Positions 1 through 64,000 of a stretch of DNA of 64,000 nucleotides are shown here, piece by piece. The DNA is from a virus. The translations under genes were made by a program, and so were the position numbers. How positions within the stretch are numbered: position 1 is the first letter of the stretch; each line of letters begins with the position of its first letter. The stretch lies in IMG/VR virus record IMGVR_UViG_3300002026_000015, positions 44,628-108,627 of that record; one strand, 5' to 3'. The notes beneath the pieces are model-generated. The model was not told where the DNA came from, did no database searches, and saw only the letters and a program-made list of their open reading frames with translations.

Positions 1-41
1 TCAATAGTTTCAAGTCTGTCAACAAATGGTAAATTTTCCAT
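1..41 (-). CDS. 5' end of a gene running off the window (MENLPFVDRLETI...)
   Basis: Minus-strand GGAG RBS (48-51) and ATG at 41; frame open to the edge. Confidence 0.6.
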   Translation of the reverse strand, partial: MENLPFVDRLETI

Positions 42-106
42 TGTATTCTCCAATTATTAATATTACGATATATTGTACAATGATTTATCAAAATAGATTA
101 TAGATA

Positions 107-120
107 TATATTTAATTATG
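107..120 (+). promoter_or_regulatory. Putative early (virion RNAP) promoter TATATT-N6-TG
   Basis: TATATTTAATTATG; same motif recurs about 12 times upstream of non-structural genes. Confidence 0.6.
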
Positions 121-180
121 ACAGAGGTATTACAATGGTCGTAATACATCAATAATTTATTAAAAGAAAGAGGCTCAATT

Positions 181-660
181 ATGAGTACTTTGATCACCTA
201 TATTACTGCTGCAATCGCCGCTCTTCAGGAATCAAACGAAGGAATTACACCAGGAGTACAGATCAGTTCTACTGGTAAACGGATTACAATCGAAATCGAT
301 TTTACAACCCCAGAAGACACAATTAACTCTGAAAAGACGAATGCCGAAATCGCCGCTGCACAGGCGAAAGCAGTGATTGCAAGTATGCCTTTTCCTCCTA
401 ACCCAATGTCGATGATGATGGGTGGAATGGGAGGATTCGGTGGAGGTTTTGGAAATGGATTTGGAGGAAATCCTTTCACAAACCCAAACCCTTCTTACCC
501 TTCTTATGGAGAATTTCTAAAATCAATTGAAGCTTCAGATGCAGCTCGTAAAGCCGCTGAAAAGGCTCGTCAGGAATATGATGCAGAACAAGCTCGTAAA
601 GCTAAAGCTGCAGATGAGACTATTGCTCCTGAAGATGAAGCTTCTGCTCCAATGATGTAA
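181..660 (+). CDS. Hypothetical protein with Gly/Met/Pro/Phe-rich low-complexity segment
   Basis: GAGG RBS; MPFPPNPMSMMMGGMGGFGGGFGNGFGGNPF followed by Ala/Glu/Lys helix. Confidence 0.8.
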   Translation: MSTLITYITAAIAALQESNEGITPGVQISSTGKRITIEIDFTTPEDTINSEKTNAEIAAAQAKAVIASMPFPPNPMSMMMGGMGGFGGGFGNGFGGNPFTNPNPSYPSYGEFLKSIEASDAARKAAEKARQEYDAEQARKAKAADETIAPEDEASAPMM

Positions 661-665
661 TTCGG

Positions 666-697
666 AAGAGGTGTGATTATTCACGCCTCTTTTTTTT
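666..697 (+). terminator. Intrinsic terminator
   Basis: AAGAGGTGTGA-TTAT-TCACGCCTCTT plus T tract. Confidence 0.8.
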
Positions 698-716
698 CTA
701 AAATGAATCATAGATA

Positions 717-730
717 TATATTAAACCATG
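717..730 (+). promoter_or_regulatory. Putative early promoter
   Basis: TATATTAAACCATG; upstream context AAAAT..AT.ATAGATATATATT nearly identical to the site at 107. Confidence 0.6.
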
Positions 731-762
731 GACACACTATTAGAGTAAACAATGGAGAATAT

Positions 763-3531
763 ATGTCTTATTCATTTGAAATAGTAAGATTACGATTAGT
801 GAACTTTGCTCACTTCTCGGATCTCGGACTAGATGATTTTGAGATAGATAGGTATGGTAGTAAAAATAATATCATAACTATTATCGGAGCGAACGGTAGT
901 GGTAAATCACTTCTTATAACTTCTTGGAGTCCAAGACCAAACGAGAGTACAAACAATCGCAAGAAGACCCTTATAGTTCCAGGTAAAGAAGGTTTGAAAG
1001 AAGTTGATCTGCTAACCACGGATGAAGATGGAGATCACGGCCCTTACCTTTATAAGTGTAGAATAATCTATGGAGAAAAATCTACAAACTGTAGTATGAT
1101 TCGTGTTGATAGGGAATCAGGAGAAGAAGTTGAATTGAATCCTAGCGGTTTAGTATCGGCATATGAGGAGATTCTTGAAAGTACATTCGGTATAAGTAAA
1201 AATTATAAGAATGTAGGATACTTATCTCCTGAAATAACTTCTCTTATCTCTATGACTCCAAGCGTTCGGTATGAATATATATCGACATGGTTACCGGATA
1301 TCAGCCAATACATGGATGCATATAAAGCAGTGTTCAAGCGTATCAACAGCGTCAACAGACAAGTTAGAATGCTTGAAAATGATATTGGAGGAATTTCAAT
1401 TGAGAAAGTTACTTCCGATAAGAAAATGCTTGAAGTTCGTCTTAAAACTGTAAATGATCGTATTGAAGAGTTTAAAGAAGTTCGTATGAGAACTTCGATA
1501 ATTCTAGACGGTCTAGCGAATGTGACAGATGATTTCATTAGAAAGAATATTCAAACAATTTCTAAGAATCGTAAAACTCTCAATTCCCATTATGAAAGAT
1601 TAGTTGAGCTATCTTCCGCAAGTATGAAATATCTTACAGCAGATGGTCCACAGAAGTTAATAGATGATGTTAAAGATTGTGAAAATCGTATAACGATCGT
1701 TAATTCTGAATTAGGAAATGTTTCAAGAATGATAGAAGATCAACGTATGAGACTTAAAGAAGTCGAGTATACTCTTGGAATGCTGGATGATACTGGAGAT
1801 TCTCTTCCTGAAATCGGGATCATGATGGAAAGAATTGAGAAATCGATTCTTGAAGCTAATAAAGTTATTGAGAATTATATCAATTCTTACAACTTCTTAG
1901 AAGAACTATCTGACAATTTTACGATAAACGAATTCAATATCGTTTACAATACAATCGAAACTATCATTGATAAATGTAAACGTATTACAGATTTAGTTCC
2001 AATGGAGAAGATGGACAATCTTTCAGACTATTCAAATATCTCAGATAAAGAAACTAGTGTTGTAAATTCTAGATTGAGAGATATTGAAGATAGAGTTAGT
2101 AAGACTCTTGAAAGAATATCTCTGTTGAAGAATAGTCCTCTAGATCCTTCAATCCTAAATAAGATTCCTGAATGGTGCGAGAATCTTAAGTGTGGAGTTG
2201 TACTTGAAATAAAAAGATTGTTATCGCCTGATACAGAAGTTGAAAAACTTTCAGATGTACTTGATGATTTGTATAGAAGTAAGAGCGATATCGCTGCTGA
2301 ACTGGATCGTATGAGTGATGAGCATAACAATATTGCAATTGCTGTAAGTCATTCTAGTGATGTAGATCATGCGATTATGAGAGATAAAAATTTCATAGTA
2401 ATGCTTCCAAATCATATGAGAAATGTATTAAGTGAAGGGATTGTAACTATAATCTCGCATGTAAATACTTTAACTAGAGATATGGAATCAATTAGAGAAT
2501 TCATATCTTTAAGAGATCAGGTGAAGATCTATGTATCCGAACTGAAATCTCTTAAAGAAAAAGAATCTTCTCTTCGAGTTATACGAAATATGAATGGAGA
2601 CATTCTTAATCTAAATAACTCAATCGACTCATTACAGATTGAAAGAAGTAAGCTTTACACTGAAGGTGAGCAACTTCTTAAAGATCATTCTACTCTTAAG
2701 GAATTATCCGAATCAATTGGATCTATCCGAGATAGCGTAAATGAATACAATCTACAAGTTTCTAGTTTCAAAGAGACAAATGAGAAGATGAAGCTTATCT
2801 GTAAGGATTGGTATTATCGTGAAAAGATCTCAAAGTATATAAATCAGGTGGATATAAATCTTCGAAATCTGATTATAGAAAGAGACGATTGCTCTAGAGA
2901 AATTGAATCTTTAAATAATTCTATAGTTACAAAACAATCTCTTATAGATATCCGAGATAGATTGTTGAGTACAATAAAAGAATTGGATCTATTCCAAGAT
3001 GCATGGAATCCTAAAACAGGAATCCCATCATTGTTTATAAACAATTTCCTTACACGAGTTCATGTCAAATCTAATGAATATATGGAATCTCTAAACGGTA
3101 AAGATCTTAAAATTGAAAAATTTGAGATAGGTAAGACTGCAAGAGAGTTTCCTATAATCATTAGAAAGGATGATTCTATAATTCCTGATGCGAATCAGTG
3201 TAGTGCTGGAGAGAAAGCTTTGTTATCATTAGCAATCTCTATGGCAGTTATAAGTGTAGCTTCCGAAAATAAACCGTATAGAGTTTTACGTTTAGATGAG
3301 ATGGATGCAACTCTTGATCATAGACGTAGAAAGTTATACATTGAAATGATTCAAGATCGTTTAAAAGAAATTGAATCTAGACAATGTTTAATCATCACTC
3401 ATAGTGATGAGTTTGACGAAGTTGCAAGTGATATGATTATAATGCCAGGTGCATTTAAAAATCCTGAGTCGTTAGCTAATAAGAATGTTTTAGTTGACTT
3501 GTCTGAAATAAGTATTGACAGTTTATCTTAA
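763..3531 (+). CDS. sbcC: SbcC/Rad50-like SMC ATPase
   Basis: Walker A GANGSGKS, long coiled coil with central Cys pair, signature CSAGEK, Walker B/D-loop LDEMDATLD, H-loop IITH; start moved to ATG 763 (GGAG RBS). Confidence 0.92.
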   Translation: MSYSFEIVRLRLVNFAHFSDLGLDDFEIDRYGSKNNIITIIGANGSGKSLLITSWSPRPNESTNNRKKTLIVPGKEGLKEVDLLTTDEDGDHGPYLYKCRIIYGEKSTNCSMIRVDRESGEEVELNPSGLVSAYEEILESTFGISKNYKNVGYLSPEITSLISMTPSVRYEYISTWLPDISQYMDAYKAVFKRINSVNRQVRMLENDIGGISIEKVTSDKKMLEVRLKTVNDRIEEFKEVRMRTSIILDGLANVTDDFIRKNIQTISKNRKTLNSHYERLVELSSASMKYLTADGPQKLIDDVKDCENRITIVNSELGNVSRMIEDQRMRLKEVEYTLGMLDDTGDSLPEIGIMMERIEKSILEANKVIENYINSYNFLEELSDNFTINEFNIVYNTIETIIDKCKRITDLVPMEKMDNLSDYSNISDKETSVVNSRLRDIEDRVSKTLERISLLKNSPLDPSILNKIPEWCENLKCGVVLEIKRLLSPDTEVEKLSDVLDDLYRSKSDIAAELDRMSDEHNNIAIAVSHSSDVDHAIMRDKNFIVMLPNHMRNVLSEGIVTIISHVNTLTRDMESIREFISLRDQVKIYVSELKSLKEKESSLRVIRNMNGDILNLNNSIDSLQIERSKLYTEGEQLLKDHSTLKELSESIGSIRDSVNEYNLQVSSFKETNEKMKLICKDWYYREKISKYINQVDINLRNLIIERDDCSREIESLNNSIVTKQSLIDIRDRLLSTIKELDLFQDAWNPKTGIPSLFINNFLTRVHVKSNEYMESLNGKDLKIEKFEIGKTAREFPIIIRKDDSIIPDANQCSAGEKALLSLAISMAVISVASENKPYRVLRLDEMDATLDHRRRKLYIEMIQDRLKEIESRQCLIITHSDEFDEVASDMIIMPGAFKNPESLANKNVLVDLSEISIDSLS

Positions 3532-3546
3532 TATCGGAGGTTTAAG

Positions 3547-3885
3547 ATGATTAGAAAAATGGGAAACTTTGTGGAAATAATTCCACAGAATAACATGGGG
3601 ATTCTTAATGAATCCCTTTCAATTTGTTTGGAAAGTCGTAAGATTACATCTTTCCATTGTCGTGACCCAAGAAGTTTGAGTCATGATAAAATCATTAAAA
3701 GTTTAAAACGGGCTTATGGAAATATCCCGCAGTGTGTTGTACTTGAGATTACTCATGAACCAAGTGATACAAACAATAAGACAATGAAGACTATCACTCA
3801 GGAAGTTATATACTTCAATCTGTTTGATGCTAATGCTGACGTTGAAAGACTTAAACGCCATTTATACCAAGGAGAAGAGTTCTAA
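3547..3885 (+). CDS. Hypothetical protein
   Basis: GGAGG RBS, co-oriented operon. Confidence 0.75.
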   Translation: MIRKMGNFVEIIPQNNMGILNESLSICLESRKITSFHCRDPRSLSHDKIIKSLKRAYGNIPQCVVLEITHEPSDTNNKTMKTITQEVIYFNLFDANADVERLKRHLYQGEEF

Positions 3886-4136
3886 TGCTGAAGATGAAGT
3901 ATATAATGTATGAAAAATCTGAATATTATATATTCCCAGAACTTATAAACCACTCTGATGCAGCTAAAGGCAAATGTAGTGGTAAACCAATCTCTGCAGG
4001 ATTTATTGATTTCAGAACTGAAGGTCGTCAAGTTATTGCGAATTGCTATGGCAACTCTACAACTCTTGACTTGAAGTCCAGAGGCATGCAAGATTCTATA
4101 ATAATTACTCAAAATTTAAATGGGAAAATCGGATGA
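3885..4136 (+). CDS. Small phage hypothetical protein
   Basis: TAATG coupling; SAGF...CYGxSxTLxLxS pattern resembling small myovirus proteins. Confidence 0.75.
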   Translation: MLKMKYIMYEKSEYYIFPELINHSDAAKGKCSGKPISAGFIDFRTEGRQVIANCYGNSTTLDLKSRGMQDSIIITQNLNGKIG

Positions 4137-4711
4137 ATACTCAACACGTAATAGACTCATTTGGTAAAACACATCACGAACAGATTCCAATTTCGTTTAA
4201 TGTTGACAAGGGTGTTTATCATATAATCAAGTATATGAAGAAAGAATACCCTTTATTCTTAATTCCAATGGCATCGTGTGAAGGTGATCCAATAAGTGAA
4301 GATGGTTCTTGCGGATCTCTACCATATATCATGATGATTGTGAGAGATCTGAATAAGTTTGATGAATTTGTTAAAGAAATCTTTGGAAATGATTTCTTCC
4401 AAAAACATGTGACTATTGAGTACGATTGCAGCGATATTACCCGAATATTTACAATTCGGTGGAAGACTCCTGAAACTGAAGGGTTTAATAGAAGAGCTGC
4501 AGAATTACTTGACGATGTTGATTTGGAAACTGGGAACCTTATAACCCCTCGTGTTCCAGTTCAAACTAATCCATTAGTCGTATTGTCGATGGGATTTGAT
4601 GATCAAGAAATAAAAGTTCCAAATAAAGACGATTTCACTGTTCAGGAAATTGTTTCGGGATTAAGTAGTGAACAGATTCGGGAAAAGTATAGTTCTATAC
4701 GCATGAGTTAA
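4133..4711 (+). CDS. Hypothetical protein (VD...SCEG motif)
   Basis: ATGA overlap with upstream gene; ends before terminator. Confidence 0.75.
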   Translation: MNTQHVIDSFGKTHHEQIPISFNVDKGVYHIIKYMKKEYPLFLIPMASCEGDPISEDGSCGSLPYIMMIVRDLNKFDEFVKEIFGNDFFQKHVTIEYDCSDITRIFTIRWKTPETEGFNRRAAELLDDVDLETGNLITPRVPVQTNPLVVLSMGFDDQEIKVPNKDDFTVQEIVSGLSSEQIREKYSSIRMS

Positions 4712-4720
4712 ATAATAGTG

Positions 4721-4752
4721 TAAGTAGGGAGAAATCCCTACTTATATATTTT
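4721..4752 (+). terminator. Intrinsic terminator, GAAA tetraloop
   Basis: TAAGTAGGGA-GAAA-TCCCTACTTA. Confidence 0.8.
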
Positions 4753-4790
4753 CTGTAATAACTCGCTTTTTATATCTATATTAAGTGACG
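4751..4790 (+). promoter_or_regulatory. Extended early-promoter block, repeated at 36931
   Basis: 34/40 nt identical to 36931-36970; contains TATATT-N6-CG. Confidence 0.65.
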
Positions 4791-4870
4791 ATAAAGGATA
4801 TAGATAAGAGTATTTATAATCCTAATTTAAATTTTTCTATGGTTCAAAGTAACCAGGAACAGGATCTACT

Positions 4871-5257
4871 ATGAGTATCAAGAACAAAATCGCGAACGGA
4901 ATCATGAACTCAATCCTCGCTTCATTCAAGTTGGATATCGATGCCGATAGTGTTGAAGGACTTGAAATGGAGTCGATGACCATAACCGGGATTAAAGTTT
5001 CCCGTACTTCGGATTTTAATATGCGATCCGGAGCCGAAACCAATGCAGATTACTCAAAGGGACGCAAGTCCACAGAGGATGTGAGCGGAAACGGTAAACT
5101 TAACGGAGGTGTGAAAATCACCTTCGGGGAATTGAATGTGAAGGGTCTATCGTTCGAAACCGCAGTTACAGGGAACTGCAATGCTTCTTTCAATGAAAAG
5201 ACGGATCGTGAAGATCCGAAGCCAGAAGTTACCGACAATGAAGAAGATCTTAAATAG
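4871..5257 (+). CDS. Hypothetical beta-strand-rich protein
   Basis: Single-gene unit between promoter block and terminator. Confidence 0.75.
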   Translation: MSIKNKIANGIMNSILASFKLDIDADSVEGLEMESMTITGIKVSRTSDFNMRSGAETNADYSKGRKSTEDVSGNGKLNGGVKITFGELNVKGLSFETAVTGNCNASFNEKTDREDPKPEVTDNEEDLK

Positions 5258-5270
5258 ATTTTCATCAGCG

Positions 5271-5309
5271 AAAAAAGAAAGAGGGTATTAACCCTCTCTC
5301 TTTTTTTTT
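5271..5309. terminator. Bidirectional terminator
   Basis: A tract-GAGGGT-ATTA-ACCCTC-T tract between convergent genes. Confidence 0.75.
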
Positions 5310-5980
5310 CAAACTTTGTACTCTACGTTCTCATAGCATTTCTCATACACATCAAAATCTACAGGATCATGATGCATATTTCTACAAAACGAAGTATGCA
5401 TTCTAACAAACGGTTGCGCATATTGCGATCCCGAATTTCCATACATATTAGATTTTATAGAATTCTCCTGAGCCTTTTGATTTGACATGTATCGCTCTAT
5501 AGCATCATCGAATTCAGAATTTGAATAACTTTTCTCAGATTCTTGTTCATCGACAATACCAAGTAACACGTTGTCAATAAAAGGATTTTCAATATCAAAA
5601 TCTTTATCAACTCTACCAACCATAGATCTGTATTTTGATTCTACACGATCATAAGCTGTAAACGCTGGTTTACAACTCGTAGTATTTTCCTTACTAGGAC
5701 AGAAGTATTCATTGAAGAAGACAATACTATTCCTTAACCTTACCAAATCAGAATCGGAAACAATTACGTTAATATCTCTATTAAGAATATTTATAACCGC
5801 TCTAACAGATGCAATACCTCTAAATGGAGCATGAGCATCTATTTCGTAGATATATCCTCGATGATCAATGTCCACGTTTAACACGGTATTGATATCATAA
5901 AATCTATCATCTAATTCGTCGATGTCGGGAAGTCTTGTAGATAGAAAATCCTTATAAGGATTAGGATTCATAGAAGCCAT
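5309..5980 (-). CDS. Hypothetical protein
   Basis: Last gene of minus-strand operon. Confidence 0.8.
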   Translation of the reverse strand: MASMNPNPYKDFLSTRLPDIDELDDRFYDINTVLNVDIDHRGYIYEIDAHAPFRGIASVRAVINILNRDINVIVSDSDLVRLRNSIVFFNEYFCPSKENTTSCKPAFTAYDRVESKYRSMVGRVDKDFDIENPFIDNVLLGIVDEQESEKSYSNSEFDDAIERYMSNQKAQENSIKSNMYGNSGSQYAQPFVRMHTSFCRNMHHDPVDFDVYEKCYENVEYKV

Positions 5981-5988
5981 AACAAACC

Positions 5989-6597
5989 TTATTTAGAAGT
6001 TACAACAAGTTTCTTTGTTTCAGAAGAAATTCCTGCAAGCTTTACGATACGTTCTTTGATGAACGCCTGTTCAACTGCAACGTATTTGTAAGGAAGATCG
6101 TTTTCTGTAACGATTTTGATAATGTCTGAAACAAGTTTCAAGCCAAAGTATTCGCGAAGATTACCGTTCCATACGCTTACAAAGATTGAAGAGTTAAGGA
6201 AGGTTTTGTCATCTTCAGAAAGTTCTTCAGATTCTTCTTCAGCATCTTCGCCAGTTTCTTCACCGGTTTCATCCGAATCAGTTTCTTCAGTAATTGCGGG
6301 AGCCGCATCAGTAGATGTAGTTTCAGCAGTAGTTTCACCTTCAGTAGAACCAGTTTCTTCAGTGATTGTAGGAGCCGCATCAGTAGCTGTGGTTTCAACT
6401 GTTGCTGAAACGCCTTCACCGCCGAGAATTGGAGTTGGAGCAGCATCTTCGCCAGTTGTAGAAGTTTCCGCTTCAAGAGCCTGACCTTCGGTTCCTTCGA
6501 TTGTTGCAGTTTCAACTACAGGAGCATCAGTACCTTCAACGGTAACAGTTGCAGGGATTGCAGTTCCAGTGTTTCCAGGTCTTCTTTTTGTAGACAT
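5989..6597 (-). CDS. Acidic Thr/Glu/Ala-rich protein with internal repeat
   Basis: ETT(A/S)TDAAP(T/A)ITEET duplicated; GAGG RBS. Confidence 0.8.
   Translation of the reverse strand: MSTKRRPGNTGTAIPATVTVEGTDAPVVETATIEGTEGQALEAETSTTGEDAAPTPILGGEGVSATVETTATDAAPTITEETGSTEGETTAETTSTDAAPAITEETDSDETGEETGEDAEEESEELSEDDKTFLNSSIFVSVWNGNLREYFGLKLVSDIIKIVTENDLPYKYVAVEQAFIKERIVKLAGISSETKKLVVTSK
6281..6396. repeat. Intragenic direct repeat, 72-nt period
   Basis: gtttcttcagt.attg..ggagccgcatcagtag.tgt.gtttc at 6281 and 6353. Confidence 0.8.
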
Positions 6598-6623
6598 AAT
6601 AGCCTCTTTCTGTTTTATCGGGG

Positions 6624-6980
6624 TTAACCAATAAGGTTTTTAATTAATTGAGCAAAATCAGAACTTTCTTCAGTATTTTCAAACTCAGAAAGAACTTTAT
6701 CCAAATCTTTAAGACTTTCTTCAGATAGCTTAATGACAGACTTATCTTCGATAGAATGAGTTTCATCATCCTCAGATGGTCCAAACATTTCAGCTATAGT
6801 ATTGTCCAAGCTATTATCAGATGTAATTGTTGAAACATTATTATCGCTTGAACTTCCAACGGTAGTTATACCTCCACCGAAAGGTCCTCCTGCCATAGCA
6901 GCCGGAGATGTCGATATATCCAATCCTTCCATAACTTGATCAAAGTTACTAGGATCAAGATCTTCAATACTAACTCGCAT
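6624..6980 (-). CDS. Acidic hypothetical protein
   Basis: In operon; S/D/E-rich. Confidence 0.75.
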   Translation of the reverse strand: MRVSIEDLDPSNFDQVMEGLDISTSPAAMAGGPFGGGITTVGSSSDNNVSTITSDNSLDNTIAEMFGPSEDDETHSIEDKSVIKLSEESLKDLDKVLSEFENTEESSDFAQLIKNLIG

Positions 6981-6983
6981 ATC

Positions 6984-8378
6984 TTACCCCTTATCGTACT
7001 TAATTAAAGATAACTCTCTCGTCGCATACTTAAGAGCAAAAATAACCAGAGGATATGTATAGAATGTCAAATATGAATAATCATAATCGTCTGTAAACAT
7101 GAAATTATCAAGTCTACTTTCAATAACGATTCTCATAATTTTAACAATTATATTCAATCTTCTAGTTTGATCGGGTTCGTTTAGATACGTAGATATTATA
7201 TCTATAAACGCATCATTCACATTTGTATAAGTAGGATTTGCCGCATACATGACATCACTACTATAAGTTGTGAGTTTTTGAACAAAGTTTTCAGGGAATA
7301 AACTGAACGTACTACAGTTATTCTGACATTCAATATCATGCTCTATAACAAATCTTCCATGAAGGAGATTTGAAGTATCTCGACGATTTGAAGTCATATA
7401 AGCCATTCTCTGAAATCTGAACAAGAATCTTCTAATATCTCTACGTTCCATTGCTGAAAATATAGATTTATTATAATGAACCTTATTTGATTTAAGATGC
7501 TCAGTCAGAACGTGGAGGTATTCACTAGCAGAAAATAATTCATTTCTAACTATGAAACTGACAAGATCAATATCGTAGATTGACCGACCTTCAGTATAAA
7601 CACTTCCGATCATGTTTGTATAACTCTCTGAAACACACGCCATTAATTTAGAATGAACGTCTTCTTTCAAAGCTTTAACATCGCACATGATAGTGTTTAG
7701 AGTTCTATGATAGAACTCTAAAGTATACGTTTTGATCAAATCATACATTACAGTTCTAGAACTCTGAATGAAACGATATTCATCATCTCTAAGAATAGTT
7801 CTAAACTCTGTGCCTACATGATTGTATACAAACGAATAGTCTTCCTTAACATATTGATTAAGCTCACAATTCTCAGGAATTATGTCTTGTCTCCACATGT
7901 TAAACCGGATCTCATAACCTGAATCTTTTTCAATAAGAGTTGGATTAGATTCAGTAATCTGAAATACATGGAAAACTTTAAATACTTCCATGATAAAATA
8001 ATCCCCAATATTCGGGATTAAAGTATTAGGAAGAAGTTTAGCAGTTCCCTCGTAAGTAAGATCAGTGAACGCATCTTTATCGACACTTGAATCAAGCGGC
8101 TCCGTTAACAGAACTAAATCTTTAATTCTTCTAAATCTAGTAGAATTTTGATCAAATTGATTCAATGGAGATGTGTTTACAAGGTTGCCTTGTCGATTAC
8201 TAATCATCTGCTCATAGTATACAACCTCAGTTCGTATACCATGAAGCTTCGATAGATTGGTAATCTTAACATCTCTTTTTTCAATAAGCGCTTCATCGAG
8301 CAATCTTTGCTCAACATCCATATTTCTCTTAGGCAGATCTACAGGATTTTGAAAATCCTTTTTAGTTAAAATAGCCAT
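6984..8378 (-). CDS. Probable virion structural protein of phiKZ/AR9-like phages
   Basis: LPNTLIPNIGDYF-type motif; first gene after a late promoter. Confidence 0.55.
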   Translation of the reverse strand: MAILTKKDFQNPVDLPKRNMDVEQRLLDEALIEKRDVKITNLSKLHGIRTEVVYYEQMISNRQGNLVNTSPLNQFDQNSTRFRRIKDLVLLTEPLDSSVDKDAFTDLTYEGTAKLLPNTLIPNIGDYFIMEVFKVFHVFQITESNPTLIEKDSGYEIRFNMWRQDIIPENCELNQYVKEDYSFVYNHVGTEFRTILRDDEYRFIQSSRTVMYDLIKTYTLEFYHRTLNTIMCDVKALKEDVHSKLMACVSESYTNMIGSVYTEGRSIYDIDLVSFIVRNELFSASEYLHVLTEHLKSNKVHYNKSIFSAMERRDIRRFLFRFQRMAYMTSNRRDTSNLLHGRFVIEHDIECQNNCSTFSLFPENFVQKLTTYSSDVMYAANPTYTNVNDAFIDIISTYLNEPDQTRRLNIIVKIMRIVIESRLDNFMFTDDYDYSYLTFYTYPLVIFALKYATRELSLIKYDKG

Positions 8379-8401
8379 TTCAACCACCTAATTTAGTTTT
8401 A

Positions 8402-8413
8402 CATTAGTATGTT
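8402..8413 (-). promoter_or_regulatory. Putative late promoter AACA-N6-TG
   Basis: Minus strand AACATACTAATG, identical to the site at 41960-41971. Confidence 0.7.
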
Positions 8414-8458
8414 TTAGCCGAACATATGTTTTAGTATTTTAAAAACAACTTCTAAATG

Positions 8459-8472
8459 TATATACTATAGTG
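8459..8472 (+). promoter_or_regulatory. Putative early promoter
   Basis: TATATACTATAGTG upstream of ligase. Confidence 0.5.
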
Positions 8473-8506
8473 GGAACTAGGACCGAGTTTAATATTGGAG
8501 GTTTAT

Positions 8507-10420
8507 ATGATACAAAATCAGGAAGAGTTGTATACAATGCTCATGGAGGCTAAGGATGCCTACTATGAAGGAAAACCGTTTATGTCGGATATAGATTTTG
8601 ATGCAATGGAAAATACTCTTAGAAGTATGAATCCTACACATATTTACTTCACTAAAGTTGGAAGTGAGGCAAGTACCGTAAGTGATACCGTTGTGCACGG
8701 AATTCCAATGTTATCTATGAGTAAGTTGAAATTTGGAGATGATATTGAATCATGGTTTATATCAAACAATATCCCTTCCGATGCAGATATATTATCTGAA
8801 CCTAAAATCGATGGTATCGCAGGATCTATAGTATACTCTGGGAGTGGTAAACTTATTTACGGCTCAACTCGTGGCGACGGGAAAAATGGAAAACTTATAA
8901 ATTTCATAGGCAAAAAAGAAATTGTTAATGTGCCAATGCAATTAGATTTCCGAGGAGATGGCGAATGGTGCAAGAAATTTGAAGTCAGAGGCGAATTCTA
9001 TATACCAGTTAAATACGGTGAAACCATTTTCAAAGATATGCCTTTGAGAAACGTTGCCGCAGGGATAATAAAATCCGGCGAAAACACTGAGTATCTAAAA
9101 TTCATGCCATATCAAGCTATAGTTGATGACAAACCATTTATGGATGGTGAAAATTATGGCGAAGAGATATTTGATTTTGATATGTTGGAAAGACTGTTGG
9201 AATTTGAAGTCGTGGATCATCTACTCATTGGTAAAGATGATATCGAAGATGTGATGCGAAATTATATCGAAAAAGGTAGAGATTTATTCGAGTATGAAAC
9301 CGATGGGATGGTTTTTATTGTAAATGATAAGAAACTTCAAGAAAAGATTGATTCTAGAAAGAAAGTTTCAGCTTATCACCATTACAATATCGCAATTAAA
9401 CCGCCAGCGAGAACTGCGGAAACGAAATTGAATACTATTGAAATCAGTATTGGAAAGTCTGGAAGAATTATTCCTACAGGAATTGTATATCCTGTCGTAA
9501 TTGCAAATATCGAAATCTCAAGAGCAACGTTGAACAATGTCGCTCATATGGAAGAATTTGGCGATGTATTTTACAAAAATGCATCAGTTGTAATTAAACG
9601 TGCAAATGATGTAATTCCAAAAATTGTAGAAATTTCAGATGATGGGGATAGGACTCAGCCTATACTAATTCCAACGGAGTGTCCATCTTGTGGAACTAAA
9701 CTTATAAGAGAAGGTAGAAATTTATTCTGCACAAATAAATTAAGTTGTCCTGGAATTGCAATAGCTAGAATTTGCCATTGGATTGAAACTATGGATATCA
9801 AAGATGTTGGTTTCAAAGCAATTGAAGCGGCGTACAATCTTGGAATTATCCGAAGCATCGTAGATCTCTATAGACCAGGACTTGAAGAAAAATTGTATCT
9901 TATCGATGGATTTGCTGATGGTAAAGTCGGAATCTTTATGAATGCAATTAATCTGTCAAAGGTTAATGTTTCAGATGTCGATATCATAAAAGGTATTGGT
10001 CTTACTGGGATCGGACGTCGTGTTCTTGAGAATTACAATCTAACTTCAATTGATACTCTCAAAGATGATCTTCAGCATCAGCAGAAGTATTCAGTTTGTA
10101 GAGTTCTATTGGAATGGTTGAATGAGGGTGATAACTATAATCTACTTAAAGAACTTAAAGTGATTATGGGATCTAAATCATCTAGCGTAAATAAGAATGG
10201 TAAGATTGTTGTAATGACTGGTACATTTGATATAGGTCGCAAAGATCTAATTAAAGAACTAGAATCTCGCGGATACACCGTTTCAGACAGTGTAACCAAA
10301 AGTACAACAATATTACTTGCAGGTGTTGACGGTGAATCAAATACGAAGTTTAAGAAAGCTTTGGAATTTGGTATAAGAATTGAAACAAATTTAGAAAACT
10401 TCTTAAAAGGAGATCATTAA
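8507..10420 (+). CDS. ligA: NAD-dependent DNA ligase
   Basis: PMLSM, EPKIDG (KxDG), TRGDG, EVRGE, TDG, RATLNN, RANDVIP, C4 zinc finger CPSC..C..C, C-terminal BRCT. Confidence 0.96.
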   Translation: MIQNQEELYTMLMEAKDAYYEGKPFMSDIDFDAMENTLRSMNPTHIYFTKVGSEASTVSDTVVHGIPMLSMSKLKFGDDIESWFISNNIPSDADILSEPKIDGIAGSIVYSGSGKLIYGSTRGDGKNGKLINFIGKKEIVNVPMQLDFRGDGEWCKKFEVRGEFYIPVKYGETIFKDMPLRNVAAGIIKSGENTEYLKFMPYQAIVDDKPFMDGENYGEEIFDFDMLERLLEFEVVDHLLIGKDDIEDVMRNYIEKGRDLFEYETDGMVFIVNDKKLQEKIDSRKKVSAYHHYNIAIKPPARTAETKLNTIEISIGKSGRIIPTGIVYPVVIANIEISRATLNNVAHMEEFGDVFYKNASVVIKRANDVIPKIVEISDDGDRTQPILIPTECPSCGTKLIREGRNLFCTNKLSCPGIAIARICHWIETMDIKDVGFKAIEAAYNLGIIRSIVDLYRPGLEEKLYLIDGFADGKVGIFMNAINLSKVNVSDVDIIKGIGLTGIGRRVLENYNLTSIDTLKDDLQHQQKYSVCRVLLEWLNEGDNYNLLKELKVIMGSKSSSVNKNGKIVVMTGTFDIGRKDLIKELESRGYTVSDSVTKSTTILLAGVDGESNTKFKKALEFGIRIETNLENFLKGDH

Positions 10421-10421
10421 A

Positions 10422-10856
10422 ATGGTTAGTGAAAGATTTCAAAAAGGCTTTAATAAACGTCCAAATCCAACAAGAGAGGATATCTCACACAGATATCCTA
10501 ATAAAGACGATGCGTGGAAATTTGAAAAACGCCCTCGGAAACATAGTTCACATCATGATCTTGAAAAAGACATGTCGTATATAAAACTTCCGAGAGATCA
10601 ACGTCTTCAAATTCTTGAAACTGAAGGATTTGATAAGCGTGCTAAGTATGATCCCTGTTCGAGAATTCGAGCAATTTATTATCGTAACAATAAGTTTGAC
10701 ATTGGTTTCTTAAAAGATCATTGTCCTATTGTACGATTGGCTGGACATACTCTACATGAGGCAGTTCATAATGAAGGGTTTTATGACAATGATCCTGAAG
10801 TTAAAAACTTGTTCAAGAAAATGAGAAAACGTAATGAATCCAGAAATCAAAATTAA
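10422..10856 (+). CDS. Basic hypothetical protein
   Basis: AGGAG RBS; D(P/H)xxxxR short helical repeats. Confidence 0.75.
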   Translation: MVSERFQKGFNKRPNPTREDISHRYPNKDDAWKFEKRPRKHSSHHDLEKDMSYIKLPRDQRLQILETEGFDKRAKYDPCSRIRAIYYRNNKFDIGFLKDHCPIVRLAGHTLHEAVHNEGFYDNDPEVKNLFKKMRKRNESRNQN

Positions 10857-11283
10857 AACTCCGGATCTTGCGAAACTTGATTGTACAATTTTCGAACTAT
10901 TTGACAAACTTGTTGAGCATCGTATAGATTTCACGGTAAATGAATTAAACGAAGATCTCTCTATAAAACGTGTGGTTATGAATGCACTTGAACAATTTGC
11001 ATTAATAACTCCAGGTCCAGAGAAAGAACCGATGTTTTTCAGTATCGTGTTTTATGATAACGATGATATCAATAAACCGATAGTACTGAAGTTTAAGTAC
11101 TTTGAAGATGTAGTGGTCAATTTCTGTAAATATGGGTATCCTTCGAAAAGACGACATAATTTCTCAACGATAATTGATATTCCTTCCAAAGAGTTTATCA
11201 AAAATCGTATCGACAATTCTTTCATTGTTGATAAATTTTATGTATGGTTTATTTGGATGAGACGTCATATTACGTATAGATGA
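10834..11283 (+). CDS. Hypothetical protein
   Basis: Overlaps upstream gene, co-oriented. Confidence 0.7.
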   Translation: MNPEIKIKTPDLAKLDCTIFELFDKLVEHRIDFTVNELNEDLSIKRVVMNALEQFALITPGPEKEPMFFSIVFYDNDDINKPIVLKFKYFEDVVVNFCKYGYPSKRRHNFSTIIDIPSKEFIKNRIDNSFIVDKFYVWFIWMRRHITYR

Positions 11284-11311
11284 TAAATTCTTACTTTATT
11301 ATTACACGTAA

Positions 11312-11323
11312 AACAATCTATTG
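11312..11323 (+). promoter_or_regulatory. Putative late promoter
   Basis: AACA-ATCTAT-TG. Confidence 0.7.
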
Positions 11324-11353
11324 TATTAATTTAAACCTTATTTAGGAGAGAAT

Positions 11354-12784
11354 ATGAGCAACGAAACTAAAGAAGAAGTTATCGTTCAGGAAACTGCTGA
11401 AATCGAAACTGCAACTTCTTCTGATGAAGCTGTTGAAGAAACTGTCGTGGTTGAAGGTGAAGATGCTGAAGATCTCGATAAAATCGAATATGATGAAAAC
11501 GGCGACGTTGTCGATGACGGTAAAGTTGTTGAAGCCATAGAGTATAATAATCTTTCTCTCGAAGATGATGGGATTCTCGGAGTTCCAACGTTTACAGCTA
11601 AAGAACTCCATGTCATCAAAAACAATTTGAATTTGGATCCAAGTTTCCTTACGATGCATGCAAATATCATGGGAGACATTCGCCAGAATCTCAAAGATGT
11701 TGAAAGTGATGCGGAAGATCGCGATGAACAGCTTCGTAAACTGATGAACGTATACAATTCTTCACGAAACATTCTCGTTGAAATGAAGAAAAGTTACGAT
11801 GAATATATCGAATACGTTAAAGAGAATCAGGAAGAGATTCTCAAATACGTAAACGATGATATCTCAAAGGTTATCAAAGAGTACGTTGACACTCTTGCTG
11901 AAGAAGTTGGAATTGAATATGTAGAGGGAACTCTCATGTCATTCCTTATCGCAGCAAATATCAAACGTCGTGTTGCATCTAATTGCGAAGATGATAATAT
12001 TGCAAATATTCTCGCTACAGGTAAGAAAACTTACGAAGATGAAGTTCTTAAACTTGTAAACACGATGACATTCTTTGTGTCAAATAACCGTGATTCTCGT
12101 GATGTTAACGAACCTTCATTCGAAGAACGTGAAGTTACAAGAGTTGCAACCCGTGTAATTCGTACAATGAAAGCTATTGAGATCAAACGACTTAAGAGTG
12201 AATACGATGATCTTCGTGGAGATCTTCTTCTCACAAATCATGTTGTTAATCTTAATGAACTCGTTGGTCGTAAAGCTGTACACAAATTCCTTGGAATTCG
12301 TGCAGAGCAGAAGAAAAAGAATAAACGTGCAAAACAGGATTTGCATCTTGATCACAAATATCTGAAAGATCGTTTCAATGCAACGGTTGTAGAACTTATC
12401 ATGAAAGATTGGTTCTCTCTCACTATGTATAACGATACTGCGGTTATGCGCGATCGTGATGAGTTCCTTAAACGTTTCTCGGATAAGAACTCTTATGATG
12501 CTCGTGAAGTACTTATCGCGACAATCAACAGTTATTCTTACCTGTTCCTGTTTGATGAGCTTACCAGACTTGTATCTAAAACTTCCGAAGTTATCGGCAG
12601 ACATATCAACGTTGGCGAAAAGCATATGCTTAGAAGTTACCTTCTTTTCGTAGCTCTTCCAAAATGGTCTGATAAAGATGCTGAAAATCTTTACGATATC
12701 GACGTTCGTTATAACGAATATGTTGAAATTGTCGGAACGAAAGTTCATGATAAGTTGCTCAAAAAGCAAATGATTATCGAATAA
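11354..12784 (+). CDS. Hypothetical helical protein with acidic N-terminus
   Basis: AGGAG RBS; monocistronic late unit. Confidence 0.85.
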   Translation: MSNETKEEVIVQETAEIETATSSDEAVEETVVVEGEDAEDLDKIEYDENGDVVDDGKVVEAIEYNNLSLEDDGILGVPTFTAKELHVIKNNLNLDPSFLTMHANIMGDIRQNLKDVESDAEDRDEQLRKLMNVYNSSRNILVEMKKSYDEYIEYVKENQEEILKYVNDDISKVIKEYVDTLAEEVGIEYVEGTLMSFLIAANIKRRVASNCEDDNIANILATGKKTYEDEVLKLVNTMTFFVSNNRDSRDVNEPSFEEREVTRVATRVIRTMKAIEIKRLKSEYDDLRGDLLLTNHVVNLNELVGRKAVHKFLGIRAEQKKKNKRAKQDLHLDHKYLKDRFNATVVELIMKDWFSLTMYNDTAVMRDRDEFLKRFSDKNSYDAREVLIATINSYSYLFLFDELTRLVSKTSEVIGRHINVGEKHMLRSYLLFVALPKWSDKDAENLYDIDVRYNEYVEIVGTKVHDKLLKKQMIIE

Positions 12785-12795
12785 GATCAGAATAT

Positions 12796-12827
12796 TAGAG
12801 TAGGGGTAATCCCTACTCTATTTTTTT
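12796..12827 (+). terminator. Intrinsic terminator
   Basis: TAGAGTAGGG-GTAAT-CCCTACTCTA plus T7. Confidence 0.8.
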
Positions 12828-12846
12828 GATAAATAAGGAGATTTAT

Positions 12847-13335
12847 ATGATAACTGTAACGCCTACGCAAAAAGAATTATTCAAAGGATTTTGTAACAAG
12901 AAGTTTGACGGTAAGGTTGAATTCATAATCGTGACGATGTTGAACAAAAAACCTGACCTATTGGAAACTCTTATCACAAATAATATGTCATTCAACTATC
13001 TTGGAGACAATGACAGTATAGTTGAAGTAGTTCCATTTGGATGGCAAACTAATGGAAACTACCGTAATAAAGAAAACATGTACAGTAATACGTACATCAA
13101 ATGTATCAACATCGGACTTGTCCTTGAAGATGATATTACTGACGTTAATGGGGTTATGCGTAATCTGAAAAACAAACTTGGCGAATTATACTATAAAGAG
13201 AAGATTCGTCTTGTAATTGGTGATACAGTTCATGTAAACGAAACTGAAATCGAGAATCATCCTATCTTCAAAAAACTTCCTGAAGGTTATATCGTCGATA
13301 TTACTTTCAAATACTTCAGAGAATTATTCAGATAA
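12847..13335 (+). CDS. Hypothetical protein
   Basis: AAGGAG RBS before ATG 12847. Confidence 0.75.
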   Translation: MITVTPTQKELFKGFCNKKFDGKVEFIIVTMLNKKPDLLETLITNNMSFNYLGDNDSIVEVVPFGWQTNGNYRNKENMYSNTYIKCINIGLVLEDDITDVNGVMRNLKNKLGELYYKEKIRLVIGDTVHVNETEIENHPIFKKLPEGYIVDITFKYFRELFR

Positions 13336-13338
13336 TAG

Positions 13339-13366
13339 ATATACTGCGGGAATTCCCGCAGTATAT
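13339..13366. terminator. Bidirectional terminator / perfect 28-bp palindrome
   Basis: ATATACTGCGGGAATTCCCGCAGTATAT between convergent genes. Confidence 0.75.
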
Positions 13367-14160
13367 TATTTTAAGTATGTGGATTCGACAAAGACATCAT
13401 TTATCAATGTTTGTTCGGTAGATATAAAATTCAAAGATGTACCATTTATAAATGTTTTAAGATATCTATAAATTATCAACTTCTTCATTTTTATAGGAAA
13501 GTGTTCGAATCCTAATCGTATAGGAGATTTAAAATCCTCAGATCCTATAAATACATCAGCATAACCATTTTCGTCAAACATGTCATGTATAGATTTTATA
13601 GTTTCAGGATCATCAATCACAGACCTATCAAACTCATCGCAGTATAATGTAGACAATGAATTGTTTACAGTATTTGGATCATCAGGATAATTTTTAGAAA
13701 AATTTGTACCATATACGACATCGATTCCTAAATCAATTCTATATGTATCTCGAGGCTTTTCAGGAGCATGTATTTCAAATTTACAAATTTTATCAATTTG
13801 TTTTCTAAATTCCTTCAAATCTTCAACAACTATTGCGGACATTAGTAGATATTTAACAATTTTAAATGAATCGCTCTTATAATGATATTGTCGACAACAA
13901 TATGTATCGAGTATATATGGTTTATCAGACTTAGTTATCATATTTCTAGAGTAATTCTTATCGTTATCTCCAAACTCATCTAAATCGATATTATTTGGAA
14001 TGTACATTGCAAAATGTATTTCTTTAGTTTTCTTTTCTATGAAGTGGATTAAATTTACAATTTGTCCAGATCTTTGATATTTAGATGCAGTGTCAGCAAA
14101 CTTTTTTAAATCAATCTTATATTGAACAAGCTGATCTTTATCCATTTCGTGGTAAATCAT
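13366..14160 (-). CDS. Hypothetical protein, apparent paralogue of 26272..27069
   Basis: Shared N-terminal YKxxLKK..SK..LxHxIxK..H pattern, same length. Confidence 0.75.
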   Translation of the reverse strand: MIYHEMDKDQLVQYKIDLKKFADTASKYQRSGQIVNLIHFIEKKTKEIHFAMYIPNNIDLDEFGDNDKNYSRNMITKSDKPYILDTYCCRQYHYKSDSFKIVKYLLMSAIVVEDLKEFRKQIDKICKFEIHAPEKPRDTYRIDLGIDVVYGTNFSKNYPDDPNTVNNSLSTLYCDEFDRSVIDDPETIKSIHDMFDENGYADVFIGSEDFKSPIRLGFEHFPIKMKKLIIYRYLKTFINGTSLNFISTEQTLINDVFVESTYLK

Positions 14161-14579
14161 TTCTTGTCCCGGTTTCTTTCAATTTTTGTAATCAGAGTTG
14201 ATACAAAATCTGAATCGGGAACCAATATTGATCCTGTGAAATCTTTGAAATCAAACCTTGACGTATACCCATTCATTGCAAGTATAAGATACCAATAATC
14301 TGTAGTGGAGTAATATGCTTTGGATAAATGCTGAGGATTTTGATAATATTTCTCAGCTTCTCCTTTAGAATTGAAAGTCATAGTATGCGCAGACTCAATT
14401 ATACTTGGAAGATATGTAGTCAATAACTCAATATCCCACAATTTCAAATTGTATCTAGATCCTTCACCTTCAGAAAGCGTTGAAGTTGTTTCGCAAATAT
14501 TTTCAAATTGTAGGGAATTTCCGGCAATTTGTTTATACGTACTTGTGAAATTTCCCTCTATTATACCTTTGTGTTTCAT
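14157..14579 (-). CDS. Baseplate wedge protein, T4 gp53/LysM-like
   Basis: PQHLSKAYYSTTDYWYLILAMNG matches the gp53 P..lS...Yg....wW.Il..N motif. Confidence 0.75.
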   Translation of the reverse strand: MKHKGIIEGNFTSTYKQIAGNSLQFENICETTSTLSEGEGSRYNLKLWDIELLTTYLPSIIESAHTMTFNSKGEAEKYYQNPQHLSKAYYSTTDYWYLILAMNGYTSRFDFKDFTGSILVPDSDFVSTLITKIERNRDKK

Positions 14580-14580
14580 A

Positions 14581-15786
14581 TTATCCTTTAACCTTTGTTG
14601 TGATAAGTTTAGAACTCATAGAAGACAGTGTTGTAGTTGCCATAGGTGGAACAGGAAGTATAGGCACTGCCGCAACCGCATCCAATTGTGCACACATGAC
14701 TGTGAGTAGTTGGATTAATTCGGGACCTTTAACTAAAGGTTTTCCTCCAGCCCCTTTGAAATTGGCTGTACCATTTTTATCAATTTGAGGTTTTGGAGGT
14801 AGAGGTTTCTTACCACTAGGTGCTCCAAATCCCATTCCTCCAGGAACAACCATACCCGTTACAGTTAAAACTTTAGCGTCAGCTATTATTGTCGGAGATG
14901 TAACAGTTCTCATTTTATTGGTTATGTCAGCTTTCTGATAATCTTCGGTAATTTTTGTACCTTTAAGTGAAAGGTTTGTAATCTTACCGTCAAATTTCTT
15001 ACTCTCCCACTCAACATTATCTATTTTGATAACACCTTTTTTACTTTCAATTTCAATATTATCGTCAGCACTTATATACATCTTCTTCGCACTAATGTGA
15101 ATCGCATCACCACTTAAAAGTATTGTACTCTCTGCTTCATTTATCATTGAAACTTCATCAGTCGATGTGGTTATAGATATAGTTCGTTTACCATCTGTCA
15201 ATGACATTTGTCCTGTAGAACCATCTATGATGATATCATACTCTGAAACTTCACCATTTTTCTTAGACATGTGAATTCTGATAACTTGGTTAACAGAGTC
15301 GTATCTATGATAATATGTGTTATCGTCAGACATATCTTCACCAGCATATTTTCCACTAGCAGGAATTGCAAAGTGTGCTATATCGGATGGTTTAAATTTA
15401 GACTGATCTCTACAGAATGGTTTTATATATAAACTATTGATATCCTGATCTAAAACACCAATTGTAACTTGTTCACCTTCAATAAGTCTTGGCATTGACA
15501 TTCCATAAACTTTAGACATTGTAAGTTTTACAAAGTTTGATGTCGAGCATTTATCTGCTCCAAATTTCGTATTAACTTTATTCAAACACTTAGATATATC
15601 GAGTTTAACTTCTTCTTCAAATACTCCATCTTTTATAGGAATGCCCATCATAAGACGAGGAATATATATCCCATATCTATTTTCACCAACATCATCGGCA
15701 GTTTTAAGAACTATACCGAGACTATTATCTCTATAAAGATCATAAGATCTTTTCAACAAAGCTTCTTTATAATCTGCTAATTTCAT
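14581..15786 (-). CDS. Baseplate hub/central spike protein (gp5/VgrG-like)
   Basis: N-terminal OB-like IYIPRLM..P..GEQV, beta-helix repeats, C-terminal KPLVKGxEL; adjacent to gp53-like gene. Confidence 0.65.
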   Translation of the reverse strand: MKLADYKEALLKRSYDLYRDNSLGIVLKTADDVGENRYGIYIPRLMMGIPIKDGVFEEEVKLDISKCLNKVNTKFGADKCSTSNFVKLTMSKVYGMSMPRLIEGEQVTIGVLDQDINSLYIKPFCRDQSKFKPSDIAHFAIPASGKYAGEDMSDDNTYYHRYDSVNQVIRIHMSKKNGEVSEYDIIIDGSTGQMSLTDGKRTISITTSTDEVSMINEAESTILLSGDAIHISAKKMYISADDNIEIESKKGVIKIDNVEWESKKFDGKITNLSLKGTKITEDYQKADITNKMRTVTSPTIIADAKVLTVTGMVVPGGMGFGAPSGKKPLPPKPQIDKNGTANFKGAGGKPLVKGPELIQLLTVMCAQLDAVAAVPILPVPPMATTTLSSMSSKLITTKVKG

Positions 15787-15806
15787 ATTTACCTCTTTAG
15801 TTGTCA

Positions 15807-15818
15807 CATTAGGATGTT
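15807..15818 (-). promoter_or_regulatory. Putative late promoter
   Basis: Minus strand AACA-TCCTAA-TG. Confidence 0.7.
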
Positions 15819-15862
15819 TCAAGAGTACTTAATATAGATTTATTAACCTCAAGACATACCTA

Positions 15863-15876
15863 TATATTAACATACG
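15863..15876 (+). promoter_or_regulatory. Putative early promoter
   Basis: TATATTAACATACG upstream of primase. Confidence 0.55.
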
Positions 15877-15900
15877 AGAACTATTATGAAGGGTAAGTAA

Positions 15901-16971
15901 ATGAATCACGAAGAATTTACGAAATTATTGATAGATGAATGTAAGCTACTTCCAGGATTCTATGAGAATAATTCACATATTAGAGTTCGTTGTCCAAACT
16001 GTGAAACTCATCGTACTGATGATAAAGAAGGTCACTTCTACATTAATAAACAAAAAGAAGGAAATCCTTCTTCATGTAGAAAATGTGATTTAGCATTGAT
16101 GACAATTACTCCTGAATTACTCCTTAAATTGAATATTGAAAACTCTGAGATATTAGAGTATGTAAAGAAGAATTATAAGGAAATTCATACACATATCGTT
16201 AATCTTGATGAAAGAAATAAAAAACTTGACTACAGAATTCATACGGACATTAAAAATCATGAAATTAATAAACTTAGATATCTTAATGATAGACTAGGAC
16301 ATGATTTTACTAAACCTGAAGAATTAGAAAAGTTTAGAATTGTTTCATCGTTTAAAAAGTTTCTAAAGCTTAACAAAATCGATATCGAAACTCTTGAAGA
16401 AGTTGATAGACGTAAAATCGATATGATAGAGTCTTATTATGTAGGGTTTTTATCATACTTTGGAAACATAATAAATTTCAGAAGAATATTTGATTACGAG
16501 GATGGGACCGATCAGAAACTGAAACGATATGAAACAGTAGTCATCAATAGATCAATTAAGAGATCGTTCCTATATATACCGTCGACGAGCATTGATCCTC
16601 TAACAATGGATCCAAAAATAAATGTTTCAGAAGGACCTATAGATATCATTTCAATCTATTTAAATAATAGTCAATTTGATAACAATAATGCGATATACGT
16701 TGCATCGAATTCTATAGGAGCTTTTAGAAGATCTATTATGAATGCTCTGTCTATATCTGGGTTCTTTGGTGCATCCATCAATCTTTATCTCGATAATGAT
16801 GATGGTGTCAAGAAAATCGGAGAATATGATTTTTCTAAGATCACTCATGCAATGATGGGTTTTGGAAGAAGTTTTAAAGTTACAGCGTTTGTTAACTTGG
16901 CAAGTAAAGATTTCGGAGATGTTAGTGAACCCATAGTTATTGGTAAGATGAATCTAACAAATTCACTATGA
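15901..16971 (+). CDS. DNA primase (zinc-binding domain + TOPRIM)
   Basis: RCPNC..HFY..CRKC; EGPIDIIS, YLDND, KDFG. Confidence 0.85.
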   Translation: MNHEEFTKLLIDECKLLPGFYENNSHIRVRCPNCETHRTDDKEGHFYINKQKEGNPSSCRKCDLALMTITPELLLKLNIENSEILEYVKKNYKEIHTHIVNLDERNKKLDYRIHTDIKNHEINKLRYLNDRLGHDFTKPEELEKFRIVSSFKKFLKLNKIDIETLEEVDRRKIDMIESYYVGFLSYFGNIINFRRIFDYEDGTDQKLKRYETVVINRSIKRSFLYIPSTSIDPLTMDPKINVSEGPIDIISIYLNNSQFDNNNAIYVASNSIGAFRRSIMNALSISGFFGASINLYLDNDDGVKKIGEYDFSKITHAMMGFGRSFKVTAFVNLASKDFGDVSEPIVIGKMNLTNSL

Positions 16972-17027
16972 AAAGTGTTTCAATTGTGAACTAATTAAAG
17001 TCCTTTAATTAAACTTTGGAGGTTTAT

Positions 17028-18467
17028 ATGATAAAGGAAATCGAAGCGAAGCAGAAGAAGCTTAAGGAGATCGGAATAATCCTTAAGAAACAGTATCGTG
17101 GAATTGATAAACAAATCGATTCGGTCATGGAAAAGATCGAAACGTGGTATATCTTTGACGACGTACTGTACAAACCGACAGTTATCTGTTTGTGGGGATT
17201 AACAGGTATTGGTAAGACTGGACTTATCCGTGACCTTGTCAAACTCCTTGAAATGTATAACGTTTTCTGCGAGATCGATGTATCCCGTACAACTGCTGCT
17301 GTAGATGGTCGTCGCAATAACTATCGTAGATTCTATGGAGAATCTCATAGTATTGCATCTCAACTGTTTGATGTGGTTGATGATACTCGTGAGAAGTGTA
17401 TCCTTCTTGTTGATGAAGTTACGAAAATTGACTTCAAAAATAACAATGGTCGTTTCTCAGATCTTTGGAACCTTCTTAGTGACGGCCGTCTTGGTAATGG
17501 AGTTTCAACTCTTTCCAAGTATGATCAGTACATTGAAGATCTTGAAGATGAACTGAACAAATATGATTTGAACAGTAGTCAATCCGCATTTGACAAAATG
17601 ATGGAAGAAGCTAAACAGGCTGCAATGGCTGGTAATACCGCCCCGATGATGCCGTTCATGAATAATCAATGGAACCCTTATACTCAACCTATTCCCGGAA
17701 ATAAACGGTATTATATTTTGAGAGAGTTCCTTGACGTTAATAAGTTCGAAGATCTTAACCCTCTGTTCGATTTCATCGAATTTTCAGGTAATCCGCAGAC
17801 GTCACTGTTCCCATTCGGGATCCGTGAAATGTATCGTACTGCTTGGGAAAATGGTAACTTCGAAAATCTTACAGATATTATCAAACAGCCGGGAATCGCT
17901 TATGTTCAACCCCTTCTTGCGATGGTGAAGAATATTCGCGAAAGAACTATCAAAGAAATGAGTGAAGTTGGAGGAGGACGCGATCCGCTTGTATTCTCCA
18001 AAATGCTTATCTTCATTGCCGGTAATGTTGATGGTCTTTACGAAGACCATAAGAATATCGAAATTGATGCTGATGAACTTCATGCAAAGACGGATGATAT
18101 TTCGCTTGATCTTCTCCGTGATGAACTTCTCAAAGTATTCAAACCTGAGGAAGTCGCTCGTCTTGGCGGAAACCATATCGTTTATCCATCTCTTTCAAGA
18201 AATGCATTTGAGCAAATCATTAATGATAATCTCAAGCTGATTGAGGAAGATACTAAACGTACAACGGATATTACAGTTTCTCTTCGTTCTAAGAAATTCG
18301 TAGATCACCTCTATAAAGTAGGAGTAATTCCTTCTCAAGGCGCTCGTCCACTTATTTCTCGAATTCAAACTGAAGTTTCCAAATTTCTTCCGAAACTTAT
18401 TAAGATTGCAATCACTGGTGGCACTGATAAAATCAGTATTACACAGTTGAATGGGAATTTTCAATAA
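17028..18467 (+). CDS. Stand-alone AAA+ ATPase, ClpA/B D2-like
   Basis: Walker A GLTGIGKT, Walker B ILLVDE, LSDGRL, FKPEEVARL, sensor-2 GARPL. Confidence 0.85.
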   Translation: MIKEIEAKQKKLKEIGIILKKQYRGIDKQIDSVMEKIETWYIFDDVLYKPTVICLWGLTGIGKTGLIRDLVKLLEMYNVFCEIDVSRTTAAVDGRRNNYRRFYGESHSIASQLFDVVDDTREKCILLVDEVTKIDFKNNNGRFSDLWNLLSDGRLGNGVSTLSKYDQYIEDLEDELNKYDLNSSQSAFDKMMEEAKQAAMAGNTAPMMPFMNNQWNPYTQPIPGNKRYYILREFLDVNKFEDLNPLFDFIEFSGNPQTSLFPFGIREMYRTAWENGNFENLTDIIKQPGIAYVQPLLAMVKNIRERTIKEMSEVGGGRDPLVFSKMLIFIAGNVDGLYEDHKNIEIDADELHAKTDDISLDLLRDELLKVFKPEEVARLGGNHIVYPSLSRNAFEQIINDNLKLIEEDTKRTTDITVSLRSKKFVDHLYKVGVIPSQGARPLISRIQTEVSKFLPKLIKIAITGGTDKISITQLNGNFQ

Positions 18468-18474
18468 ATTGATT

Positions 18475-18508
18475 GAAATAGGGGAGAAATCCCCTATTTC
18501 TTTTTTTT
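18475..18508 (+). terminator. Intrinsic terminator, GAAA tetraloop
   Basis: GAAATAGGGGA-GAAA-TCCCCTATTTC plus T8. Confidence 0.85.
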
Positions 18509-18516
18509 AACCTATT

Positions 18517-18528
18517 AACATTCATGTG
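18517..18528 (+). promoter_or_regulatory. Putative late promoter
   Basis: AACA-TTCATG-TG. Confidence 0.65.
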
Positions 18529-18558
18529 AGAGTTATTTTATAAAAAGAAGGAAATAAC

Positions 18559-19737
18559 ATGAGTTTCAAGTTAAACGATCAACAAGAAGCTGCTGTATAT
18601 AAAGCTTTGAATTGGTACTATCTTGAATCTCACAAACGACAACTGTTTGTCGTGGGAGGTTTGGCAGGTACTGGTAAAAGTACATGTTTGAGATCTATAA
18701 TTGAAGCAATAGGTTTATCTACAAATAGTGTTTTATACTGCGCATTAACAGGTAAGGCTGTATCGGTTCTTCGAATGAAGGGTCATATGGCAAATACTAT
18801 ACATCGAAGTTTTTACAATGCTAAGCCTTATAAAAACTCAGTATTCTTTTCCAAGAAACAACTAATTCCAAAAAACATAAAACTTATAGTTATAGATGAA
18901 TTTGGAATGGTCGGAGATTCACTAACGAATGATATACTATCATTCGGAGTTCCGGTTATTGCATTAGGGGATCCAGGGCAACTCCCTCCAGTCTTCGAGA
19001 AGAATACATTTATTGAAAATGAAGAAAATTTGGATGTGTTTCTAGATAAAGTTATGAGAACCGATGATACTTCAGGAATATTAACTTTAGCAATGATAGC
19101 TAGAAATAAAAAACCAATTCTTCCTGGAAATTATGGGTTCTCTAGAGCGTTAGAACTTGGAACTCAGATAAAACCAATGTTAGATTACAATAAGGTTTTA
19201 TGTTGGACAAATAAAACTAGAAAACATCTAAACTCTCATATCCGTGAACAACTTGGTATAACTTCAAAGTATCCTGTTAAAGGTGAGAAGGTTATGTTTC
19301 TAGGAAATAGGTATGACAAATCTATCGAATATCTTGGAATAGAACTTTGTATAGTAAATGGAATGGAATGTGAAGTTATCGAAGATTCAACTATAGAAAA
19401 TGATTATCAAATAAATATAAAAGCTCGTCCAATGTTTGTTGACGATAATGATATATATTTTGATGTGACGTGCAATAGAAGAATATTTGATGGATACACA
19501 GAGTTCGTCCCAGATCTTAAAACTTTAAGAATAGATGATATTGAAAGCGAAAGAGATTCGGTATTCTGCGACTTTGCATGGGCTGCTACAACAACTTCTT
19601 CTCAAGGAAGTGAGTGGGCTGACGTACTTGTGATCGATGAGATGCCAAAGTACAGACCTGAATATAGTAGATGGATATACACTGCTATAACTAGGGCTGC
19701 GTGTTCAGTTGACATTCTTATAGATCAGCAACATTAA
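18559..19737 (+). CDS. dda: Dda/RecD-like SF1B DNA helicase
   Basis: GLAGTGKST, ALTGKA, TIH, VIDE, GDPGQLPPV, SQGSEW, YTAITRA. Confidence 0.93.
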   Translation: MSFKLNDQQEAAVYKALNWYYLESHKRQLFVVGGLAGTGKSTCLRSIIEAIGLSTNSVLYCALTGKAVSVLRMKGHMANTIHRSFYNAKPYKNSVFFSKKQLIPKNIKLIVIDEFGMVGDSLTNDILSFGVPVIALGDPGQLPPVFEKNTFIENEENLDVFLDKVMRTDDTSGILTLAMIARNKKPILPGNYGFSRALELGTQIKPMLDYNKVLCWTNKTRKHLNSHIREQLGITSKYPVKGEKVMFLGNRYDKSIEYLGIELCIVNGMECEVIEDSTIENDYQINIKARPMFVDDNDIYFDVTCNRRIFDGYTEFVPDLKTLRIDDIESERDSVFCDFAWAATTTSSQGSEWADVLVIDEMPKYRPEYSRWIYTAITRAACSVDILIDQQH

Positions 19738-19744
19738 AACATAA

Positions 19745-19880
19745 GTCTTGGCGAAGAATCGAAGATGTCTGATGCGACCATATGTAAATATGAGCACACT
19801 TTCAGATTGGGAGCATTGATTGCACAACTCTAACGAGTTAACGTAGGCCCACGACGAGTCTAGGTGGATATTTTATAGAC
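19745..19880 (+). ncRNA. Candidate structured RNA / 3' element after dda
   Basis: GC-enriched intergenic stretch; nested stems TCTGA/TCAGA, TGC/GCA, CATAT-GTAA-ATATG; possible pseudoknot. Confidence 0.35.
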
Positions 19881-19881
19881 A

Positions 19882-19922
19882 ATAAGTATAAGGGGAGAAA
19901 TCCCCTTATACTTATATTTTTT
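19882..19922. terminator. Bidirectional terminator, GAAA tetraloop
   Basis: ATAAGTATAAGGGGA-GAAA-TCCCCTTATACTTAT. Confidence 0.85.
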
Positions 19923-21136
19923 TACATGCAATCCACTGCATAGAGTGCAATGTATATGTGAAGTGTCTTTTTTAAGTTTGACAAGAGTCCAGCGTGGTTA
20001 GTTTTACGATAACTGTCGCTATACTTATCCATGATTTGGTGAAGTACATCTTTTATAGCCAGAATTGTCTCATCGGAAGTATTTGAAACTTTGTAGATTT
20101 CAATCATACTATTTATAAACTTAACAGACTTGATAGTTTTCCCACCAGACTGATAAAAATAACTAAGCATCTTTATAAGGAGAGATTCAACAAGTGGTTC
20201 ACGATTCTCAAGTATGAGATTAATCGTGAGAGTCATCTTAGAATAAGATACTTCGGTTTGTTGACAAACCCCTCGTAGTATTTTAGGGTTAGCACAAGTA
20301 TCTGATACGAACGATAAATATATTTTTCGACTATTTACAGCAATCAGTGTACTAACATTTTCAACATCATTCAAATACATTTCACCATCTTCAGCTTCAG
20401 ACTGTAATGAGTCTGTAGTCTGTTTGATACCTTTCTTATGGTTATCATAATACTTATTGGAGATAAGTCTCATCATAAGTTTAATACGACCATAAAGGTT
20501 TGAAATGTAGTATATGATATTATCATCAATTGGATCTTCGAGAATGTCTCGGAAGTTTTCATAATGCGATTCAGCAATGTAAACTATCGTGTTAAACATA
20601 GTTTTATACTTTTTCACATTAAATCTATTACTACCGAGTCGTTCAATCGTAGCATCCATAGTTTCTTTATTCGGAATAAAGTTTGGAAAGAACGCGCCGA
20701 ATGCAGCTTTATAAATACGAAGAGCAAGATACAGTGTAAGTATTTTTGCAACTTCACCTTTTCCAACCATAGTCTTTTTCTTATAATGATAACTTATAAG
20801 ATTAGACATGAGTATATAAAATGGGTTTGAATATGTGATAAAGTTCTTTCCGATTATTTTACAATCTTTAATAGCTTTTTCAATTTCGTGAACCTTAACT
20901 CCGGATTCTTTAATAAACGCATCTTCATGAACCTTAGTAAACACGATACGTTTTTCAGGACCAGATGTAGACATAGCTGCAGACATCTCTTGTATATGTG
21001 GGCCTATGTGTTTTATGATACCTGGAGTATGGCGTTCGATATCAACTTCATTCCCTTTTATGATCATATTAAGAAGGGTGTATTCTTTAGATAACCCCTT
21101 TCTTTCAACTTCATTTCTAGTAGTTTTAGCAGCCAT
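19922..21136 (-). CDS. Hypothetical all-helical late protein
   Basis: GAGG RBS before ATG 21136; own late promoter. Confidence 0.85.
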   Translation of the reverse strand: MAAKTTRNEVERKGLSKEYTLLNMIIKGNEVDIERHTPGIIKHIGPHIQEMSAAMSTSGPEKRIVFTKVHEDAFIKESGVKVHEIEKAIKDCKIIGKNFITYSNPFYILMSNLISYHYKKKTMVGKGEVAKILTLYLALRIYKAAFGAFFPNFIPNKETMDATIERLGSNRFNVKKYKTMFNTIVYIAESHYENFRDILEDPIDDNIIYYISNLYGRIKLMMRLISNKYYDNHKKGIKQTTDSLQSEAEDGEMYLNDVENVSTLIAVNSRKIYLSFVSDTCANPKILRGVCQQTEVSYSKMTLTINLILENREPLVESLLIKMLSYFYQSGGKTIKSVKFINSMIEIYKVSNTSDETILAIKDVLHQIMDKYSDSYRKTNHAGLLSNLKKTLHIYIALYAVDCM

Positions 21137-21162
21137 TGGAACCTCTCTAATAATTTTAATCA

Positions 21163-21198
21163 CACTAATATGTTTCATCGTAAGGAAACATAATAATG
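21163..21198. promoter_or_regulatory. Back-to-back divergent late promoters
   Basis: Minus AACA-TATTAG-TG (21163-21174); plus AACA-TAATAA-TG (21187-21198). Confidence 0.7.
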
Positions 21199-21240
21199 GT
21201 AATAATTATGTTTAACTTGTTCTCTCAGGAGTAAAATGAA

Positions 21241-22278
21241 ATGTTTGAACGTATTAAAGGTGTATTTAACAACATCTTTAGCACATCGATACTATTTTTT
21301 ATCGGTTTAGTTACAATCGGGCTGCTAGTTTTTGTTGCATTTATGACTAAAGATCGACTAACAAATGATAGTGTCGTTAGGTCTAAAGTTCACAAATTGA
21401 TGCTTAAAGAGTCATCATGGGATTATGTAACATCATTGCTATTGCAAGAGTATTCTCAAAAGGAAAGAGAAAATACAATTGCATCGGCATCGATCGTTAG
21501 AGAAGTTGATGAAGTTTTTAAGAACGATAGCGCCAAGCTTGTAGAAGATTTCGATAAAGCAGTATTAGGGGAAACCTCAATTATTTCTAATCTGATAAGA
21601 ACTCAAATTGACCCATATGGGGACAAAATTGTTTTCTTCAGACATGGGAGTAAATTATATCCTCTAGATGATGTAACTAAAGGTACAGAAATTAGCATTT
21701 ATAAGGGAAATGATCATAAAGAGTATAGCGATATTGCAAAGGCTATTCTCAAAAACACTTCCCCGACTTTTGAATCGTTTGAACAATATATTTACGATTA
21801 TTATGGCAAAGATACTCGAGAATTGGATATCGATTCTCTTAAACAACGGTTTCTAGATGGAACGTATGAAGTAAATGATCTTAGCGGAATATTACTTTGT
21901 GCAACTTATATAAACTGGAAACGTGGTTTACTTGGGGATAAAGTTGAATTATATGATGGTAGAGTTAATCCAGATGTTAGACAGCTTATAGTTTTAACCA
22001 AAATCGATATCGTTAAAACTCTAAGTTCAAATCCTACAGTCATAAAACATCTAGGAAACTTTAACAGAAACTCTAAGATAGTCGATTCTACGTTTGACGC
22101 ATATGATTCGTATCATATAATTATACTTTTAATAAGTTCTTTCTTGATTTTCTTAATAGGAATTACTATATTAGTACAATATGATTTGAATAGCATTCGT
22201 AAAGCGAATAAACGACGACGTGTTAACGATAGAACGTTCGGCGGAAACCACATTGAAGTTACAGACGACATACATTAA
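21241..22278 (+). CDS. Two-TM membrane protein with large extracytoplasmic domain
   Basis: Hydrophobic ILFFIGLVTIGLLVFVAFM and IIILLISSFLIFLIGITILV; basic tail KANKRRR. Confidence 0.8.
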   Translation: MFERIKGVFNNIFSTSILFFIGLVTIGLLVFVAFMTKDRLTNDSVVRSKVHKLMLKESSWDYVTSLLLQEYSQKERENTIASASIVREVDEVFKNDSAKLVEDFDKAVLGETSIISNLIRTQIDPYGDKIVFFRHGSKLYPLDDVTKGTEISIYKGNDHKEYSDIAKAILKNTSPTFESFEQYIYDYYGKDTRELDIDSLKQRFLDGTYEVNDLSGILLCATYINWKRGLLGDKVELYDGRVNPDVRQLIVLTKIDIVKTLSSNPTVIKHLGNFNRNSKIVDSTFDAYDSYHIIILLISSFLIFLIGITILVQYDLNSIRKANKRRRVNDRTFGGNHIEVTDDIH

Positions 22279-22314
22279 TTACGAAAGCGACATAGACGCG
22301 GAAGGGGGGATTGT

Positions 22315-22851
22315 GTGGGTGATGATATTACAACTCTTAATACTACCATTGGCACCGTTCTTTTTGGTCGAATTGATGTCGCACTTTTATCTGACATTTT
22401 TCTGGTAACTATTAGCGTATTTTTATGGATGTTAATTAGAGAATTTGCTTCAAATAAATTCAATGTAGATACTTATACAAAGAATTTGATGAAGCTTAAA
22501 AATTACAAAAATTATTTCTTTGTAAAATTAGCTTTATTTATCGTGTGTCTGTTTCTTGGGATTATCTTAACAATGGCAACGTTGTCGTTTATTCTCTTTT
22601 GGATAAAGAACGGATGGATAAAATTCCTAGTAGGAGGATTTTGGGGAATATTGAGTCCTTCTATACTAGCTTCATTTGTCGGTATTGAAGTTAAAGGAGA
22701 TACCGTTCCAAATCTTCTAACCAAGCTAGCTGCTAGTTGGCTGGGTAAAAAAGGAATTAAAGTTGACGATAAAACGACCATTGTTGATGCTGGGAGTGGT
22801 GGACCTGAAATCGATACTACTGGTGGTGATGATATAAATCCTACTAGTTAG
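22315..22851 (+). CDS. Multi-TM membrane protein, holin-like candidate
   Basis: About three hydrophobic segments, charged C-terminus, late unit. Confidence 0.6.
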   Translation: MGDDITTLNTTIGTVLFGRIDVALLSDIFLVTISVFLWMLIREFASNKFNVDTYTKNLMKLKNYKNYFFVKLALFIVCLFLGIILTMATLSFILFWIKNGWIKFLVGGFWGILSPSILASFVGIEVKGDTVPNLLTKLAASWLGKKGIKVDDKTTIVDAGSGGPEIDTTGGDDINPTS

Positions 22852-22928
22852 ATATAGGTGAGACAATTATAAATATAGTTGGAGGATGGGGATATCCCCA
22901 TCTTTCGCTATATTTATAAAACCCTCTA

Positions 22929-22940
22929 AACACTATATTG
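22929..22940 (+). promoter_or_regulatory. Putative late promoter
   Basis: AACA-CTATAT-TG. Confidence 0.65.
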
Positions 22941-22954
22941 GGAGGGTTCAAGAT

Positions 22955-24052
22955 ATGTCAATAATTAGCTATACGACAATTTCAGATATACATATATTAG
23001 CTTTAGATCCTCAATATCAATGGGAAAACCTTTTAGATAACTTTTTCAAACCTATAGAAAAACTAAGACCTGATATAATTTTTGTAAATGGTGACGTTGT
23101 AGATGAAAGAGTTAATGTCAACTCTGCAGCAGCGTCAGTTTTCCATAGATTTGTAGATAAGTTAATCGATACCGGAGCAACTATTGTAATAGTTGAAGGT
23201 ACAAAATCACACGACGATAATCAAATAAATGTATTCTCTCACAGAATTTCTGAGAAATTTAGAATATATAGTAAGGTTGCAGTTGATGAGATTTACGGGA
23301 TGAAGATATTGTTTATCCCAGAAGAATATATGGCAGATCCTGAGGAATATTACGCTAAATATCTGAACATCGATTTCAAATATGACCATGTTATGGGACA
23401 TGGAATGTTTGACCATCTAGCGTACACAGGAAAAAAGAAACAAGTTTTCAGGAAACTGACTTCACCTATATGGAACTATGAGAAGCATTTCAAGAATATA
23501 ACTCACGGAACTGTTAACTTTGGACATATTCACACTCCTTGTAGTAAGGATAGATATGATTCAAATGGTAGTTTTGGAAGATATAATCATGGCGAAGAAG
23601 AAGATAAAGGTTTTAGATTCTACAAATACGACACTGTTGCCAAAACTATTCTTAAACGAGAATTTATTGTCAACACTGGCGCTAAAGTTTTCAAAACAAT
23701 TATCGAAAAAGATCTTCCATTAGATAGAGATAGACTAATGGAATCTTTACAGAAGTATGCGGATGAATCATTTAAACTTCGTATACGTATTGATCGTGAT
23801 ATAGATTCTCAAAGATTAAGCGATATTGTCGGATTCTCAAAAAGTAATCTTAAAACTACTATCGACAAACCATATGCTAGAAAACTTCATAAGGAATTAA
23901 AAGCTGAAGAAGGATTATCTGGTGCGGAGCATGTCGAGAATAAGTATGAGAAAATGGATTTTGTAGAAGCGACAATGGAGTTTATACTTGAAAATCATGG
24001 AGTTAAAGTGGAACGTGATCACATATTAAAAGTGGTGGCGGGGAATGACTAA
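22955..24052 (+). CDS. sbcD: SbcD/Mre11-like metallophosphoesterase nuclease
   Basis: SDIH, GDVVD, GTKSHD, GHG, GHIH motifs; GGAGG RBS. Confidence 0.9.
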   Translation: MSIISYTTISDIHILALDPQYQWENLLDNFFKPIEKLRPDIIFVNGDVVDERVNVNSAAASVFHRFVDKLIDTGATIVIVEGTKSHDDNQINVFSHRISEKFRIYSKVAVDEIYGMKILFIPEEYMADPEEYYAKYLNIDFKYDHVMGHGMFDHLAYTGKKKQVFRKLTSPIWNYEKHFKNITHGTVNFGHIHTPCSKDRYDSNGSFGRYNHGEEEDKGFRFYKYDTVAKTILKREFIVNTGAKVFKTIIEKDLPLDRDRLMESLQKYADESFKLRIRIDRDIDSQRLSDIVGFSKSNLKTTIDKPYARKLHKELKAEEGLSGAEHVENKYEKMDFVEATMEFILENHGVKVERDHILKVVAGND

Positions 24053-24296
24053 ACATGAAATCGACTTATTAGACAAGTATTCGGTTAGAAGATTTATAGA
24101 AATAGATGATGTACTTATAGTACAACATCTTGAGAAAATGAAACTTATATTCATTGACAGAATGTATAGTAATTTAATCAGTTCTATAGTATTCGAGTAT
24201 GCTGAAACAACTGAAGACGGTAAGAAACTTCTTGAAAAGTATAAACCAGTCAACAACCCAAAGAAGAGTTTATTTTCAAGAATATTTAAACGATAG
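24045..24296 (+). CDS. Hypothetical protein
   Basis: Overlaps sbcD stop. Confidence 0.65.
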   Translation: MTKHEIDLLDKYSVRRFIEIDDVLIVQHLEKMKLIFIDRMYSNLISSIVFEYAETTEDGKKLLEKYKPVNNPKKSLFSRIFKR

Positions 24297-24361
24297 TTAG
24301 AATTATATATAGTATGATGAGAACGTACTATATAACAATCTTTTCATAAAAGGAGCAACCT

Positions 24362-24880
24362 ATGAAGAAGAGTATTACGCCTCTTGATCCCGTAGATCTG
24401 GGTGGGATTACACCTCGAGCTGACGAACTAGTTACAAAAGAGGTACTTGGGTATCTTAACAGTATCAATATTAATCACAACCTTCTTTCGGATAACGATC
24501 CTATGAAAGATGAGTATACTAAGTTCCTTAACGATCTTGGTAATGCTCCAGTTATGATTACGAATGAAGATCTTGATATGGGCGATGCTGATGGATATTT
24601 CGATGATATCGACTTCTCGAACTCTGCAGTTGTATCTCTCGAATCTCTCGGTCTTGATTTCACAATCGATTCGTATATCGGAAATCCTTTGTGGGCAAAT
24701 GGTCTGTTCGGTTCAACGATTATGCCACCGGCATATATCCCGCCAATGCAACTTTCTGAAGGTGCTAAAGTTTCAACAATTAAGATACTTGGCGAAAAGT
24801 GTCAGTTTGTTGAACACGATTTCATATATCAACCACAGATTCTCTCCAAAATGGTTGATCTTGCATTCGTGAAAAAATAG
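24362..24880 (+). CDS. Hypothetical protein
   Basis: AAGGAG RBS; early-type promoter 24306-24319. Confidence 0.8.
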   Translation: MKKSITPLDPVDLGGITPRADELVTKEVLGYLNSININHNLLSDNDPMKDEYTKFLNDLGNAPVMITNEDLDMGDADGYFDDIDFSNSAVVSLESLGLDFTIDSYIGNPLWANGLFGSTIMPPAYIPPMQLSEGAKVSTIKILGEKCQFVEHDFIYQPQILSKMVDLAFVKK

Positions 24881-24888
24881 TACCGATG

Positions 24889-24975
24889 ATATATGTGGGG
24901 GTAATTCCCCACATATAAATCTTTTTTATTTACAAGTAATTATAAAGTGTGGGATCTCTCCCACACTTTACTATA
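24889..24975. terminator. Two adjacent hairpin terminators between convergent genes
   Basis: ATATGTGGGG..CCCCACATAT and TAAAGTGTGGGA..TCCCACACTTTA. Confidence 0.75.
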
Positions 24976-24981
24976 TTTAAA

Positions 24982-25536
24982 TTAGTTAGGATGAGCTTTC
25001 TTTGCATCGTCCCATGTCCCACCTTCACGTAGAACAGACACTCTGCGTCTAAGTTTATCATGTCCACGTCTAGAAGCCTTAGCAGGACAAACTCCAAGAT
25101 TTTTAACCAACGCAACTACAGTATTTATAACATCGCCACATTCGTCTTCAGTATGATCCTTCTCATTCTTTTCATGAGCTTCGATAGCTTCATCAATCTC
25201 TTCATAAACTTTCTCTTTAAAGAAAGATATAAGAGATTTTCTATCTTTTTTACCATCTGGAGTCTTATTGATAAAGTCTGCATTGTCATCTCTCCACTGG
25301 GAGATATGATCTAATGAAACTTTATTCTCCTGTAGTTGGGATTGATTGTCACGGTGCTCTTTCAATTCCTCAAGCCAATTTATCATAGATGTCAATTCGC
25401 CATCAGAAAAACTGATATCTTCGTTTTTAGATTTAGCATCGAAGATACGATTAATACAATTATTCAAACTCATTCTCGTACTATCCTCAGATTCTAAACC
25501 AAAAATGGCAAATATTTCATTTTCTAAACTATTCAT
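24982..25536 (-). CDS. MazG-like NTP pyrophosphohydrolase with N-terminal extra domain
   Basis: EEIDEA...DECGDV metal-binding motif, KLRRR, WDDAK; N-terminal WLEELKEHR helix. Confidence 0.8.
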   Translation of the reverse strand: MNSLENEIFAIFGLESEDSTRMSLNNCINRIFDAKSKNEDISFSDGELTSMINWLEELKEHRDNQSQLQENKVSLDHISQWRDDNADFINKTPDGKKDRKSLISFFKEKVYEEIDEAIEAHEKNEKDHTEDECGDVINTVVALVKNLGVCPAKASRRGHDKLRRRVSVLREGGTWDDAKKAHPN

Positions 25537-26189
25537 TATAATCCAGCCGCAATAGTGGTTATTTTCTCACTAAGGATATCAACGTTATCTTGAATATCCA
25601 CAATCTTAAGCGAAAGTTCATCAGAAACAAGTTTCTCAATAGTTGGTATGAACGTTCCAAATGATTGGAATCCTCGAAGAACTTTATAGCATTCATCAAG
25701 AGTAGTTCTCATTTTATCAACTTCAATTGCTTGATCTCCCGAAATCGCAATAAATTCTGCAACAGAGTTATATTTATCACGGAGATACGTTTCAACGTCC
25801 GATAAAATATTTAAAATTGGCATTGTATCGCCAGTAGAAGATGGTTTAACTTTTATATTGAACTTAAAAGTATATGTCTCTTCAAGATAATTTGTACGAG
25901 TTGCATCAATTATGTCAGACCATACAACAAAATAATTATCACCCAAAACGATTTGAAGTGTAACCGGGTCTACTGAGACTTCGCGACATTTGAAATATGA
26001 ATTGTTTTTAAGATAAGTATCATCATCTTTTCCAAGAACTTTTTCATTGAATGCAATAGATCTTACATCAAATCCGTCAGAAATACACTCATCATAACTG
26101 ATAATTCCGGTTACGATACATGTAGAATTTATAACACTACCACCAATGGTGGAAAGAATGTATTTACTATTAAGGGTAAGGTTATACAA
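25536..26189 (-). CDS. Probable virion structural protein
   Basis: AGGAGG RBS with TTG start; late promoter; C-terminal coiled coil. Confidence 0.6.
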   Translation of the reverse strand: MYNLTLNSKYILSTIGGSVINSTCIVTGIISYDECISDGFDVRSIAFNEKVLGKDDDTYLKNNSYFKCREVSVDPVTLQIVLGDNYFVVWSDIIDATRTNYLEETYTFKFNIKVKPSSTGDTMPILNILSDVETYLRDKYNSVAEFIAISGDQAIEVDKMRTTLDECYKVLRGFQSFGTFIPTIEKLVSDELSLKIVDIQDNVDILSEKITTIAAGL

Positions 26190-26218
26190 AATATCCTCCT
26201 AAATTACTAATTTGTCAT

Positions 26219-26253
26219 CAATATGATGTTATTGTACGAAAAACATCATATTA
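26219..26253. promoter_or_regulatory. Back-to-back divergent late promoters forming an inverted repeat
   Basis: AATATGATGTT...AACATCATATT; both strands read AACA-TCATAT-TR. Confidence 0.72.
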
Positions 26254-26271
26254 GATAAGAGAGGGAAAACT

Positions 26272-27069
26272 ATGAAAATATGTTTAGCCAAAAAAGATGT
26301 TACAACTTACAAGTTAAAACTTAAAAAGATGTTGACATGCGTTTCTAAATTTGGAAAGAGTAAAAATAATGATGATTTAATGTATCTATATCATTATATC
26401 AGTAAGAGTGATGGTTCTGTCCATCCGGTATTTTTCATAGATCAAGAAGTAAATCCTTGGGGAGAAGAATTCTATCCTGCAAAACTTGCAATGACAGGTA
26501 CAGATTTTCCAAAAGATATTGAGTTATTTTCAAGTAAATCTAAAGAAAATCTTGAAAAATATCATATCTCAAAATCTATGAATATAAACATTGCTCTATT
26601 TAGAAAGGAAACTATTGACAAATTGTCTGAAGTTTCCTATGATTCGGAGACATTTGAATTTGGTTTCCCATGTATAATGCAATCTAATACAGATTCGTTC
26701 TATGTAGATATCTTAAAAGAATCTAAATCTGTTACAGAGATCTTAAAATATGTTTCTCAAATGAAAGTCATATCTGATGAGAACGTATTAAGATCTATGC
26801 ATGAAGGTCTTATAAGTGAAACTACATTTGATTTAAAGAGTGAACACGGTACAATATTGAAAATTCTTTATTCAATATGCCCTCTCAAATTAAATAGATT
26901 TGAGTATTGTCGAAGAATCGATGTTAGCGAACGAGAGATGACTAGCACAGTATACTGTAGACAGTTCGTTGACATGATCGTTATACACAATTTCTATAAA
27001 TATATTGATATCTGGAGTCTTGAAGGAGATATAAATGATAGAATCCGTGGTGAAAACGCTGTATCTTAA
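26272..27069 (+). CDS. Hypothetical protein upstream of DNA polymerase, paralogue of 13366..14160
   Basis: GAGG RBS; overlaps polymerase start. Confidence 0.8.
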   Translation: MKICLAKKDVTTYKLKLKKMLTCVSKFGKSKNNDDLMYLYHYISKSDGSVHPVFFIDQEVNPWGEEFYPAKLAMTGTDFPKDIELFSSKSKENLEKYHISKSMNINIALFRKETIDKLSEVSYDSETFEFGFPCIMQSNTDSFYVDILKESKSVTEILKYVSQMKVISDENVLRSMHEGLISETTFDLKSEHGTILKILYSICPLKLNRFEYCRRIDVSEREMTSTVYCRQFVDMIVIHNFYKYIDIWSLEGDINDRIRGENAVS

Positions 27070-28813
27070 TGCAGACATTAAACGTGATCCTAGAACTGGT
27101 AGAATTGAAAAATCTAGACCAGATGCATTATTCTACGTTGTAGCAGATTCCAATGGTGGTCGAAATATACATATAAAGAATGAACCTGAATATGTATTCT
27201 TCAAAGCTAAAGAAGACTTGGGATATCACCGTTTATCTTGTCCTGTAGATATGCTTGAACCTGTAAAAGTTAAGTACTCAGTTCGTCATAATGAAATGGC
27301 AAAAGTTCTTGGAATTATTGATGAGTATCGTCAGGCTAAAGAAGATTGGAGAACTAAAAGTGATTTCGTGAATAAACGAATTTACGGCAGTTCTCAATTG
27401 TATCATGCTGATATGCATGTTGAAGATGTATTTAAACTGAACTTCAATGAAAAACATGGAGATCATTCGGCAGATATATCTTACAGACCGAGCTTTATGG
27501 ATATCGAGGTTCGAGCAGACCTTGACGACTTCGACCAACATAAAGCATTGGTTCCAATTTGTTCAATATGTCACCTTGATAGTGCTACAAAGACTATCTA
27601 CGTAAATGTATTGAACGATAAAGATGTACCCGAAATCGTGGAGTTGTTTGGCAATCTGCAAGACTTTGTTAAAGAGATGAGAGAATTCTTTACGAAGATA
27701 ATGTTAGAAGCTATCGAATCTATTGTTGAAGATGGGGGGAAAGCTTCAAATATTGACGATTTCAAATATAAGTTTCAATTCAGATTAGTAGAAACAGAAG
27801 CTGATCTTATCGAAACTTATGCAAACGTTCTTAAAGAAACTAAACCCGATTTCTGTGGTTGTTGGGGTATTAACTTCGATATGATAACCATTTCAAAACG
27901 TGCTGCAAAGAATGGTTTGAATATGGCGGATTTATTTAGCGATCCATCAGTTCCTCCGGAGTATCGATATTTCCAATATGTTGAAGATCCTGATAGATTT
28001 AACCGTAAGGCTGCTACACATTTCTCGAGATATATGGATAAAATCTTTTCAACTTCTCCAACTCAATTCTATTGTCAGATGAGTCTCCATTCTAATCTTA
28101 GAAAGAGATTCCTTGAAGACAATTATAAATTGAATACTATTGGCGAGAAATATGCATACATTAAGAAATATGACCTTGAATCTGAAGGTTATACGATTAA
28201 AGATGTATATAAGAAGAATTTCCGAGTATTCCTCAAATATGCTATTATGGACGTTGTTGTTCAGGATCAAATTGAAAGAGCTAACAAGGACATTCCTCGT
28301 TACATGGTATCATGTAAAGACTCAAGATTTACACATGGTACTAGAAAGACTGTAGGTATCAAAAACGAACTTGCAACATTCTTAAAAGAACGTGGCGAGA
28401 TTATTGGTAACAATAAAGGATATGATATCGATGAATCTGTTCCTGGTGCTATTATCGCAAGTCCTAATTTAATTATCAAGAAAGGGATTAACTTGATGGG
28501 GATCTTGACACACATATATCGAAGTTGTGTGGATTTTGACCTTACAGCAGAGTATCCTTCTCTCATGATTGCGTATAACATTCTCAAAACTACGATATTT
28601 GGACGAATAGTCGATATCTTTTTCGAGAGGGACATAGGTAATGGGAATACTTTAAATATACCAATATCTCAAGGTGGAGACTTTAATAAAATGATGGAAA
28701 CCCTTGATACATCGATATTTGATATAGGTCAGAAGTATTTCGGATTACCATCAGTTGATCAGGTATTATCGCATATTGAAAATGGTTGTATTAACACTAA
28801 AGAAACGGTTTAA
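27035..28813 (+). CDS. Split family-B DNA polymerase, exonuclease + motif A subunit
   Basis: ExoI FMDIEV, ExoII WGINFDM, ExoIII YAIMDV, motif A DFDLTAEYPS; motifs B and C absent. Confidence 0.88.
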   Translation: MIESVVKTLYLNADIKRDPRTGRIEKSRPDALFYVVADSNGGRNIHIKNEPEYVFFKAKEDLGYHRLSCPVDMLEPVKVKYSVRHNEMAKVLGIIDEYRQAKEDWRTKSDFVNKRIYGSSQLYHADMHVEDVFKLNFNEKHGDHSADISYRPSFMDIEVRADLDDFDQHKALVPICSICHLDSATKTIYVNVLNDKDVPEIVELFGNLQDFVKEMREFFTKIMLEAIESIVEDGGKASNIDDFKYKFQFRLVETEADLIETYANVLKETKPDFCGCWGINFDMITISKRAAKNGLNMADLFSDPSVPPEYRYFQYVEDPDRFNRKAATHFSRYMDKIFSTSPTQFYCQMSLHSNLRKRFLEDNYKLNTIGEKYAYIKKYDLESEGYTIKDVYKKNFRVFLKYAIMDVVVQDQIERANKDIPRYMVSCKDSRFTHGTRKTVGIKNELATFLKERGEIIGNNKGYDIDESVPGAIIASPNLIIKKGINLMGILTHIYRSCVDFDLTAEYPSLMIAYNILKTTIFGRIVDIFFERDIGNGNTLNIPISQGGDFNKMMETLDTSIFDIGQKYFGLPSVDQVLSHIENGCINTKETV

Positions 28814-28815
28814 TT

Positions 28816-29244
28816 ATGTCTATTACAGTTAGAGATGGCATTAAATTTGCTACAACAATTGCAGAACTAAGTTCTTCAACTTATCTCCCTGGATCTTCAA
28901 ATCAGTTCGTTGGACAGAATACTGATGTGATTCCTACAAACTTCTGGATCGATGCAGAAGATAGTGAATTTGTTATTAGTTTTCAACCTCTCGATCTTGG
29001 CGAAATTTGGTACATTCCTATTCCAGATAATTATCGTAGAATGTCTGTAATTAACGGGGTTTACAGAACCAAATCTCTCGATGATCTTTCCGATTTTATC
29101 GAAACATTTGAAGAGACTTGCGCAGATATAAGAAAGCAAAACGATGATGCGAAACTCATATTTGATGGAATTGTAAGTCGTAAAGTTCAATTGAACGGGA
29201 ATACAGGTTCTATCGTTGGACCTTGTTCAATTCCTCAAGCATAA
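28816..29244 (+). CDS. Hypothetical protein
   Basis: Immediately follows polymerase. Confidence 0.75.
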   Translation: MSITVRDGIKFATTIAELSSSTYLPGSSNQFVGQNTDVIPTNFWIDAEDSEFVISFQPLDLGEIWYIPIPDNYRRMSVINGVYRTKSLDDLSDFIETFEETCADIRKQNDDAKLIFDGIVSRKVQLNGNTGSIVGPCSIPQA

Positions 29245-29261
29245 CTTGTTAGGAGATTAAA

Positions 29262-29726
29262 TTGTTTAAATTTATAAGAAGATTTTTTCAGAAGAGAAAG
29301 TTTGAAATATTAGACAGATCGTTTAAAGATTCAATACTTGGTCTGAAACGAATTCTCCTATTAATTGAAGAGTCTAATCCTAAAAGAGAATTGTCTCTTG
29401 AAGAAGTTCAATTATTGGATATGATAATAGCTAAGCACCATGAGGATCTAGGTAAAACGCTAGATTCTCTTGGGTATGGAGATTTGAAGATTCAGAAGTA
29501 TACTTATAGTTTCTTTGAGATTCAGAAGACGCAAGGATATGTAAATCACAATGATAGACATAAATTTGTGAAAGATACTCTTAAAAAGATTATAACTCTG
29601 CATGATACGTATGGTGGTTCTGTAAATGAAGATGGCATTCATAAGAAATTTCAGATGATCTTTGATGGTTTTACAGTGGTCAATTACGAAATAACCAAAT
29701 CTCCAAGTGTTGCAAATCTTCAATAA
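29262..29726 (+). CDS. Hypothetical protein
   Basis: AGGAG RBS, TTG start. Confidence 0.75.
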   Translation: MFKFIRRFFQKRKFEILDRSFKDSILGLKRILLLIEESNPKRELSLEEVQLLDMIIAKHHEDLGKTLDSLGYGDLKIQKYTYSFFEIQKTQGYVNHNDRHKFVKDTLKKIITLHDTYGGSVNEDGIHKKFQMIFDGFTVVNYEITKSPSVANLQ

Positions 29727-29730
29727 TCGT

Positions 29731-29759
29731 TATATTGGGGGAGAATATCCCCCAATATA
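29731..29759 (+). terminator. Hairpin terminator
   Basis: TATATTGGGGGA-GAATA-TCCCCCAATATA. Confidence 0.75.
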
Positions 29760-29787
29760 ATATATGTATTAAAGGTTATATGAAGTG

Positions 29788-29801
29788 TATATAAAGTATT
29801 G
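29788..29801 (+). promoter_or_regulatory. Putative early promoter for micropeptide gene
   Basis: TATATA-AAGTAT-TG fits TATATW-N6-YG. Confidence 0.5.
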
Positions 29802-29834
29802 TTTAGAATTATAAATCTTTACTTGGAGGATATC

Positions 29835-29867
29835 ATGGGACCATTCTTACCACCATATGGGAAATAA
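29835..29867 (+). CDS. 10-aa micropeptide MGPFLPPYGK
   Basis: GGAGG RBS 5 nt before ATG; sole ORF between two terminators. Confidence 0.6.
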   Translation: MGPFLPPYGK

Positions 29868-29869
29868 AG

Positions 29870-29904
29870 AAAAAAAAGAGGCGCATTTAAGCGCCTCTTT
29901 TTTT
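29870..29904. terminator. Intrinsic terminator
   Basis: A tract-GAGGCGC-ATTTAA-GCGCCTC-T7. Confidence 0.85.
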
Positions 29905-30023
29905 ATTTAATAAATCGATTTTTTAAAAAATTTGTTATTTATATATTTAGTTATGAGTAAAGGTAATAGAATATGGGTGATTCTAGTATCTGGTAATTAA
30001 ACAAAACAAATGAGGAGTCTATT

Positions 30024-30989
30024 ATGACTGAAGCGACTATTTTTACACCAACAAATGATCAAATCAATGATGAATTCATTTTCGGAACACTGATTTGTGC
30101 GAAGAGCACTTTGCTCCTCTCTAAGGAAATTTCATATGATGATTATGAACTCCTTGAGAAACTTACAGGACTGTGCAGTGAAACTATGGCGACATTGCCA
30201 GAATCCGAATGGAAATCAAAAGTTAACTGTGATTCAGTGCGGAAGTTTTTCATCTTCTCAAAATTGAACGATAAAGTTATTGTAAAATTCGATCATGAAA
30301 CTTTTCAGAAGTATATACTTGCAATGGGGGAAATCGCAAAAGGTTCTGAAAACCTTGTAAGTATACTCGACAATCTTGTCAACGGTAAAACTGATACTAT
30401 GGCGGCTCCGGTCCATGATGAAGATGACCATGGTAAATCTGTACACATTATTGGTTCTGCAAGTAATGATATTGAAGCGCCTGTTGAAACTGGAAACGTT
30501 AAAAGTTCTGATAAAGTTGTTGAAGATCAGTTCGAACTTACAGAGTTTGGAAAGAAATTTATTCAAATCCTCAACGATACCAAAGATGGGGATGAATTCG
30601 GCGATATCCTTACTGATCTGACACTCGGTGAACTTTGCTTCAGACACTTCAAGCGTGATGATACCAAACCACGGATTCCTTCTGAAAAGGCTCAGGAAAT
30701 CCTTGGAAAGTTCATCGCATTTGGAGTAAAAGCAAATATCAAGAGTGTATTCCATGAACTTGGAAACGTTCGTATTCTCGACCTCGGAACTGAAACCGAT
30801 GATGAACCAATGATCATTGTCACTGAAAATGTAACAGTACACGATGATACCACATATGAAGTAGTTGAACCTGCATCCAAGGTTAAACCTCTTCGCGGCG
30901 ATGGTACACCAATGACAAACAAGGAGATTAAGGCAATGAATCGTCGAGCAAAACAAAATGCTGCTCGTCATCATGCCGTACATCACTAA
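30024..30989 (+). CDS. Hypothetical acidic protein with basic/His C-tail
   Basis: GAGGAG RBS; early promoter 29942-29955. Confidence 0.85.
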   Translation: MTEATIFTPTNDQINDEFIFGTLICAKSTLLLSKEISYDDYELLEKLTGLCSETMATLPESEWKSKVNCDSVRKFFIFSKLNDKVIVKFDHETFQKYILAMGEIAKGSENLVSILDNLVNGKTDTMAAPVHDEDDHGKSVHIIGSASNDIEAPVETGNVKSSDKVVEDQFELTEFGKKFIQILNDTKDGDEFGDILTDLTLGELCFRHFKRDDTKPRIPSEKAQEILGKFIAFGVKANIKSVFHELGNVRILDLGTETDDEPMIIVTENVTVHDDTTYEVVEPASKVKPLRGDGTPMTNKEIKAMNRRAKQNAARHHAVHH

Positions 30990-31006
30990 GTTTGTAAAAC
31001 AGATAA

Positions 31007-31040
31007 GAAGATAGGGGATTTCTCCCCTATCTTTTTTTTT
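31007..31040. terminator. Bidirectional terminator
   Basis: AAGATAGGGGA-TTTC-TCCCCTATCTT (GAAA loop on minus strand). Confidence 0.85.
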
Positions 31041-31510
31041 CAATCTTCGAAGATGAAATCATCATCATCATAAATTGGAGCATTAGGATCAACAGTAGTT
31101 GTTGTGTCAAAACTTGAAGGATCTAGAGTTTTTCTAGCAAGGTCAAGTTTTCCAGCATTTTTCAACTGCTGCTTCCACATCTCTTCATGGTTATTAATGA
31201 GAACGCTCTCACCATTTTCACCACGAATAAGAACTTTTTTATGATGAGCATTAAATACTGGAATCTGAGTTACCGGATCTATATGCTGCTTATAAGTTCT
31301 TTCACTTAAATCTTTTTCAACCTCATCAAGATTTATTTTTTTAAGCTCTTTTGTAAAGTTAGCTTCAATTCTAGTATGACATTTGAAATTAGTATCTATA
31401 GGAATATCCTTAGACTGGATAGGAATTACAGGGACTGTTGAAAAACCTAAATTATCTGACATACTAGTTTCACCTGTCACAATTTCAAAATCGATATCGC
31501 CATTATTCAT
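31040..31510 (-). CDS. Hypothetical protein
   Basis: GGAG RBS, coupled to upstream gene. Confidence 0.75.
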   Translation of the reverse strand: MNNGDIDFEIVTGETSMSDNLGFSTVPVIPIQSKDIPIDTNFKCHTRIEANFTKELKKINLDEVEKDLSERTYKQHIDPVTQIPVFNAHHKKVLIRGENGESVLINNHEEMWKQQLKNAGKLDLARKTLDPSSFDTTTTVDPNAPIYDDDDFIFED

Positions 31511-31511
31511 A

Positions 31512-31928
31512 TCAAATCTCCATTATGTTGGGGTTAACAATATTAACTCTTCTATCATTTCTAATAATATCTGCCGTGAATTTCAATGACGGAATCCCGG
31601 AAACAGTTATCATTATGTACGCCAATCTTGAATCGCTATCATCTCGAATTATCTGACAGTCGATATCATTGCGATTATATCGACTTAATCCTTTAGATAT
31701 AGCACTCTGAATTTGTTCTACACTTTCAGCGTAGTATAAGTTTAGTACATCATTGAATGAACCAGCTTCTGGAAACTCATCCAACGTTCCACGCTCCATA
31801 TATAGAGTGTGTAGAATTGTAGTAACGATTTGGTTTATTTTAACCAGACCGTGGTCGTATAGCTTTTGTAGATCATTGTTCACTATAGTTGGTGTAAAAT
31901 CTACAACAGTTTTATCTTTTGTAATCAA
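31512..31928 (-). CDS. Baseplate wedge protein, gp25-like
   Basis: LYMERGTLDEFPEAG resembles the gp25 L.T..Ge....P..G motif; AGGAGG RBS with TTG 31928. Confidence 0.6.
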   Translation of the reverse strand: MITKDKTVVDFTPTIVNNDLQKLYDHGLVKINQIVTTILHTLYMERGTLDEFPEAGSFNDVLNLYYAESVEQIQSAISKGLSRYNRNDIDCQIIRDDSDSRLAYIMITVSGIPSLKFTADIIRNDRRVNIVNPNIMEI

Positions 31929-31946
31929 TATTCCTCCTCTAACTCC

Positions 31947-31996
31947 CAATAATATGTTTAACACTATATACATTCTCAGACGAAAACATATTATTG
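31947..31996. promoter_or_regulatory. Divergent late promoters (13-bp inverted repeat)
   Basis: CAATAATATGTTT...AAACATATTATTG. Confidence 0.72.
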
Positions 31997-32018
31997 TAAT
32001 AAAACAATGGAGAAAGAT

Positions 32019-32828
32019 ATGTCTAGAACAATTTCGTTGAAAGCCGCTAGTGCTAAAGTAAATTTATATAAGTGTCCAGAGTGTCCTAAGAAATTTACAA
32101 ATACTGCGGGTTTACATAAACACGTCGCTGAAGACCATGGTGGAGTTATTCCGGACGAAGTATCGGTTAAGCAATATATTTTCAATAGAAAATATAAAAA
32201 ATCTCATGGTAAATGTGTAGTTTGTCCAAAGAAAACTAAGTGGAATGAAGAAAAAGGACGGTATGAAAGATATTGTTCGGATGCGTGTGTAAAGAAAGCA
32301 CGAGAAGAATTCCGTCGTAACTGTATGAGAAGGCTTGGAACAGATAATCCAGCTTCTACTCCAGAGCATCAAATGAATGCAATCAAAGGTCGAAGTTATA
32401 GTGGAGAATATACATATAGTGATGGAGGAATAATTGGATATTCATCTAGTTATGAATTAGACTTCCTCATATTCTGTGATGAAACTTTAAAATTTCCTTC
32501 ATCCGAAGTAATGCAGTGTGATATTATATTCAATTTTGAGTATGAAGGATCTGAAAGATTTCATATCCCAGATTTTTATCTTCCAGTTTATAACCTTATT
32601 GTGAATATAAAGACTTTCCAAAATGGAAATTCAAATATTCAAGGAACTGCTAAAGATCGTCAGAAGCTTAGTGATAAAGCTATTGTCGATAATGGTTCAT
32701 ACAACTATATAATGATCTTAGATAAAGAGTATACGGATCTAGTAAGTGTACTAAAGATCATCAAAGATAGATCCATGTCGTCCAATAATGATACTGGTGA
32801 AAAAATTGTTTCAATTCCAAAATATTAA
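32019..32828 (+). CDS. C2H2 zinc finger + TnsA/T4 gp4-like PD-(D/E)xK domain protein
   Basis: YKCPECPKKF..LHKHVAEDH; CVVC..CSDAC; YSSSYELDF..HIPDF..IVNIK. Confidence 0.75.
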   Translation: MSRTISLKAASAKVNLYKCPECPKKFTNTAGLHKHVAEDHGGVIPDEVSVKQYIFNRKYKKSHGKCVVCPKKTKWNEEKGRYERYCSDACVKKAREEFRRNCMRRLGTDNPASTPEHQMNAIKGRSYSGEYTYSDGGIIGYSSSYELDFLIFCDETLKFPSSEVMQCDIIFNFEYEGSERFHIPDFYLPVYNLIVNIKTFQNGNSNIQGTAKDRQKLSDKAIVDNGSYNYIMILDKEYTDLVSVLKIIKDRSMSSNNDTGEKIVSIPKY

Positions 32829-32859
32829 TATGTAGGGGAGAAATCCCCTACATATTTTC
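32828..32859. terminator. Bidirectional terminator, GAAA tetraloop
   Basis: ATATGTAGGGGA-GAAA-TCCCCTACATAT. Confidence 0.8.
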
Positions 32860-32874
32860 AATTCCTTCAAGTGC

Positions 32875-33303
32875 CTAGGCATTCCCGACGTCGATATGGC
32901 AAACCCTTCCACGTTGACTAGTAATACCATGGTAAGAACCATCAAGTATGTAATAGTATAATATATCTCCAAACAATGAATTTATAACCTTAGCAATTTC
33001 AAAACCTTTTACTTCAGGCATATCTCCATGTTCAGGAAAATAGAAGTCTACAGCTTTACACCTTAAGTGCATCGAACCTTTAGCTCCTGGCGGTTTACTA
33101 TTGTCATTGGCGTGTTTACATCGATTTCCGCTAGTTACAAATATAGGTCTATTTCCAAATGCATTTATAATTCGTTGTAAAACTATTACTAAATTTGCAT
33201 CAACTGTATCTAGACCACATCCACAATTACACGCAAACATGTCACGATATATATTTCTAGAAAGCTTAACCCTCCCAACAGCTTTTTTTCTAACTTTAGC
33301 CAT
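32875..33303 (-). CDS. Peptidase M15 (Zn D-Ala-D-Ala type) endolysin
   Basis: FACNCGCG, VTSGNRC, SMHLRCKAVD (H-x6-D), CHID. Confidence 0.9.
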   Translation of the reverse strand: MAKVRKKAVGRVKLSRNIYRDMFACNCGCGLDTVDANLVIVLQRIINAFGNRPIFVTSGNRCKHANDNSKPPGAKGSMHLRCKAVDFYFPEHGDMPEVKGFEIAKVINSLFGDILYYYILDGSYHGITSQRGRVCHIDVGNA

Positions 33304-33317
33304 AATTCAACCAATCA

Positions 33318-34607
33318 TTAACAGTTCATTACGTCAAGATGTGTTAACTCATTATTTACAGAATAGCAATATACTAATTCTCCAAATATAGATTCTATTT
33401 GTCTAACCACAATAGATGAAGCCATCCCATCAACTTTGATATCTACAGCTCGTCCATACATATGAGCCATAGTTTCTGAGCATAGTAACTTACCTTTGTA
33501 TTTTGGACAAACGATACCAGTTTCTATAGTTATCTTATTATTAGAAATCTTATTCTGAAGACGCTGTAGTACAACTACTAAATTTGCATCAACTGTATCA
33601 GATCCGCAACATTTGCATGCAAACATGTCCCGTATAAAATTTTTAGATAACTTTACACGATACTTAGTTTTTCCACGTGATCCAATTCTCCAATTATTAT
33701 CACGTTTAATACCAGTTTGCAATTGTATAGATTGTACATCTACAGCTCCATTAGAACCTTTAACAACTGGACCAGATTCTGGATTTGAGGCTGTAGGTGT
33801 CGCGTTACCTTTAGAATCTTTAGCTACAGCTTTATCGTTATCATTACTTCCAGAAGAATCTCTAGCTTTATAATTTGCAGGTAAGTAGCTTGACGTCGGT
33901 TTTAAACATGTAGTAGTTTTAGTGTGCCAATAGTTATCTACAACATAAGTTGGTCTACCACCCTTAATAACTACTACAGAAGATGTGAAAAGTTTATCTT
34001 TTTTAGCAGTTGTTTCAGAATCTTGTCCAGGATTTATCTTCTTTCGGATTTTCTTCATATCGCCATTCATAGAATTTAATCCGGCATACTTCCAATACAT
34101 AAATCCTATTTCAACAAGACCTTCAAATGTTTTACTATACTTCAAGAAATCATCAAGAGACATTCCTTTTTGTTTGGCAAATACATTATAAACACCTTTA
34201 CCAGTTACCTGTAGTATTCCGTGTCCTCGAAATTTCCAACCGTCTCCAACTTCGTTATTTCCAAGACCTTTTTTATCGGGACCTATAACTTGACCTGAAG
34301 AGTTCAATTCAGGACCATACATATAGTTTGCAATTAGTATAGGATTTCCACCATGAGCCCTAGCAAGATCAGGACTTCCGCCATACTTACTAGGAAACAC
34401 CCTCATAAGTCCAGAAGCATCATATCCTAAATTTTCTTCAAATGCGGTAAATCCACCAGTTTCTATGCCAGCTTGAGCAAGAAATGATGAAAGTCTATAA
34501 ACAGTGTTTATTCCATACGGTCCGAGATATTTATTCAATTCATCGATGAAACAAACTGGAGCTCTTGGAAATAGAGCTTTAAAGACTTCAGGTCTTAAAA
34601 TACCCAT
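33318..34607 (-). CDS. Bifunctional endolysin: GH19 glycosidase + linker + peptidase M15
   Basis: FLAQAGIETGGF..EEN, ANYMYG, GDGWKFRGHGILQVTG, KINPG; C-terminal AHMYGRAVD, THLD. Confidence 0.88.
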   Translation of the reverse strand: MGILRPEVFKALFPRAPVCFIDELNKYLGPYGINTVYRLSSFLAQAGIETGGFTAFEENLGYDASGLMRVFPSKYGGSPDLARAHGGNPILIANYMYGPELNSSGQVIGPDKKGLGNNEVGDGWKFRGHGILQVTGKGVYNVFAKQKGMSLDDFLKYSKTFEGLVEIGFMYWKYAGLNSMNGDMKKIRKKINPGQDSETTAKKDKLFTSSVVVIKGGRPTYVVDNYWHTKTTTCLKPTSSYLPANYKARDSSGSNDNDKAVAKDSKGNATPTASNPESGPVVKGSNGAVDVQSIQLQTGIKRDNNWRIGSRGKTKYRVKLSKNFIRDMFACKCCGSDTVDANLVVVLQRLQNKISNNKITIETGIVCPKYKGKLLCSETMAHMYGRAVDIKVDGMASSIVVRQIESIFGELVYCYSVNNELTHLDVMNC

Positions 34608-34634
34608 ATTGCACTCCTTTAAATCATATTAGTA

Positions 34635-34646
34635 CAATATAATGTT
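34635..34646 (-). promoter_or_regulatory. Putative late promoter of endolysin operon
   Basis: Minus strand AACA-TTATAT-TG. Confidence 0.7.
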
Positions 34647-34732
34647 TTACGAAAATTCAATAACGAGCTATAATTATATATTAAGTTATGATAGAGTTAA
34701 ATGATTCATCCTTATGAAAGGGGTTGATATAA

Positions 34733-36883
34733 ATGGCACTCCGGAAACAAGAATGGAAAAGAACTACCAGAGGGGTTAGATATGATCCAAAATATTACAC
34801 CGAAGTTAATGGATACCCGTTAACCCATGAAGGGACAATTATGCCTAAAAATGGAATTGATGAACTGGTGGATATCTTCGATCCAGAACTAGTTTCAAGA
34901 AACATGTATGAGCAGGAACTACTGCTCGATAGAATCTTCAATGATGTTGACGAGAATACTGTACTCGATGGTCCGACTGAAAAGTTCGGATTAACGTTGA
35001 GTAATATCAAAACCGTCAACTATCTGAGCGGTCAGAGAGGGGAAGACTTTAGAGTCAATCTGTGGAATATAATTACACGGATCCCGAACCAAACCGCATT
35101 TAAGAATTCTGTATTAATGCTGCGTCAAATGATTCTCACGGAAATTGCAGATCTAATCGAAAACAAGCTTGCTGGCAATAATAACTATTATTATCAGTGT
35201 GCTGGTTTTGGAAGTTTCACCCTAACTTCTAAAGAAAAGAAATGTAAGATTCATGAAGCTTCATTTACAAAGTTTGCAGAATATTCTTCTCGTCATGGGA
35301 AGATTGGATTTACGGACTATGAAGTAAAGTTCGCATACCGTACTTCTCGAATCTACAAGGATCAGGATGATACTCCTACCTTCATAGATTCTGAGGGAAT
35401 GGTAATGGTTATTGATGAGATTCCTGGAGTCAACAAAGGAGTTGTTGATGAGGGAATTTACGTGATAAAGCAGACTCCAGAGTTAGGAGCGAATACACCT
35501 TACAGTGTAATGCCTCTTCCTCTAGAAGGAGACTATGTAAAATCCGAAACCTTGAACGGAATATTCTTTCACAGTTATAAAGATTTTAAAGACTTCTTCC
35601 AAAGAGAGTATAAAGTTTCCTATGATTCTTGTACTCAGGATGAAAGAGTTTTCAAAGTTAAGAAACTTATTGGGAGAATCCTTTATGGAGGAATCACTGA
35701 TACATCTCATGGATTTGCAAACGTTGTATCATGTTTCTCTCTAACAAGAAAAAATCTATGGATGACCTCCCCTGAATGGGGAGTGTCAGAAGTCTTAAAT
35801 GTCATACCCGATGGAACTGATAATAATATTAGTTTCCAAAATGCATTAGCTGAAGTCGGCCTCTCAATGGATCTACTAAAAGGACACGATTATCTTATCA
35901 GACGCACTTTCATTGGAAGTGGAACTGGAAGAGTGTCTCCTCAAAGTACAAGACTTGAGAAGGTTAAGATTAATCGAAAATCTGGATTATCCGATATAGC
36001 TAGTGCAGCGATGGATGAAGATTTAGCCCTCTACACCGAAACAGGTATCGGAGTATTCTCATCGAAGGATGCTGCCGAACGCTGTATGAAACATGGTGGT
36101 GGGGATATAACTAAATACGCAAAGTATATCAATGATAAAATTGGGAATAAAAGCGAGAAGAAAGAATTCTCTTCAGCTTTAAAGAATGCTGCTCTAGTTG
36201 GAGCAGGTGCGGCAATTCCCAAAATTGTAGAATATGCTATAGCTAGTAGACCAGTAACTGATACGACCGCGGCAGTGTTCGATACGGTATCTGGTGCAAT
36301 TATGAAACCTATGCTTCCGCCGATGGGAACTCTTGCATCGAGCGCGTTGGTAAAGATTCAAACTACAGCAAATAGCATCGCTACAGCAGTCTCAACATTC
36401 GCATCAACAATCGCACCTTATATTATACCAGTTGCTATCATTGCTGGTGTAGTTGCAGGTGGAAAATTCATATATGAAAAAGTTTCAGGTAAGGATGGTA
36501 TCATGTCTAATATTTTTGATAAAGTAATCAGTGTATTCCAAAATGCTGGTTCAAACGTTGTAGATGCAGCATCAAACGGCGGAAGCAGTGTTGCAAACTT
36601 CTTCGGTGGAGTATTCGAATTTGTAAAGAAAACCGGTGTTGCAGTTTTCAATTTCGTTAAAGATAACTTCTTCTTCGCAGTTGAAACTGTAAAAAGAGTT
36701 TTCTCAAATATCGAAGGTGAAACACTGTTTGATAAAGCTGGTTCATTGTTTACAAACGTTCTCAATGGAATGGCTGATGTCGGAGGCAAAATCTGGGATT
36801 ATGCAAAAACTGCGGGTTCTTGGGTTATCGAAAAAGTTTCAGGATTCTTCGGCTGGGCCGGTGGAATTCTCGGAATGTATTAA
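34733..36883 (+). CDS. Large hypothetical protein with C-terminal hydrophobic/amphipathic helices
   Basis: Early promoter 34677-34690; YIIPVAIIAGVVAGG segment then Phe/Trp-periodic helices. Confidence 0.85.
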   Translation: MALRKQEWKRTTRGVRYDPKYYTEVNGYPLTHEGTIMPKNGIDELVDIFDPELVSRNMYEQELLLDRIFNDVDENTVLDGPTEKFGLTLSNIKTVNYLSGQRGEDFRVNLWNIITRIPNQTAFKNSVLMLRQMILTEIADLIENKLAGNNNYYYQCAGFGSFTLTSKEKKCKIHEASFTKFAEYSSRHGKIGFTDYEVKFAYRTSRIYKDQDDTPTFIDSEGMVMVIDEIPGVNKGVVDEGIYVIKQTPELGANTPYSVMPLPLEGDYVKSETLNGIFFHSYKDFKDFFQREYKVSYDSCTQDERVFKVKKLIGRILYGGITDTSHGFANVVSCFSLTRKNLWMTSPEWGVSEVLNVIPDGTDNNISFQNALAEVGLSMDLLKGHDYLIRRTFIGSGTGRVSPQSTRLEKVKINRKSGLSDIASAAMDEDLALYTETGIGVFSSKDAAERCMKHGGGDITKYAKYINDKIGNKSEKKEFSSALKNAALVGAGAAIPKIVEYAIASRPVTDTTAAVFDTVSGAIMKPMLPPMGTLASSALVKIQTTANSIATAVSTFASTIAPYIIPVAIIAGVVAGGKFIYEKVSGKDGIMSNIFDKVISVFQNAGSNVVDAASNGGSSVANFFGGVFEFVKKTGVAVFNFVKDNFFFAVETVKRVFSNIEGETLFDKAGSLFTNVLNGMADVGGKIWDYAKTAGSWVIEKVSGFFGWAGGILGMY

Positions 36884-36930
36884 TATCTTAAAAGTATGGG
36901 GCTCACCCTCCCATACTTTTTTTTCTATGG

Positions 36931-36970
36931 TTCTGTAATAACTTGGTTTTAATGTCTATATTAAGTTATG
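36931..36970 (+). promoter_or_regulatory. Extended early-promoter block (copy of 4751-4790)
   Basis: TTCTGTAATAACT...TCTATATTAAGT. Confidence 0.65.
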
Positions 36971-37033
36971 GTAGATTAGGGAAATAAGATAAGGTGTCTT
37001 ATAACTCTACAACTTAAAATAAAGGAGTCTATC

Positions 37034-37387
37034 ATGAAGTATTCAATCAGAACAGTTATTGCTCTCATTCTCGCAATCATTCTCGTAGCAGTGGTTAAAG
37101 TTGGAAATGACAATACAGAGGTTAAAAACCTCTATGAGATGAACCAAGAAATTACAATGGTCAAATCCGCTTACGCGGATACCATTGAAAACCTTGGCAA
37201 GGATGGCGGAGAGCCTTTGCGCTCCGCCATAATCGCATGTAACGTGGGCGATTCAACCCGTACGATCACCTGGGAGGGTGGTCTTAAAGAATGTCCTGCA
37301 AGGGATATTGTAAACCCTGTTGTTGCTGCAAATATCGCGGAACGCGATAGCGCTATAGCCAGCATTAAAGCTGACTACGCAAAATAA
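37034..37387 (+). CDS. Small exported/membrane-anchored protein
   Basis: MKYSIRTVIALILAIILVAVV signal anchor; two Cys; AAGGAG RBS. Confidence 0.8.
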   Translation: MKYSIRTVIALILAIILVAVVKVGNDNTEVKNLYEMNQEITMVKSAYADTIENLGKDGGEPLRSAIIACNVGDSTRTITWEGGLKECPARDIVNPVVAANIAERDSAIASIKADYAK

Positions 37388-37422
37388 GGTAAGGGGGATT
37401 TCTCCCCCTCCTTATTTTTTTT
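37385..37422. terminator. Bidirectional terminator
   Basis: AGGGGGA-TTTC-TCCCCCT plus T tract. Confidence 0.75.
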
Positions 37423-40400
37423 TCAAGAATCTAAAAACTTTCTAGCGATCTCCTTAGACTTCTCAACCATCACATGACTGAGAGTACCAATCATTAACGT
37501 CGAATATACCATACGCGCCATATTACTAAATGCACCCATAGTACCATCAAGTATAATTCCATCATCTGTAACAGGTTCTTTCCCTTCAGGAACAACCTGT
37601 GCAACAACGGATTTAATACAGCTAGATAATGTCAATTTGTCCCCTACGCCCATACCTTGTTCATGCTTGATATAATACTCAATTACAATGCCACCTTCAT
37701 CAGGGATAATGCAACCATTAATACGTTTATCAGCACCAGCTTGTAAAGGCTCAGTTTGTTTCAATTGCATCGTAGTTTTGATATTATCGATCCCAGAAGC
37801 CTTTTCAACTTTATTTCGAGCTTTCAGATCCTTAAACCAATCCATTACAAATTTATGAACTGAATCGCTCATAGTTTCCAATGGAACGGTATAATAAACT
37901 TTAATGTCAATAATCTCGCCAGTAGCATTAGCTTTAGGAGTCTGACGTGCCATAGCCATCACATCTTCGCTCATTTCGCCAAGGTCTCCCATAAGTTTAT
38001 TAACATCTTCATCTCCACTGTCTTCAAATACGAGAATAGGGTCACCTTTTAATACGTGATCTCCTCTTTTCTTAAATGAGACAATATTAGTATCTTTTGT
38101 AAGAACGATTTGTTTTCGTTTTACAACTTCAGTATATAGTTTTCTACTAAAGCGTTCGGTAATATTCGATGAGTCATCATCTGTTACAGATTTCTCATGA
38201 AGCACCAGCTTTGCGAGGACACCATCAACGCCTCTAATAGAACCAAATACATCCTTTTTGTAAAATTGCGCTTCATAGCCTAGTATATCACCTTTTTTAA
38301 ATTTTTGACCCTCTTTTACATTAGGGACGATATTATTTGGGAAATAGAAGGAACTATTACGCTGAACACTTTCGCCAATACCTATAGATTCCGAAGAACC
38401 ATCTGCATACTCAACGATCATGATTTTATTGGCTTCATCAATTCGTTTACACACACCATTGTTTCTAGCTTTAGGAACGTAGCTATTCCCTACCATATAT
38501 GGAGTACATTTATCCATACCGGTAGAAACAACTTGTAACGAAGCTTTTTTAACTTTGATAATGTGTTTAGTTTGACCAGATGTAAACCCAATTCGTTTAG
38601 GGTCATCATTACTATTAACAAATGCAATATTCGCTTCTTCAGGAGATGCAATATCGCCAAGTCTTAATTTTTTAGCTTCTTCTTTAGATCTACAAATATC
38701 AATATATCCGCGTGTAGATAATACATTTGGATTTGTAGTCAGCTGTTTAGTAATTCCAACACTTCCGTTATCTACGGAACTGATAGCAATCGTGCCAATA
38801 GCACTTCTATCATATGCACGTTTTTCAAGAGTAAACACGCGATCATTATTAATCCCGCCGGGCCCCTTGAAAGTTACAATAGATTTACTCTTCAACTCAT
38901 TTACAGGGTTTGTTGAATCATAATTCTCAAGAATAAATGATTTATGCAAACCTACCATAACCTGATCTTGTTGAATAGATATTCTACCTGTACCAGTATT
39001 GCTCTGTTTATAGAGTCTGTACTGAGCTGAGATAGCCTTGTACAGAATTACAGATACATTCTCGAATCCACGGATACGATAGTTCTCAAGAGAAGTTTCA
39101 GGAGTATACGTATTATCAGACAATAACGAATTTGCGTACAAGAAGAGTTCCAAGAAGTCTGTTGGAAGTTTCAGATCTATAAGAATCTCTTCAGTTATTT
39201 TATCGATAAATAACTCTTTGAATGCAGTATGACCTTTATATACATTTCTACTATGAGCAATTTCATAGAAGTAATCGATATAAGGTTTTTCAGTATCAAA
39301 ATCAGCAAATTCATAATCTTCACAATTCATATATGCAAGTCCATTGAGAAGAAGAGACGCGGAAGTATTTGTATCATTATAATACAAATATCCATCTTTA
39401 AATCTCACATAAACTCGTTCATCGTTTTGTAAACGTTTCTCAGCGAACTCAACTTTAATCTTATCAGTGTTAATAACTTTACTAAGACCATATAGAGCTC
39501 CCAAGAATGAAATCAAAGCGTAGTCTCTACTTTGAAGTTCAATTTTAGTAAACATTCGACGTTTCGCAATATTCATCGTTTTCAATACTTCATCAAGATT
39601 CTTCATAACCTGATACATGCGAATATCTTCAAAAATCTTATCACAAACGCTATCTGCGGAATCTCGGAGATCAACATCGATTACACGACGTTCTTTCCAG
39701 TCAATACCGACAGGGAGTCTGTTAACATCGAATTTGTATGTAAGGTTATTATCCTTAATCAATTTTCGAAGTTCTTTTTGATTGAAGATATATTCACTAT
39801 TGTGAAGTTTTGAAACCCCAACAATGAATCTATGATACTTCGCAGCGAGTACATCGTATTCGATATTAGTAATTACAGAAGTGTTTTCTTTACTATTATC
39901 ACCGAAGAATACTTTAAATCTTGGATTATTCACAAGATATTTATTAAGCAACTTCTGTAAGTAAGATACGTTTCTTGTAATTACATTACCTTGACGATAG
40001 ATAAAACATTTGTTATAATTTGAACTAATCATAACAAGGTCTGGTTTACACTTGATTACAGGAAGAAGTGTCAATTGTTTTTTCAATATCTTCTTATTCC
40101 CGCCAACGAGAAGGAAACCATCTTCATCGAGTTTTGGAATATCAACACGGACCGTATGACGTTTATCATTATCATCAACAAATTTAAACACATATGTGTA
40201 TTTATTTGTCAACTGATCAGACGTATCATGTTTTTCAACGTCAGTGATATGCATCGCAATACTCTTATTTTCGCTAAGACTCTTCATGACATTTACAATA
40301 TCATGCTCCATAGTCTTTTCAATATAAGAGCGTTCCATATCCATAAGGCGAGAACCCTTAACGGAATTATCACGAACTTTTACATCAGGCATAGATGTAT

Positions 40401-41928
40401 CAATAGATGTAACTTTATTATCCAAGATAATTTCTTCGATAGTCTTCTCACCTATTTTAAGAGATTTATATTTATCTCTTATAGCCTGACGTCTACGAAT
40501 CTGGGCAGGTGTAAGTTTAGGTTTATTACTTCTACTTACGGTTGCCAATAGATTTCGTATATCAGAATCCACATCTTCGTCTTTTGATCCAGTTTCGGTT
40601 CCGTCTTGTACGGTGCCTCCACTATCATCATTCCCATCTCCGACTCCGTCGTCCGATAACATCCCTTCATCGATTTCTTCTTCTTCAATAGGAATATCAT
40701 CAGGGATATCGTTAACGTCATCGATATCATCAACAATCTCAGCATCGGAACTCTCCTCTTCATCAATAAACACGTCGTTAATATCTTCATCACCATCATT
40801 TTTAACAGCTTTAGATGCCATCAAACCTTCAGCTTTTTGTTGAGCAAGTTTCGCAACTTTATCACTATTCAGCATCATATCGACAGCGCCATCAAGAACG
40901 TCATCTTTTTTATTGAGAATAGGTTTCTGAGTATCTATAACTGAATTTTCAATAGTCTCAACGGTATCGTCAATCATATCATCAGTTACACCAATTGCTT
41001 CAAGAGTTTCAGTATTATTTCTGAGAGTTATCTTACAAAGATCTCTCAATCTAGCTAATATCGAAACACCTTTCATTCTCTGAATATCTTTATCGTTATT
41101 GGAGTTAAAAATAAATCCATTACCGTTATTGTTGTAGAATACGATAGATGTATCTTTGATAAGATCATAAATCTTCACAAGAATAGGATCTTCTTTATAC
41201 CCAATAACTCCAGCGATTATACATCTGATGATAAATATAGGGATCATTTCATCCATAAGATTCTTAACTGCTCTAGGAATTTGAACAGATGGATCAATAT
41301 ATTTAACAAGATTAGAGTTGGAAGAAGACATTTTTATACCCATGACAATTTTACCATGAGTCTTACGAACACCCTCACCTACAGTGAAAAGGTCTGTAGT
41401 AAAGATTTCGGATTTACATTTTGGATCGTTCAATATGAAATTGAACCAATCGTAAAAGAATTCTTCAAAATGTTTAATAAACCTGTTATCTCCCCATACT
41501 GCATGGTTGTCAAATTTAGGAAATACATTTTCCAGAACTTTACCATAGTCGTAGATATAGTTTTTACGACCAGTTCTAACGAAAACAGTTTTCTTAGTTC
41601 TAAGAGATGGTAGATCTGAATTGATAACTCGTGGAATATTTTCATCATACTTGAAGAATTTTCTTGTAAAGATATTATCCTTTATACGAAATCTTCTAGG
41701 CATCCAGTAAAATGTGACACGCTCACCATATTTATAACCAAATATTGTTTGAATTCCATCCACAATATTATTTGTAGAAGATTCAAAAGGAAACACTAAG
41801 CCTACATTAACTTTATCATTATCAGTTATTCTAAGTCCTGTGGTATAATTTCCACCATTCTTAAATTTTCTGAGTCTTAAGCTTTTGTAGATTGAACTTA
41901 GTGTAGGCTGAATTACGTCATCAGACAT
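37423..41928 (-). CDS. Phage multisubunit RNA polymerase beta subunit, virion type (phiKZ gp178-like)
   Basis: DIPKLD..F..GG, KGPGG, DDPKRIGFTSGQTKH, DDDS, GVGDKL..KSVV, P...DG, ARM; ends before the beta C-terminal clamp part; late promoter. Confidence 0.9.
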   Translation of the reverse strand: MSDDVIQPTLSSIYKSLRLRKFKNGGNYTTGLRITDNDKVNVGLVFPFESSTNNIVDGIQTIFGYKYGERVTFYWMPRRFRIKDNIFTRKFFKYDENIPRVINSDLPSLRTKKTVFVRTGRKNYIYDYGKVLENVFPKFDNHAVWGDNRFIKHFEEFFYDWFNFILNDPKCKSEIFTTDLFTVGEGVRKTHGKIVMGIKMSSSNSNLVKYIDPSVQIPRAVKNLMDEMIPIFIIRCIIAGVIGYKEDPILVKIYDLIKDTSIVFYNNNGNGFIFNSNNDKDIQRMKGVSILARLRDLCKITLRNNTETLEAIGVTDDMIDDTVETIENSVIDTQKPILNKKDDVLDGAVDMMLNSDKVAKLAQQKAEGLMASKAVKNDGDEDINDVFIDEEESSDAEIVDDIDDVNDIPDDIPIEEEEIDEGMLSDDGVGDGNDDSGGTVQDGTETGSKDEDVDSDIRNLLATVSRSNKPKLTPAQIRRRQAIRDKYKSLKIGEKTIEEIILDNKVTSIDTSMPDVKVRDNSVKGSRLMDMERSYIEKTMEHDIVNVMKSLSENKSIAMHITDVEKHDTSDQLTNKYTYVFKFVDDNDKRHTVRVDIPKLDEDGFLLVGGNKKILKKQLTLLPVIKCKPDLVMISSNYNKCFIYRQGNVITRNVSYLQKLLNKYLVNNPRFKVFFGDNSKENTSVITNIEYDVLAAKYHRFIVGVSKLHNSEYIFNQKELRKLIKDNNLTYKFDVNRLPVGIDWKERRVIDVDLRDSADSVCDKIFEDIRMYQVMKNLDEVLKTMNIAKRRMFTKIELQSRDYALISFLGALYGLSKVINTDKIKVEFAEKRLQNDERVYVRFKDGYLYYNDTNTSASLLLNGLAYMNCEDYEFADFDTEKPYIDYFYEIAHSRNVYKGHTAFKELFIDKITEEILIDLKLPTDFLELFLYANSLLSDNTYTPETSLENYRIRGFENVSVILYKAISAQYRLYKQSNTGTGRISIQQDQVMVGLHKSFILENYDSTNPVNELKSKSIVTFKGPGGINNDRVFTLEKRAYDRSAIGTIAISSVDNGSVGITKQLTTNPNVLSTRGYIDICRSKEEAKKLRLGDIASPEEANIAFVNSNDDPKRIGFTSGQTKHIIKVKKASLQVVSTGMDKCTPYMVGNSYVPKARNNGVCKRIDEANKIMIVEYADGSSESIGIGESVQRNSSFYFPNNIVPNVKEGQKFKKGDILGYEAQFYKKDVFGSIRGVDGVLAKLVLHEKSVTDDDSSNITERFSRKLYTEVVKRKQIVLTKDTNIVSFKKRGDHVLKGDPILVFEDSGDEDVNKLMGDLGEMSEDVMAMARQTPKANATGEIIDIKVYYTVPLETMSDSVHKFVMDWFKDLKARNKVEKASGIDNIKTTMQLKQTEPLQAGADKRINGCIIPDEGGIVIEYYIKHEQGMGVGDKLTLSSCIKSVVAQVVPEGKEPVTDDGIILDGTMGAFSNMARMVYSTLMIGTLSHVMVEKSKEIARKFLDS

Positions 41929-41959
41929 AAGTACCCCTCGTTTATTCATTGTTGACATA

Positions 41960-41971
41960 CATTAGTATGTT
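41960..41971 (-). promoter_or_regulatory. Putative late promoter
   Basis: Minus strand AACA-TACTAA-TG. Confidence 0.7.
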
Positions 41972-42032
41972 TTCTGATAGTTACATGAACGTTATATTGT
42001 AGAGAATTATTTATTTATTCCAAGGAGAATAT

Positions 42033-43028
42033 ATGTCAGAGTTCAAACTTCCGTTCGACATTTCAGACCTTCATCAGATAATTCTGATTATCGGCGAACG
42101 TTACAAAACGTCACAAGTTACAAAAGCTATCGAAGGAATTAAAGGTATTTCAAACGTTAAACTTTTGAATCCTTTCACTGTTTCGGTAAATGCGTATGTA
42201 GATTTTATTTGGAAACAAGAAGAAGGTGATTCTGTATCACGACTGTATGATACTTTCATCTCTATGATTACCGAATATATCGATTGTTCTGCTGCTGAGT
42301 TTTCAAGTCTCATTACAGCAGAAGATTCTGAAACTGGTATCTGTTTCATCGAATTTAAAGAATTCCTTGACGATCTTATTGAAATTGATCCAGATATGTC
42401 AATGGCTATGGCGTTTGATGCAATCTTCGATGAATATGCAAGACGCGATCCGGAAGATATCTATAAGTTTGAACAGAAAATTATCCTCGAAGAGGGTAAA
42501 ACACGTACATATCGTGCTGACAAACAACATCTTGCCGGTGCTTCATATTTCAACGATTCGTACAATTCTGGAATTCCCCCTATTACAAGGGATATTTACG
42601 CTGGATTTGAAGAGTATGATCCATATCTCAAAGCTCTTAAATTCAACTATGAAACTGACAGAGGTATCATTTCGCTTTTAATATCTATCGATCCTAAAGT
42701 AGATGTTAAAGAGCGTATATATCTCAGCGCGTACAACGGCGTTATTTGCAAGATTCATGAATTCTGTGGAGATGATTCATTGATTTCAACTATTCGCGGT
42801 CGAGCTGATGATTACATCAATCGTTCTGTAGTACGTTTCGATATCACAAATATCTCACGTGTTTACAGAGATCAGTCAATTAAGAAGGATTTCGATCTGA
42901 TTTCTTCTCTTAAAAAAGAACAACTTTCTGAACGTCAGGGATCAACGTCTTTGTACAATGCATCACTGTATACAGCGTTTACTAAGATTACCGAAGATAT
43001 CGAAAAATTGTCTTGTTACGTAAAATAA
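42033..43028 (+). CDS. Hypothetical protein
   Basis: AAGGAG RBS; followed by terminator. Confidence 0.85.
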   Translation: MSEFKLPFDISDLHQIILIIGERYKTSQVTKAIEGIKGISNVKLLNPFTVSVNAYVDFIWKQEEGDSVSRLYDTFISMITEYIDCSAAEFSSLITAEDSETGICFIEFKEFLDDLIEIDPDMSMAMAFDAIFDEYARRDPEDIYKFEQKIILEEGKTRTYRADKQHLAGASYFNDSYNSGIPPITRDIYAGFEEYDPYLKALKFNYETDRGIISLLISIDPKVDVKERIYLSAYNGVICKIHEFCGDDSLISTIRGRADDYINRSVVRFDITNISRVYRDQSIKKDFDLISSLKKEQLSERQGSTSLYNASLYTAFTKITEDIEKLSCYVK

Positions 43029-43031
43029 AAT

Positions 43032-43063
43032 AAGTAGCCAGGGAGAAATCCCTGGTTATTTAT
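43032..43063 (+). terminator. Terminator, GAAA tetraloop
   Basis: TAGCCAGGGA-GAAA-TCCCTGGTTA. Confidence 0.75.
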
Positions 43064-43118
43064 TAAATTCATTTCCTGAGTATATATAGAATCTTGAAAA
43101 TAAACAAGGGAGATTTCT

Positions 43119-43808
43119 ATGAAAAGACCTGAAATGATAATGCGTATAAATACGTATTGTAGAGTTGTTGAGAGAATCTATAATAGTATAGATGAGATCG
43201 ATCAAGAAGAGTATGATATAAATATGGTAATCAAATGCTGCAAAGGTCTGTTACCATATCATGGAGGGTTATATTCTGAGAGTGGTTGTATATGGAGATA
43301 TGTTGATGATCTTCCATTTTTGAAAGCTAATTACGATTTCCAAGATACACTATTATTTGGAAATAAACTTGTCCTAGCAAGTGACAATGATCGTATAGAT
43401 GATGCAAATTTAGCATACTCTAAAAACGATTGGTTATTAGATATTTCAAATATTGATATCGAACAAGATTATCCTAAAGTTCAGTCGACCTTATACAAAG
43501 CGATTAGAAATAATGCACTTGTTACAAAAGACATATCTTATCCCGACATATGGAAATTCGCAGTAGTTCAAACAGATCTACTTGGAAATATTATACAAAT
43601 ATTTCCAAATTTATCTCATGTATATGAAAAATTTGGAATGAAACGATCTACTATAAAGAAATTTTTAGATACTGAAGAACCTATGTATAATTATAAATGG
43701 TATAAATATCCAACATTGTTTTCATTATACCAAAATATCTACAACAGTTTCATCTCATCAATGTTTAATTTTACAGGATTTTATATAGATCCGATGAAAA
43801 AGTACTAA
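43119..43808 (+). CDS. Tandem NUMOD1/IENR1-like DNA-binding protein, no evident nuclease domain
   Basis: RIYNSIDE..IKCCKG..GCIWRY and VVQTDLLGNIIQIFPNLS..IKK..YNYKWY; no HNH or GIY-YIG motif. Confidence 0.65.
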   Translation: MKRPEMIMRINTYCRVVERIYNSIDEIDQEEYDINMVIKCCKGLLPYHGGLYSESGCIWRYVDDLPFLKANYDFQDTLLFGNKLVLASDNDRIDDANLAYSKNDWLLDISNIDIEQDYPKVQSTLYKAIRNNALVTKDISYPDIWKFAVVQTDLLGNIIQIFPNLSHVYEKFGMKRSTIKKFLDTEEPMYNYKWYKYPTLFSLYQNIYNSFISSMFNFTGFYIDPMKKY

Positions 43809-44440
43809 AAATCTCTGACACTTTTAGTCGAAATTTGGAGTAGAATTTTTACTCCATTTTTCGAGTTTTAACGTTTTTCGAACTTAAAATATTCCTACTC
43901 ATATACGAAAGTATATTTTCGTCATTTTTCACTTTTTTGACTAATTTTGTCATCGACAATCCCACTGTTTACGTTAAAAACGTGTTGGAAAAGGGGAGTA
44001 AATTGAACCCCAAATTATATATATAGTAGTGTACTACTATATACGATAAATCTTAAAAAAGAGAATAGAATTAAATATAATCAAATAATGATAAGTAAGC
44101 GAATGCACGATATGATGGACGACCGCAGGGAAGTGATCACGATAGTAAATATTAATCAGAGATAGTCAAGAAGTAATCAGAGAATGAAATGAGAACGAAC
44201 GAAGTGAGATAAGTATAATAATAACTTCTATATAATGGATGGGAGTATTTTTGTTTCTCGCGTTTTTCGAGAAACCTTTTTTTTTCATACATGGAATGTT
44301 AAAATTGAAATATAATTATTTATCTGTGATTCCCTTCGGGTTTAGATTATGCTCCCGGAGGTCGCGTTAGTTACAACGTAATTCAAATATCTTAATATCC
44401 TACGATGGACAATCTATTGATTATTTACCAATAAACTTTT
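43809..44440. other. Largest non-coding region; candidate replication origin
   Basis: T tracts, palindromes, strand-composition switch, mini-hairpin motifs; upstream of helicase operon. Confidence 0.45.
44020..44043. repeat. 11-bp perfect inverted repeat
   Basis: TATATAGTAGT-GT-ACTACTATATA. Confidence 0.85.
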
Positions 44441-44454
44441 CAGGGAGTTAAGAG

Positions 44455-45561
44455 ATGTCAGTAGCGACTCTTGTAAAATCACGGACTAGTGATAAAATTA
44501 ATACTGAGAAAGTCACAATCATTCCAAAGATTAAGAAAACGACAAATCGAGTTCATTTCATTAGTCTTAAAAAGAAAGATGGTGACAAGCCGTCTAAAGT
44601 GGAAATGCATACAACCGACATGATTAAAAATATCGATCTGTATGCTCGTGTGATTATGAATGTCCAACTGTTGAACTACAATCTCATCGACGAACTGTTT
44701 GATTTGTCTGAAGATATTGTAAGCGTATTCTGCGAAGGTAATGATATTGAAGACATTTTCCCACCAGTAAGAGTCTTGGAAACTACCAAGAAAGACTTCA
44801 GTGGTAAGAAAGCTAAAAATATCAAAGTTGTTACTTGGATGACGGTTGATATTCCATACATCGATGGTAAACTTGAAGAGCTCAATGTAATTATCAATAT
44901 TATAAATGGTAAATATAAAGATGCTTGTAAAGAATGCGGTGTTAGCGGAAATGAAAGTTATATAGTTGCAAAACTTATGGCTGAAATCAAATCCGTAGCA
45001 GTTGAAAATCAATATTCAATGTATATCGCTGCCAACTTTCAGAAGCCTACTAAAAACGTATGCAACATCACTGCAAGACTGAATCATCCAAGTTGGACAG
45101 ATCCAATCAGTTGGCCAACTGATAATACCCATTATAATCCTGGGTATGATATTCAGTTCCAAGAGTTTGGTGATCCTGAAGAGCATACTTACGATAGAGT
45201 TATCTTTGACGATAGAGTTCGTCTCCTCGAACTTACAGTCAACAGATATATTCTTAAAGCTGAAAAAACTTATCTGCCATATCTCTCGTCAAGAACTATC
45301 TTTATTGATAAGAAAGAAGTTAACAAACCTCTTATTTCTAAAGATAATGATGGAAACATCATCTTGAGAGAAATCAAAATATCTATGAAGGAAAATCCTT
45401 CTACAATTGATTCTATCGAATCTACTGTCTACAATTTCGTATCTTCGAATTCTAGACTTAGTCGAGACAAGATTATCAAATTCTCAAATCTCGTCGGAAT
45501 CACAGCCTCTAAGCCTGTAATGGATAGATGGATTAAAGATGTTTTAGAAATCAATGGTTAA
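44455..45561 (+). CDS. Hypothetical protein upstream of helicase
   Basis: GGGAG RBS; late-like variant GACA-ATCTAT-TG upstream. Confidence 0.85.
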   Translation: MSVATLVKSRTSDKINTEKVTIIPKIKKTTNRVHFISLKKKDGDKPSKVEMHTTDMIKNIDLYARVIMNVQLLNYNLIDELFDLSEDIVSVFCEGNDIEDIFPPVRVLETTKKDFSGKKAKNIKVVTWMTVDIPYIDGKLEELNVIINIINGKYKDACKECGVSGNESYIVAKLMAEIKSVAVENQYSMYIAANFQKPTKNVCNITARLNHPSWTDPISWPTDNTHYNPGYDIQFQEFGDPEEHTYDRVIFDDRVRLLELTVNRYILKAEKTYLPYLSSRTIFIDKKEVNKPLISKDNDGNIILREIKISMKENPSTIDSIESTVYNFVSSNSRLSRDKIIKFSNLVGITASKPVMDRWIKDVLEING

Positions 45562-45598
45562 AACTTAAATCGAACGTTATCTAGTTCGAGAGGTGTCT

Positions 45599-47272
45599 AT
45601 GGTTAAGAAAGCGAAAAAGAAGCTCAAACTACCTGCTATTATGAATAGTCGGTTTTTGTTAGCTCTGCTAAAAGTTGTCATGCACGGTGAGATTGGAGTT
45701 TCAAAACTCACCATGATTGGCACTTTAATGAAAATGGTAGATATAGGTTCATACAGTAAAGATATAGAGATTGTATCAATTTATAAATCTTTAGAAATTG
45801 CTTTGGATTGTAAGATTGATGATATCAAAGACAATCAGCTCATAATGAGTTTGATTGAAACTAGTATTCATAATGAAGACAATACCGAAATAGTTTCAGG
45901 ACTTGTTGAACCAATAGTTCTTGGCATCATGAAGCTTCAAGAAAAAGAAATTTCATGGACACTGACTACTGTATCAACTTATTCTAAAGCTGGATTCCTT
46001 CTGGAATACAAAGATAGTATTATCGACAAGCTTATGAATATTGAGACTGGTAGTTCTTATGGTGTAGAAAGTGTAGTTGACGAATTCCAAAAAGAAATCG
46101 CTGAATTACACATGAAACTCCATAAAACCTTAAGTTCTGATAGTTTGAGTACAACTGAGCCTGTATCAATCTCTGATCCAGAATTCATGAGTAAGTATTT
46201 CAAAAAAGTTTATGATATGAGTAAACGAAGTACGAAAGTCTTGAAAACTGGTATTAAGAAATTGAATGAGATGCTTAGTGAAGAAGGTGGATTCTTAACT
46301 GGTAAAATGTATACCATATACGCTCCAACTAACTCCTTTAAAACTGGATTACTTCTTTATATTGCGAAATGGATTCAGCAGTATAATAGTGATGCATATT
46401 TGGAGAAGTTTAAAGAGAATGGAAAGCGACCAACGATTGTTGTAGTATCTCTTGAAAATACATGGGATGAAAACACTGAGAGATTATTCTCTATGTTTTC
46501 CGGATGTAATATGCGGGATGTTAAAACATTTGATGAAGCTTCTAATATGTGGCGTACAAACGTTTATCGTACAAATTCAATTATTGATATTTGTATGGTT
46601 TATGGTAAAGCTGGAAGATTTAGTCCTTCAGATCTCGAATATCGAATTGACGAAATTGAAGCTGCTGGCGGTCATGTTATTGCATCTATTTTAGACTATG
46701 CGCGTATTATGAGAGATGATTTATCAAATCCTGATCCTCGTGTAAAAGCTATAAATATTTTCACTGACCTGCACGAAATAGTGGCTGTAAGACCAGATAT
46801 GGTAATGATAACTGCTCACCACACTAACCGTGAAGGTGACAAATTGTTAACAGATGTGGCAGATAGAGGAGGCGTGGATAAGGTTAAAGTGCTCGGTAGA
46901 CAACACTTGACAGAAGCTCATGGTGTTGAAGATGCTATCGATGCTTCCATATTCATTAACCCGGAAATATCACCTTATACCGGAGAAAGTTATCTAACTT
47001 TCAAGAAAGGTAAAATGCGATATAAGCGAACTCCTCTAGAATATTTTGCTCATAAACTTGTGAATAGATTCTTCCTAACTGATGATATTGATCTCGAACA
47101 CTCGTTATCAATAGAATCTCTAGCTCAAACTTCTCAGGAACACGATGGGGAAGCAGTGTACAGTAATGAGAGAGCTGGATCTAAAGGTAGAGTTTCTGCA
47201 AGACGGATTGAGGAAAAGCCTAAGAATGTGATATTCTTTGATAGTGGCGAAGATGAGAATTTAGCCGCTTAA
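45599..47272 (+). CDS. dnaB: DnaB-like replicative helicase
   Basis: KTGIKKLNEML..GGF..G, variant Walker A APTNSFKT, SLEN, LDY, ITAHHTNR, KMR. Confidence 0.85.
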   Translation: MVKKAKKKLKLPAIMNSRFLLALLKVVMHGEIGVSKLTMIGTLMKMVDIGSYSKDIEIVSIYKSLEIALDCKIDDIKDNQLIMSLIETSIHNEDNTEIVSGLVEPIVLGIMKLQEKEISWTLTTVSTYSKAGFLLEYKDSIIDKLMNIETGSSYGVESVVDEFQKEIAELHMKLHKTLSSDSLSTTEPVSISDPEFMSKYFKKVYDMSKRSTKVLKTGIKKLNEMLSEEGGFLTGKMYTIYAPTNSFKTGLLLYIAKWIQQYNSDAYLEKFKENGKRPTIVVVSLENTWDENTERLFSMFSGCNMRDVKTFDEASNMWRTNVYRTNSIIDICMVYGKAGRFSPSDLEYRIDEIEAAGGHVIASILDYARIMRDDLSNPDPRVKAINIFTDLHEIVAVRPDMVMITAHHTNREGDKLLTDVADRGGVDKVKVLGRQHLTEAHGVEDAIDASIFINPEISPYTGESYLTFKKGKMRYKRTPLEYFAHKLVNRFFLTDDIDLEHSLSIESLAQTSQEHDGEAVYSNERAGSKGRVSARRIEEKPKNVIFFDSGEDENLAA

Positions 47273-47279
47273 TGATTAT

Positions 47280-47291
47280 AACATTCTAGTG
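47280..47291 (+). promoter_or_regulatory. Putative late promoter with no downstream protein gene
   Basis: AACA-TTCTAG-TG. Confidence 0.65.
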
Positions 47292-47572
47292 GTAAGAAGT
47301 AGGTATCGTTGTTGACGTTATATATCATGCGCATTATTCTAATCGCTGATCGGAAATAATAAATTACAACAACTTGAATTACACGAAAACCTCACTGGGC
47401 GTAGAACATTCGGTATTTAAAAGAATAAACAACTCCCCGTTTCTTTTAAATATACACCATATATATTGACCACTGGAACCTCTCGGTGCACGTTCTAACT
47501 CAGTATATATTGGATCCGTATTTTTTAGTGATTGCTAGATAGTTGGGTCGAAAGGCCCAGCTATTTATTTTT
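47291..47572 (+). ncRNA. Candidate ~280-nt structured late non-coding RNA
   Basis: Promoter at 5' end, GAAA terminator at 3' end, several long stems, no RBS-supported ORF. Confidence 0.55.
47539..47572 (+). terminator. Intrinsic terminator, GAAA tetraloop
   Basis: ATAGTTGGGTC-GAAA-GGCCCAGCTAT plus T-rich tail. Confidence 0.8.
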
Positions 47573-47628
47573 GACTTGATTTTTAACTATATATTTAATA
47601 TTGGAGATAATATCAATAGGAGGTATCC

Positions 47629-48039
47629 ATGAGCGATAAGAATTGGACTATTATGGAAAATGAAAAACAACCGAAGAGTTTCTATGAAAAAGACGTGAAT
47701 GTTGGAGAAGTGATTAAAATCTTTTTCATATTCCTGACAATAGTTGGATTGTGGTCCGTTGCAAACTATTATGCGACAGGTAAGAATGATCCTAAAAATA
47801 GAAATAATCATCAGATCGCTGTAGGTAAAATTTACATAGATTATAGAGATTCAATTAAAGATGTTGGTCTCGATACGATGACGCTGATAACTAGAGAAGA
47901 TACTCTAGAGTATTGGCAAATGGAACACTTGATTTACGATATAACGTGTAGAAGAGATTCTGTGATTTCAGATCTCTTTAAGGAGAATAAAAATGATAAG
48001 AATAAATTCCGTCCAGGATTTGGCGGCAAAGCTTTTTGA
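47629..48039 (+). CDS. Single-TM membrane protein
   Basis: AGGAGG RBS; VIKIFFIFLTIVGLWSVA; early promoter 47590-47603. Confidence 0.8.
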   Translation: MSDKNWTIMENEKQPKSFYEKDVNVGEVIKIFFIFLTIVGLWSVANYYATGKNDPKNRNNHQIAVGKIYIDYRDSIKDVGLDTMTLITREDTLEYWQMEHLIYDITCRRDSVISDLFKENKNDKNKFRPGFGGKAF

Positions 48040-48475
48040 TATCGGTTCAAGGTTTAGAATATATTCTAACATCAATGTTGGTGAGAAGAATAAATTAGAG
48101 CCTATTACGATTCAGGATTATATATCTGAAACGTTTATGCAACGATTGGCGTGTAGAATGTTTAATTTCAAAATTAGAGTAATTATTGAAATTGATGTAA
48201 TATCCAATGTAGGAAACACGCTCATTACAGAATTTGTAGAAGTATGTTACAAAAATTCGGGCACATACTCACAGATTCCTGAAAACAAACTTAGATTTGA
48301 ATATGAAATCTTTAAGAATCCTGACGAACGTTCCAAATATAACGTGTGCAATGCAATATCATACCCTAGTCATTCAGAACTTAATAACTTCTATAGACAT
48401 ATGATATGTAAAGAAAGTGTATATTTGCACAAAGTTGTAGATAATCTCGATGAACGGAGGAACGATAATGTCTAG
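47993..48475 (+). CDS. Hypothetical protein
   Basis: AAGGAG RBS. Confidence 0.75.
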   Translation: MIRINSVQDLAAKLFDIGSRFRIYSNINVGEKNKLEPITIQDYISETFMQRLACRMFNFKIRVIIEIDVISNVGNTLITEFVEVCYKNSGTYSQIPENKLRFEYEIFKNPDERSKYNVCNAISYPSHSELNNFYRHMICKESVYLHKVVDNLDERRNDNV

Positions 48476-48749
48476 GAAAAAACCTGTTCTTTCCGGTGAA
48501 CGTAGACTTGGATCTGGATGGATGTATGCAAGTATTTATGTTGTAGGAGATGATGTTTGTAAAGAAGATGATGTTACAATGCCTATATCAGGGTTTCCAA
48601 ATCCAGGAGATCAATACTTCTATAAATCAAACATCTGGTATGTATATGATACAAATGAATCATCGGTATTCTTGACAAAATCTTACGAAATTAATCAAGT
48701 ATACGATGATCTTATAAAAAATTATTTAAACAATTCGGTAACAAATTAG
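48468..48749 (+). CDS. Hypothetical protein
   Basis: GGAGG RBS before ATG 48468. Confidence 0.7.
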   Translation: MSRKKPVLSGERRLGSGWMYASIYVVGDDVCKEDDVTMPISGFPNPGDQYFYKSNIWYVYDTNESSVFLTKSYEINQVYDDLIKNYLNNSVTN

Positions 48750-48780
48750 AATATTTTTACTGACTAAAAAAGGAACTATT

Positions 48781-49605
48781 ATGTCTATTGCAAAAGTTGA
48801 ATACGTGGAAATCACCAACTGGGAAATTGTTTCTATCATCCTCAAGACTGTTGATCGGTGTAAGAAATACAAAGTTAACCTTCAGAAATTCAGATCACAT
48901 CTGGATTCTCTTGGATTGAAATGGTCTGGAATCGGTCATACGATCAAACCTCAAATCCGACTCTTCAATAAGAAGGGTCCAACAATGTTTGGACAATTGG
49001 TTGTATCTGATGTCTCAAATATTCAGATTGAGAATCTTCCAAAAACGTATGATGAAATTATAGGAATATATTTCACATATAATGGTGTGAGATATATGAC
49101 TCGCGAAGAGTGGACTGATCAGTATGCTGTGGAGCTCTCCGATTATATTGATATTGAAGGAACTTTCATGACAAAATTTGAAAGTGTTCTGAAACATCCT
49201 CCTGTGCAAAGACATCCTGATATGCATGGTCTTAAGATTCAGTTTGAAAAGATGCTGAATATTGCATACAAGGAGTTTACAGAGATCATGAAAGGTATCG
49301 ATAAGAACAAAGAATCTTTCGGTAAATCTATCAATGATACTCTCGTTAGTATGGGTGCTACAGAAAAAGAAATTTCAACATACTGGAATAACATTAAGGA
49401 TAAACGTTTGTTCTCTGCAAACATGTTTATGAGTGTCATCAAGTATATGAAAACGGACTCTATCAAATCGAGGGTAATTGATGTCTATCAGAATTCGGGA
49501 AGTATTGGAGATATTCGTGTTAAGCACGGTTTCGATTTTCTTCCAAACGATTACAATGTTGCTCGTGCAATCTTGGTGAGTTTTATCGAATCAAATCTTT
49601 CTTAA
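48781..49605 (+). CDS. Hypothetical protein
   Basis: AAGGA RBS. Confidence 0.8.
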   Translation: MSIAKVEYVEITNWEIVSIILKTVDRCKKYKVNLQKFRSHLDSLGLKWSGIGHTIKPQIRLFNKKGPTMFGQLVVSDVSNIQIENLPKTYDEIIGIYFTYNGVRYMTREEWTDQYAVELSDYIDIEGTFMTKFESVLKHPPVQRHPDMHGLKIQFEKMLNIAYKEFTEIMKGIDKNKESFGKSINDTLVSMGATEKEISTYWNNIKDKRLFSANMFMSVIKYMKTDSIKSRVIDVYQNSGSIGDIRVKHGFDFLPNDYNVARAILVSFIESNLS

Positions 49606-49672
49606 CGTGTTACCATTTTAAGGAGTGAATAAGAGAATTTCATTTCTAGTACAATAAAAAAAAGGATAAATT

Positions 49673-49948
49673 ATGCAAACTGTAAAATTCGCAGGATTAA
49701 GTATTGAGTTGATTGACATGACACCTGAGGAATATATTACTCAGTTGGAAGATGCATTTAAAGAAATTGTCGAGTACCAAAACAGAATTGCTAGTGGTTA
49801 TATATGGCCATTATGGATAAAAGAACCTTTGATCATGTTTGAAAGCGATCATGATAAATCAATTGTTATCGACAACCTGGAATCCAGAAAAATTTCAATT
49901 CTTCAAGAACTCGCAAGAGTTGATGATGCAGTTGAATTTTGCAAATGA
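49673..49948 (+). CDS. Hypothetical protein
   Basis: AAGGA RBS; followed by hairpin 49952-49983. Confidence 0.75.
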   Translation: MQTVKFAGLSIELIDMTPEEYITQLEDAFKEIVEYQNRIASGYIWPLWIKEPLIMFESDHDKSIVIDNLESRKISILQELARVDDAVEFCK

Positions 49949-49998
49949 AAAGATGGGGAGGGTTTACACCCTCCTCTTTTTTTGTCTTTTGGCTCCAA

Positions 49999-50010
49999 AA
50001 CATTACAATG
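49999..50010 (+). promoter_or_regulatory. Putative late promoter
   Basis: AACA-TTACAA-TG. Confidence 0.7.
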
Positions 50011-50034
50011 TGATAATTAAAAATGGAGATTCAA

Positions 50035-51711
50035 ATGAGTAATTGGAATCAGCATAAATACGCTACTTCCGGTATAGAATCCGCTGTTGTAGACATTACT
50101 CGAACTTTTACAGGTTATCTTGTTAGCAAATTTCCTTATGGAACTTTCAAACCAGGCTCTGTCTATATAGATACACTTGGATATCTTGATGATCATAAAA
50201 GAAGAGAAAAAGGGTTGGTAAATCCTCAGAAAGTTAATAAACCTCATCTCTCTGTAGGTATTGAGGGTGGTAACAATGATATCTGGTCTAAGGATAATAA
50301 TGGTCCTGATATAAACCAGTATAGCATGTTTCCAGGTGTTATTGATGATAAGCGTATTGTTTCGAACCATAGACTTGCAATGATTTGTAACGATCGCATT
50401 GGTATAAGATCTGATACTATTGAATTTCGTAGAAAAACTGAACTTACTATGAAGTTTATGTTTGATACTAAAGCCGACTTATCATCATTTAAAAGTCATC
50501 TATATAATAACGTTCCTGTTAAAGCTAATCAATACCTTGAAGGTATTAATTATGATATAGTTCTCCCTAATATTTTTATTAGAGATCTATACAAATTGTT
50601 TATGGATCAGGAAACTAAAAGTGATATGATGCTTCACATTGATGAGTTTTTGACGAAAGTTAATTCTTGTTCAGGATTCATTATTGAAAAGAAGTTTGAG
50701 GATGTAAATCCTGACAATATTTGGTTTGTAATGAAACGTTCAGGTCGAATTAATTTCTATATCGATGAGGTTGGTGCTAAAGATGGTGATGGAGCTAATA
50801 AACGAAATGAATCATATGATGAATTTAGTTTTAGTTTGAAAGTTACATTCGATCTTAAACTTCCAAATTCATACATTATGAATTATAAAATTTATAATGG
50901 TGTGAATAAATCTATGGTATGTAGAGATTATTTTAATCAGATGGAACCTGATGCCAAGACTAATGTGCCGGTTACATACTCTGCTCCTAGATTTGTTGAT
51001 GATAGAGTTTATAAGAAGCGTCCTTCAAGTCATAAATATATAATATTTGGGTTTGAAGAATTCTTTGTTGAAAATCCTGACGAAGTCTTACAGCTTACTC
51101 AGGTTATAAATCCATTATCAATATTCTATCTACTGTTCGAGTGGTTGACTCCTAAAGAACGAAAAGGTCTTTTAGAGTGTCATGTTTATGAAAACGGTGA
51201 TATTATGGGCGGAAAAGATCAAATAATGGAAGATGTTATAAGTGATATTGTATTATTCCTTAAAGGGTGTGATCCAACTGTATCATTTGTATCATATTTC
51301 TTTATCGATTATAAACGATTTAGATCTTTATTACCTCTCATTGTCGATAGAATAATCAATAATGTGCGTCCTAACTGGCCGTATGTCATAGGTTCATATC
51401 CTCCTAGACAAGATCCTGATCAAATCGTTCCTGATTATACAAAAATTGACAAGGATAAGATTAAGAATCCATTCATACGTGATATTATAAATCGTAATGA
51501 AGATTTTATCAAACACAAAGGAAATGGTACAGATCCTACAAAAGTTTGTTTGACTGTAAAAGGTGTTCACATATGTTATACATATGATGAGTATATCAAG
51601 AAGATTATTTCAGATGAAATAATTAAGGACGTTGTTTATTATAATGAGAAAGATCTCGGATTGATAAATAATATAAATAGTGGGATTACAGTGTACAGAT
51701 CAAGAGGTTAA
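50035..51711 (+). CDS. Probable virion structural protein
   Basis: Late promoter; operon with giant beta-rich protein. Confidence 0.6.
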   Translation: MSNWNQHKYATSGIESAVVDITRTFTGYLVSKFPYGTFKPGSVYIDTLGYLDDHKRREKGLVNPQKVNKPHLSVGIEGGNNDIWSKDNNGPDINQYSMFPGVIDDKRIVSNHRLAMICNDRIGIRSDTIEFRRKTELTMKFMFDTKADLSSFKSHLYNNVPVKANQYLEGINYDIVLPNIFIRDLYKLFMDQETKSDMMLHIDEFLTKVNSCSGFIIEKKFEDVNPDNIWFVMKRSGRINFYIDEVGAKDGDGANKRNESYDEFSFSLKVTFDLKLPNSYIMNYKIYNGVNKSMVCRDYFNQMEPDAKTNVPVTYSAPRFVDDRVYKKRPSSHKYIIFGFEEFFVENPDEVLQLTQVINPLSIFYLLFEWLTPKERKGLLECHVYENGDIMGGKDQIMEDVISDIVLFLKGCDPTVSFVSYFFIDYKRFRSLLPLIVDRIINNVRPNWPYVIGSYPPRQDPDQIVPDYTKIDKDKIKNPFIRDIINRNEDFIKHKGNGTDPTKVCLTVKGVHICYTYDEYIKKIISDEIIKDVVYYNEKDLGLINNINSGITVYRSRG

Positions 51712-51713
51712 AT

Positions 51714-54700
51714 ATGAGTTTATTTACTCGAAATAGAATTCCAAATATATCTGTTATCAAAGCTGATGAAGTAGCTGAAAGTTACGTAAGTCAGAGTGAG
51801 ACCTCAGGTATAATTGATATCGTTAAAGAATCTAGAAGAGATCTGTCCAAGATTATTAACCATAATATTGGACATGATTATACTACTTCTCCAACTGAAG
51901 TACTTTCGAAGATCGCAACTGCAGTTTACCGTAGAGAACTGAATATTGACGGATCAGTCACAGCAGTTGACAGTTCTCTGAATATCGATAAACTTGCATC
52001 TCATTCGATATGTGATGGAACTGTATCATATATTGAAACTGAAAGTGAAAATGTTATAGGAAGTCTAACTATCAGTGGTAATGATGAAAAGACTGCTAAG
52101 ATTAATCATGGGACATATTCTCACGATGAAGGCGGTATGTTATTCCTCGAACCATACAAAAATTTCGTTCCTACTGACATCGTTGAGACATTTAAAATCG
52201 GAAGTTCAGTCTATACGTTACATTGTGGAATGTATATAACTGAAATTTCAGGAGATGCTTCAAATGTATACGATCTTATTGATAAAAATCGTATCATTGA
52301 GAAAAATCGTTGTTCCGTTGACAAAGTATATCCCTACTCAATTCAAGGTATAAATATTATTTCATCATGCGTTGGTGGTGATAAAATTTATATCAATACT
52401 GATAATGGGATATTGTCTTTTGATACTGTGACAAAATCTATAGCAGTTGTATCTGACAATATAACATTTGTATTTGTCGATATTGTTGTGATCAATGACT
52501 ATATGTATGGTATCAAATATAATGGAATTGATTTTAAACTTGTTAAATATTTTATACAAGATAAATCTACCGAAGAAATTGGATACACTTTTACGGTTCC
52601 GCCAAATACAATATCTGTTGCTGGTGATCACATTATACTTTATAACCGTTACAATAAATTTCTTGGAATGAACGGTTATGTGAGATCTATTGATTTTACT
52701 AAGTATAATTATACCACTGGTGAAATTGTTGGCACCCAATACTCTGTGAATACACATAATATCACAAATATCATGTTTATCGTTGGTGATAACAATTATA
52801 CCTACATCGGTTTAAATATGATAATGCCATCCATACTCGATGGATCACTTCTTATATATAACCATCTGGATAGTTCTCTTACGTTGAAAGAAGTTAACAG
52901 AGGACGAATCGATAAATCTTATGGATATATGAGTAACGTTTACTTCAGGAATGGATGCATCTATTATAATGATTTTGATAAGGTTCACTTTATCAAGATT
53001 GTTAATGATAAGATCTCAATTTCAAGAAGTACTGATCTTATTGAAAATAAGACAATGTGTAAAGGTATTACAAGTTCGTTCGTTGATGATAATAACGTTG
53101 TTGTATCATTTTTAGATGGAACTACATCTGTATACCCTAGATATATCTTTGAGTATAATGATGGTATTGAATCCCATAAAGTTGCAGGAAATCTTTGTGA
53201 ATTTAGACACGGTGATAATATTGTAAAATTGAAGAATGACAGCTTAGCTATCATTACAAATGGTGATGTTTTAACGCACACTGTTACTCCGTATACAAGA
53301 TTTATGACACTGACGTCCGAATTCAACGATATGATTGCATCGTATGGGTTTACTATCGATTCAGATAATCTGGGAGTTGTACTTGTAACAAATCCTACTC
53401 CAACATCTGTAAGATTTTGGATGTATTCTATAAATATCCCATCTAAAGTTGTTTCACTTGTTGCAAATAATGGATGGAATGTATCTCCTACGATTAAAAC
53501 TGAAGATATTCGGTGTAGCAATAATAAGGTTTACATTCCTATAAAGAGTTCAGCTGATGGCGGATTCTTAGTAGTTGCAGACTTTAATAATCAGATTTTC
53601 AGATACAATAGAGTTACTGTGTCTGCATCATTAGATTCTTTTAGTCCTACTATAAGTCCTGACTGTACCAAGATGGTTATCGGAATTGATGGATCATGTC
53701 ATATCGTAACTATAAATCAGACTTTTTATCAGTCTGTTGAATCGGTGATATCCCATTCCCCAGATTATCTTAAAACTACAATTAAGGTTCCTGGATCCGT
53801 TACATATAACCAAAGTACTTATAATGGGATAATTTACATTGATAACTCTGGATCACCTATTGTTCCCGCATCTGGTCGTCGAATTTTTAGATATGCGAAT
53901 GATAGAATTATTGTTAAAGGTAATACTTACATTAGATTTAAAAATTCTATGAGTATTGCTGAAGTTACAATAAATGGTGTTACTAGAGATAAAGGTTTTT
54001 CAGGGATCTCCGGAAATATTCAAACTATAAAATATGATGATTCATACATTGTAGTTTCTATCGGAAATTCTAAGATCTATATCAATGAAACTCCTGAAAA
54101 TCTTGACAATAACTTGGTTATAACAAATCCAATGACAGCCAGATGTTTTACTAAAAACAATCTTGTTGTGACTATTGATGATTTGAATGTATCGTTAACT
54201 TACATTGGATCGTTGGGATCGGTTTCTAGATATACTAAATCTGATGTATTGAATTTACGTTCGGTTAACATTGATCCTGAACTTGTTCAGATCATAAAAG
54301 GTTCTAATTCAAGAATCGATTGTACATCTATATCGACCTTTATGGGAAGAGATTATTCCACATATACTGTTATGGATCGTGTAAGTTCTAAGATTCTTGG
54401 ACATTTTGTTATGTCTTCTTCTTATGATTCCAATACTAATCATATTGAGATCTATGATATTAGATATTACAAATGTACATCTGTTAACTACAAAGGGTCT
54501 ATTGGCGGACACCATATTACATCTAGCGTTGTAAGTGGATTTATGTATGTAGTTTTCTACGATAGTAGTTTCCTAACTTATGTAAAATATTCGAGTCATT
54601 CTAATAGAACTATTGTTGCTAAATCTCTTAGATATCAACCAAATACTATTCCATTGCATCTCGAGATAGATGGAATTAATCTTATTCATAGATTTGTATA

Positions 54701-57173
54701 TGATGGAGCTATGCAAAGTTATCATAATGGCGCAATAATACTCCCAGATATGGAATTTGGATCCGCAGTAGCAGCTAACCCTCCAGTAGCTGGAAATAGC
54801 TTGTTGTTTTCACATAAAACTGAGAATGGTGTTATTGCGTGTGTAAATGTTTATGATACTTATGCAACCTTTGGTTGGGGTCCGACTACTGAGAATATCG
54901 TTCTTAACGATCAGAAAATGTGTTCATTTATCAGATCTAGAATTGCTACCGGAGAGTCATATCCAACTATATCTGTAAACGGTACGACTAAAGACTTCTC
55001 CCTACACCTACATAATGGCGGTACGGATTTTGTTAAAGGTTATACTGAATCGGTCCAGTTCGATTTCATTGAGAAATATGTTACAAGCTTCTGTAATCCA
55101 AGTGCTTTCTTAAACTATAAGAAGTATGAGATTGGGGATGAAAGTAATAAATTCCTAGATGTTTACACATCTACAGGTGGTCGTACATCATTCGAGGATA
55201 AATCCGGAAGAGTGAGAAGATCTTCAATTCCTGGAGATGGTAGATATTTCGAATTGTTTGGTAAGAATGTGTCGTTTATCTCTGAAACAGATTGTAAAAT
55301 TTCAAAATACAAGGTCAATGATCATGATGTATTTTGTGATAGATCGTATCCGTATATCAGAAATGTTGAAGATAGTCGTCGAATTATTCTCAAGACATTC
55401 TACTTGACAAACACTCTTGAAAATAGTGTAAAACTTCTACAATGTCAATATTCTGATAGTGGAGTTTTAGGTTGTTACTCTGGTAGAACTACGATTGTTG
55501 CAAATGGTGTAACTGGTAGACTTGAAATTATCGATGACGCTTCTATACAGTATTGTGATTCATCTATATCAATTAACGTTGGTTTTGACGATGAAACAAT
55601 TGTTGGATACAAACGATCAGATGATGGTTTTGGATTCAGATATTATAAAATAATTTCTCAATTTGGAGCTGTTCGAAGCTTTACATCTAATGGACAATCT
55701 ATTCCTGTCAGATCTGTGTATTATGGTCGACGGAATTTTATTACAAAATTAGATGATGGTCGAATGATATTTGAAACTACGGGTTCTAATCCTAATGGAA
55801 CTATGTACCCGAGTCAAATTGATAAACGTATCAGTAATATTAATGGAGATACTGTAGATGATCAGCTTAGAGATGTAATTTGTGTCTCTGGTGTAAATTA
55901 TCTTATGGGAAATACTAAGACATTGCTTTGTAAAGATAACGGCGATGTTGCAGTTGTTATTGGTGATGGTGGAACTCCAAATACTAAATATTACCTGATA
56001 GAAAATGTCGGAAGTTATTTAGAGACTAACGATAATTCTAAAACTTATTCTAAAATACTCGCAATTAGTAGTTCTCTTGTTGCAACTATTGAGTTTTTGG
56101 ATTCTAATGGTGATAGATTTATTGGTTTTGGAAACATATCCATTACTGAAAAAACTGCAGATCTTGAATTCTCTATAAATATCAAAATGTTTGATGATTA
56201 TATAGAAACTATGGATAATAGTAAGATATATTGTGGAAGTTTCTCTGCTCCAATGATTCAAACTTTATACGGATTGTGTTTGACAAATATACTTGGATCA
56301 ATATATGATGCGGTGATAAATGTTACATATTCGGTATATCATGGTTTGATTGGGATTGGTGCAAGTTTACACGGTGTGCCGTTACTTGAAAGATGGCATA
56401 TTCCTGCAAACGATATAAAACCAGTCGTTTTTAATACTCCTACTGCGGTGATATTTCAATTCCATTCATGTATAACTTTTGTTCCAAAAGGTATAAATGG
56501 ATTGAGAAACTTTTTGGCAAACCAATTTAAAATTAGTTTTCCTTCACAATATTCTCCTAAACAATTGAAAGATGTTAAGATAACTGAATTTGGAAAATCA
56601 GTATTACTGTTTGATGATAATTCATATCAGATAATAGATAATATTTCTTTTAAAGAATATAAAGTTGTCCACAGTTTACAAGGTTTGGGTGCTACAGGAC
56701 AGATTTCGGATCCTACACTTAAGGAAATATTTATTCTTGATAGTGGGAAATTATTCTATGTAAACTCAAATTCTTTGAAAGTTTACAATGGAACTACTTT
56801 CGTTAAAGTTGAATGTAAATATAGTATTGATAAATATTGTATTGACACTCTCTATAGTAGATTGTATTTCTATGCTGATGATACTGATGGAACTTTTGGA
56901 TATATAGATCTTAAGACTAATGAAACTGTAATATTTGATACATTCTATGGAGATCGTGTTAGATTTATAACTAAGCGTGGAAACGGTGAAGTTATTTATA
57001 TTCTGACAATGAACTACGTTTATATGATCATAAATTACAAGTTGTTTAAAGTTAGAAAAATATCTACGAAAGATGTTATTGAAAACTTTAATCCTGATGC
57101 TAGTTCTATAGGGTTTGTAAATGTCACAACTCATATCGAAAAAGATTTATATCTTGATGGAGTTGAAGTTTAA
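51714..57173 (+). CDS. 1819-aa beta-rich protein, probable tail/baseplate receptor-binding component
   Basis: Ile/Val/Tyr/Ser/Asn-rich short strands throughout (propeller-like); late operon. Confidence 0.6.
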   Translation: MSLFTRNRIPNISVIKADEVAESYVSQSETSGIIDIVKESRRDLSKIINHNIGHDYTTSPTEVLSKIATAVYRRELNIDGSVTAVDSSLNIDKLASHSICDGTVSYIETESENVIGSLTISGNDEKTAKINHGTYSHDEGGMLFLEPYKNFVPTDIVETFKIGSSVYTLHCGMYITEISGDASNVYDLIDKNRIIEKNRCSVDKVYPYSIQGINIISSCVGGDKIYINTDNGILSFDTVTKSIAVVSDNITFVFVDIVVINDYMYGIKYNGIDFKLVKYFIQDKSTEEIGYTFTVPPNTISVAGDHIILYNRYNKFLGMNGYVRSIDFTKYNYTTGEIVGTQYSVNTHNITNIMFIVGDNNYTYIGLNMIMPSILDGSLLIYNHLDSSLTLKEVNRGRIDKSYGYMSNVYFRNGCIYYNDFDKVHFIKIVNDKISISRSTDLIENKTMCKGITSSFVDDNNVVVSFLDGTTSVYPRYIFEYNDGIESHKVAGNLCEFRHGDNIVKLKNDSLAIITNGDVLTHTVTPYTRFMTLTSEFNDMIASYGFTIDSDNLGVVLVTNPTPTSVRFWMYSINIPSKVVSLVANNGWNVSPTIKTEDIRCSNNKVYIPIKSSADGGFLVVADFNNQIFRYNRVTVSASLDSFSPTISPDCTKMVIGIDGSCHIVTINQTFYQSVESVISHSPDYLKTTIKVPGSVTYNQSTYNGIIYIDNSGSPIVPASGRRIFRYANDRIIVKGNTYIRFKNSMSIAEVTINGVTRDKGFSGISGNIQTIKYDDSYIVVSIGNSKIYINETPENLDNNLVITNPMTARCFTKNNLVVTIDDLNVSLTYIGSLGSVSRYTKSDVLNLRSVNIDPELVQIIKGSNSRIDCTSISTFMGRDYSTYTVMDRVSSKILGHFVMSSSYDSNTNHIEIYDIRYYKCTSVNYKGSIGGHHITSSVVSGFMYVVFYDSSFLTYVKYSSHSNRTIVAKSLRYQPNTIPLHLEIDGINLIHRFVYDGAMQSYHNGAIILPDMEFGSAVAANPPVAGNSLLFSHKTENGVIACVNVYDTYATFGWGPTTENIVLNDQKMCSFIRSRIATGESYPTISVNGTTKDFSLHLHNGGTDFVKGYTESVQFDFIEKYVTSFCNPSAFLNYKKYEIGDESNKFLDVYTSTGGRTSFEDKSGRVRRSSIPGDGRYFELFGKNVSFISETDCKISKYKVNDHDVFCDRSYPYIRNVEDSRRIILKTFYLTNTLENSVKLLQCQYSDSGVLGCYSGRTTIVANGVTGRLEIIDDASIQYCDSSISINVGFDDETIVGYKRSDDGFGFRYYKIISQFGAVRSFTSNGQSIPVRSVYYGRRNFITKLDDGRMIFETTGSNPNGTMYPSQIDKRISNINGDTVDDQLRDVICVSGVNYLMGNTKTLLCKDNGDVAVVIGDGGTPNTKYYLIENVGSYLETNDNSKTYSKILAISSSLVATIEFLDSNGDRFIGFGNISITEKTADLEFSINIKMFDDYIETMDNSKIYCGSFSAPMIQTLYGLCLTNILGSIYDAVINVTYSVYHGLIGIGASLHGVPLLERWHIPANDIKPVVFNTPTAVIFQFHSCITFVPKGINGLRNFLANQFKISFPSQYSPKQLKDVKITEFGKSVLLFDDNSYQIIDNISFKEYKVVHSLQGLGATGQISDPTLKEIFILDSGKLFYVNSNSLKVYNGTTFVKVECKYSIDKYCIDTLYSRLYFYADDTDGTFGYIDLKTNETVIFDTFYGDRVRFITKRGNGEVIYILTMNYVYMIINYKLFKVRKISTKDVIENFNPDASSIGFVNVTTHIEKDLYLDGVEV

Positions 57174-57177
57174 AATG

Positions 57178-57209
57178 TAAATAGTGGGGATCACTCCCCA
57201 CTATTTATT
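57178..57209. terminator. Bidirectional terminator
   Basis: TAAATAGTGGGG..CCCCACTATTTA. Confidence 0.8.
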
Positions 57210-57210
57210 A

Positions 57211-57717
57211 TTATCGATCAAGTTTACTTTCCAATACCATTCGATTTCTTGGAGAGTATTGTGTCAATTTCGTGAGAGACATATTCAACATAATCTTTGC
57301 AGCGACAAATATTGCACTGTCATTGTATGGATCTGTATCATATATCACTTCGCTAATTCCTGATTGAATAATCGCTTTCGCACACTCATTGCATGGGGCC
57401 ATTGTAACGTATAGTTTACAACCTTCAATACTTGTACCAGCTCTTTGAGCCCCGGTGATAGCATTGAGTTCAGCGTGAACTACATAGAGATATTTTGTAT
57501 TAAGTGGATTTTCATCAGTTTTACCCCAAGGAAGTTCATCATCATTAATATCATTAGGGAAACCATTATAACCTACAGAAACAACTCTATTGTTATTGTC
57601 TACAATGACTGCGCCAACTTGGGTTGAAGGATCTTTACTTCTCATGGCTATTAGATTCGCCATTTGCATAAATGTTTCATCCCACGTAATAACGTTTTCT
57701 CTTTTAAGAGACGACAT
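57211..57717 (-). CDS. dCMP deaminase
   Basis: RSKDPSTQVGA, GYNG, HAELNAI, PCNECAK. Confidence 0.95.
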   Translation of the reverse strand: MSSLKRENVITWDETFMQMANLIAMRSKDPSTQVGAVIVDNNNRVVSVGYNGFPNDINDDELPWGKTDENPLNTKYLYVVHAELNAITGAQRAGTSIEGCKLYVTMAPCNECAKAIIQSGISEVIYDTDPYNDSAIFVAAKIMLNMSLTKLTQYSPRNRMVLESKLDR

Positions 57718-58489
57718 ACCACTCCTCCGCAGCTTTTTCGATAGTTTCAATTGCAGTTTTAAGAACTTCATCTTCTGTAGAGGTGAATTGTATTCCTGTT
57801 ATTGGCGCATATAAATCTTTATGTGTTACAATTTCTGAGTACACACGATTTACAACCATTGAGAATGCAACGTTGTCGTTGTAATCCAACTCTTGTTCAT
57901 TACCATTGACTCGTTTATTGAGTCTTCTACTGAACTCATCCATAGAAGCTTGCCAATTTTCATTTATAGTACAAAGTACTATAGTCCTTATTGGCATTTC
58001 AATATTATACTCTTTCATTTTATCGAACACGATATCACAATTCTTGCGAATACGTTCGATATCATTGTCCTCATCGAGGATACCAGATTGATAAATGACC
58101 GATGATAGATATCCTCTGTCACTGATGAGGAGGTTTCCGTTACGAATTAACGAGATATCCGAAGGTTTTACACTTCGCATTTCATTTCCAAGCTGATTGT
58201 TTTTTCTATCAATCATGAAAATTTCTGTAAGTTTTCCGATGAAATCATCGTCATTTGCAGGTTCAGCGAATGCATTACTTCCAAATGTTTCTTCGATACT
58301 CTTCTTAACACTGCGATCAGGTTCATTAGAGAAGCTTGCGCTCTTAAACTTAAGTTTAAGATTGTTTGTAAGAGTAGAAGTTCCTGTAAGTTCTCCGCCT
58401 TCGATGTAAACAATTTTACTTGAGACTGGGAGTTCATTGTATAAGCGTCTGATTAGTTGGACAAGGATGTCGACTTTTTCTTTAAACAT
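57704..58489 (-). CDS. Thymidylate-kinase-like dNMP kinase with atypical P-loop
   Basis: IEGGELTGTST, NEP, DRGYLSSVIYQ. Confidence 0.8.
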   Translation of the reverse strand: MFKEKVDILVQLIRRLYNELPVSSKIVYIEGGELTGTSTLTNNLKLKFKSASFSNEPDRSVKKSIEETFGSNAFAEPANDDDFIGKLTEIFMIDRKNNQLGNEMRSVKPSDISLIRNGNLLISDRGYLSSVIYQSGILDEDNDIERIRKNCDIVFDKMKEYNIEMPIRTIVLCTINENWQASMDEFSRRLNKRVNGNEQELDYNDNVAFSMVVNRVYSEIVTHKDLYAPITGIQFTSTEDEVLKTAIETIEKAAEEWYVVS

Positions 58490-58514
58490 TTCGTTTCCTA
58501 GGTTTGAGAAAGAA

Positions 58515-58540
58515 AGTGTAGGTGGAAATCCCACCTACAC
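58515..58540. terminator. Hairpin, probable terminator on minus strand
   Basis: GTGTAGGTGG-AAATC-CCACCTACAC. Confidence 0.6.
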
Positions 58541-58550
58541 CCAGATTACA

Positions 58551-58902
58551 TTATTCCGCAGCAGCTTCGGTATCAGTTTCAGTAGGAGCTGTAGGTACAA
58601 CTCTTCTTGTAACTTTAACTTCATCCGCTTTGACAAGACCGATTTCAGTAAGATATTCAATGTCAGCCATAGAAATGCCTTTCAGACCATTGAAGATTAC
58701 GTTATCGAAAACTTCGATTCCGTCAAATTCAATTTCGGTAGATTCCATTTCTTTAACATATTTGATAATCTCATCGTAACCAGGCTGACCTTTAGTAATG
58801 GTTGTCGCACCTTCTTTGATGAAAGGTTTTGCAAACTTTTCACGAAGTTTGTAAAAGTCTTCAATCTCAGTAAGAAGCGATTTTCCCAATAGTAGTTTTC
58901 AT
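58551..58902 (-). pseudogene. Small tail-associated protein gene with apparent frameshift near its 5' end
   Basis: AGGAG+ATG (58902) opens only 11 codons; the 112-aa body is in the +1 frame. Confidence 0.45.
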
Positions 58903-58940
58903 AACACTCTCCTAAAATAAGGTAAACATTAATTATTTGT

Positions 58941-58952
58941 CATAATAATGTT
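58941..58952 (-). promoter_or_regulatory. Putative late promoter embedded in an inverted repeat
   Basis: Minus AACA-TTATTA-TG within ATAAGGTAAACATTA...TAATGTTTACCTTAT. Confidence 0.6.
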
Positions 58953-58972
58953 TACCTTATTATTATAGAAAA

Positions 58973-61927
58973 TTACATAAAAGATTTTCTAACTCTTGGC
59001 CAAATAGATTCATCCGAAGTAGTAGTCCCTGGTTTGCCAATTTTAACTCTAAACGAATTTCCGACAAATATCATTTCGAATGAAATTCTATGTTGTATTT
59101 TTGGAGTTGTTAGATTATAACCCATACTCACTTCAATGTACGCATGGATATATCCTCCTATATTTTTAGCTATGACTTTACCAAAGCAATTTGTATAATC
59201 AGGAGTTGAAAATGATGCATCCGTTTGTGGTTGCCAATATGATACTTCACTAGAATCAGATCCGCCATGTTGAGAAACAAGTACGGAATCTATGAACTCC
59301 CCATACAAAGCCTCTATAGTAAATGTCCCGAACAATAATAAACCTGTAGTTATTTCAATCTGTTCGCCGTTGTTCAAATTATATTGTTTACCATTGGCCA
59401 AATCTACTTTATTGTCATCTCTAGAAAGTTCCTTTAAATTAACAATATCATCAACCGTAATGTTTGTTGTAGCCGATCCGCCATTAGAACCGCTCAACCC
59501 ATATCTATATACAGATAAAGCTGTTACGCCACCATTACTAGCAGAGGTTGGTCCAGTGGATACCGCATCAGGACTTATTCTTATAGTTTCAAAACTTAAT
59601 GTAGTATCTGTTCCAAATATACTATCGTCATTTGAAAGCGTTAAAGATTTTGAAAACTTTACAAGTTTTGCAAAATTTAATGCAGTTAATGAAGCTGATT
59701 GATTTGCAACAACGGCATCACCATTATCATAGCCTCCTGTGCCCTGATTTTCTCTTTTTCTGATAGTTACGGTCAGAATTTGCTTATTACCATTATAATT
59801 GGTATTATCACTATGAATTATTTCACTTATAGGATCAAAATTTATATAATTTACATTATCAATTTCGATTCTTATAGGATCATCATCACTCTCAGTGGCC
59901 GAATATACATCATCTCTAAAACGTTTCAAGTATAAACTTTTCGAGAGTTTATTTAAATCATACATATCATTTACAGTAAAACTGAAATCTTCAGACCATT
60001 CTGTGTTACTAGTACTCCCGGATTTATACCGTTTATAATATCTGGAAAAAGTTATTGAATTTGCGTACCCATTTCTAGTAGTTGTAGTTCCACTGCTCGT
60101 TGATCTAGTTGGGAGTATATTAAACGATGCCAGTCCGTTATTATCTACGCCAAATCTTTTAACTATTTCATTTGGAATTAATCCCCAATAGCTACCATTG
60201 CTAATAGGATTTCTACCATAGTTATTATCAGTTTTAGACACATAATAAGTTCTAATTCCATCAGTATCTTCGAGATAGACATATGAATTATTAGCATATG
60301 TTGAAGTTGAAGACCACAAACCGCCGCCAGAGAGATTTTCAATATTTAAATCTCCACCAACTTCCAAACTAATAAGCTTCATTTTGCCAGTAAATGAATC
60401 AAATGTCATCGTTTCCGATATATCATTATCATTAGTACGACCTACATTGAAAGTCATCCCGTTAATTGTATAATTGGAAGTTTTAGTCTTGTAATTGGTG
60501 TAATACTCGCTAGTTGCATAGACATAAACACCGTTTGATGTCATTGATATAGCCTCTCCATTTACAACTGTATACACAGGTTTTTCACCATCTACAATTG
60601 AAAATTCTCCATTCTGGATCCTGAAATTACTTCTTGTAAGTTCAGATCTCGAACCAGTATATCCTGAAGAGAAACCGAATGTCAACAATGAATCATCTGC
60701 GGTTATTTTAAGTTTATTGGCTCTAGAGTAGTTTGTATCAAATGGTCTATGGCTAGAAATCTCAATTCTTCCAAGAGGATTTCCGTTTATATCAAAATTT
60801 GGATTAAGAGAAAATCCTGATATACCATTTACATTATCTCCGCCATATACAATTATTCCATCTCTGTAAAATTTTGTATATTTGCGTAGTTTCGGATCTG
60901 TTAGATTTCTAGTACGTTTCTCAAATATTAAAGATTCTTGAGAAAGTTTTGTATTAATTAATACTTCATCGTTTAATGCCGAAACAAATCTCGGTTCTCT
61001 AGATATTTTAACCGTAGGAGAAATGGTATCGCCAGATTCATCTCCATATACGGTTGTCATATTTTTAGACATAGAAGGATTTATTTCGATAACAGCGCCT
61101 GCAAGATGACCTGTCGCTATTGTTGATTGAGGACTTCTTATAATATTTAGAACTTCTCTTTTGGTTGAAAGATCTACCGTAGTAAATATTCCATCATATC
61201 TACTGTTCATCGTTCCAAATTGAAGATTTCCTTCAACAACCCCACTGCCAGTACTGTAAAAGTGGCCGTTGTTATATATCCAAAAATGCGGCTGAAAATA
61301 ATAACCGGATCCATCAGGAGCAGGGGACTCAGATCTACCAACAGACAGATTGAAGAATTGACTGTGATTTTCAGTTAAATGATCGTGGAAATCTCGCATT
61401 GACATCTTTTTACGAACATTCGAATCATCAGTTGAAAAAGTCAACTTCAATTTGTCTAACATATCATTTGAAGAACTGTTAACTCCTATGTCCGAATTTG
61501 TAAGAGAGTCTTTCCCTAAGATATATTCGTTAACGAATTTCATCAAGCTAACTTTTTCAATCTTGCCAGGAACAGTTGACGAAACAGCTTTAGTTTCAAC
61601 AGACAGCTTACTGTCAACTGTGAATACGGGGTTGGCTTCATATTTCCCATTTACAAAATCCAAAACGTTTGCACCAGTAACGGTACCACGTTTGATAGAC
61701 CCATCTACAGAATCTGAATAGTACGCATTGAAAATATACTTATCGCTCAATCCTGAACCGATAGCATTCCCATTATTGAAAAGTCGTTTTTCCAAATTTG
61801 ATATAGTTATAACTGCGTCACGTTTACCGGTTACAGGATCTGCAACCTTCTTCACAACGTATAATATATCATTATCTTCCAAGCTCGTTGTCGGAGCTCT
61901 ATCCGTTATTGGAGATTTCATATTCAT
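58973..61927 (-). CDS. Tail fibre-like protein
   Basis: N-terminal SPITD....SL..NDILYVV fibre-type motif, G/S/T/N-rich, CBM5/12-like GLWSSTSTYANNSYV..P....YW. Confidence 0.7.
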   Translation of the reverse strand: MNMKSPITDRAPTTSLEDNDILYVVKKVADPVTGKRDAVITISNLEKRLFNNGNAIGSGLSDKYIFNAYYSDSVDGSIKRGTVTGANVLDFVNGKYEANPVFTVDSKLSVETKAVSSTVPGKIEKVSLMKFVNEYILGKDSLTNSDIGVNSSSNDMLDKLKLTFSTDDSNVRKKMSMRDFHDHLTENHSQFFNLSVGRSESPAPDGSGYYFQPHFWIYNNGHFYSTGSGVVEGNLQFGTMNSRYDGIFTTVDLSTKREVLNIIRSPQSTIATGHLAGAVIEINPSMSKNMTTVYGDESGDTISPTVKISREPRFVSALNDEVLINTKLSQESLIFEKRTRNLTDPKLRKYTKFYRDGIIVYGGDNVNGISGFSLNPNFDINGNPLGRIEISSHRPFDTNYSRANKLKITADDSLLTFGFSSGYTGSRSELTRSNFRIQNGEFSIVDGEKPVYTVVNGEAISMTSNGVYVYATSEYYTNYKTKTSNYTINGMTFNVGRTNDNDISETMTFDSFTGKMKLISLEVGGDLNIENLSGGGLWSSTSTYANNSYVYLEDTDGIRTYYVSKTDNNYGRNPISNGSYWGLIPNEIVKRFGVDNNGLASFNILPTRSTSSGTTTTRNGYANSITFSRYYKRYKSGSTSNTEWSEDFSFTVNDMYDLNKLSKSLYLKRFRDDVYSATESDDDPIRIEIDNVNYINFDPISEIIHSDNTNYNGNKQILTVTIRKRENQGTGGYDNGDAVVANQSASLTALNFAKLVKFSKSLTLSNDDSIFGTDTTLSFETIRISPDAVSTGPTSASNGGVTALSVYRYGLSGSNGGSATTNITVDDIVNLKELSRDDNKVDLANGKQYNLNNGEQIEITTGLLLFGTFTIEALYGEFIDSVLVSQHGGSDSSEVSYWQPQTDASFSTPDYTNCFGKVIAKNIGGYIHAYIEVSMGYNLTTPKIQHRISFEMIFVGNSFRVKIGKPGTTTSDESIWPRVRKSFM

Positions 61928-61941
61928 GATAAACCTCTTCC

Positions 61942-63777
61942 TTATTTAATTTCATTGTTTGAGTATGAAATGAATGTTTCTTGTTCTTCTTCATATACGA
62001 TTGGAACTCCATCCACTCCACAAATAATCATCGCTTCAGGATTAATACCAGGGATCTCTTCAGTAACTACGTTTCCATCAATAATATCACCATATTTAGG
62101 ATATGGGTAATTATCAAAGTCACCTTTAGTTGCTGTGAAATCGTATCTGTTAAATGATCCGCTATAACGGAAAGGAACTCCCCATTTAGCTTTATTCAAT
62201 AAACCACTTGCATCATTTATTTCGATAGCGATATCGATTAAACTTAATGCATATCTTCTAGTTACATCTCTACGATGATTATAGAAATTGGCATCAATTG
62301 AGCCTGGTCGAATTAGATCTGACAATTCGGAACTTCCGTAAATATAGTGCGGAGTTGTGTCTTTAATATCCCCAATATATCCGTCTTCTCTAATTCTAGT
62401 TGGTTCAGACGAACCAGTCTTAAACGTAACATACGGTTTACGATATCCATCTCCGCCATTTCCACCTGTTGGGATAGCCATTTGACTAACAACTTCGAAG
62501 TATGGAGATATAATAAAGTGAACAATATTTCCCTGATCTTTAGATAATACAAAGCCTATTACAGGAATTGTTATTGCTCCTATCACAATATTACCATGAC
62601 AATTATAAGTACGCTCATCTACGAAATTGTAAACTTCTCTCATCAAATTGTATAAGTCAAAATTGTGATTTCCGAAATCAGTTCGTATTACATGACTTCC
62701 AGGAAGTTCATTATTACTTACATATGAATCCGGTTGGATTTTAAGATTTAATAACTTAGAAGTTATTCTATCTTGAGCAGGGATATTTGTTATACACTTT
62801 ATCGTATTATCATTACCCTTGTAATACTTCGGTTTTACAATTTTATCTGTATAACCTGGTTTTACATCTATAGGACCATATCCATTAGTTGAAAGATTTC
62901 CACAACCTATGATATTCCCACCAGCGACCTCAGTGAGTCCCGGAGCAGATAATGATTGATGGAGAGTTACCCCACCAACTCCTGTAATCAAAGGTGTAAT
63001 TTCGATATTCATTGGAATAATATTGTCATACACGTCATCGACAGTAATGGTCATCGCTTGTCTAGTTATATAGAAATCGACAAATCCTGGAGTTGTCATA
63101 GATGCATGTATAAGAGTATTACAATCATCAACACTCTTTATATACTCTGCCATAAATCCTATACCATATCTATCTTCCAAATATCCTGTGGTTATATAAC
63201 CTTTCATGGACATCAATGGCGTACTAATACGGACTTCGAGTAGAAGTTTTCCGATATTAACCGTTTCTGGAGATAGAGGGGATTTTCTTGGATCTCTAAC
63301 AAGTTTTTCGCCAAGTTCACAAGTGAATACTTTCTTCCAATAATTATGAGAATAGACCGCGTTTGTACGTATGATATAACTACCTGTAATTATATTTTTA
63401 CGTGGATCATTCTTCAAATTTTGAACGTGATCATATACCGAATCGGTAAACTCACAAACTTTATTTTCTGCGATAAATGATGTTTCTGCAACTTTATCTT
63501 TATGTACCATAAGTCTAGAACTTGTGGTCATCACATTCTTGACAACTGCGTAGAAATTCTTAGATAAACTTGAGGGCATATTATCTAGAAGTTCCAATAA
63601 ATACTCATGTTTTTCTCTAACTTCTCCAAGAGATGAGTTTATACAATTCATCAAGTCATCTGGAGAAATAGTATCTACGTCTTTCAGACTTAGCAATTCT
63701 TTTACAGCTTCTTCAAAAACTAACGTTCCGTTGTTTTTGTAACCAGCATAATTGTTGGAATTCGTTATATTTGCCAT
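61942..63777 (-). CDS. Probable tail-associated structural protein
   Basis: Late promoter; upstream of tail fibre; AGGA RBS before ATG 63777. Confidence 0.6.
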   Translation of the reverse strand: MANITNSNNYAGYKNNGTLVFEEAVKELLSLKDVDTISPDDLMNCINSSLGEVREKHEYLLELLDNMPSSLSKNFYAVVKNVMTTSSRLMVHKDKVAETSFIAENKVCEFTDSVYDHVQNLKNDPRKNIITGSYIIRTNAVYSHNYWKKVFTCELGEKLVRDPRKSPLSPETVNIGKLLLEVRISTPLMSMKGYITTGYLEDRYGIGFMAEYIKSVDDCNTLIHASMTTPGFVDFYITRQAMTITVDDVYDNIIPMNIEITPLITGVGGVTLHQSLSAPGLTEVAGGNIIGCGNLSTNGYGPIDVKPGYTDKIVKPKYYKGNDNTIKCITNIPAQDRITSKLLNLKIQPDSYVSNNELPGSHVIRTDFGNHNFDLYNLMREVYNFVDERTYNCHGNIVIGAITIPVIGFVLSKDQGNIVHFIISPYFEVVSQMAIPTGGNGGDGYRKPYVTFKTGSSEPTRIREDGYIGDIKDTTPHYIYGSSELSDLIRPGSIDANFYNHRRDVTRRYALSLIDIAIEINDASGLLNKAKWGVPFRYSGSFNRYDFTATKGDFDNYPYPKYGDIIDGNVVTEEIPGINPEAMIICGVDGVPIVYEEEQETFISYSNNEIK

Positions 63778-63806
63778 AATTCCTACCATATTAACATTAA
63801 TGTTTA

Positions 63807-63840
63807 CATTGATATGTTTTGATATGAAAACATCCCAATG
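63807..63840. promoter_or_regulatory. Back-to-back divergent late promoters
   Basis: Minus AACA-TATCAA-TG (63807-63818); plus AACA-TCCCAA-TG (63829-63840). Confidence 0.7.
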
Positions 63841-63871
63841 TAACAAAAAATTTTTAACTTTGGGGATATGT

Positions 63872-64000
63872 ATGATCGATCTTGAAGAAAAGAGATTATC
63901 GGGTTATATAGAACCCGCTACAGAAGATACCGAAATTGGTATTCAAGTTATCGAATCTAAATTCAATGACGCATTTGCGAGATTGGATAACCTTACTAGA
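63872..64000 (+). CDS. 5' end of a gene running off the window (MIDLEEKRLSG...)
   Basis: GGGGA RBS, 43 open codons to the edge, late promoter upstream. Confidence 0.7.
   Translation, partial: MIDLEEKRLSGYIEPATEDTEIGIQVIESKFNDAFARLDNLTR

Follow-up and report, generated by a model that had tools for sequence, protein, structure and literature searches.

Putative AR9-type late promoters in a jumbo phage fragment whose DNA most likely contains thymine

The late promoters of the giant Bacillus phage AR9 and of PBS1 are read by a non-virion RNA polymerase (nvRNAP) holoenzyme with gp226 (PMC5312081, PMC5449584, PMC9209446), and the late consensus of AR9 is A(-11)ACA-N6-T-A/G(+1) (PMC5312081). The Yersinia phage phiR1-37, a dU-DNA phage, has a gp226 homologue with Val206 and harbors 61 of its 189 AACA-N6-TA matches in noncoding DNA, which corresponds to a 6.4-fold enrichment with a median leader of 31 nt. 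The jumbo phage phiKZ has thymine DNA and both virion and non-virion multisubunit RNAPs, and its gp68, a fifth, sigma-like subunit, is structurally related to gp226 (PMC7598289, PMC9209446). Its late promoters (TATG, with G as +1) are read by the nvRNAP with gp68.

The stretch of DNA analysed here, referred to as the window (64,000 nt), is part of a 108.6-kb contig (G000) with a noncoding share of 7.2%. The contig represents a jumbo phage fragment that is 41% complete, and the status of the genome was judged from relatives, the closest of which is the sister record G001 (protein identity 62-69%). An earlier note had listed 18 AACA-N6-TR 12-mers in the window, and every one of them is present at its position and on its strand:

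8402..8413, minus strand: late box AACATACTAATG; predicted +1 8402; ATG 8378, leader 24 nt; virion structural / head-tail joining-like protein; orthologous box upstream of the G002 homologue
11312..11323, plus strand: late box AACAATCTATTG; predicted +1 11323; ATG 11354; 476-aa protein of no assigned function
15807..15818, minus strand: late box AACATCCTAATG; predicted +1 15807; ATG 15786; baseplate-assembly-like, phrog_3216; orthologous box in G003
18517..18528, plus strand: core-only match AACATTCATGTG; matrix score -3.3; 31 nt ahead of the start of a Dda-like SF1 helicase; weak candidate
21163..21174, minus strand: late box AACATATTAGTG; predicted +1 21163; ATG 21136; 404 aa, phrog_2921; divergent partner of 21187; orthologous box in G002
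21187..21198, plus strand: late box AACATAATAATG; predicted +1 21198; ATG 21241; 345 aa
22929..22940, plus strand: core match AACACTATATTG; score 6.8; 15 nt ahead of the internal ATG 22955 of an SbcD-like phosphoesterase ORF; weak candidate
26219..26230, minus strand: core match AACATCATATTG; score 0.4, without the upstream A; TTG 26189 with GGAGG SD
26242..26253, plus strand: core match AACATCATATTA; predicted +1 is A; score 4.3; ATG 26272
31947..31958, minus strand: late box AACATATTATTG; predicted +1 31947; TTG 31928 with GGAGG SD; 138 aa
31985..31996, plus strand: late box AACATATTATTG; predicted +1 31996; ATG 32019; homologue of AR9 endonuclease (RefSeq gp232); orthologous box in G002
34635..34646, minus strand: late box AACATTATATTG; predicted +1 34635; ATG 34607; endolysin; TA-form box upstream of the G002 endolysin homologue
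41960..41971, minus strand: late box AACATACTAATG; predicted +1 41960; ATG 41928; virion RNAP beta-like subunit (1501 aa, 37423-41928); orthologous box in G002
47280..47291, plus strand: core match AACATTCTAGTG; 8 nt past the dnaB stop
49999..50010, plus strand: late box AACATTACAATG; predicted +1 50010; ATG 50035; 558 aa, then a 1819-aa protein; orthologous boxes in G001, G002 and G003
58941..58952, minus strand: late box AACATTATTATG; predicted +1 58941; GGAG-preceded ATG ~40 nt downstream; small gene, frame ambiguous
63807..63818, minus strand: late box AACATATCAATG; predicted +1 63807; ATG 63777; 611 aa, then a 984-aa protein; orthologous box in G001
63829..63840, plus strand: late box AACATCCCAATG; predicted +1 63840; ATG 63872; ORF runs past the contig end

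The raw count of AACA-N6-TR by itself means nothing: the whole window contains 86 matches and shuffled sequences 110.7 +/- 10.3, hence there is no enrichment. It is the placement of the motif that is non-random. The noncoding DNA of the 108.6-kb contig wholly contains 33 of the 166 matches (11.9 expected; binomial p 9e-8), which represents a 3.2-fold excess in rate, and only the N6 spacer is enriched, AACA with N4, N5 or N7 reaching 0.5-1.0-fold. This exclusive enrichment of N6 also holds in G001, G002, G003, G019, phiR1-37 and the AR9 control, for which the same metric yielded 3.6x (TA) and 1.8x (TG). In the sister record, 36 of 87 AACA-N6-TG matches are located in the noncoding 4.7% of the DNA (14-fold, p 6e-25).

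A spaced-dyad search of noncoding versus coding DNA, conducted without the AR9 motif, retrieved ACAT-N4-ATG (25 noncoding and 4 coding occurrences) as the top signal once terminators and ribosome-binding sites were set aside. An iterated weight matrix resulted in A-AACA-T-nn-TAA-TG-T-R with AACA and TG as the most conserved positions, and the consensus of the lineage is aAACAt-nn-TAA-TG-t. The derived string AAACATNNNWWTG is found 12 times in the window, 11 times at a listed site, compared with 2.1 +/- 1.5 times in shuffles, but this comparison is partly circular because the string was drawn from the same data. Thirteen of the 18 sites score at least 13.6 on the matrix, and the five that match the core only (18517, 22929, 26219, 26242 and 47280) could be chance.

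An SD-preceded start codon of a long ORF is located 15-43 nt past the predicted +1 at 16 of the 18 sites. The other two are 58941(-), whose start is ambiguous, and 47280(+), where about 340 nt pass without an ORF; the latter box is followed by about 280 nt without ORF that close in a GAAA-loop terminator and form an orphan unit, possibly an ncRNA. The median predicted leader amounts to 31 nt in G000 versus 32 nt in AR9, and medians range from 31 to 35 nt across G000, G001, G019, phiR1-37 and AR9. In four diverged relatives (G001, G002, G006, G003), whose proteins are just 23-54% identical, the box is likewise located ahead of the orthologues, and the genes behind it in the window encode a virion structural protein, a baseplate protein, the endolysin and virion RNAP beta. 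The earlier note had described GH19 and M15 lysins; the endolysin combines an M15 C-terminus, and M15 peptidase domains were confirmed, with a chitinase-like N-terminus that matches endolysin and chitinase PHROGs, while GH19 had no Pfam match in it.

The window also contains a second type of box, which resembles the AR9 early consensus (PMC5312081):

4777..4784, plus strand: early-like box TATATTAAGTnAnGATA; candidate virion-RNAP promoter
15829-15836, minus strand: early-like box TATATTAA, just upstream of the 15807 late box; candidate virion-RNAP promoter
Starts 15863, 34677 and 36957, plus strand: further early-like boxes; candidate virion-RNAP promoters

The 8-mer TATATTAA has 13 noncoding versus 3 coding occurrences. 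This AT-rich class (TATATTAAGT...) would mark early genes, with the injected virion RNAP as its presumed reader. AR9/PBS1 likewise have a separate early promoter class that is AT-rich, and they share with G000 the core A(-11)ACA(-8), the N6 spacer, the T-A/G(+1) dinucleotide, a location some 30 nt before the start codons, and the virion and lysis genes behind the boxes. In contrast to AR9, where +1 is mostly A, it is nearly always G in G000, and the box of the G000 lineage is extended to the longer consensus given above.

The earlier note had proposed that the phage uses an AR9-type nvRNAP. The promoter architecture with core, N6 spacer, T-R and a leader of about 31 nt agrees with this proposal, but the contig, which is 41% complete, yielded neither an nvRNAP nor a gp226 gene. 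For the lineage, an AR9-type transcription system is nevertheless supported, because the sister record encodes nvRNAP beta-N, beta-C and beta'-C pieces together with a specificity subunit of the gp226 family. A profile built exclusively from uncultivated gp226 homologues retrieved 7S01_A (AR9 gp226) as its sole PDB match (E 1.1e-54, residues 13-448 of 464). The split beta/beta' subunits and the full-length gp226 homologue of G001 are AR9-like, and the latter retains S245/Y246, which contact the non-template AACA, as beta-N retains R363. The relatives encode two multisubunit RNAPs of their own.

The T-G start dinucleotide is common to G000 and phiKZ, yet phiKZ lacks a conserved -10-like AACA element, and the specificity subunit of the G000 lineage appears to be of the gp226 rather than the phiKZ gp68 type. 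Single-sequence phmmer searches with phiKZ gp54 (chimallin) and gp68, which distant homologues could escape, found no match at E<1e-3 in G000, G001, G002, G003, G004, G006 and G019, and a tubulin-like match in G001 (30 bits) was below the 33-bit cut-off. Judged by chimallin and the gp68-type nvRNAP subunit, the phage would not belong to the phiKZ-like, nucleus-forming Chimalliviridae.

The boxes are very likely AR9-type late promoters. We consider it probable that they are read by a phage-encoded multisubunit nvRNAP of this type in DNA that most likely contains thymine. According to this model, the gp226-family sigma-like subunit and nvRNAP beta-N would recognise the -11 AACA -8 element about 10 nt upstream of the start, transcription is predicted to begin at the second base of the T-G/A pair, a G or rarely an A, and the resulting mRNAs would have leaders of ~20-45 nt with a Shine-Dalgarno site. 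The boxes would drive virion, lysis and virion-RNAP genes, and the polymerase genes would be located on the unsequenced 59% of the genome. Because the contig is 41% complete and without the relevant genes, we infer both the enzyme that reads the boxes in G000 itself and the base content of its DNA from the sister G001.

The earlier note had gone further and regarded the motif as a sign of a phage that may replace thymine with uracil. In this scenario, which we judge unlikely, its nvRNAP would read template-strand deoxyuridines at -11/-10 exactly as AR9 does. The promoter core is identical to that of AR9, and virion RNAP beta reaches 401-429 bits against dU phages and about 260 against phiKZ-like phages. 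However, in the virion RNAP beta tree (quick search, midpoint-rooted) G000 and G001 form a pair (support 96) within a 10-member clade with support of 100, apart from LPJP1, S6 and phiR1-37 in the other half of the tree, and this topology argues against a position of G000 among the dU phages. The proposed supply of dUMP and dUDP by a dCMP deaminase and a TMK-like kinase refers to the first two of the following genes:

57211-57771, minus strand: dCMP deaminase, zinc deaminase fold; PF00383 E 7.9e-29; phmmer with AR9 dCMP deaminase query E 2e-19
57704-58534, minus strand: P-loop kinase, weakly dTMP-kinase-like; PF02223 E 0.0099; phrog_761
24982-25536, minus strand: MazG / PRA-PH-like all-alpha NTP pyrophosphohydrolase domain

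The deaminase and the MazG-like domain were correctly recognized in the earlier note, and the kinase assignment is weak (24.5 bits for TIGR00041, under the cut-off), its orthologue in G001 showing 35% identity. The deaminase, which adjoins the kinase and for which G001 yielded no counterpart, would likewise suit a pathway that supplies dUMP, but both enzymes fit a dTTP pathway equally well.

The 41% complete 108-kb fragment, on which no ThyA, ThyX or dUTPase was found, agrees with uracil DNA in this respect, and none of the three enzymes was found in the five dU reference genomes (AR9, BpSp, LPJP1, S6, phiR1-37). G001, in contrast, encodes a bona fide dUTPase that reaches 183 bits against the NCBIfam equivalog (cut-off 103) and contains the motifs GTIDSDYRG and RGDGGFGHTG. 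It also encodes a two-domain ThyX that scores above the Pfam cut-off and whose entire length aligns at ~50% identity with FAD-dependent thymidylate synthases of bacteria. The earlier note had itself named thymidylate synthase plus dUTPase as an argument against dU, and exactly this combination is present in the closest relative. A dUTPase is moreover encoded by every member of the virion RNAP beta clade of G000 that is at least 70% complete. Since the closest relative makes thymidylate and destroys dUTP, the late boxes do not show uracil in the DNA of this phage. Nor is the motif a dU marker, because G019, a 100% complete relative with ThyX and dUTPase, uses AACA-N6-TA.

The specificity subunit provides a further line of evidence. 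The uracil-selective Val206 of gp226, located in the 2.1bis helix, is present in 7/7 dU references and replaced by Lys in G001, whose homologue has K/M/N for Val206/Ile207/Tyr210 of AR9. Position 206 is variable among the uncultivated homologues (V in 2/26), and the HMM alignment to 7S01 agrees on this column. The G001 homologue would accordingly not count as uracil-selective by this valine, but Lys206 retains C-beta, and the residue by itself does not prove thymine tolerance because the AR9 structure paper explains the methyl clash by the side chain of Val206. With an AR9 Ugi query, phmmer found no match in G000 or G001, Ugi-type inhibitors being diverse and the AR9 one not being common to all dU phages. 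Base content can differ between related phages, and G001 has a protein identity of 62-69%. Judged from the relatives, thymine DNA read by an AR9-like polymerase, which the earlier note had mentioned as an alternative, appears likelier than uracil DNA and is the better reading.

It is very improbable that the boxes are not promoters but serve as binding sites of a dimeric regulator or mark the 5' ends of late operons for RNA processing. The extended consensus is half-palindromic (ACAT...ATGT), so that ACAT-N5-TG matches many sites on both strands, but the direction of each box is set by the conserved A-A-A before CA and points to the adjoining gene. Divergent spacers (21163/21187, 26219/26242, 31947/31985, 63807/63829) contain two separate boxes each, none of them shared, and in both spacing and leader length the boxes equal the AR9 promoters that were mapped by experiment. 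Least probable of all is a reading as host sigma-70-type promoters, in which the host RNA polymerase would use TAATGT or TATTGT as -10 hexamer, since the 4/6 match of TAATGT to TATAAT is outweighed by the lack of a conserved -35 element, the strongest conservation at AACA and TG rather than the hexamer, a predicted start within the latter, the two RNAPs of the relatives, and an AACA-N6 spacing that is kept where the 3' half differs (TA in G019, phiR1-37 and AR9).

The late promoters proposed here would be those of an AR9-type nvRNAP. Because the lineage encodes dUTPase and ThyX, unlike AR9, its polymerase probably does not depend on uracil in the way that defines promoter recognition in AR9. 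The promoter grammar of the G000 lineage thus appears to be AR9-like but free of the need for uracil that has been described for AR9.

The earlier note had proposed that AACA-N6-T(G/A) elements in the window are late promoters of the Bacillus phage AR9 type and that thymine may be replaced by uracil in the DNA of the phage. All 18 of its 12-mers were recovered at their positions; 13 are strong sites and five match the core only (18517, 22929, 26219, 26242 and 47280). AACA-N6-TR is not enriched in the window as a whole (86 matches versus 110.7 +/- 10.3 expected), and since this raw count is uninformative, placement tests were used. On the contig (G000), 33 of 166 matches lie wholly inside the 7.2% of noncoding DNA (expected 11.9; p = 9e-8). 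The noncoding excess with the N6 spacer is 3.2-fold, and AACA combined with N4, N5 or N7 spacers exhibits none (0.5-1.0-fold, contig). A dyad search conducted blind to AR9 retrieved ACAT-N4-ATG as the strongest signal besides terminator hairpins and ribosome-binding sites (25 noncoding and 4 coding occurrences), and an iterated weight matrix resulted in A-AACA-T-nn-TAA-TG-T-R. The matrix-derived string AAACATNNNWWTG is found 12 times in the window compared with 2.1 expected, 11 times at one of the 18 sites, although this test is partly circular. If the G/A of the T-G/A pair is taken as the predicted +1, a long ORF with an SD-preceded start opens 15-43 nt further on in 16 of the 18 cases, and four bidirectional spacers contain two boxes each, every one directed at its own gene. 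Counting the sites that have any SD-start 5-60 nt downstream proved noisy and was set aside; in G000 and its sister record G001 the SD-start count is also high for N3 and N8 spacers, apparently reflecting coding-frame periodicity.

The late promoters of AR9, as determined by dRNA-seq, correspond to A(-11)ACA-N6-T-A/G(+1), and the early ones to AAATATATATTAT-N6-G (PMC5312081). Our noncoding/coding metric retrieves the known motif from the AR9 genome (TA 3.6-fold, TG 1.8-fold, other spacers at most 1.2-fold). For Yersinia phage phiR1-37 no late consensus had been found according to the AR9 transcriptome paper (PMC5312081); its genome (loci L176-L189) shows a 6.4-fold noncoding enrichment of AACA-N6-TA (61 of 189 matches). 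The predicted leaders have a median length of 31 nt in the G000 contig, 33 nt in G001, 35 nt in the related record G019, 31 nt in phiR1-37 and 32 nt in AR9.

G000 is a single linear IMG/VR record of 108,627 bp with a GC content of 34% and a completeness of 41% (CheckV), and the window forms its final 64 kb. According to a protein database, the virion RNAP beta protein of G000 belongs to a contig of 181 kb; its homologues P0002 and P0003 are 70-71% identical to it. A viral-contig scan with this protein yielded no match for the remaining 59% of the genome, and two metagenome scans, one with the protein and one with an exact 50-mer taken from the end of the contig, yielded no extension of G000. 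Selected features of the window are:

4777(+), 15836(-), 15863(+), 34677(+) and 36957(+): AT-rich box TATATTAAGTnAnGATA
14581-15786(-): gene with two tandem boxes, one TATATTAAGTnAnGATA and one late
37423-41928(-): virion RNAP beta-like subunit, 1501 aa; best isolate matches with 29-32% identity and 401-429 bits
47280-47575(+): core late box 8 nt past the dnaB stop, the next 280 nt or so containing no SD-supported ORF

The best isolate matches of the virion RNAP beta subunit are the AR9/PBS1 group, Listeria phage LPJP1, S6-like Staphylococcus phages and phiR1-37, and phiKZ-like phages reach about 260 bits. At the DNA level no close isolate phage emerged when 24 kb were compared by megablast. 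The proteins recognised on the contig comprise an SbcC/Rad50-like ATPase, an NAD ligase, a Dda-like helicase, a divergent DnaB, a primase-like protein, the exonuclease part of a DNA polymerase, an SbcD-like phosphoesterase, a head-tail joining/virion protein, a baseplate protein and an endolysin with an M15 domain; a GH19 domain, which had also been proposed, was not found with Pfam. Scans of the window for tRNAs and Rfam families returned nothing. When AR9 proteins served as queries against the contig, the sole match was the dCMP deaminase, and the nvRNAP (non-virion RNA polymerase) subunits, gp226, Ugi, major capsid, sheath and kinases had none. Queries with phiKZ chimallin and gp68 matched nothing in G000, G001, G002, G003, G004, G006 or G019. 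A tubulin/PhuZ-like match of 30 bits, slightly below the Pfam cut-off, is present in a 412-aa ORF of G001 (118846-119343), which has no detectable chimallin homologue, and a similar one of 38 bits in G019.

The TATATTAAGTnAnGATA box is mainly found in the small-gene region left of the window, with about nine sites there. It resembles the early (virion RNAP) promoters of AR9 and phiKZ. The two box types recall the two-class scheme of AR9, and the gene with the tandem boxes resembles the 'continuously expressed' class of this phage. The stretch 47280-47575 ends in a GAAA-loop hairpin with a T-run (fold z-score -2.07; no Rfam match) and may encode a small late ncRNA. Across the contig there are conserved hairpins that resemble terminators (GGGGA-GAAA/TTTC-TCCCC with T-runs), for example at 47543-47575 of the window, and the 8-mers GGGATTTC and GGGAGAAA have 14 and 12 noncoding but no coding occurrences on the contig.

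With a profile built from homologues of the virion RNAP beta subunit, 79 IMG/VR loci were retrieved. The closest relative is G001 (200,251 bp, 72% complete), which shares 62% identity with G000 in the virion RNAP beta subunit, 67% in the terminase and 66% in DnaB. The two contigs overlap only at the two ends of G001, which thus largely shows what the missing part of G000 may hold. In a virion RNAP beta tree based on a quick search with midpoint rooting, both form a pair (support 96) within a clade of maximal support (100) that also contains G002, G006, G003, G005, G004, G030, G007 and G008 and is separate from LPJP1, S6 and phiR1-37. AACA-N6-TG is 14-fold enriched in the noncoding DNA of G001, which makes up 4.7% of its sequence and holds 36 of 87 matches (p = 6e-25). 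Orthologues in G001, G002, G006 and G003 carry the box upstream, namely those of the head-tail protein, a 404-aa protein, an endonuclease-like protein, the endolysin, virion RNAP beta, a 558-aa and a 611-aa protein and the baseplate protein, and this in spite of protein identities of 23-54% and flanking spacers that are not alignable. The extended form aAACAt-ttA-TG is common to G000, G001 and G002. Of all the evidence for a functional box, this conservation upstream of orthologues is the strongest. Not every clade member has the motif, since the 99% complete G004 (loci L151-L164) shows no AACA-N6 enrichment despite its gp226 homologue; its late promoter probably differs from the AACA-N6 type.

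Genes for the nvRNAP and its sigma-like specificity subunit gp226 are absent from the 41%-complete G000 contig, as judged by AR9 queries and a profile of seven gp226 sequences (AR9, BpSp, Machias, S6, SA1, phiR1-37 and LPJP1). G001 harbors beta-N, beta-C and beta'-C pieces of the nvRNAP and a protein of about 540 aa that matches the gp226 profile (E = 5e-15). The single AR9 gp226 query retrieved nothing from five relatives, and the seven-sequence profile was needed. Of 49 related records in IMG/VR, 35 contain the family. A ten-member profile exclusively built from uncultivated homologues retrieved a single PDB entry, AR9 gp226 (7S01 chain A; E = 1.1e-54, residues 13-448 of 464). An AR9-type holoenzyme is accordingly well supported by homology for the G000/G001 lineage, and we infer it for the G000 phage itself. 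An in-frame stop divides the annotated gp226 homologue of LPJP1 (locus L100) into two CDSs, which may reflect either a sequencing error or an actual gene split. The proposal of AR9-type promoters is supported by the placement restricted to the N6 spacer, the AR9-like leaders and the gp226 family in G001, and the boxes very probably represent late promoters of the nvRNAP.

The proposal of uracil DNA fared differently. All five uracil-DNA references (AR9, BpSp, LPJP1, S6 and phiR1-37) lack ThyA, ThyX and dUTPase. On the 41%-complete G000 fragment none of the three was found. The contig does contain the dCMP deaminase and the adjoining weak dTMP-kinase-like P-loop protein, with a MazG-like domain elsewhere; the gene pair fits the route dCMP->dUMP->dTMP->dTDP as well as a dUMP route. 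The kinase has no significant match among PDB sequences and an orthologue in G001. This nearest relative encodes both a thymidylate synthase and a dUTPase, the combination named beforehand as an argument against uracil DNA. Its dUTPase scores 105 bits with Pfam and 183 bits with the NCBIfam equivalog (cut-off 103), compared with only 42 bits for the dCTP-deaminase model, and contains the motifs GTIDSDYRG and RGDGGFGHTG. About 2.5 kb away lies a two-domain ThyX of 460 aa (69423-70805; L091:9423-10805) that passes the Pfam cut-off, with ES-x-RY retained in the N-terminal and RHR in the C-terminal half. A PDB sequence search gave no significant match for this ThyX. Along its entire length it shares about 50% identity with the FAD-dependent thymidylate synthases of bacteria of the Fibrobacterota and Chitinispirillia, a similarity that may point to the host. 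A dUTPase is present in every member of the G000 clade that is at least 70% complete. The motif itself is no marker of uracil DNA, because the 100% complete G019 uses it (AACA-N6-TA, 40 of 127 matches noncoding, 5.8-fold; leaders of about 35 nt) together with ThyX and dUTPase. Judged by its relatives, uracil DNA in the G000 phage is improbable and thymine DNA likely.

In AR9 the -10 template uracil occupies a pocket between the 2.1bis helix of gp226 and R363 of beta-N; Val206 of gp226 would clash with the methyl group of thymine, the V206G mutant takes thymine, and Val206 is invariant among the homologues of dU phages (Fraser et al., PMC9209446). Our alignments give Val206 for all seven references and Lys206 for G001, which also shows Ile207->Met, Trp208->Tyr and Tyr210->Asn and retains S245/Y246, the contacts to the non-template strand, and beta-N R363. 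Lys keeps the C-beta, and residue 206 alone is therefore no proof of thymine tolerance. Among 26 uncultivated gp226 homologues the position is occupied by G, R, P, E, T, Q, L, I or K, and by V in two. G019, G044, G049 and G048, all with ThyX or ThyA, have Gly206, as do G014 and G026 (loci L105-L133); by alignment, these homologues are natural counterparts of the engineered V206G. In G033 (116685-118738), a complete 333-kb relative branching near the uracil-DNA references, the gp226 homologue (Arg206) has a dUTPase gene as its immediate neighbour.

AR9-like promoter grammar and gp226-type subunits appear to span many uncultivated jumbo phages, seemingly with thymine DNA, and no description of such a spread was found in the literature searched. 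The AR9 late promoter is, to our knowledge, the sole case in which a multisubunit RNAP recognises its -10-like element in the template strand and requires deoxyuridine at this element, and the uracil requirement has been proposed to stop its short motif from firing on host DNA. We slightly favor a joint reading in which a large uncultivated branch of jumbo phages, presumably with thymine DNA given that it makes thymidylate and degrades dUTP, uses AACA-N6-T-A/G with a Val206-replaced gp226; template-strand recognition of AACA would then be ancestral and the strict uracil dependence a later specialisation of the branch with AR9, S6 and phiR1-37. If thymine-DNA relatives share the short motif, the questions arise how specificity is kept, for which the extended aAACAt-nn-TAA-TG-t box is a candidate answer, and which residues set the reading of uracil versus thymine. 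The natural variation at position 206 of gp226 provides a ready variant series for in vitro transcription. AACA-N6-TR alone should not label metagenomic jumbo phages as uracil-DNA phages; ThyA/ThyX, dUTPase and Val206 of gp226 are better markers.

What the first reader, a model, noticed from the sequence alone, without database searches (positions are those of the whole stretch)
29761..29904. Complete transcription unit for a 10-aa Pro-rich peptide, MGPFLPPYGK
Seen: between two strong hairpin terminators (29731-29759, 29870-29904) lie an early-type promoter (TATATA-N6-TG, 29788), a GGAGG RBS (29825-29829) and ATG GGA CCA TTC TTA CCA CCA TAT GGG AAA TAA, and nothing else. All three Pro codons are CCA. 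It is below the ORF-track cutoff. Known: minigenes such as lambda bar cause peptidyl-tRNA drop-off, PP motifs stall ribosomes in an EF-P-dependent way, and Pro-rich peptides can block the exit tunnel. Inference: a dedicated early micropeptide acting as a host-takeover or anti-defence effector, tRNA-Pro/EF-P sink, or signal. It has no signal sequence, so it is not arbitrium-like.
Basis: partly seen in the sequence, partly recalled or inferred. Interest (0 to 1): 0.8.

Follow-up and report, generated by a model that had tools for sequence, protein, structure and literature searches.

The report
Ten-codon proline mini-gene cassette in jumbo phage
A giant phage from a microbial mat carries a self-contained mini-cassette (weak phage promoter, perfect ribosome-binding site, 10-codon proline-rich reading frame, strong terminator) in a variable cargo slot, and its nearest relative has a similar 22-codon unit at the same slot, so it is probably a real but functionally unknown micro-gene.

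Summary
Every element is at the stated coordinates: two hairpins of about -21 kcal/mol, GGAGG 5 nt before ATG, and MGPFLPPYGK-TAA.

The window belongs to a 108.6-kb uncultured jumbo-phage contig. It has AR9-like promoter classes, TATATW-N6-TG (early-like) and AACA-N6-TG (late-like). It scores 13.1 bits and ranks 26 of 217,190 positions, below all 19 training sites.

GGAGG-N4-8-ATG falling by chance in this 65-nt interval has a probability of about 0.002. "All Pro codons are CCA" is unremarkable, since CCA is 37% of Pro codons.

The unit lies in a hypervariable cargo island after PolB. In the only close relative with this region (L005, PolB 57% identical) the slot holds just one unit: terminator, TATATA-N6-TG, AAGGAG, a 22-codon ORF and terminator. 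Its core PPWVPPI aligns in frame with GPFLPPY. Peptide similarity gives p about 0.001-0.013. DNA similarity is not above chance.

No RNA data and no further relatives could be obtained.

Best reading (about 0.45): a translated micro-gene acting through a P-hydrophobic-hydrophobic-P-P core. Rivals are a vestigial cassette, a small RNA and an attenuator.

The scan has noted other proline micro-ORFs in unrelated giant phages; I did not test those notes.

The parts
29729..29761 (+). Hairpin 1. It ends the upstream operon (gene 29262-29726). It has a GGGGG/CCCCC core with AU extensions and only a weak U-tract.
   Evidence: -21.5 kcal/mol, z -4.25.
29788..29801 (+). Promoter-like motif TATATAAAGTATTG, a weak member of the TATATW-N6-TG early-like class. 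The predicted start site is at or near G29801, by analogy with AR9.
   Evidence: 13.1 bits, rank 26 of 217,190. Sites at 13 bits or more: 23 in non-coding DNA against 2 in 200 kb of coding DNA. One search gives the AR9 consensus.
29825..29829 (+). Shine-Dalgarno GGAGG, 5 nt before the ATG. Its context GGAGGATAT also occurs at real gene starts in the contig.
   Evidence: It is unpaired in the centroid fold.
29835..29867 (+). 10-codon ORF MGPFLPPYGK plus TAA.
   Evidence: In-frame core similarity to the L005 22-codon ORF.
29871..29904 (.). Hairpin 2, an intrinsic terminator. Its form is bidirectional: A8, the GC stem 29878-29884 / 29891-29897, then T9.
   Evidence: -21.1 and -21.2 kcal/mol. The same type of sequence recurs on many unrelated contigs of the mat metagenomes.
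29942..29955 (+). Strong consensus early-like promoter of the next cassette (gene 30024-30989, terminator 31005-31036). It is context and not part of the mini-unit.
   Evidence: 24.2 bits.
28816..30989 (+). Variable cargo island between PolB (27035-28813) and the conserved convergent genes (31040-31973, minus strand). It holds ORFan genes of 142, 154 and 321 aa plus the mini-unit.
   Evidence: absent from L005, different cargo in L027, L028 and L051. (ORFans).

Best explanation
The element is a moron-like, single-cistron cassette of an uncultured AR9-type jumbo phage, and it expresses a 10-residue proline-rich peptide.

Transcription would start at a weak early-class promoter (TATATA-N6-TG, start near 29801), or come from read-through of hairpin 1, which lacks a clean U-tract. 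It would stop at hairpin 2, giving an RNA of about 105 nt. The 5' two-thirds of that RNA is unstructured. It presents a perfect SD and an ATG, so host ribosomes should translate MGPFLPPYGK.

The functional part is most likely the N-proximal core P-(F/W)-(L/V)-P-P, which is shared with the 22-residue peptide of the nearest relative. I take the released peptide to be the effector. It would be a short, peptidase-resistant, polyproline-II-type linear motif that occupies a proline-recognising site on a host or phage protein early in infection.

Shown: the anatomy, the promoter class, the rarity of such SD-led tiny ORFs, the position in a cargo slot, and the similar unit in L005.

Inferred: transcription, translation, homology of the two peptides, and the whole mode of action.
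For: 1. All cassette parts are present and correctly ordered.
2. The promoter class is real. TATATW-N6-TG has 24 non-coding sites against 3.7 expected, nearly all 3-100 nt upstream of same-strand genes. The candidate scores 13.1 bits on a PWM trained without it. Only 2 sites at 13 bits or more occur in 200 kb of coding sequence.
3. GGAGG with a start codon in non-coding DNA otherwise always marks a real gene. The chance of one in this interval is about 0.002.
4. The SD and ATG are unpaired in the predicted fold.
5. Strong-SD tiny ORFs are rare: 21 in 153 kb of non-coding DNA from 114 jumbo-phage loci.
6. The closest relative, L005, has at the same PolB-proximal slot a terminator, TATATA-N6-TG, AAGGAG-N5-ATG, a 22-codon ORF and a terminator.
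7. MAFFT aligns the two ORFs in frame, GPFLPPY with PPWVPPI. There is one synonymous Pro change and the conservative changes F/W and L/V.
8. The ungapped BLOSUM62 score is 23. This gives p = 0.013 (one peptide shuffled), 0.006 (both shuffled) and 0.0025 (random 9-mers from the genome, any frame). Only 2 of 2,320 tiny non-coding ORFs reach that score, one of them the L005 ORF.
9. The stop codon lies 3 nt before the terminator, as in neighbouring real cassettes.
10. PP is rare in the proteome, 24 in 33,584 residues, yet it is present in both micro-ORFs.
Against: - There is no expression evidence of any kind.
- Only one relative is available for comparison, and the DNA-level similarity of the two units is not above chance (Smith-Waterman p about 0.3).
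- The L005 promoter-like motif scores only 2.2 bits on this phage's PWM.
- The window promoter is weaker than all 19 training sites and deviates at two informative positions. AR9 virion RNAP is reported to be sensitive to single deviations.
- The two ORFs differ in length, 10 against 22 codons.
- The immediate flanking genes are not shared, so positional homology is inferred from the slot and not from the flanks.
- Ten residues is at the lower limit for a specific protein ligand.
Confidence: 0.45

Rival explanations
1. Vestigial cassette. A former cargo gene of this hypervariable slot lost most of its body by deletion. What remains is its promoter, SD, first codons and terminator. The peptide, if made at all, has no function.
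For: The slot turns over quickly, with different cargo in the window, L005, L027, L028 and L051. The neighbouring genes are ORFans. The promoter is degenerate relative to its class. A perfect SD with an ATG is exactly what a dead gene's 5' end would leave. The ORF lengths of 10 and 22 codons are not conserved.
Against: Two related phages would each need to retain an SD-led stub with a similar in-frame Pro-Pro core bounded by intact terminators. No longer homologue of either peptide was found. None of the slot genes in L027, L028 or L051 starts like them, and tblastn of the 22-mer against 50,697 phage records found nothing. The stop-to-terminator spacing is like that of intact cassettes.
Confidence: 0.25
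2. Ribosome-directed minigene. The ORF is translated, but what matters is the act of translating it. The ribosome pauses at the di-prolyl motif with a nascent chain of only 6-8 residues. This ties up ribosomes, EF-P or peptidyl-tRNA-Pro, or promotes drop-off.
For: Both ORFs place their first PP at codons 6-8. L005 has PPW, one of the strongest EF-P-dependent pause motifs (PMC13602936). Drop-off is described for nascent chains under 7 residues (PMC8012679). The core is conserved while the tail is free to vary, which fits a ribosome-level function.
Against: The window motif is PPY, which is not in the top pause class. Host EF-P should resolve such pauses. The promoter is weak, so a stoichiometric sink is implausible. 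No benefit to the phage is evident. The three CCA codons are not unusual.
Confidence: 0.12
3. Small non-coding RNA. The RNA of about 105 nt, with a single-stranded 5' part and a terminator hairpin, is the product. The ORF is incidental.
For: The phage appears to have other promoter-to-terminator units without SD-led ORFs, for example after the orphan promoters at 44018 and 47462. The predicted RNA has an sRNA-like shape.
Against: No Rfam family reaches threshold. No complementarity beyond 13 nt to the rest of the contig was found, with E of 0.08 or worse. A perfect, accessible SD at optimal spacing from an ATG is unexpected for an sRNA. The resemblance to L005 is at the peptide level and not the RNA level.
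Confidence: 0.1
4. Leader peptide or attenuator. Translation of the Pro-containing ORF controls read-through of hairpin 2 into gene 30024-30989.
For: The ORF stops 3 nt before the A-tract of hairpin 2, so a terminating ribosome would cover the AU part of the stem. Pro-codon leader ORFs that tune attenuation are known in Salmonella (mgtL, mgtP). That last point is from my own knowledge and was not checked here.
Against: No alternative anti-terminator structure is predicted, and the centroid fold contains only hairpin 2. The downstream gene has its own strong promoter (24.2 bits), placed after hairpin 2. In L005 no same-strand gene follows the unit, and the stop lies about 14 nt before the stem.
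Confidence: 0.04

Closest known systems
Morons: promoter-gene-terminator cassettes inserted between conserved phage genes
   Same: It is a self-contained unit with its own promoter-like site and terminator. It sits in a slot that holds different cargo in each relative, between PolB and a conserved convergent module.
   Different: The cargo is only 10 codons. The phage is a lytic-type jumbo phage with its own RNAP promoters, not a temperate phage using host sigma-70 promoters.
Phage lambda bar minigenes (AUG-AUA-UAA; PMC8012679)
   Same: It is a phage-encoded, SD-led, very short ORF that is not part of a larger gene.
   Different: bar encodes a dipeptide and acts through peptidyl-tRNA drop-off in Pth-deficient cells. 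Here there are 10 codons, there is no evidence of toxicity, and the distinguishing feature is a Pro-Pro core.
XPPX EF-P-dependent pause motifs and RAPP-type arrest peptides (PMC13602936, PMC10951233)
   Same: It contains a di-prolyl motif (LPPY). The L005 peptide contains PPW and VPPI.
   Different: There is no RAPP or RAGP motif. PPY is not in the strongest pause class. No downstream gene is regulated by the stall.
AR9 / PBS1 early (virion RNAP) transcription units (PMC5312081)
   Same: The promoter classes TATATATT..N..TG and AACA-N6-TG resemble AR9 early AAATATATATTAT-(6N)-G and late AACA-(6N)-TA/G. PolB's best known relatives are AR9, PBS1 and phiR1-37.
   Different: PolB is only about 25% identical. 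The spacing to the conserved G differs by about 1 nt. No such micro-cistron came up in the AR9 paper I consulted (PMC5312081).
Smallest known stand-alone peptide genes: mccA (7 codons, microcin C) and T4 Stp (26 aa). This comparison is from my own knowledge and was not checked here.
   Same: It is an independently expressed gene of fewer than 30 codons whose peptide is the product.
   Different: There are no adjacent modification or export genes as there are for mccA. There is no sequence similarity to either.

Membership tests
Moron-like single-gene cassette | Own promoter upstream and own terminator downstream of the ORF | tested here: met
   The promoter-class PWM score is 13.1 bits, rank 26 of 217,190. 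Hairpin 2 folds at -21 kcal/mol and is followed by T9. The promoter's activity is untested.
Moron-like single-gene cassette | Inserted between genes that are adjacent in relatives | tested here: met
   In L005, PolB is followed within 280 nt by homologues of window genes 31040-31973(-). The block 28816-30989 is absent there.
Lambda bar-type drop-off minigene | ORF of a few codons, so that the nascent chain is under 7 residues at release or drop-off | tested here: not met
   The ORF has 10 sense codons. The threshold comes from PMC8012679. A stall at the PP at codons 6-7 would be borderline.
Lambda bar-type drop-off minigene | Toxicity and peptidyl-tRNA accumulation in Pth-limited cells | not testable with these tools
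   This needs expression in a pth(ts) host.
EF-P-dependent XPPX stalling motif | Two consecutive prolines in the translated frame | tested here: met
   LPPY is at codons 5-8. L005 has EPPW and VPPI.
EF-P-dependent XPPX stalling motif | Belongs to the strongest pause class (PPW, PPN, PPD, PPG, PPP) | tested here: not met
   The window has PPY. The class list comes from PMC13602936. The L005 homologue candidate does have PPW.
RAPP/RAGP arrest peptides (ApdA, ApdP, SecM type) | R-A-P-P or R-A-G-P motif at the arrest point, upstream of a regulated gene | tested here: not met
   No such motif is in MGPFLPPYGK. The unit ends in its own terminator. The family is described in PMC10951233.
Transcription-attenuation leader peptide | Mutually exclusive terminator and anti-terminator structures | tested here: not met
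   The MFE and centroid folds of 29803-29912 show only hairpin 2 and weak 3-4 bp stems.
Transcription-attenuation leader peptide | Downstream gene depends on read-through | tested here: not met
   Gene 30024 has a 24.2-bit consensus promoter at 29942, after hairpin 2. In L005 only convergent genes follow.
Arbitrium / RRNPP signalling peptide | Pre-pro-peptide with a secretion signal, next to a receptor gene | tested here: not met
   The peptide has only 10 residues and no hydrophobic signal. The neighbours have no Pfam or PHROG domains of receptor type.
Known RNA families (Rfam 15) | Score at or above the family gathering threshold | tested here: not met
   The best hit is 33 bits against a threshold of 64. 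All hits ride on the terminator hairpin.
AR9-type early (virion RNAP) promoter | Extended AT-rich TATATATT-type element with a conserved G start a fixed distance downstream | tested here: inconclusive
   The class is clearly present in the contig. The candidate is a deviant member, with TATATA and T after TG. Which RNAP uses it and when it is expressed are inferred only by analogy.

The most novel reading that the evidence does not exclude
The window ORF and the L005 ORF are founding members of a family of stand-alone micro-genes of 10-22 codons, specific to a clade of AR9-like jumbo phages. Their conserved N-proximal P-hydrophobic-hydrophobic-P-P core would act on the host translation apparatus or on a proline-recognising host protein immediately after infection. 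That would make this one of the smallest independently transcribed, functional phage genes known.
Probability: 0.25. Interest if true: 0.7.

Novelty: new variant of a known kind. Interest (0 to 1): 0.4.

Why it matters
If it is real, it shows that jumbo phages devote complete transcription units to peptides far below every annotation cutoff. It would add a di-prolyl micro-peptide to the short list of stand-alone genes under 25 codons. It would also offer a compact handle on early phage-host interaction, whether through ribosome/EF-P biology or a proline-motif target.

In practice it illustrates that variable cargo slots of uncultured jumbo phages can hide tiny cassettes. It also shows that phage-specific promoter PWMs combined with SD statistics can flag them.

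If it is a vestige, it is an ordinary by-product of cargo turnover.

Tried and rejected
- **DNA similarity to known phages:** there was no megablast or blastn match of 29262-30989 in 50,697 phage records.
- **Relatives through the flanking genes:** the 154-aa and 321-aa genes gave no relatives in viral or metagenome contigs. They match only themselves among 5.8 billion proteins.
- **Degenerate pattern for the peptide, allowing synonymous changes:** 0 hits in viral contigs.
- **The look-up of encoding contigs:** The contigs of the closest PolB relatives (P0003-P0011, 57-68% identity, ENA/Logan) could therefore not be fetched. This is the main gap.
- **Sequencing runs:** no RNA holder was listed. 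The four microbial-mat DNA runs gave only identical copies of the phage, probably from the source samples. They also gave many unrelated contigs matching hairpin 2 alone, so there is no variation to analyse.
- **PolB-anchored scans:** scans of viral, metagenome and genome contigs gave only L005, L027, L028, L029 and L051 as usable relatives.
- **Second anchor (endonuclease-like gene 32007-32828):** it returned 65 loci, but only L005's record and one rearranged locus carry PolB nearby.
- **DNA-level homology of the window and L005 units:** not above chance. A shared 10-mer, ATGTATTAAA, just after hairpin 1 in both is noted but not significant on that test.
- **sRNA target search within the contig:** nothing beyond 13 nt.
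- **L005 22-mer:** tblastn against phages found no match.
- **Codon argument (3 x CCA):** rejected as uninformative.
- **Resemblance to oncocin-type proline-rich antimicrobial peptides:** considered from memory and rejected. The peptide has no Arg-Pro repeats, has a net charge of about +1, and is only 10 residues long.

Full report
**What is there**

Reading the window confirms every element at the stated coordinates. The + strand gene 29262-29726 ends at TAA and is followed by hairpin 1 (29729-29761). Hairpin 1 has 14 pairs and folds at -21.5 kcal/mol.

After an AT-rich spacer comes TATATAAAGTATTG (29788-29801). Then come GGAGG (29825-29829), a 5-nt spacer, and ATG GGA CCA TTC TTA CCA CCA TAT GGG AAA TAA (29835-29867).

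Three bases after the stop, hairpin 2 begins (29871-29904). Its GC stem GAGGCGC/GCGCCTC is flanked by A8 and T9. It folds at about -21 kcal/mol on either strand, so it has the form of a bidirectional intrinsic terminator.

Hairpin 1 has only a poor U-tract, so it may terminate weakly.

No tRNA, no Rfam family above threshold and no other SD-led ORF lies between the hairpins.

**What genome this is**

The window is bases 44628-108627 of a 108.6-kb IMG/VR viral contig, estimated to be 41% complete. That implies a jumbo phage of roughly 260 kb. Its GC content is 33-35%.

It encodes a family B DNA polymerase (27035-28813) and a 1511-aa multisubunit-RNAP beta-like protein. PolB's nearest named relatives are Bacillus phages AR9 and PBS1 and Yersinia phage phiR1-37, at only about 25% identity. 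The DNA occurs in microbial-mat metagenomes.

**Promoters of this phage**

Listing the sequences upstream of all genes shows two recurrent motifs.

Class A is TATATW-N6-TG, with the extended form TATATATTAAGTTATGA. It has 24 sites in the 7.7% of the contig that is non-coding, against 3.7 expected. Nearly all point at a same-strand start codon 3-100 nt away.

Class B is AACA-N6-TG.

These resemble the experimentally defined AR9 early consensus AAATATATATTAT-(6N)-G(+1) and late consensus AACA-(6N)-TA/G (PMC5312081). Assigning class A to "early, virion RNAP" is therefore an inference by analogy.

I built a PWM from 19 class A sites, excluding the candidate. On it the candidate scores 13.1 bits and ranks 26 of 217,190 positions. 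That is below every training site (15.4-29.2 bits). Only 2 sites at 13 bits or more occur in 200 kb of coding sequence, against 23 in 16.7 kb of non-coding sequence.

The candidate deviates at motif position 6 (A for T) and just after TG (T for a purine). The AR9 paper reports that a single deviation can abolish virion-RNAP use. So the promoter is plausible but weak.

Read-through from the upstream operon across hairpin 1 is an alternative source of transcripts.

**Translation signals**

GGAGG-N4-8-ATG occurs 12 times in the window against 4.15 expected. In non-coding DNA of the contig, every other GGAGG followed by a start codon heads a real gene. Several of those share the context GGAGGATAT.

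Chance placement in the 65 nt between the predicted start site and hairpin 2 is about 0.002.

In the predicted fold the SD and ATG are unpaired. The only stable structure is hairpin 2.

The codon argument is weak. CCA is 37% of Pro codons in this genome, so three CCA codons have p about 0.05. By contrast, PP dipeptides are rare in the proteome: 24 in 33,584 residues.

**Comparative evidence**

The flanking 154-aa and 321-aa genes are ORFans.

PolB has relatives at 45-68% identity. Of these, only L005 (57%), L027, L028 and L029, plus the distant L051, could be fetched.

L005 is syntenic with the window on both sides, but it lacks the whole block 28816-30989. In L027, L028 and L051 other genes follow PolB. 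The region is therefore a hypervariable cargo slot.

In L005 the slot contains only one thing:
- a terminator (9772-9795)
- TATATAAATACTTG (9837-9850)
- AAGGAG (9861-9866)
- ATG at 9872, opening a 22-codon ORF, MIYQNEPPWVPPIDSDDEDWVL
- a bidirectional terminator (9954-9983)

MAFFT aligns the two ORFs in frame, GPFLPPY over PPWVPPI. The alignment shows one synonymous Pro change (CCA/CCT) and the conservative replacements F/W and L/V.

The ungapped BLOSUM62 score of 23 has these p values:
- 0.013 when the window peptide is shuffled
- 0.006 when both peptides are shuffled
- 0.0025 against random 9-mers from the genome, taken in any frame

Among 2,320 tiny ATG-ORFs in 153 kb of non-coding DNA from 114 jumbo-phage loci, only two reach that score. 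One is the L005 ORF, and it is the only one of the 21 strong-SD ORFs that does.

Three things count against over-reading this. DNA-level similarity of the two units is not above chance (p about 0.3). The L005 promoter-like motif scores only 2.2 bits on this phage's PWM. And there is only this one relative to compare.

The bidirectional form of hairpin 2 has no convergent gene to serve in the window. It would make sense if the ancestral arrangement was L005-like, with the unit abutting the convergent genes. The 321-aa cassette has its own promoter at 29942 and its own terminator at 31005-31036. On this view it was inserted later. This is inference.

**Alternatives**

*Attenuator.* No anti-terminator structure is predicted. 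The downstream gene has its own strong promoter placed after hairpin 2. The L005 unit has no downstream same-strand gene.

*Small RNA.* There is no Rfam match and no complementarity beyond 13 nt within the contig. The resemblance to L005 is at the peptide level and not the RNA level. On the other hand, the phage does seem to have ORF-less promoter-terminator units elsewhere.

*Vestigial cassette.* This fits the fast turnover of the slot and the degenerate promoter. But it requires two lineages to keep similar SD-led stubs, and no longer homologue was found.

*Ribosome-directed minigene.* Both ORFs place their first PP at codons 6-8. That is near the chain length below which drop-off is described (under 7 residues, PMC8012679). 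L005 has the strong pause motif PPW (PMC13602936). However, the window has PPY, the promoter is weak, and host EF-P should relieve the pause.

**Verdict**

The anatomy is that of a genuine mini-cassette, and a probable counterpart exists in the nearest relative.

I consider a translated micro-gene the best explanation (0.45). Within that reading, a free proline-motif peptide is the somewhat more likely mode of action.

Nothing about its expression or function has been shown.

Earlier notes of this scan describe proline micro-ORFs in other, unrelated giant phages. No look-alike stretch of this locus was on record. Those notes were used as leads to papers only.

Noticed in passing
whole contig; e.g. 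window 107-120, 29942-29955, 34677-34690, 36957-36970, 47590-47603 (class A) and upstream of 8387/8495, 34607, 41958/42033, 50023 (class B): There are two phage-specific promoter classes, TATATW-N6-TG and AACA-N6-TG. They resemble the AR9 early and late consensus sequences, which suggests an AR9-like transcription strategy with two phage RNAPs in a phage only about 25% identical in PolB.
   Followed up: partly
L005:9772-9983: The nearest relative carries an unannotated unit in the slot after PolB: terminator, TATATA-N6-TG, AAGGAG, a 22-codon ORF (MIYQNEPPWVPPIDSDDEDWVL) and a bidirectional terminator. The ORF has two PP motifs and an acidic tail.
   Followed up: partly
window 28816-30989 versus L005, L027, L028, L051: The position between PolB and the conserved convergent genes is a hypervariable cargo slot. 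It holds unrelated ORFan genes in every relative examined.
   Followed up: yes
window 29871-29904: Sequences nearly identical to hairpin 2, with a 3-nt shorter loop, sit on many unrelated and often deeper-covered contigs of the same microbial-mat metagenomes. Contigs often break there. It looks like a generic or multi-copy terminator-type element in the community, possibly in the host.
   Followed up: no
many terminators, e.g. window 4727-4745, 18575-18595, 31008-31033, 43130-43148: Most hairpins after genes share a GGG(A/G)GAAATCCC-type core with a conserved GAGAAAT-like loop, and hairpin 1 is a variant of it. This stereotyped terminator or processing hairpin may be recognised by a phage factor.
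   Followed up: no
window 44018-44290 and 47462-47572; contig position 25142 (window -19485): Class A promoter-like sites lie more than 150 nt from any gene, inside the longest intergenic regions. The one at 44018 is followed by a purine-rich stretch and a terminator near 44253-44285, with no SD-led ORF. These are candidate non-coding transcription units.
   Followed up: no
window 36957-37033 and contig 1743-1818 (window -42884 to -42809): Two nearly identical stretches of about 80 nt, each a promoter plus 5' leader (TCTATATTAAGTTATG...AAAGGA), head unrelated genes. Related copies lie at window 4777 and at contig positions 4269 and 26481.
   Followed up: no
contig 24459-24494 (window -20168 to -20133): This is the only other tiny ORF with a good SD (AGGAG-N8-ATG, 11 codons, MDWNSKVEITV) in non-coding DNA of the contig. 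It lies in the leader of the gene starting at window -20057.
   Followed up: no
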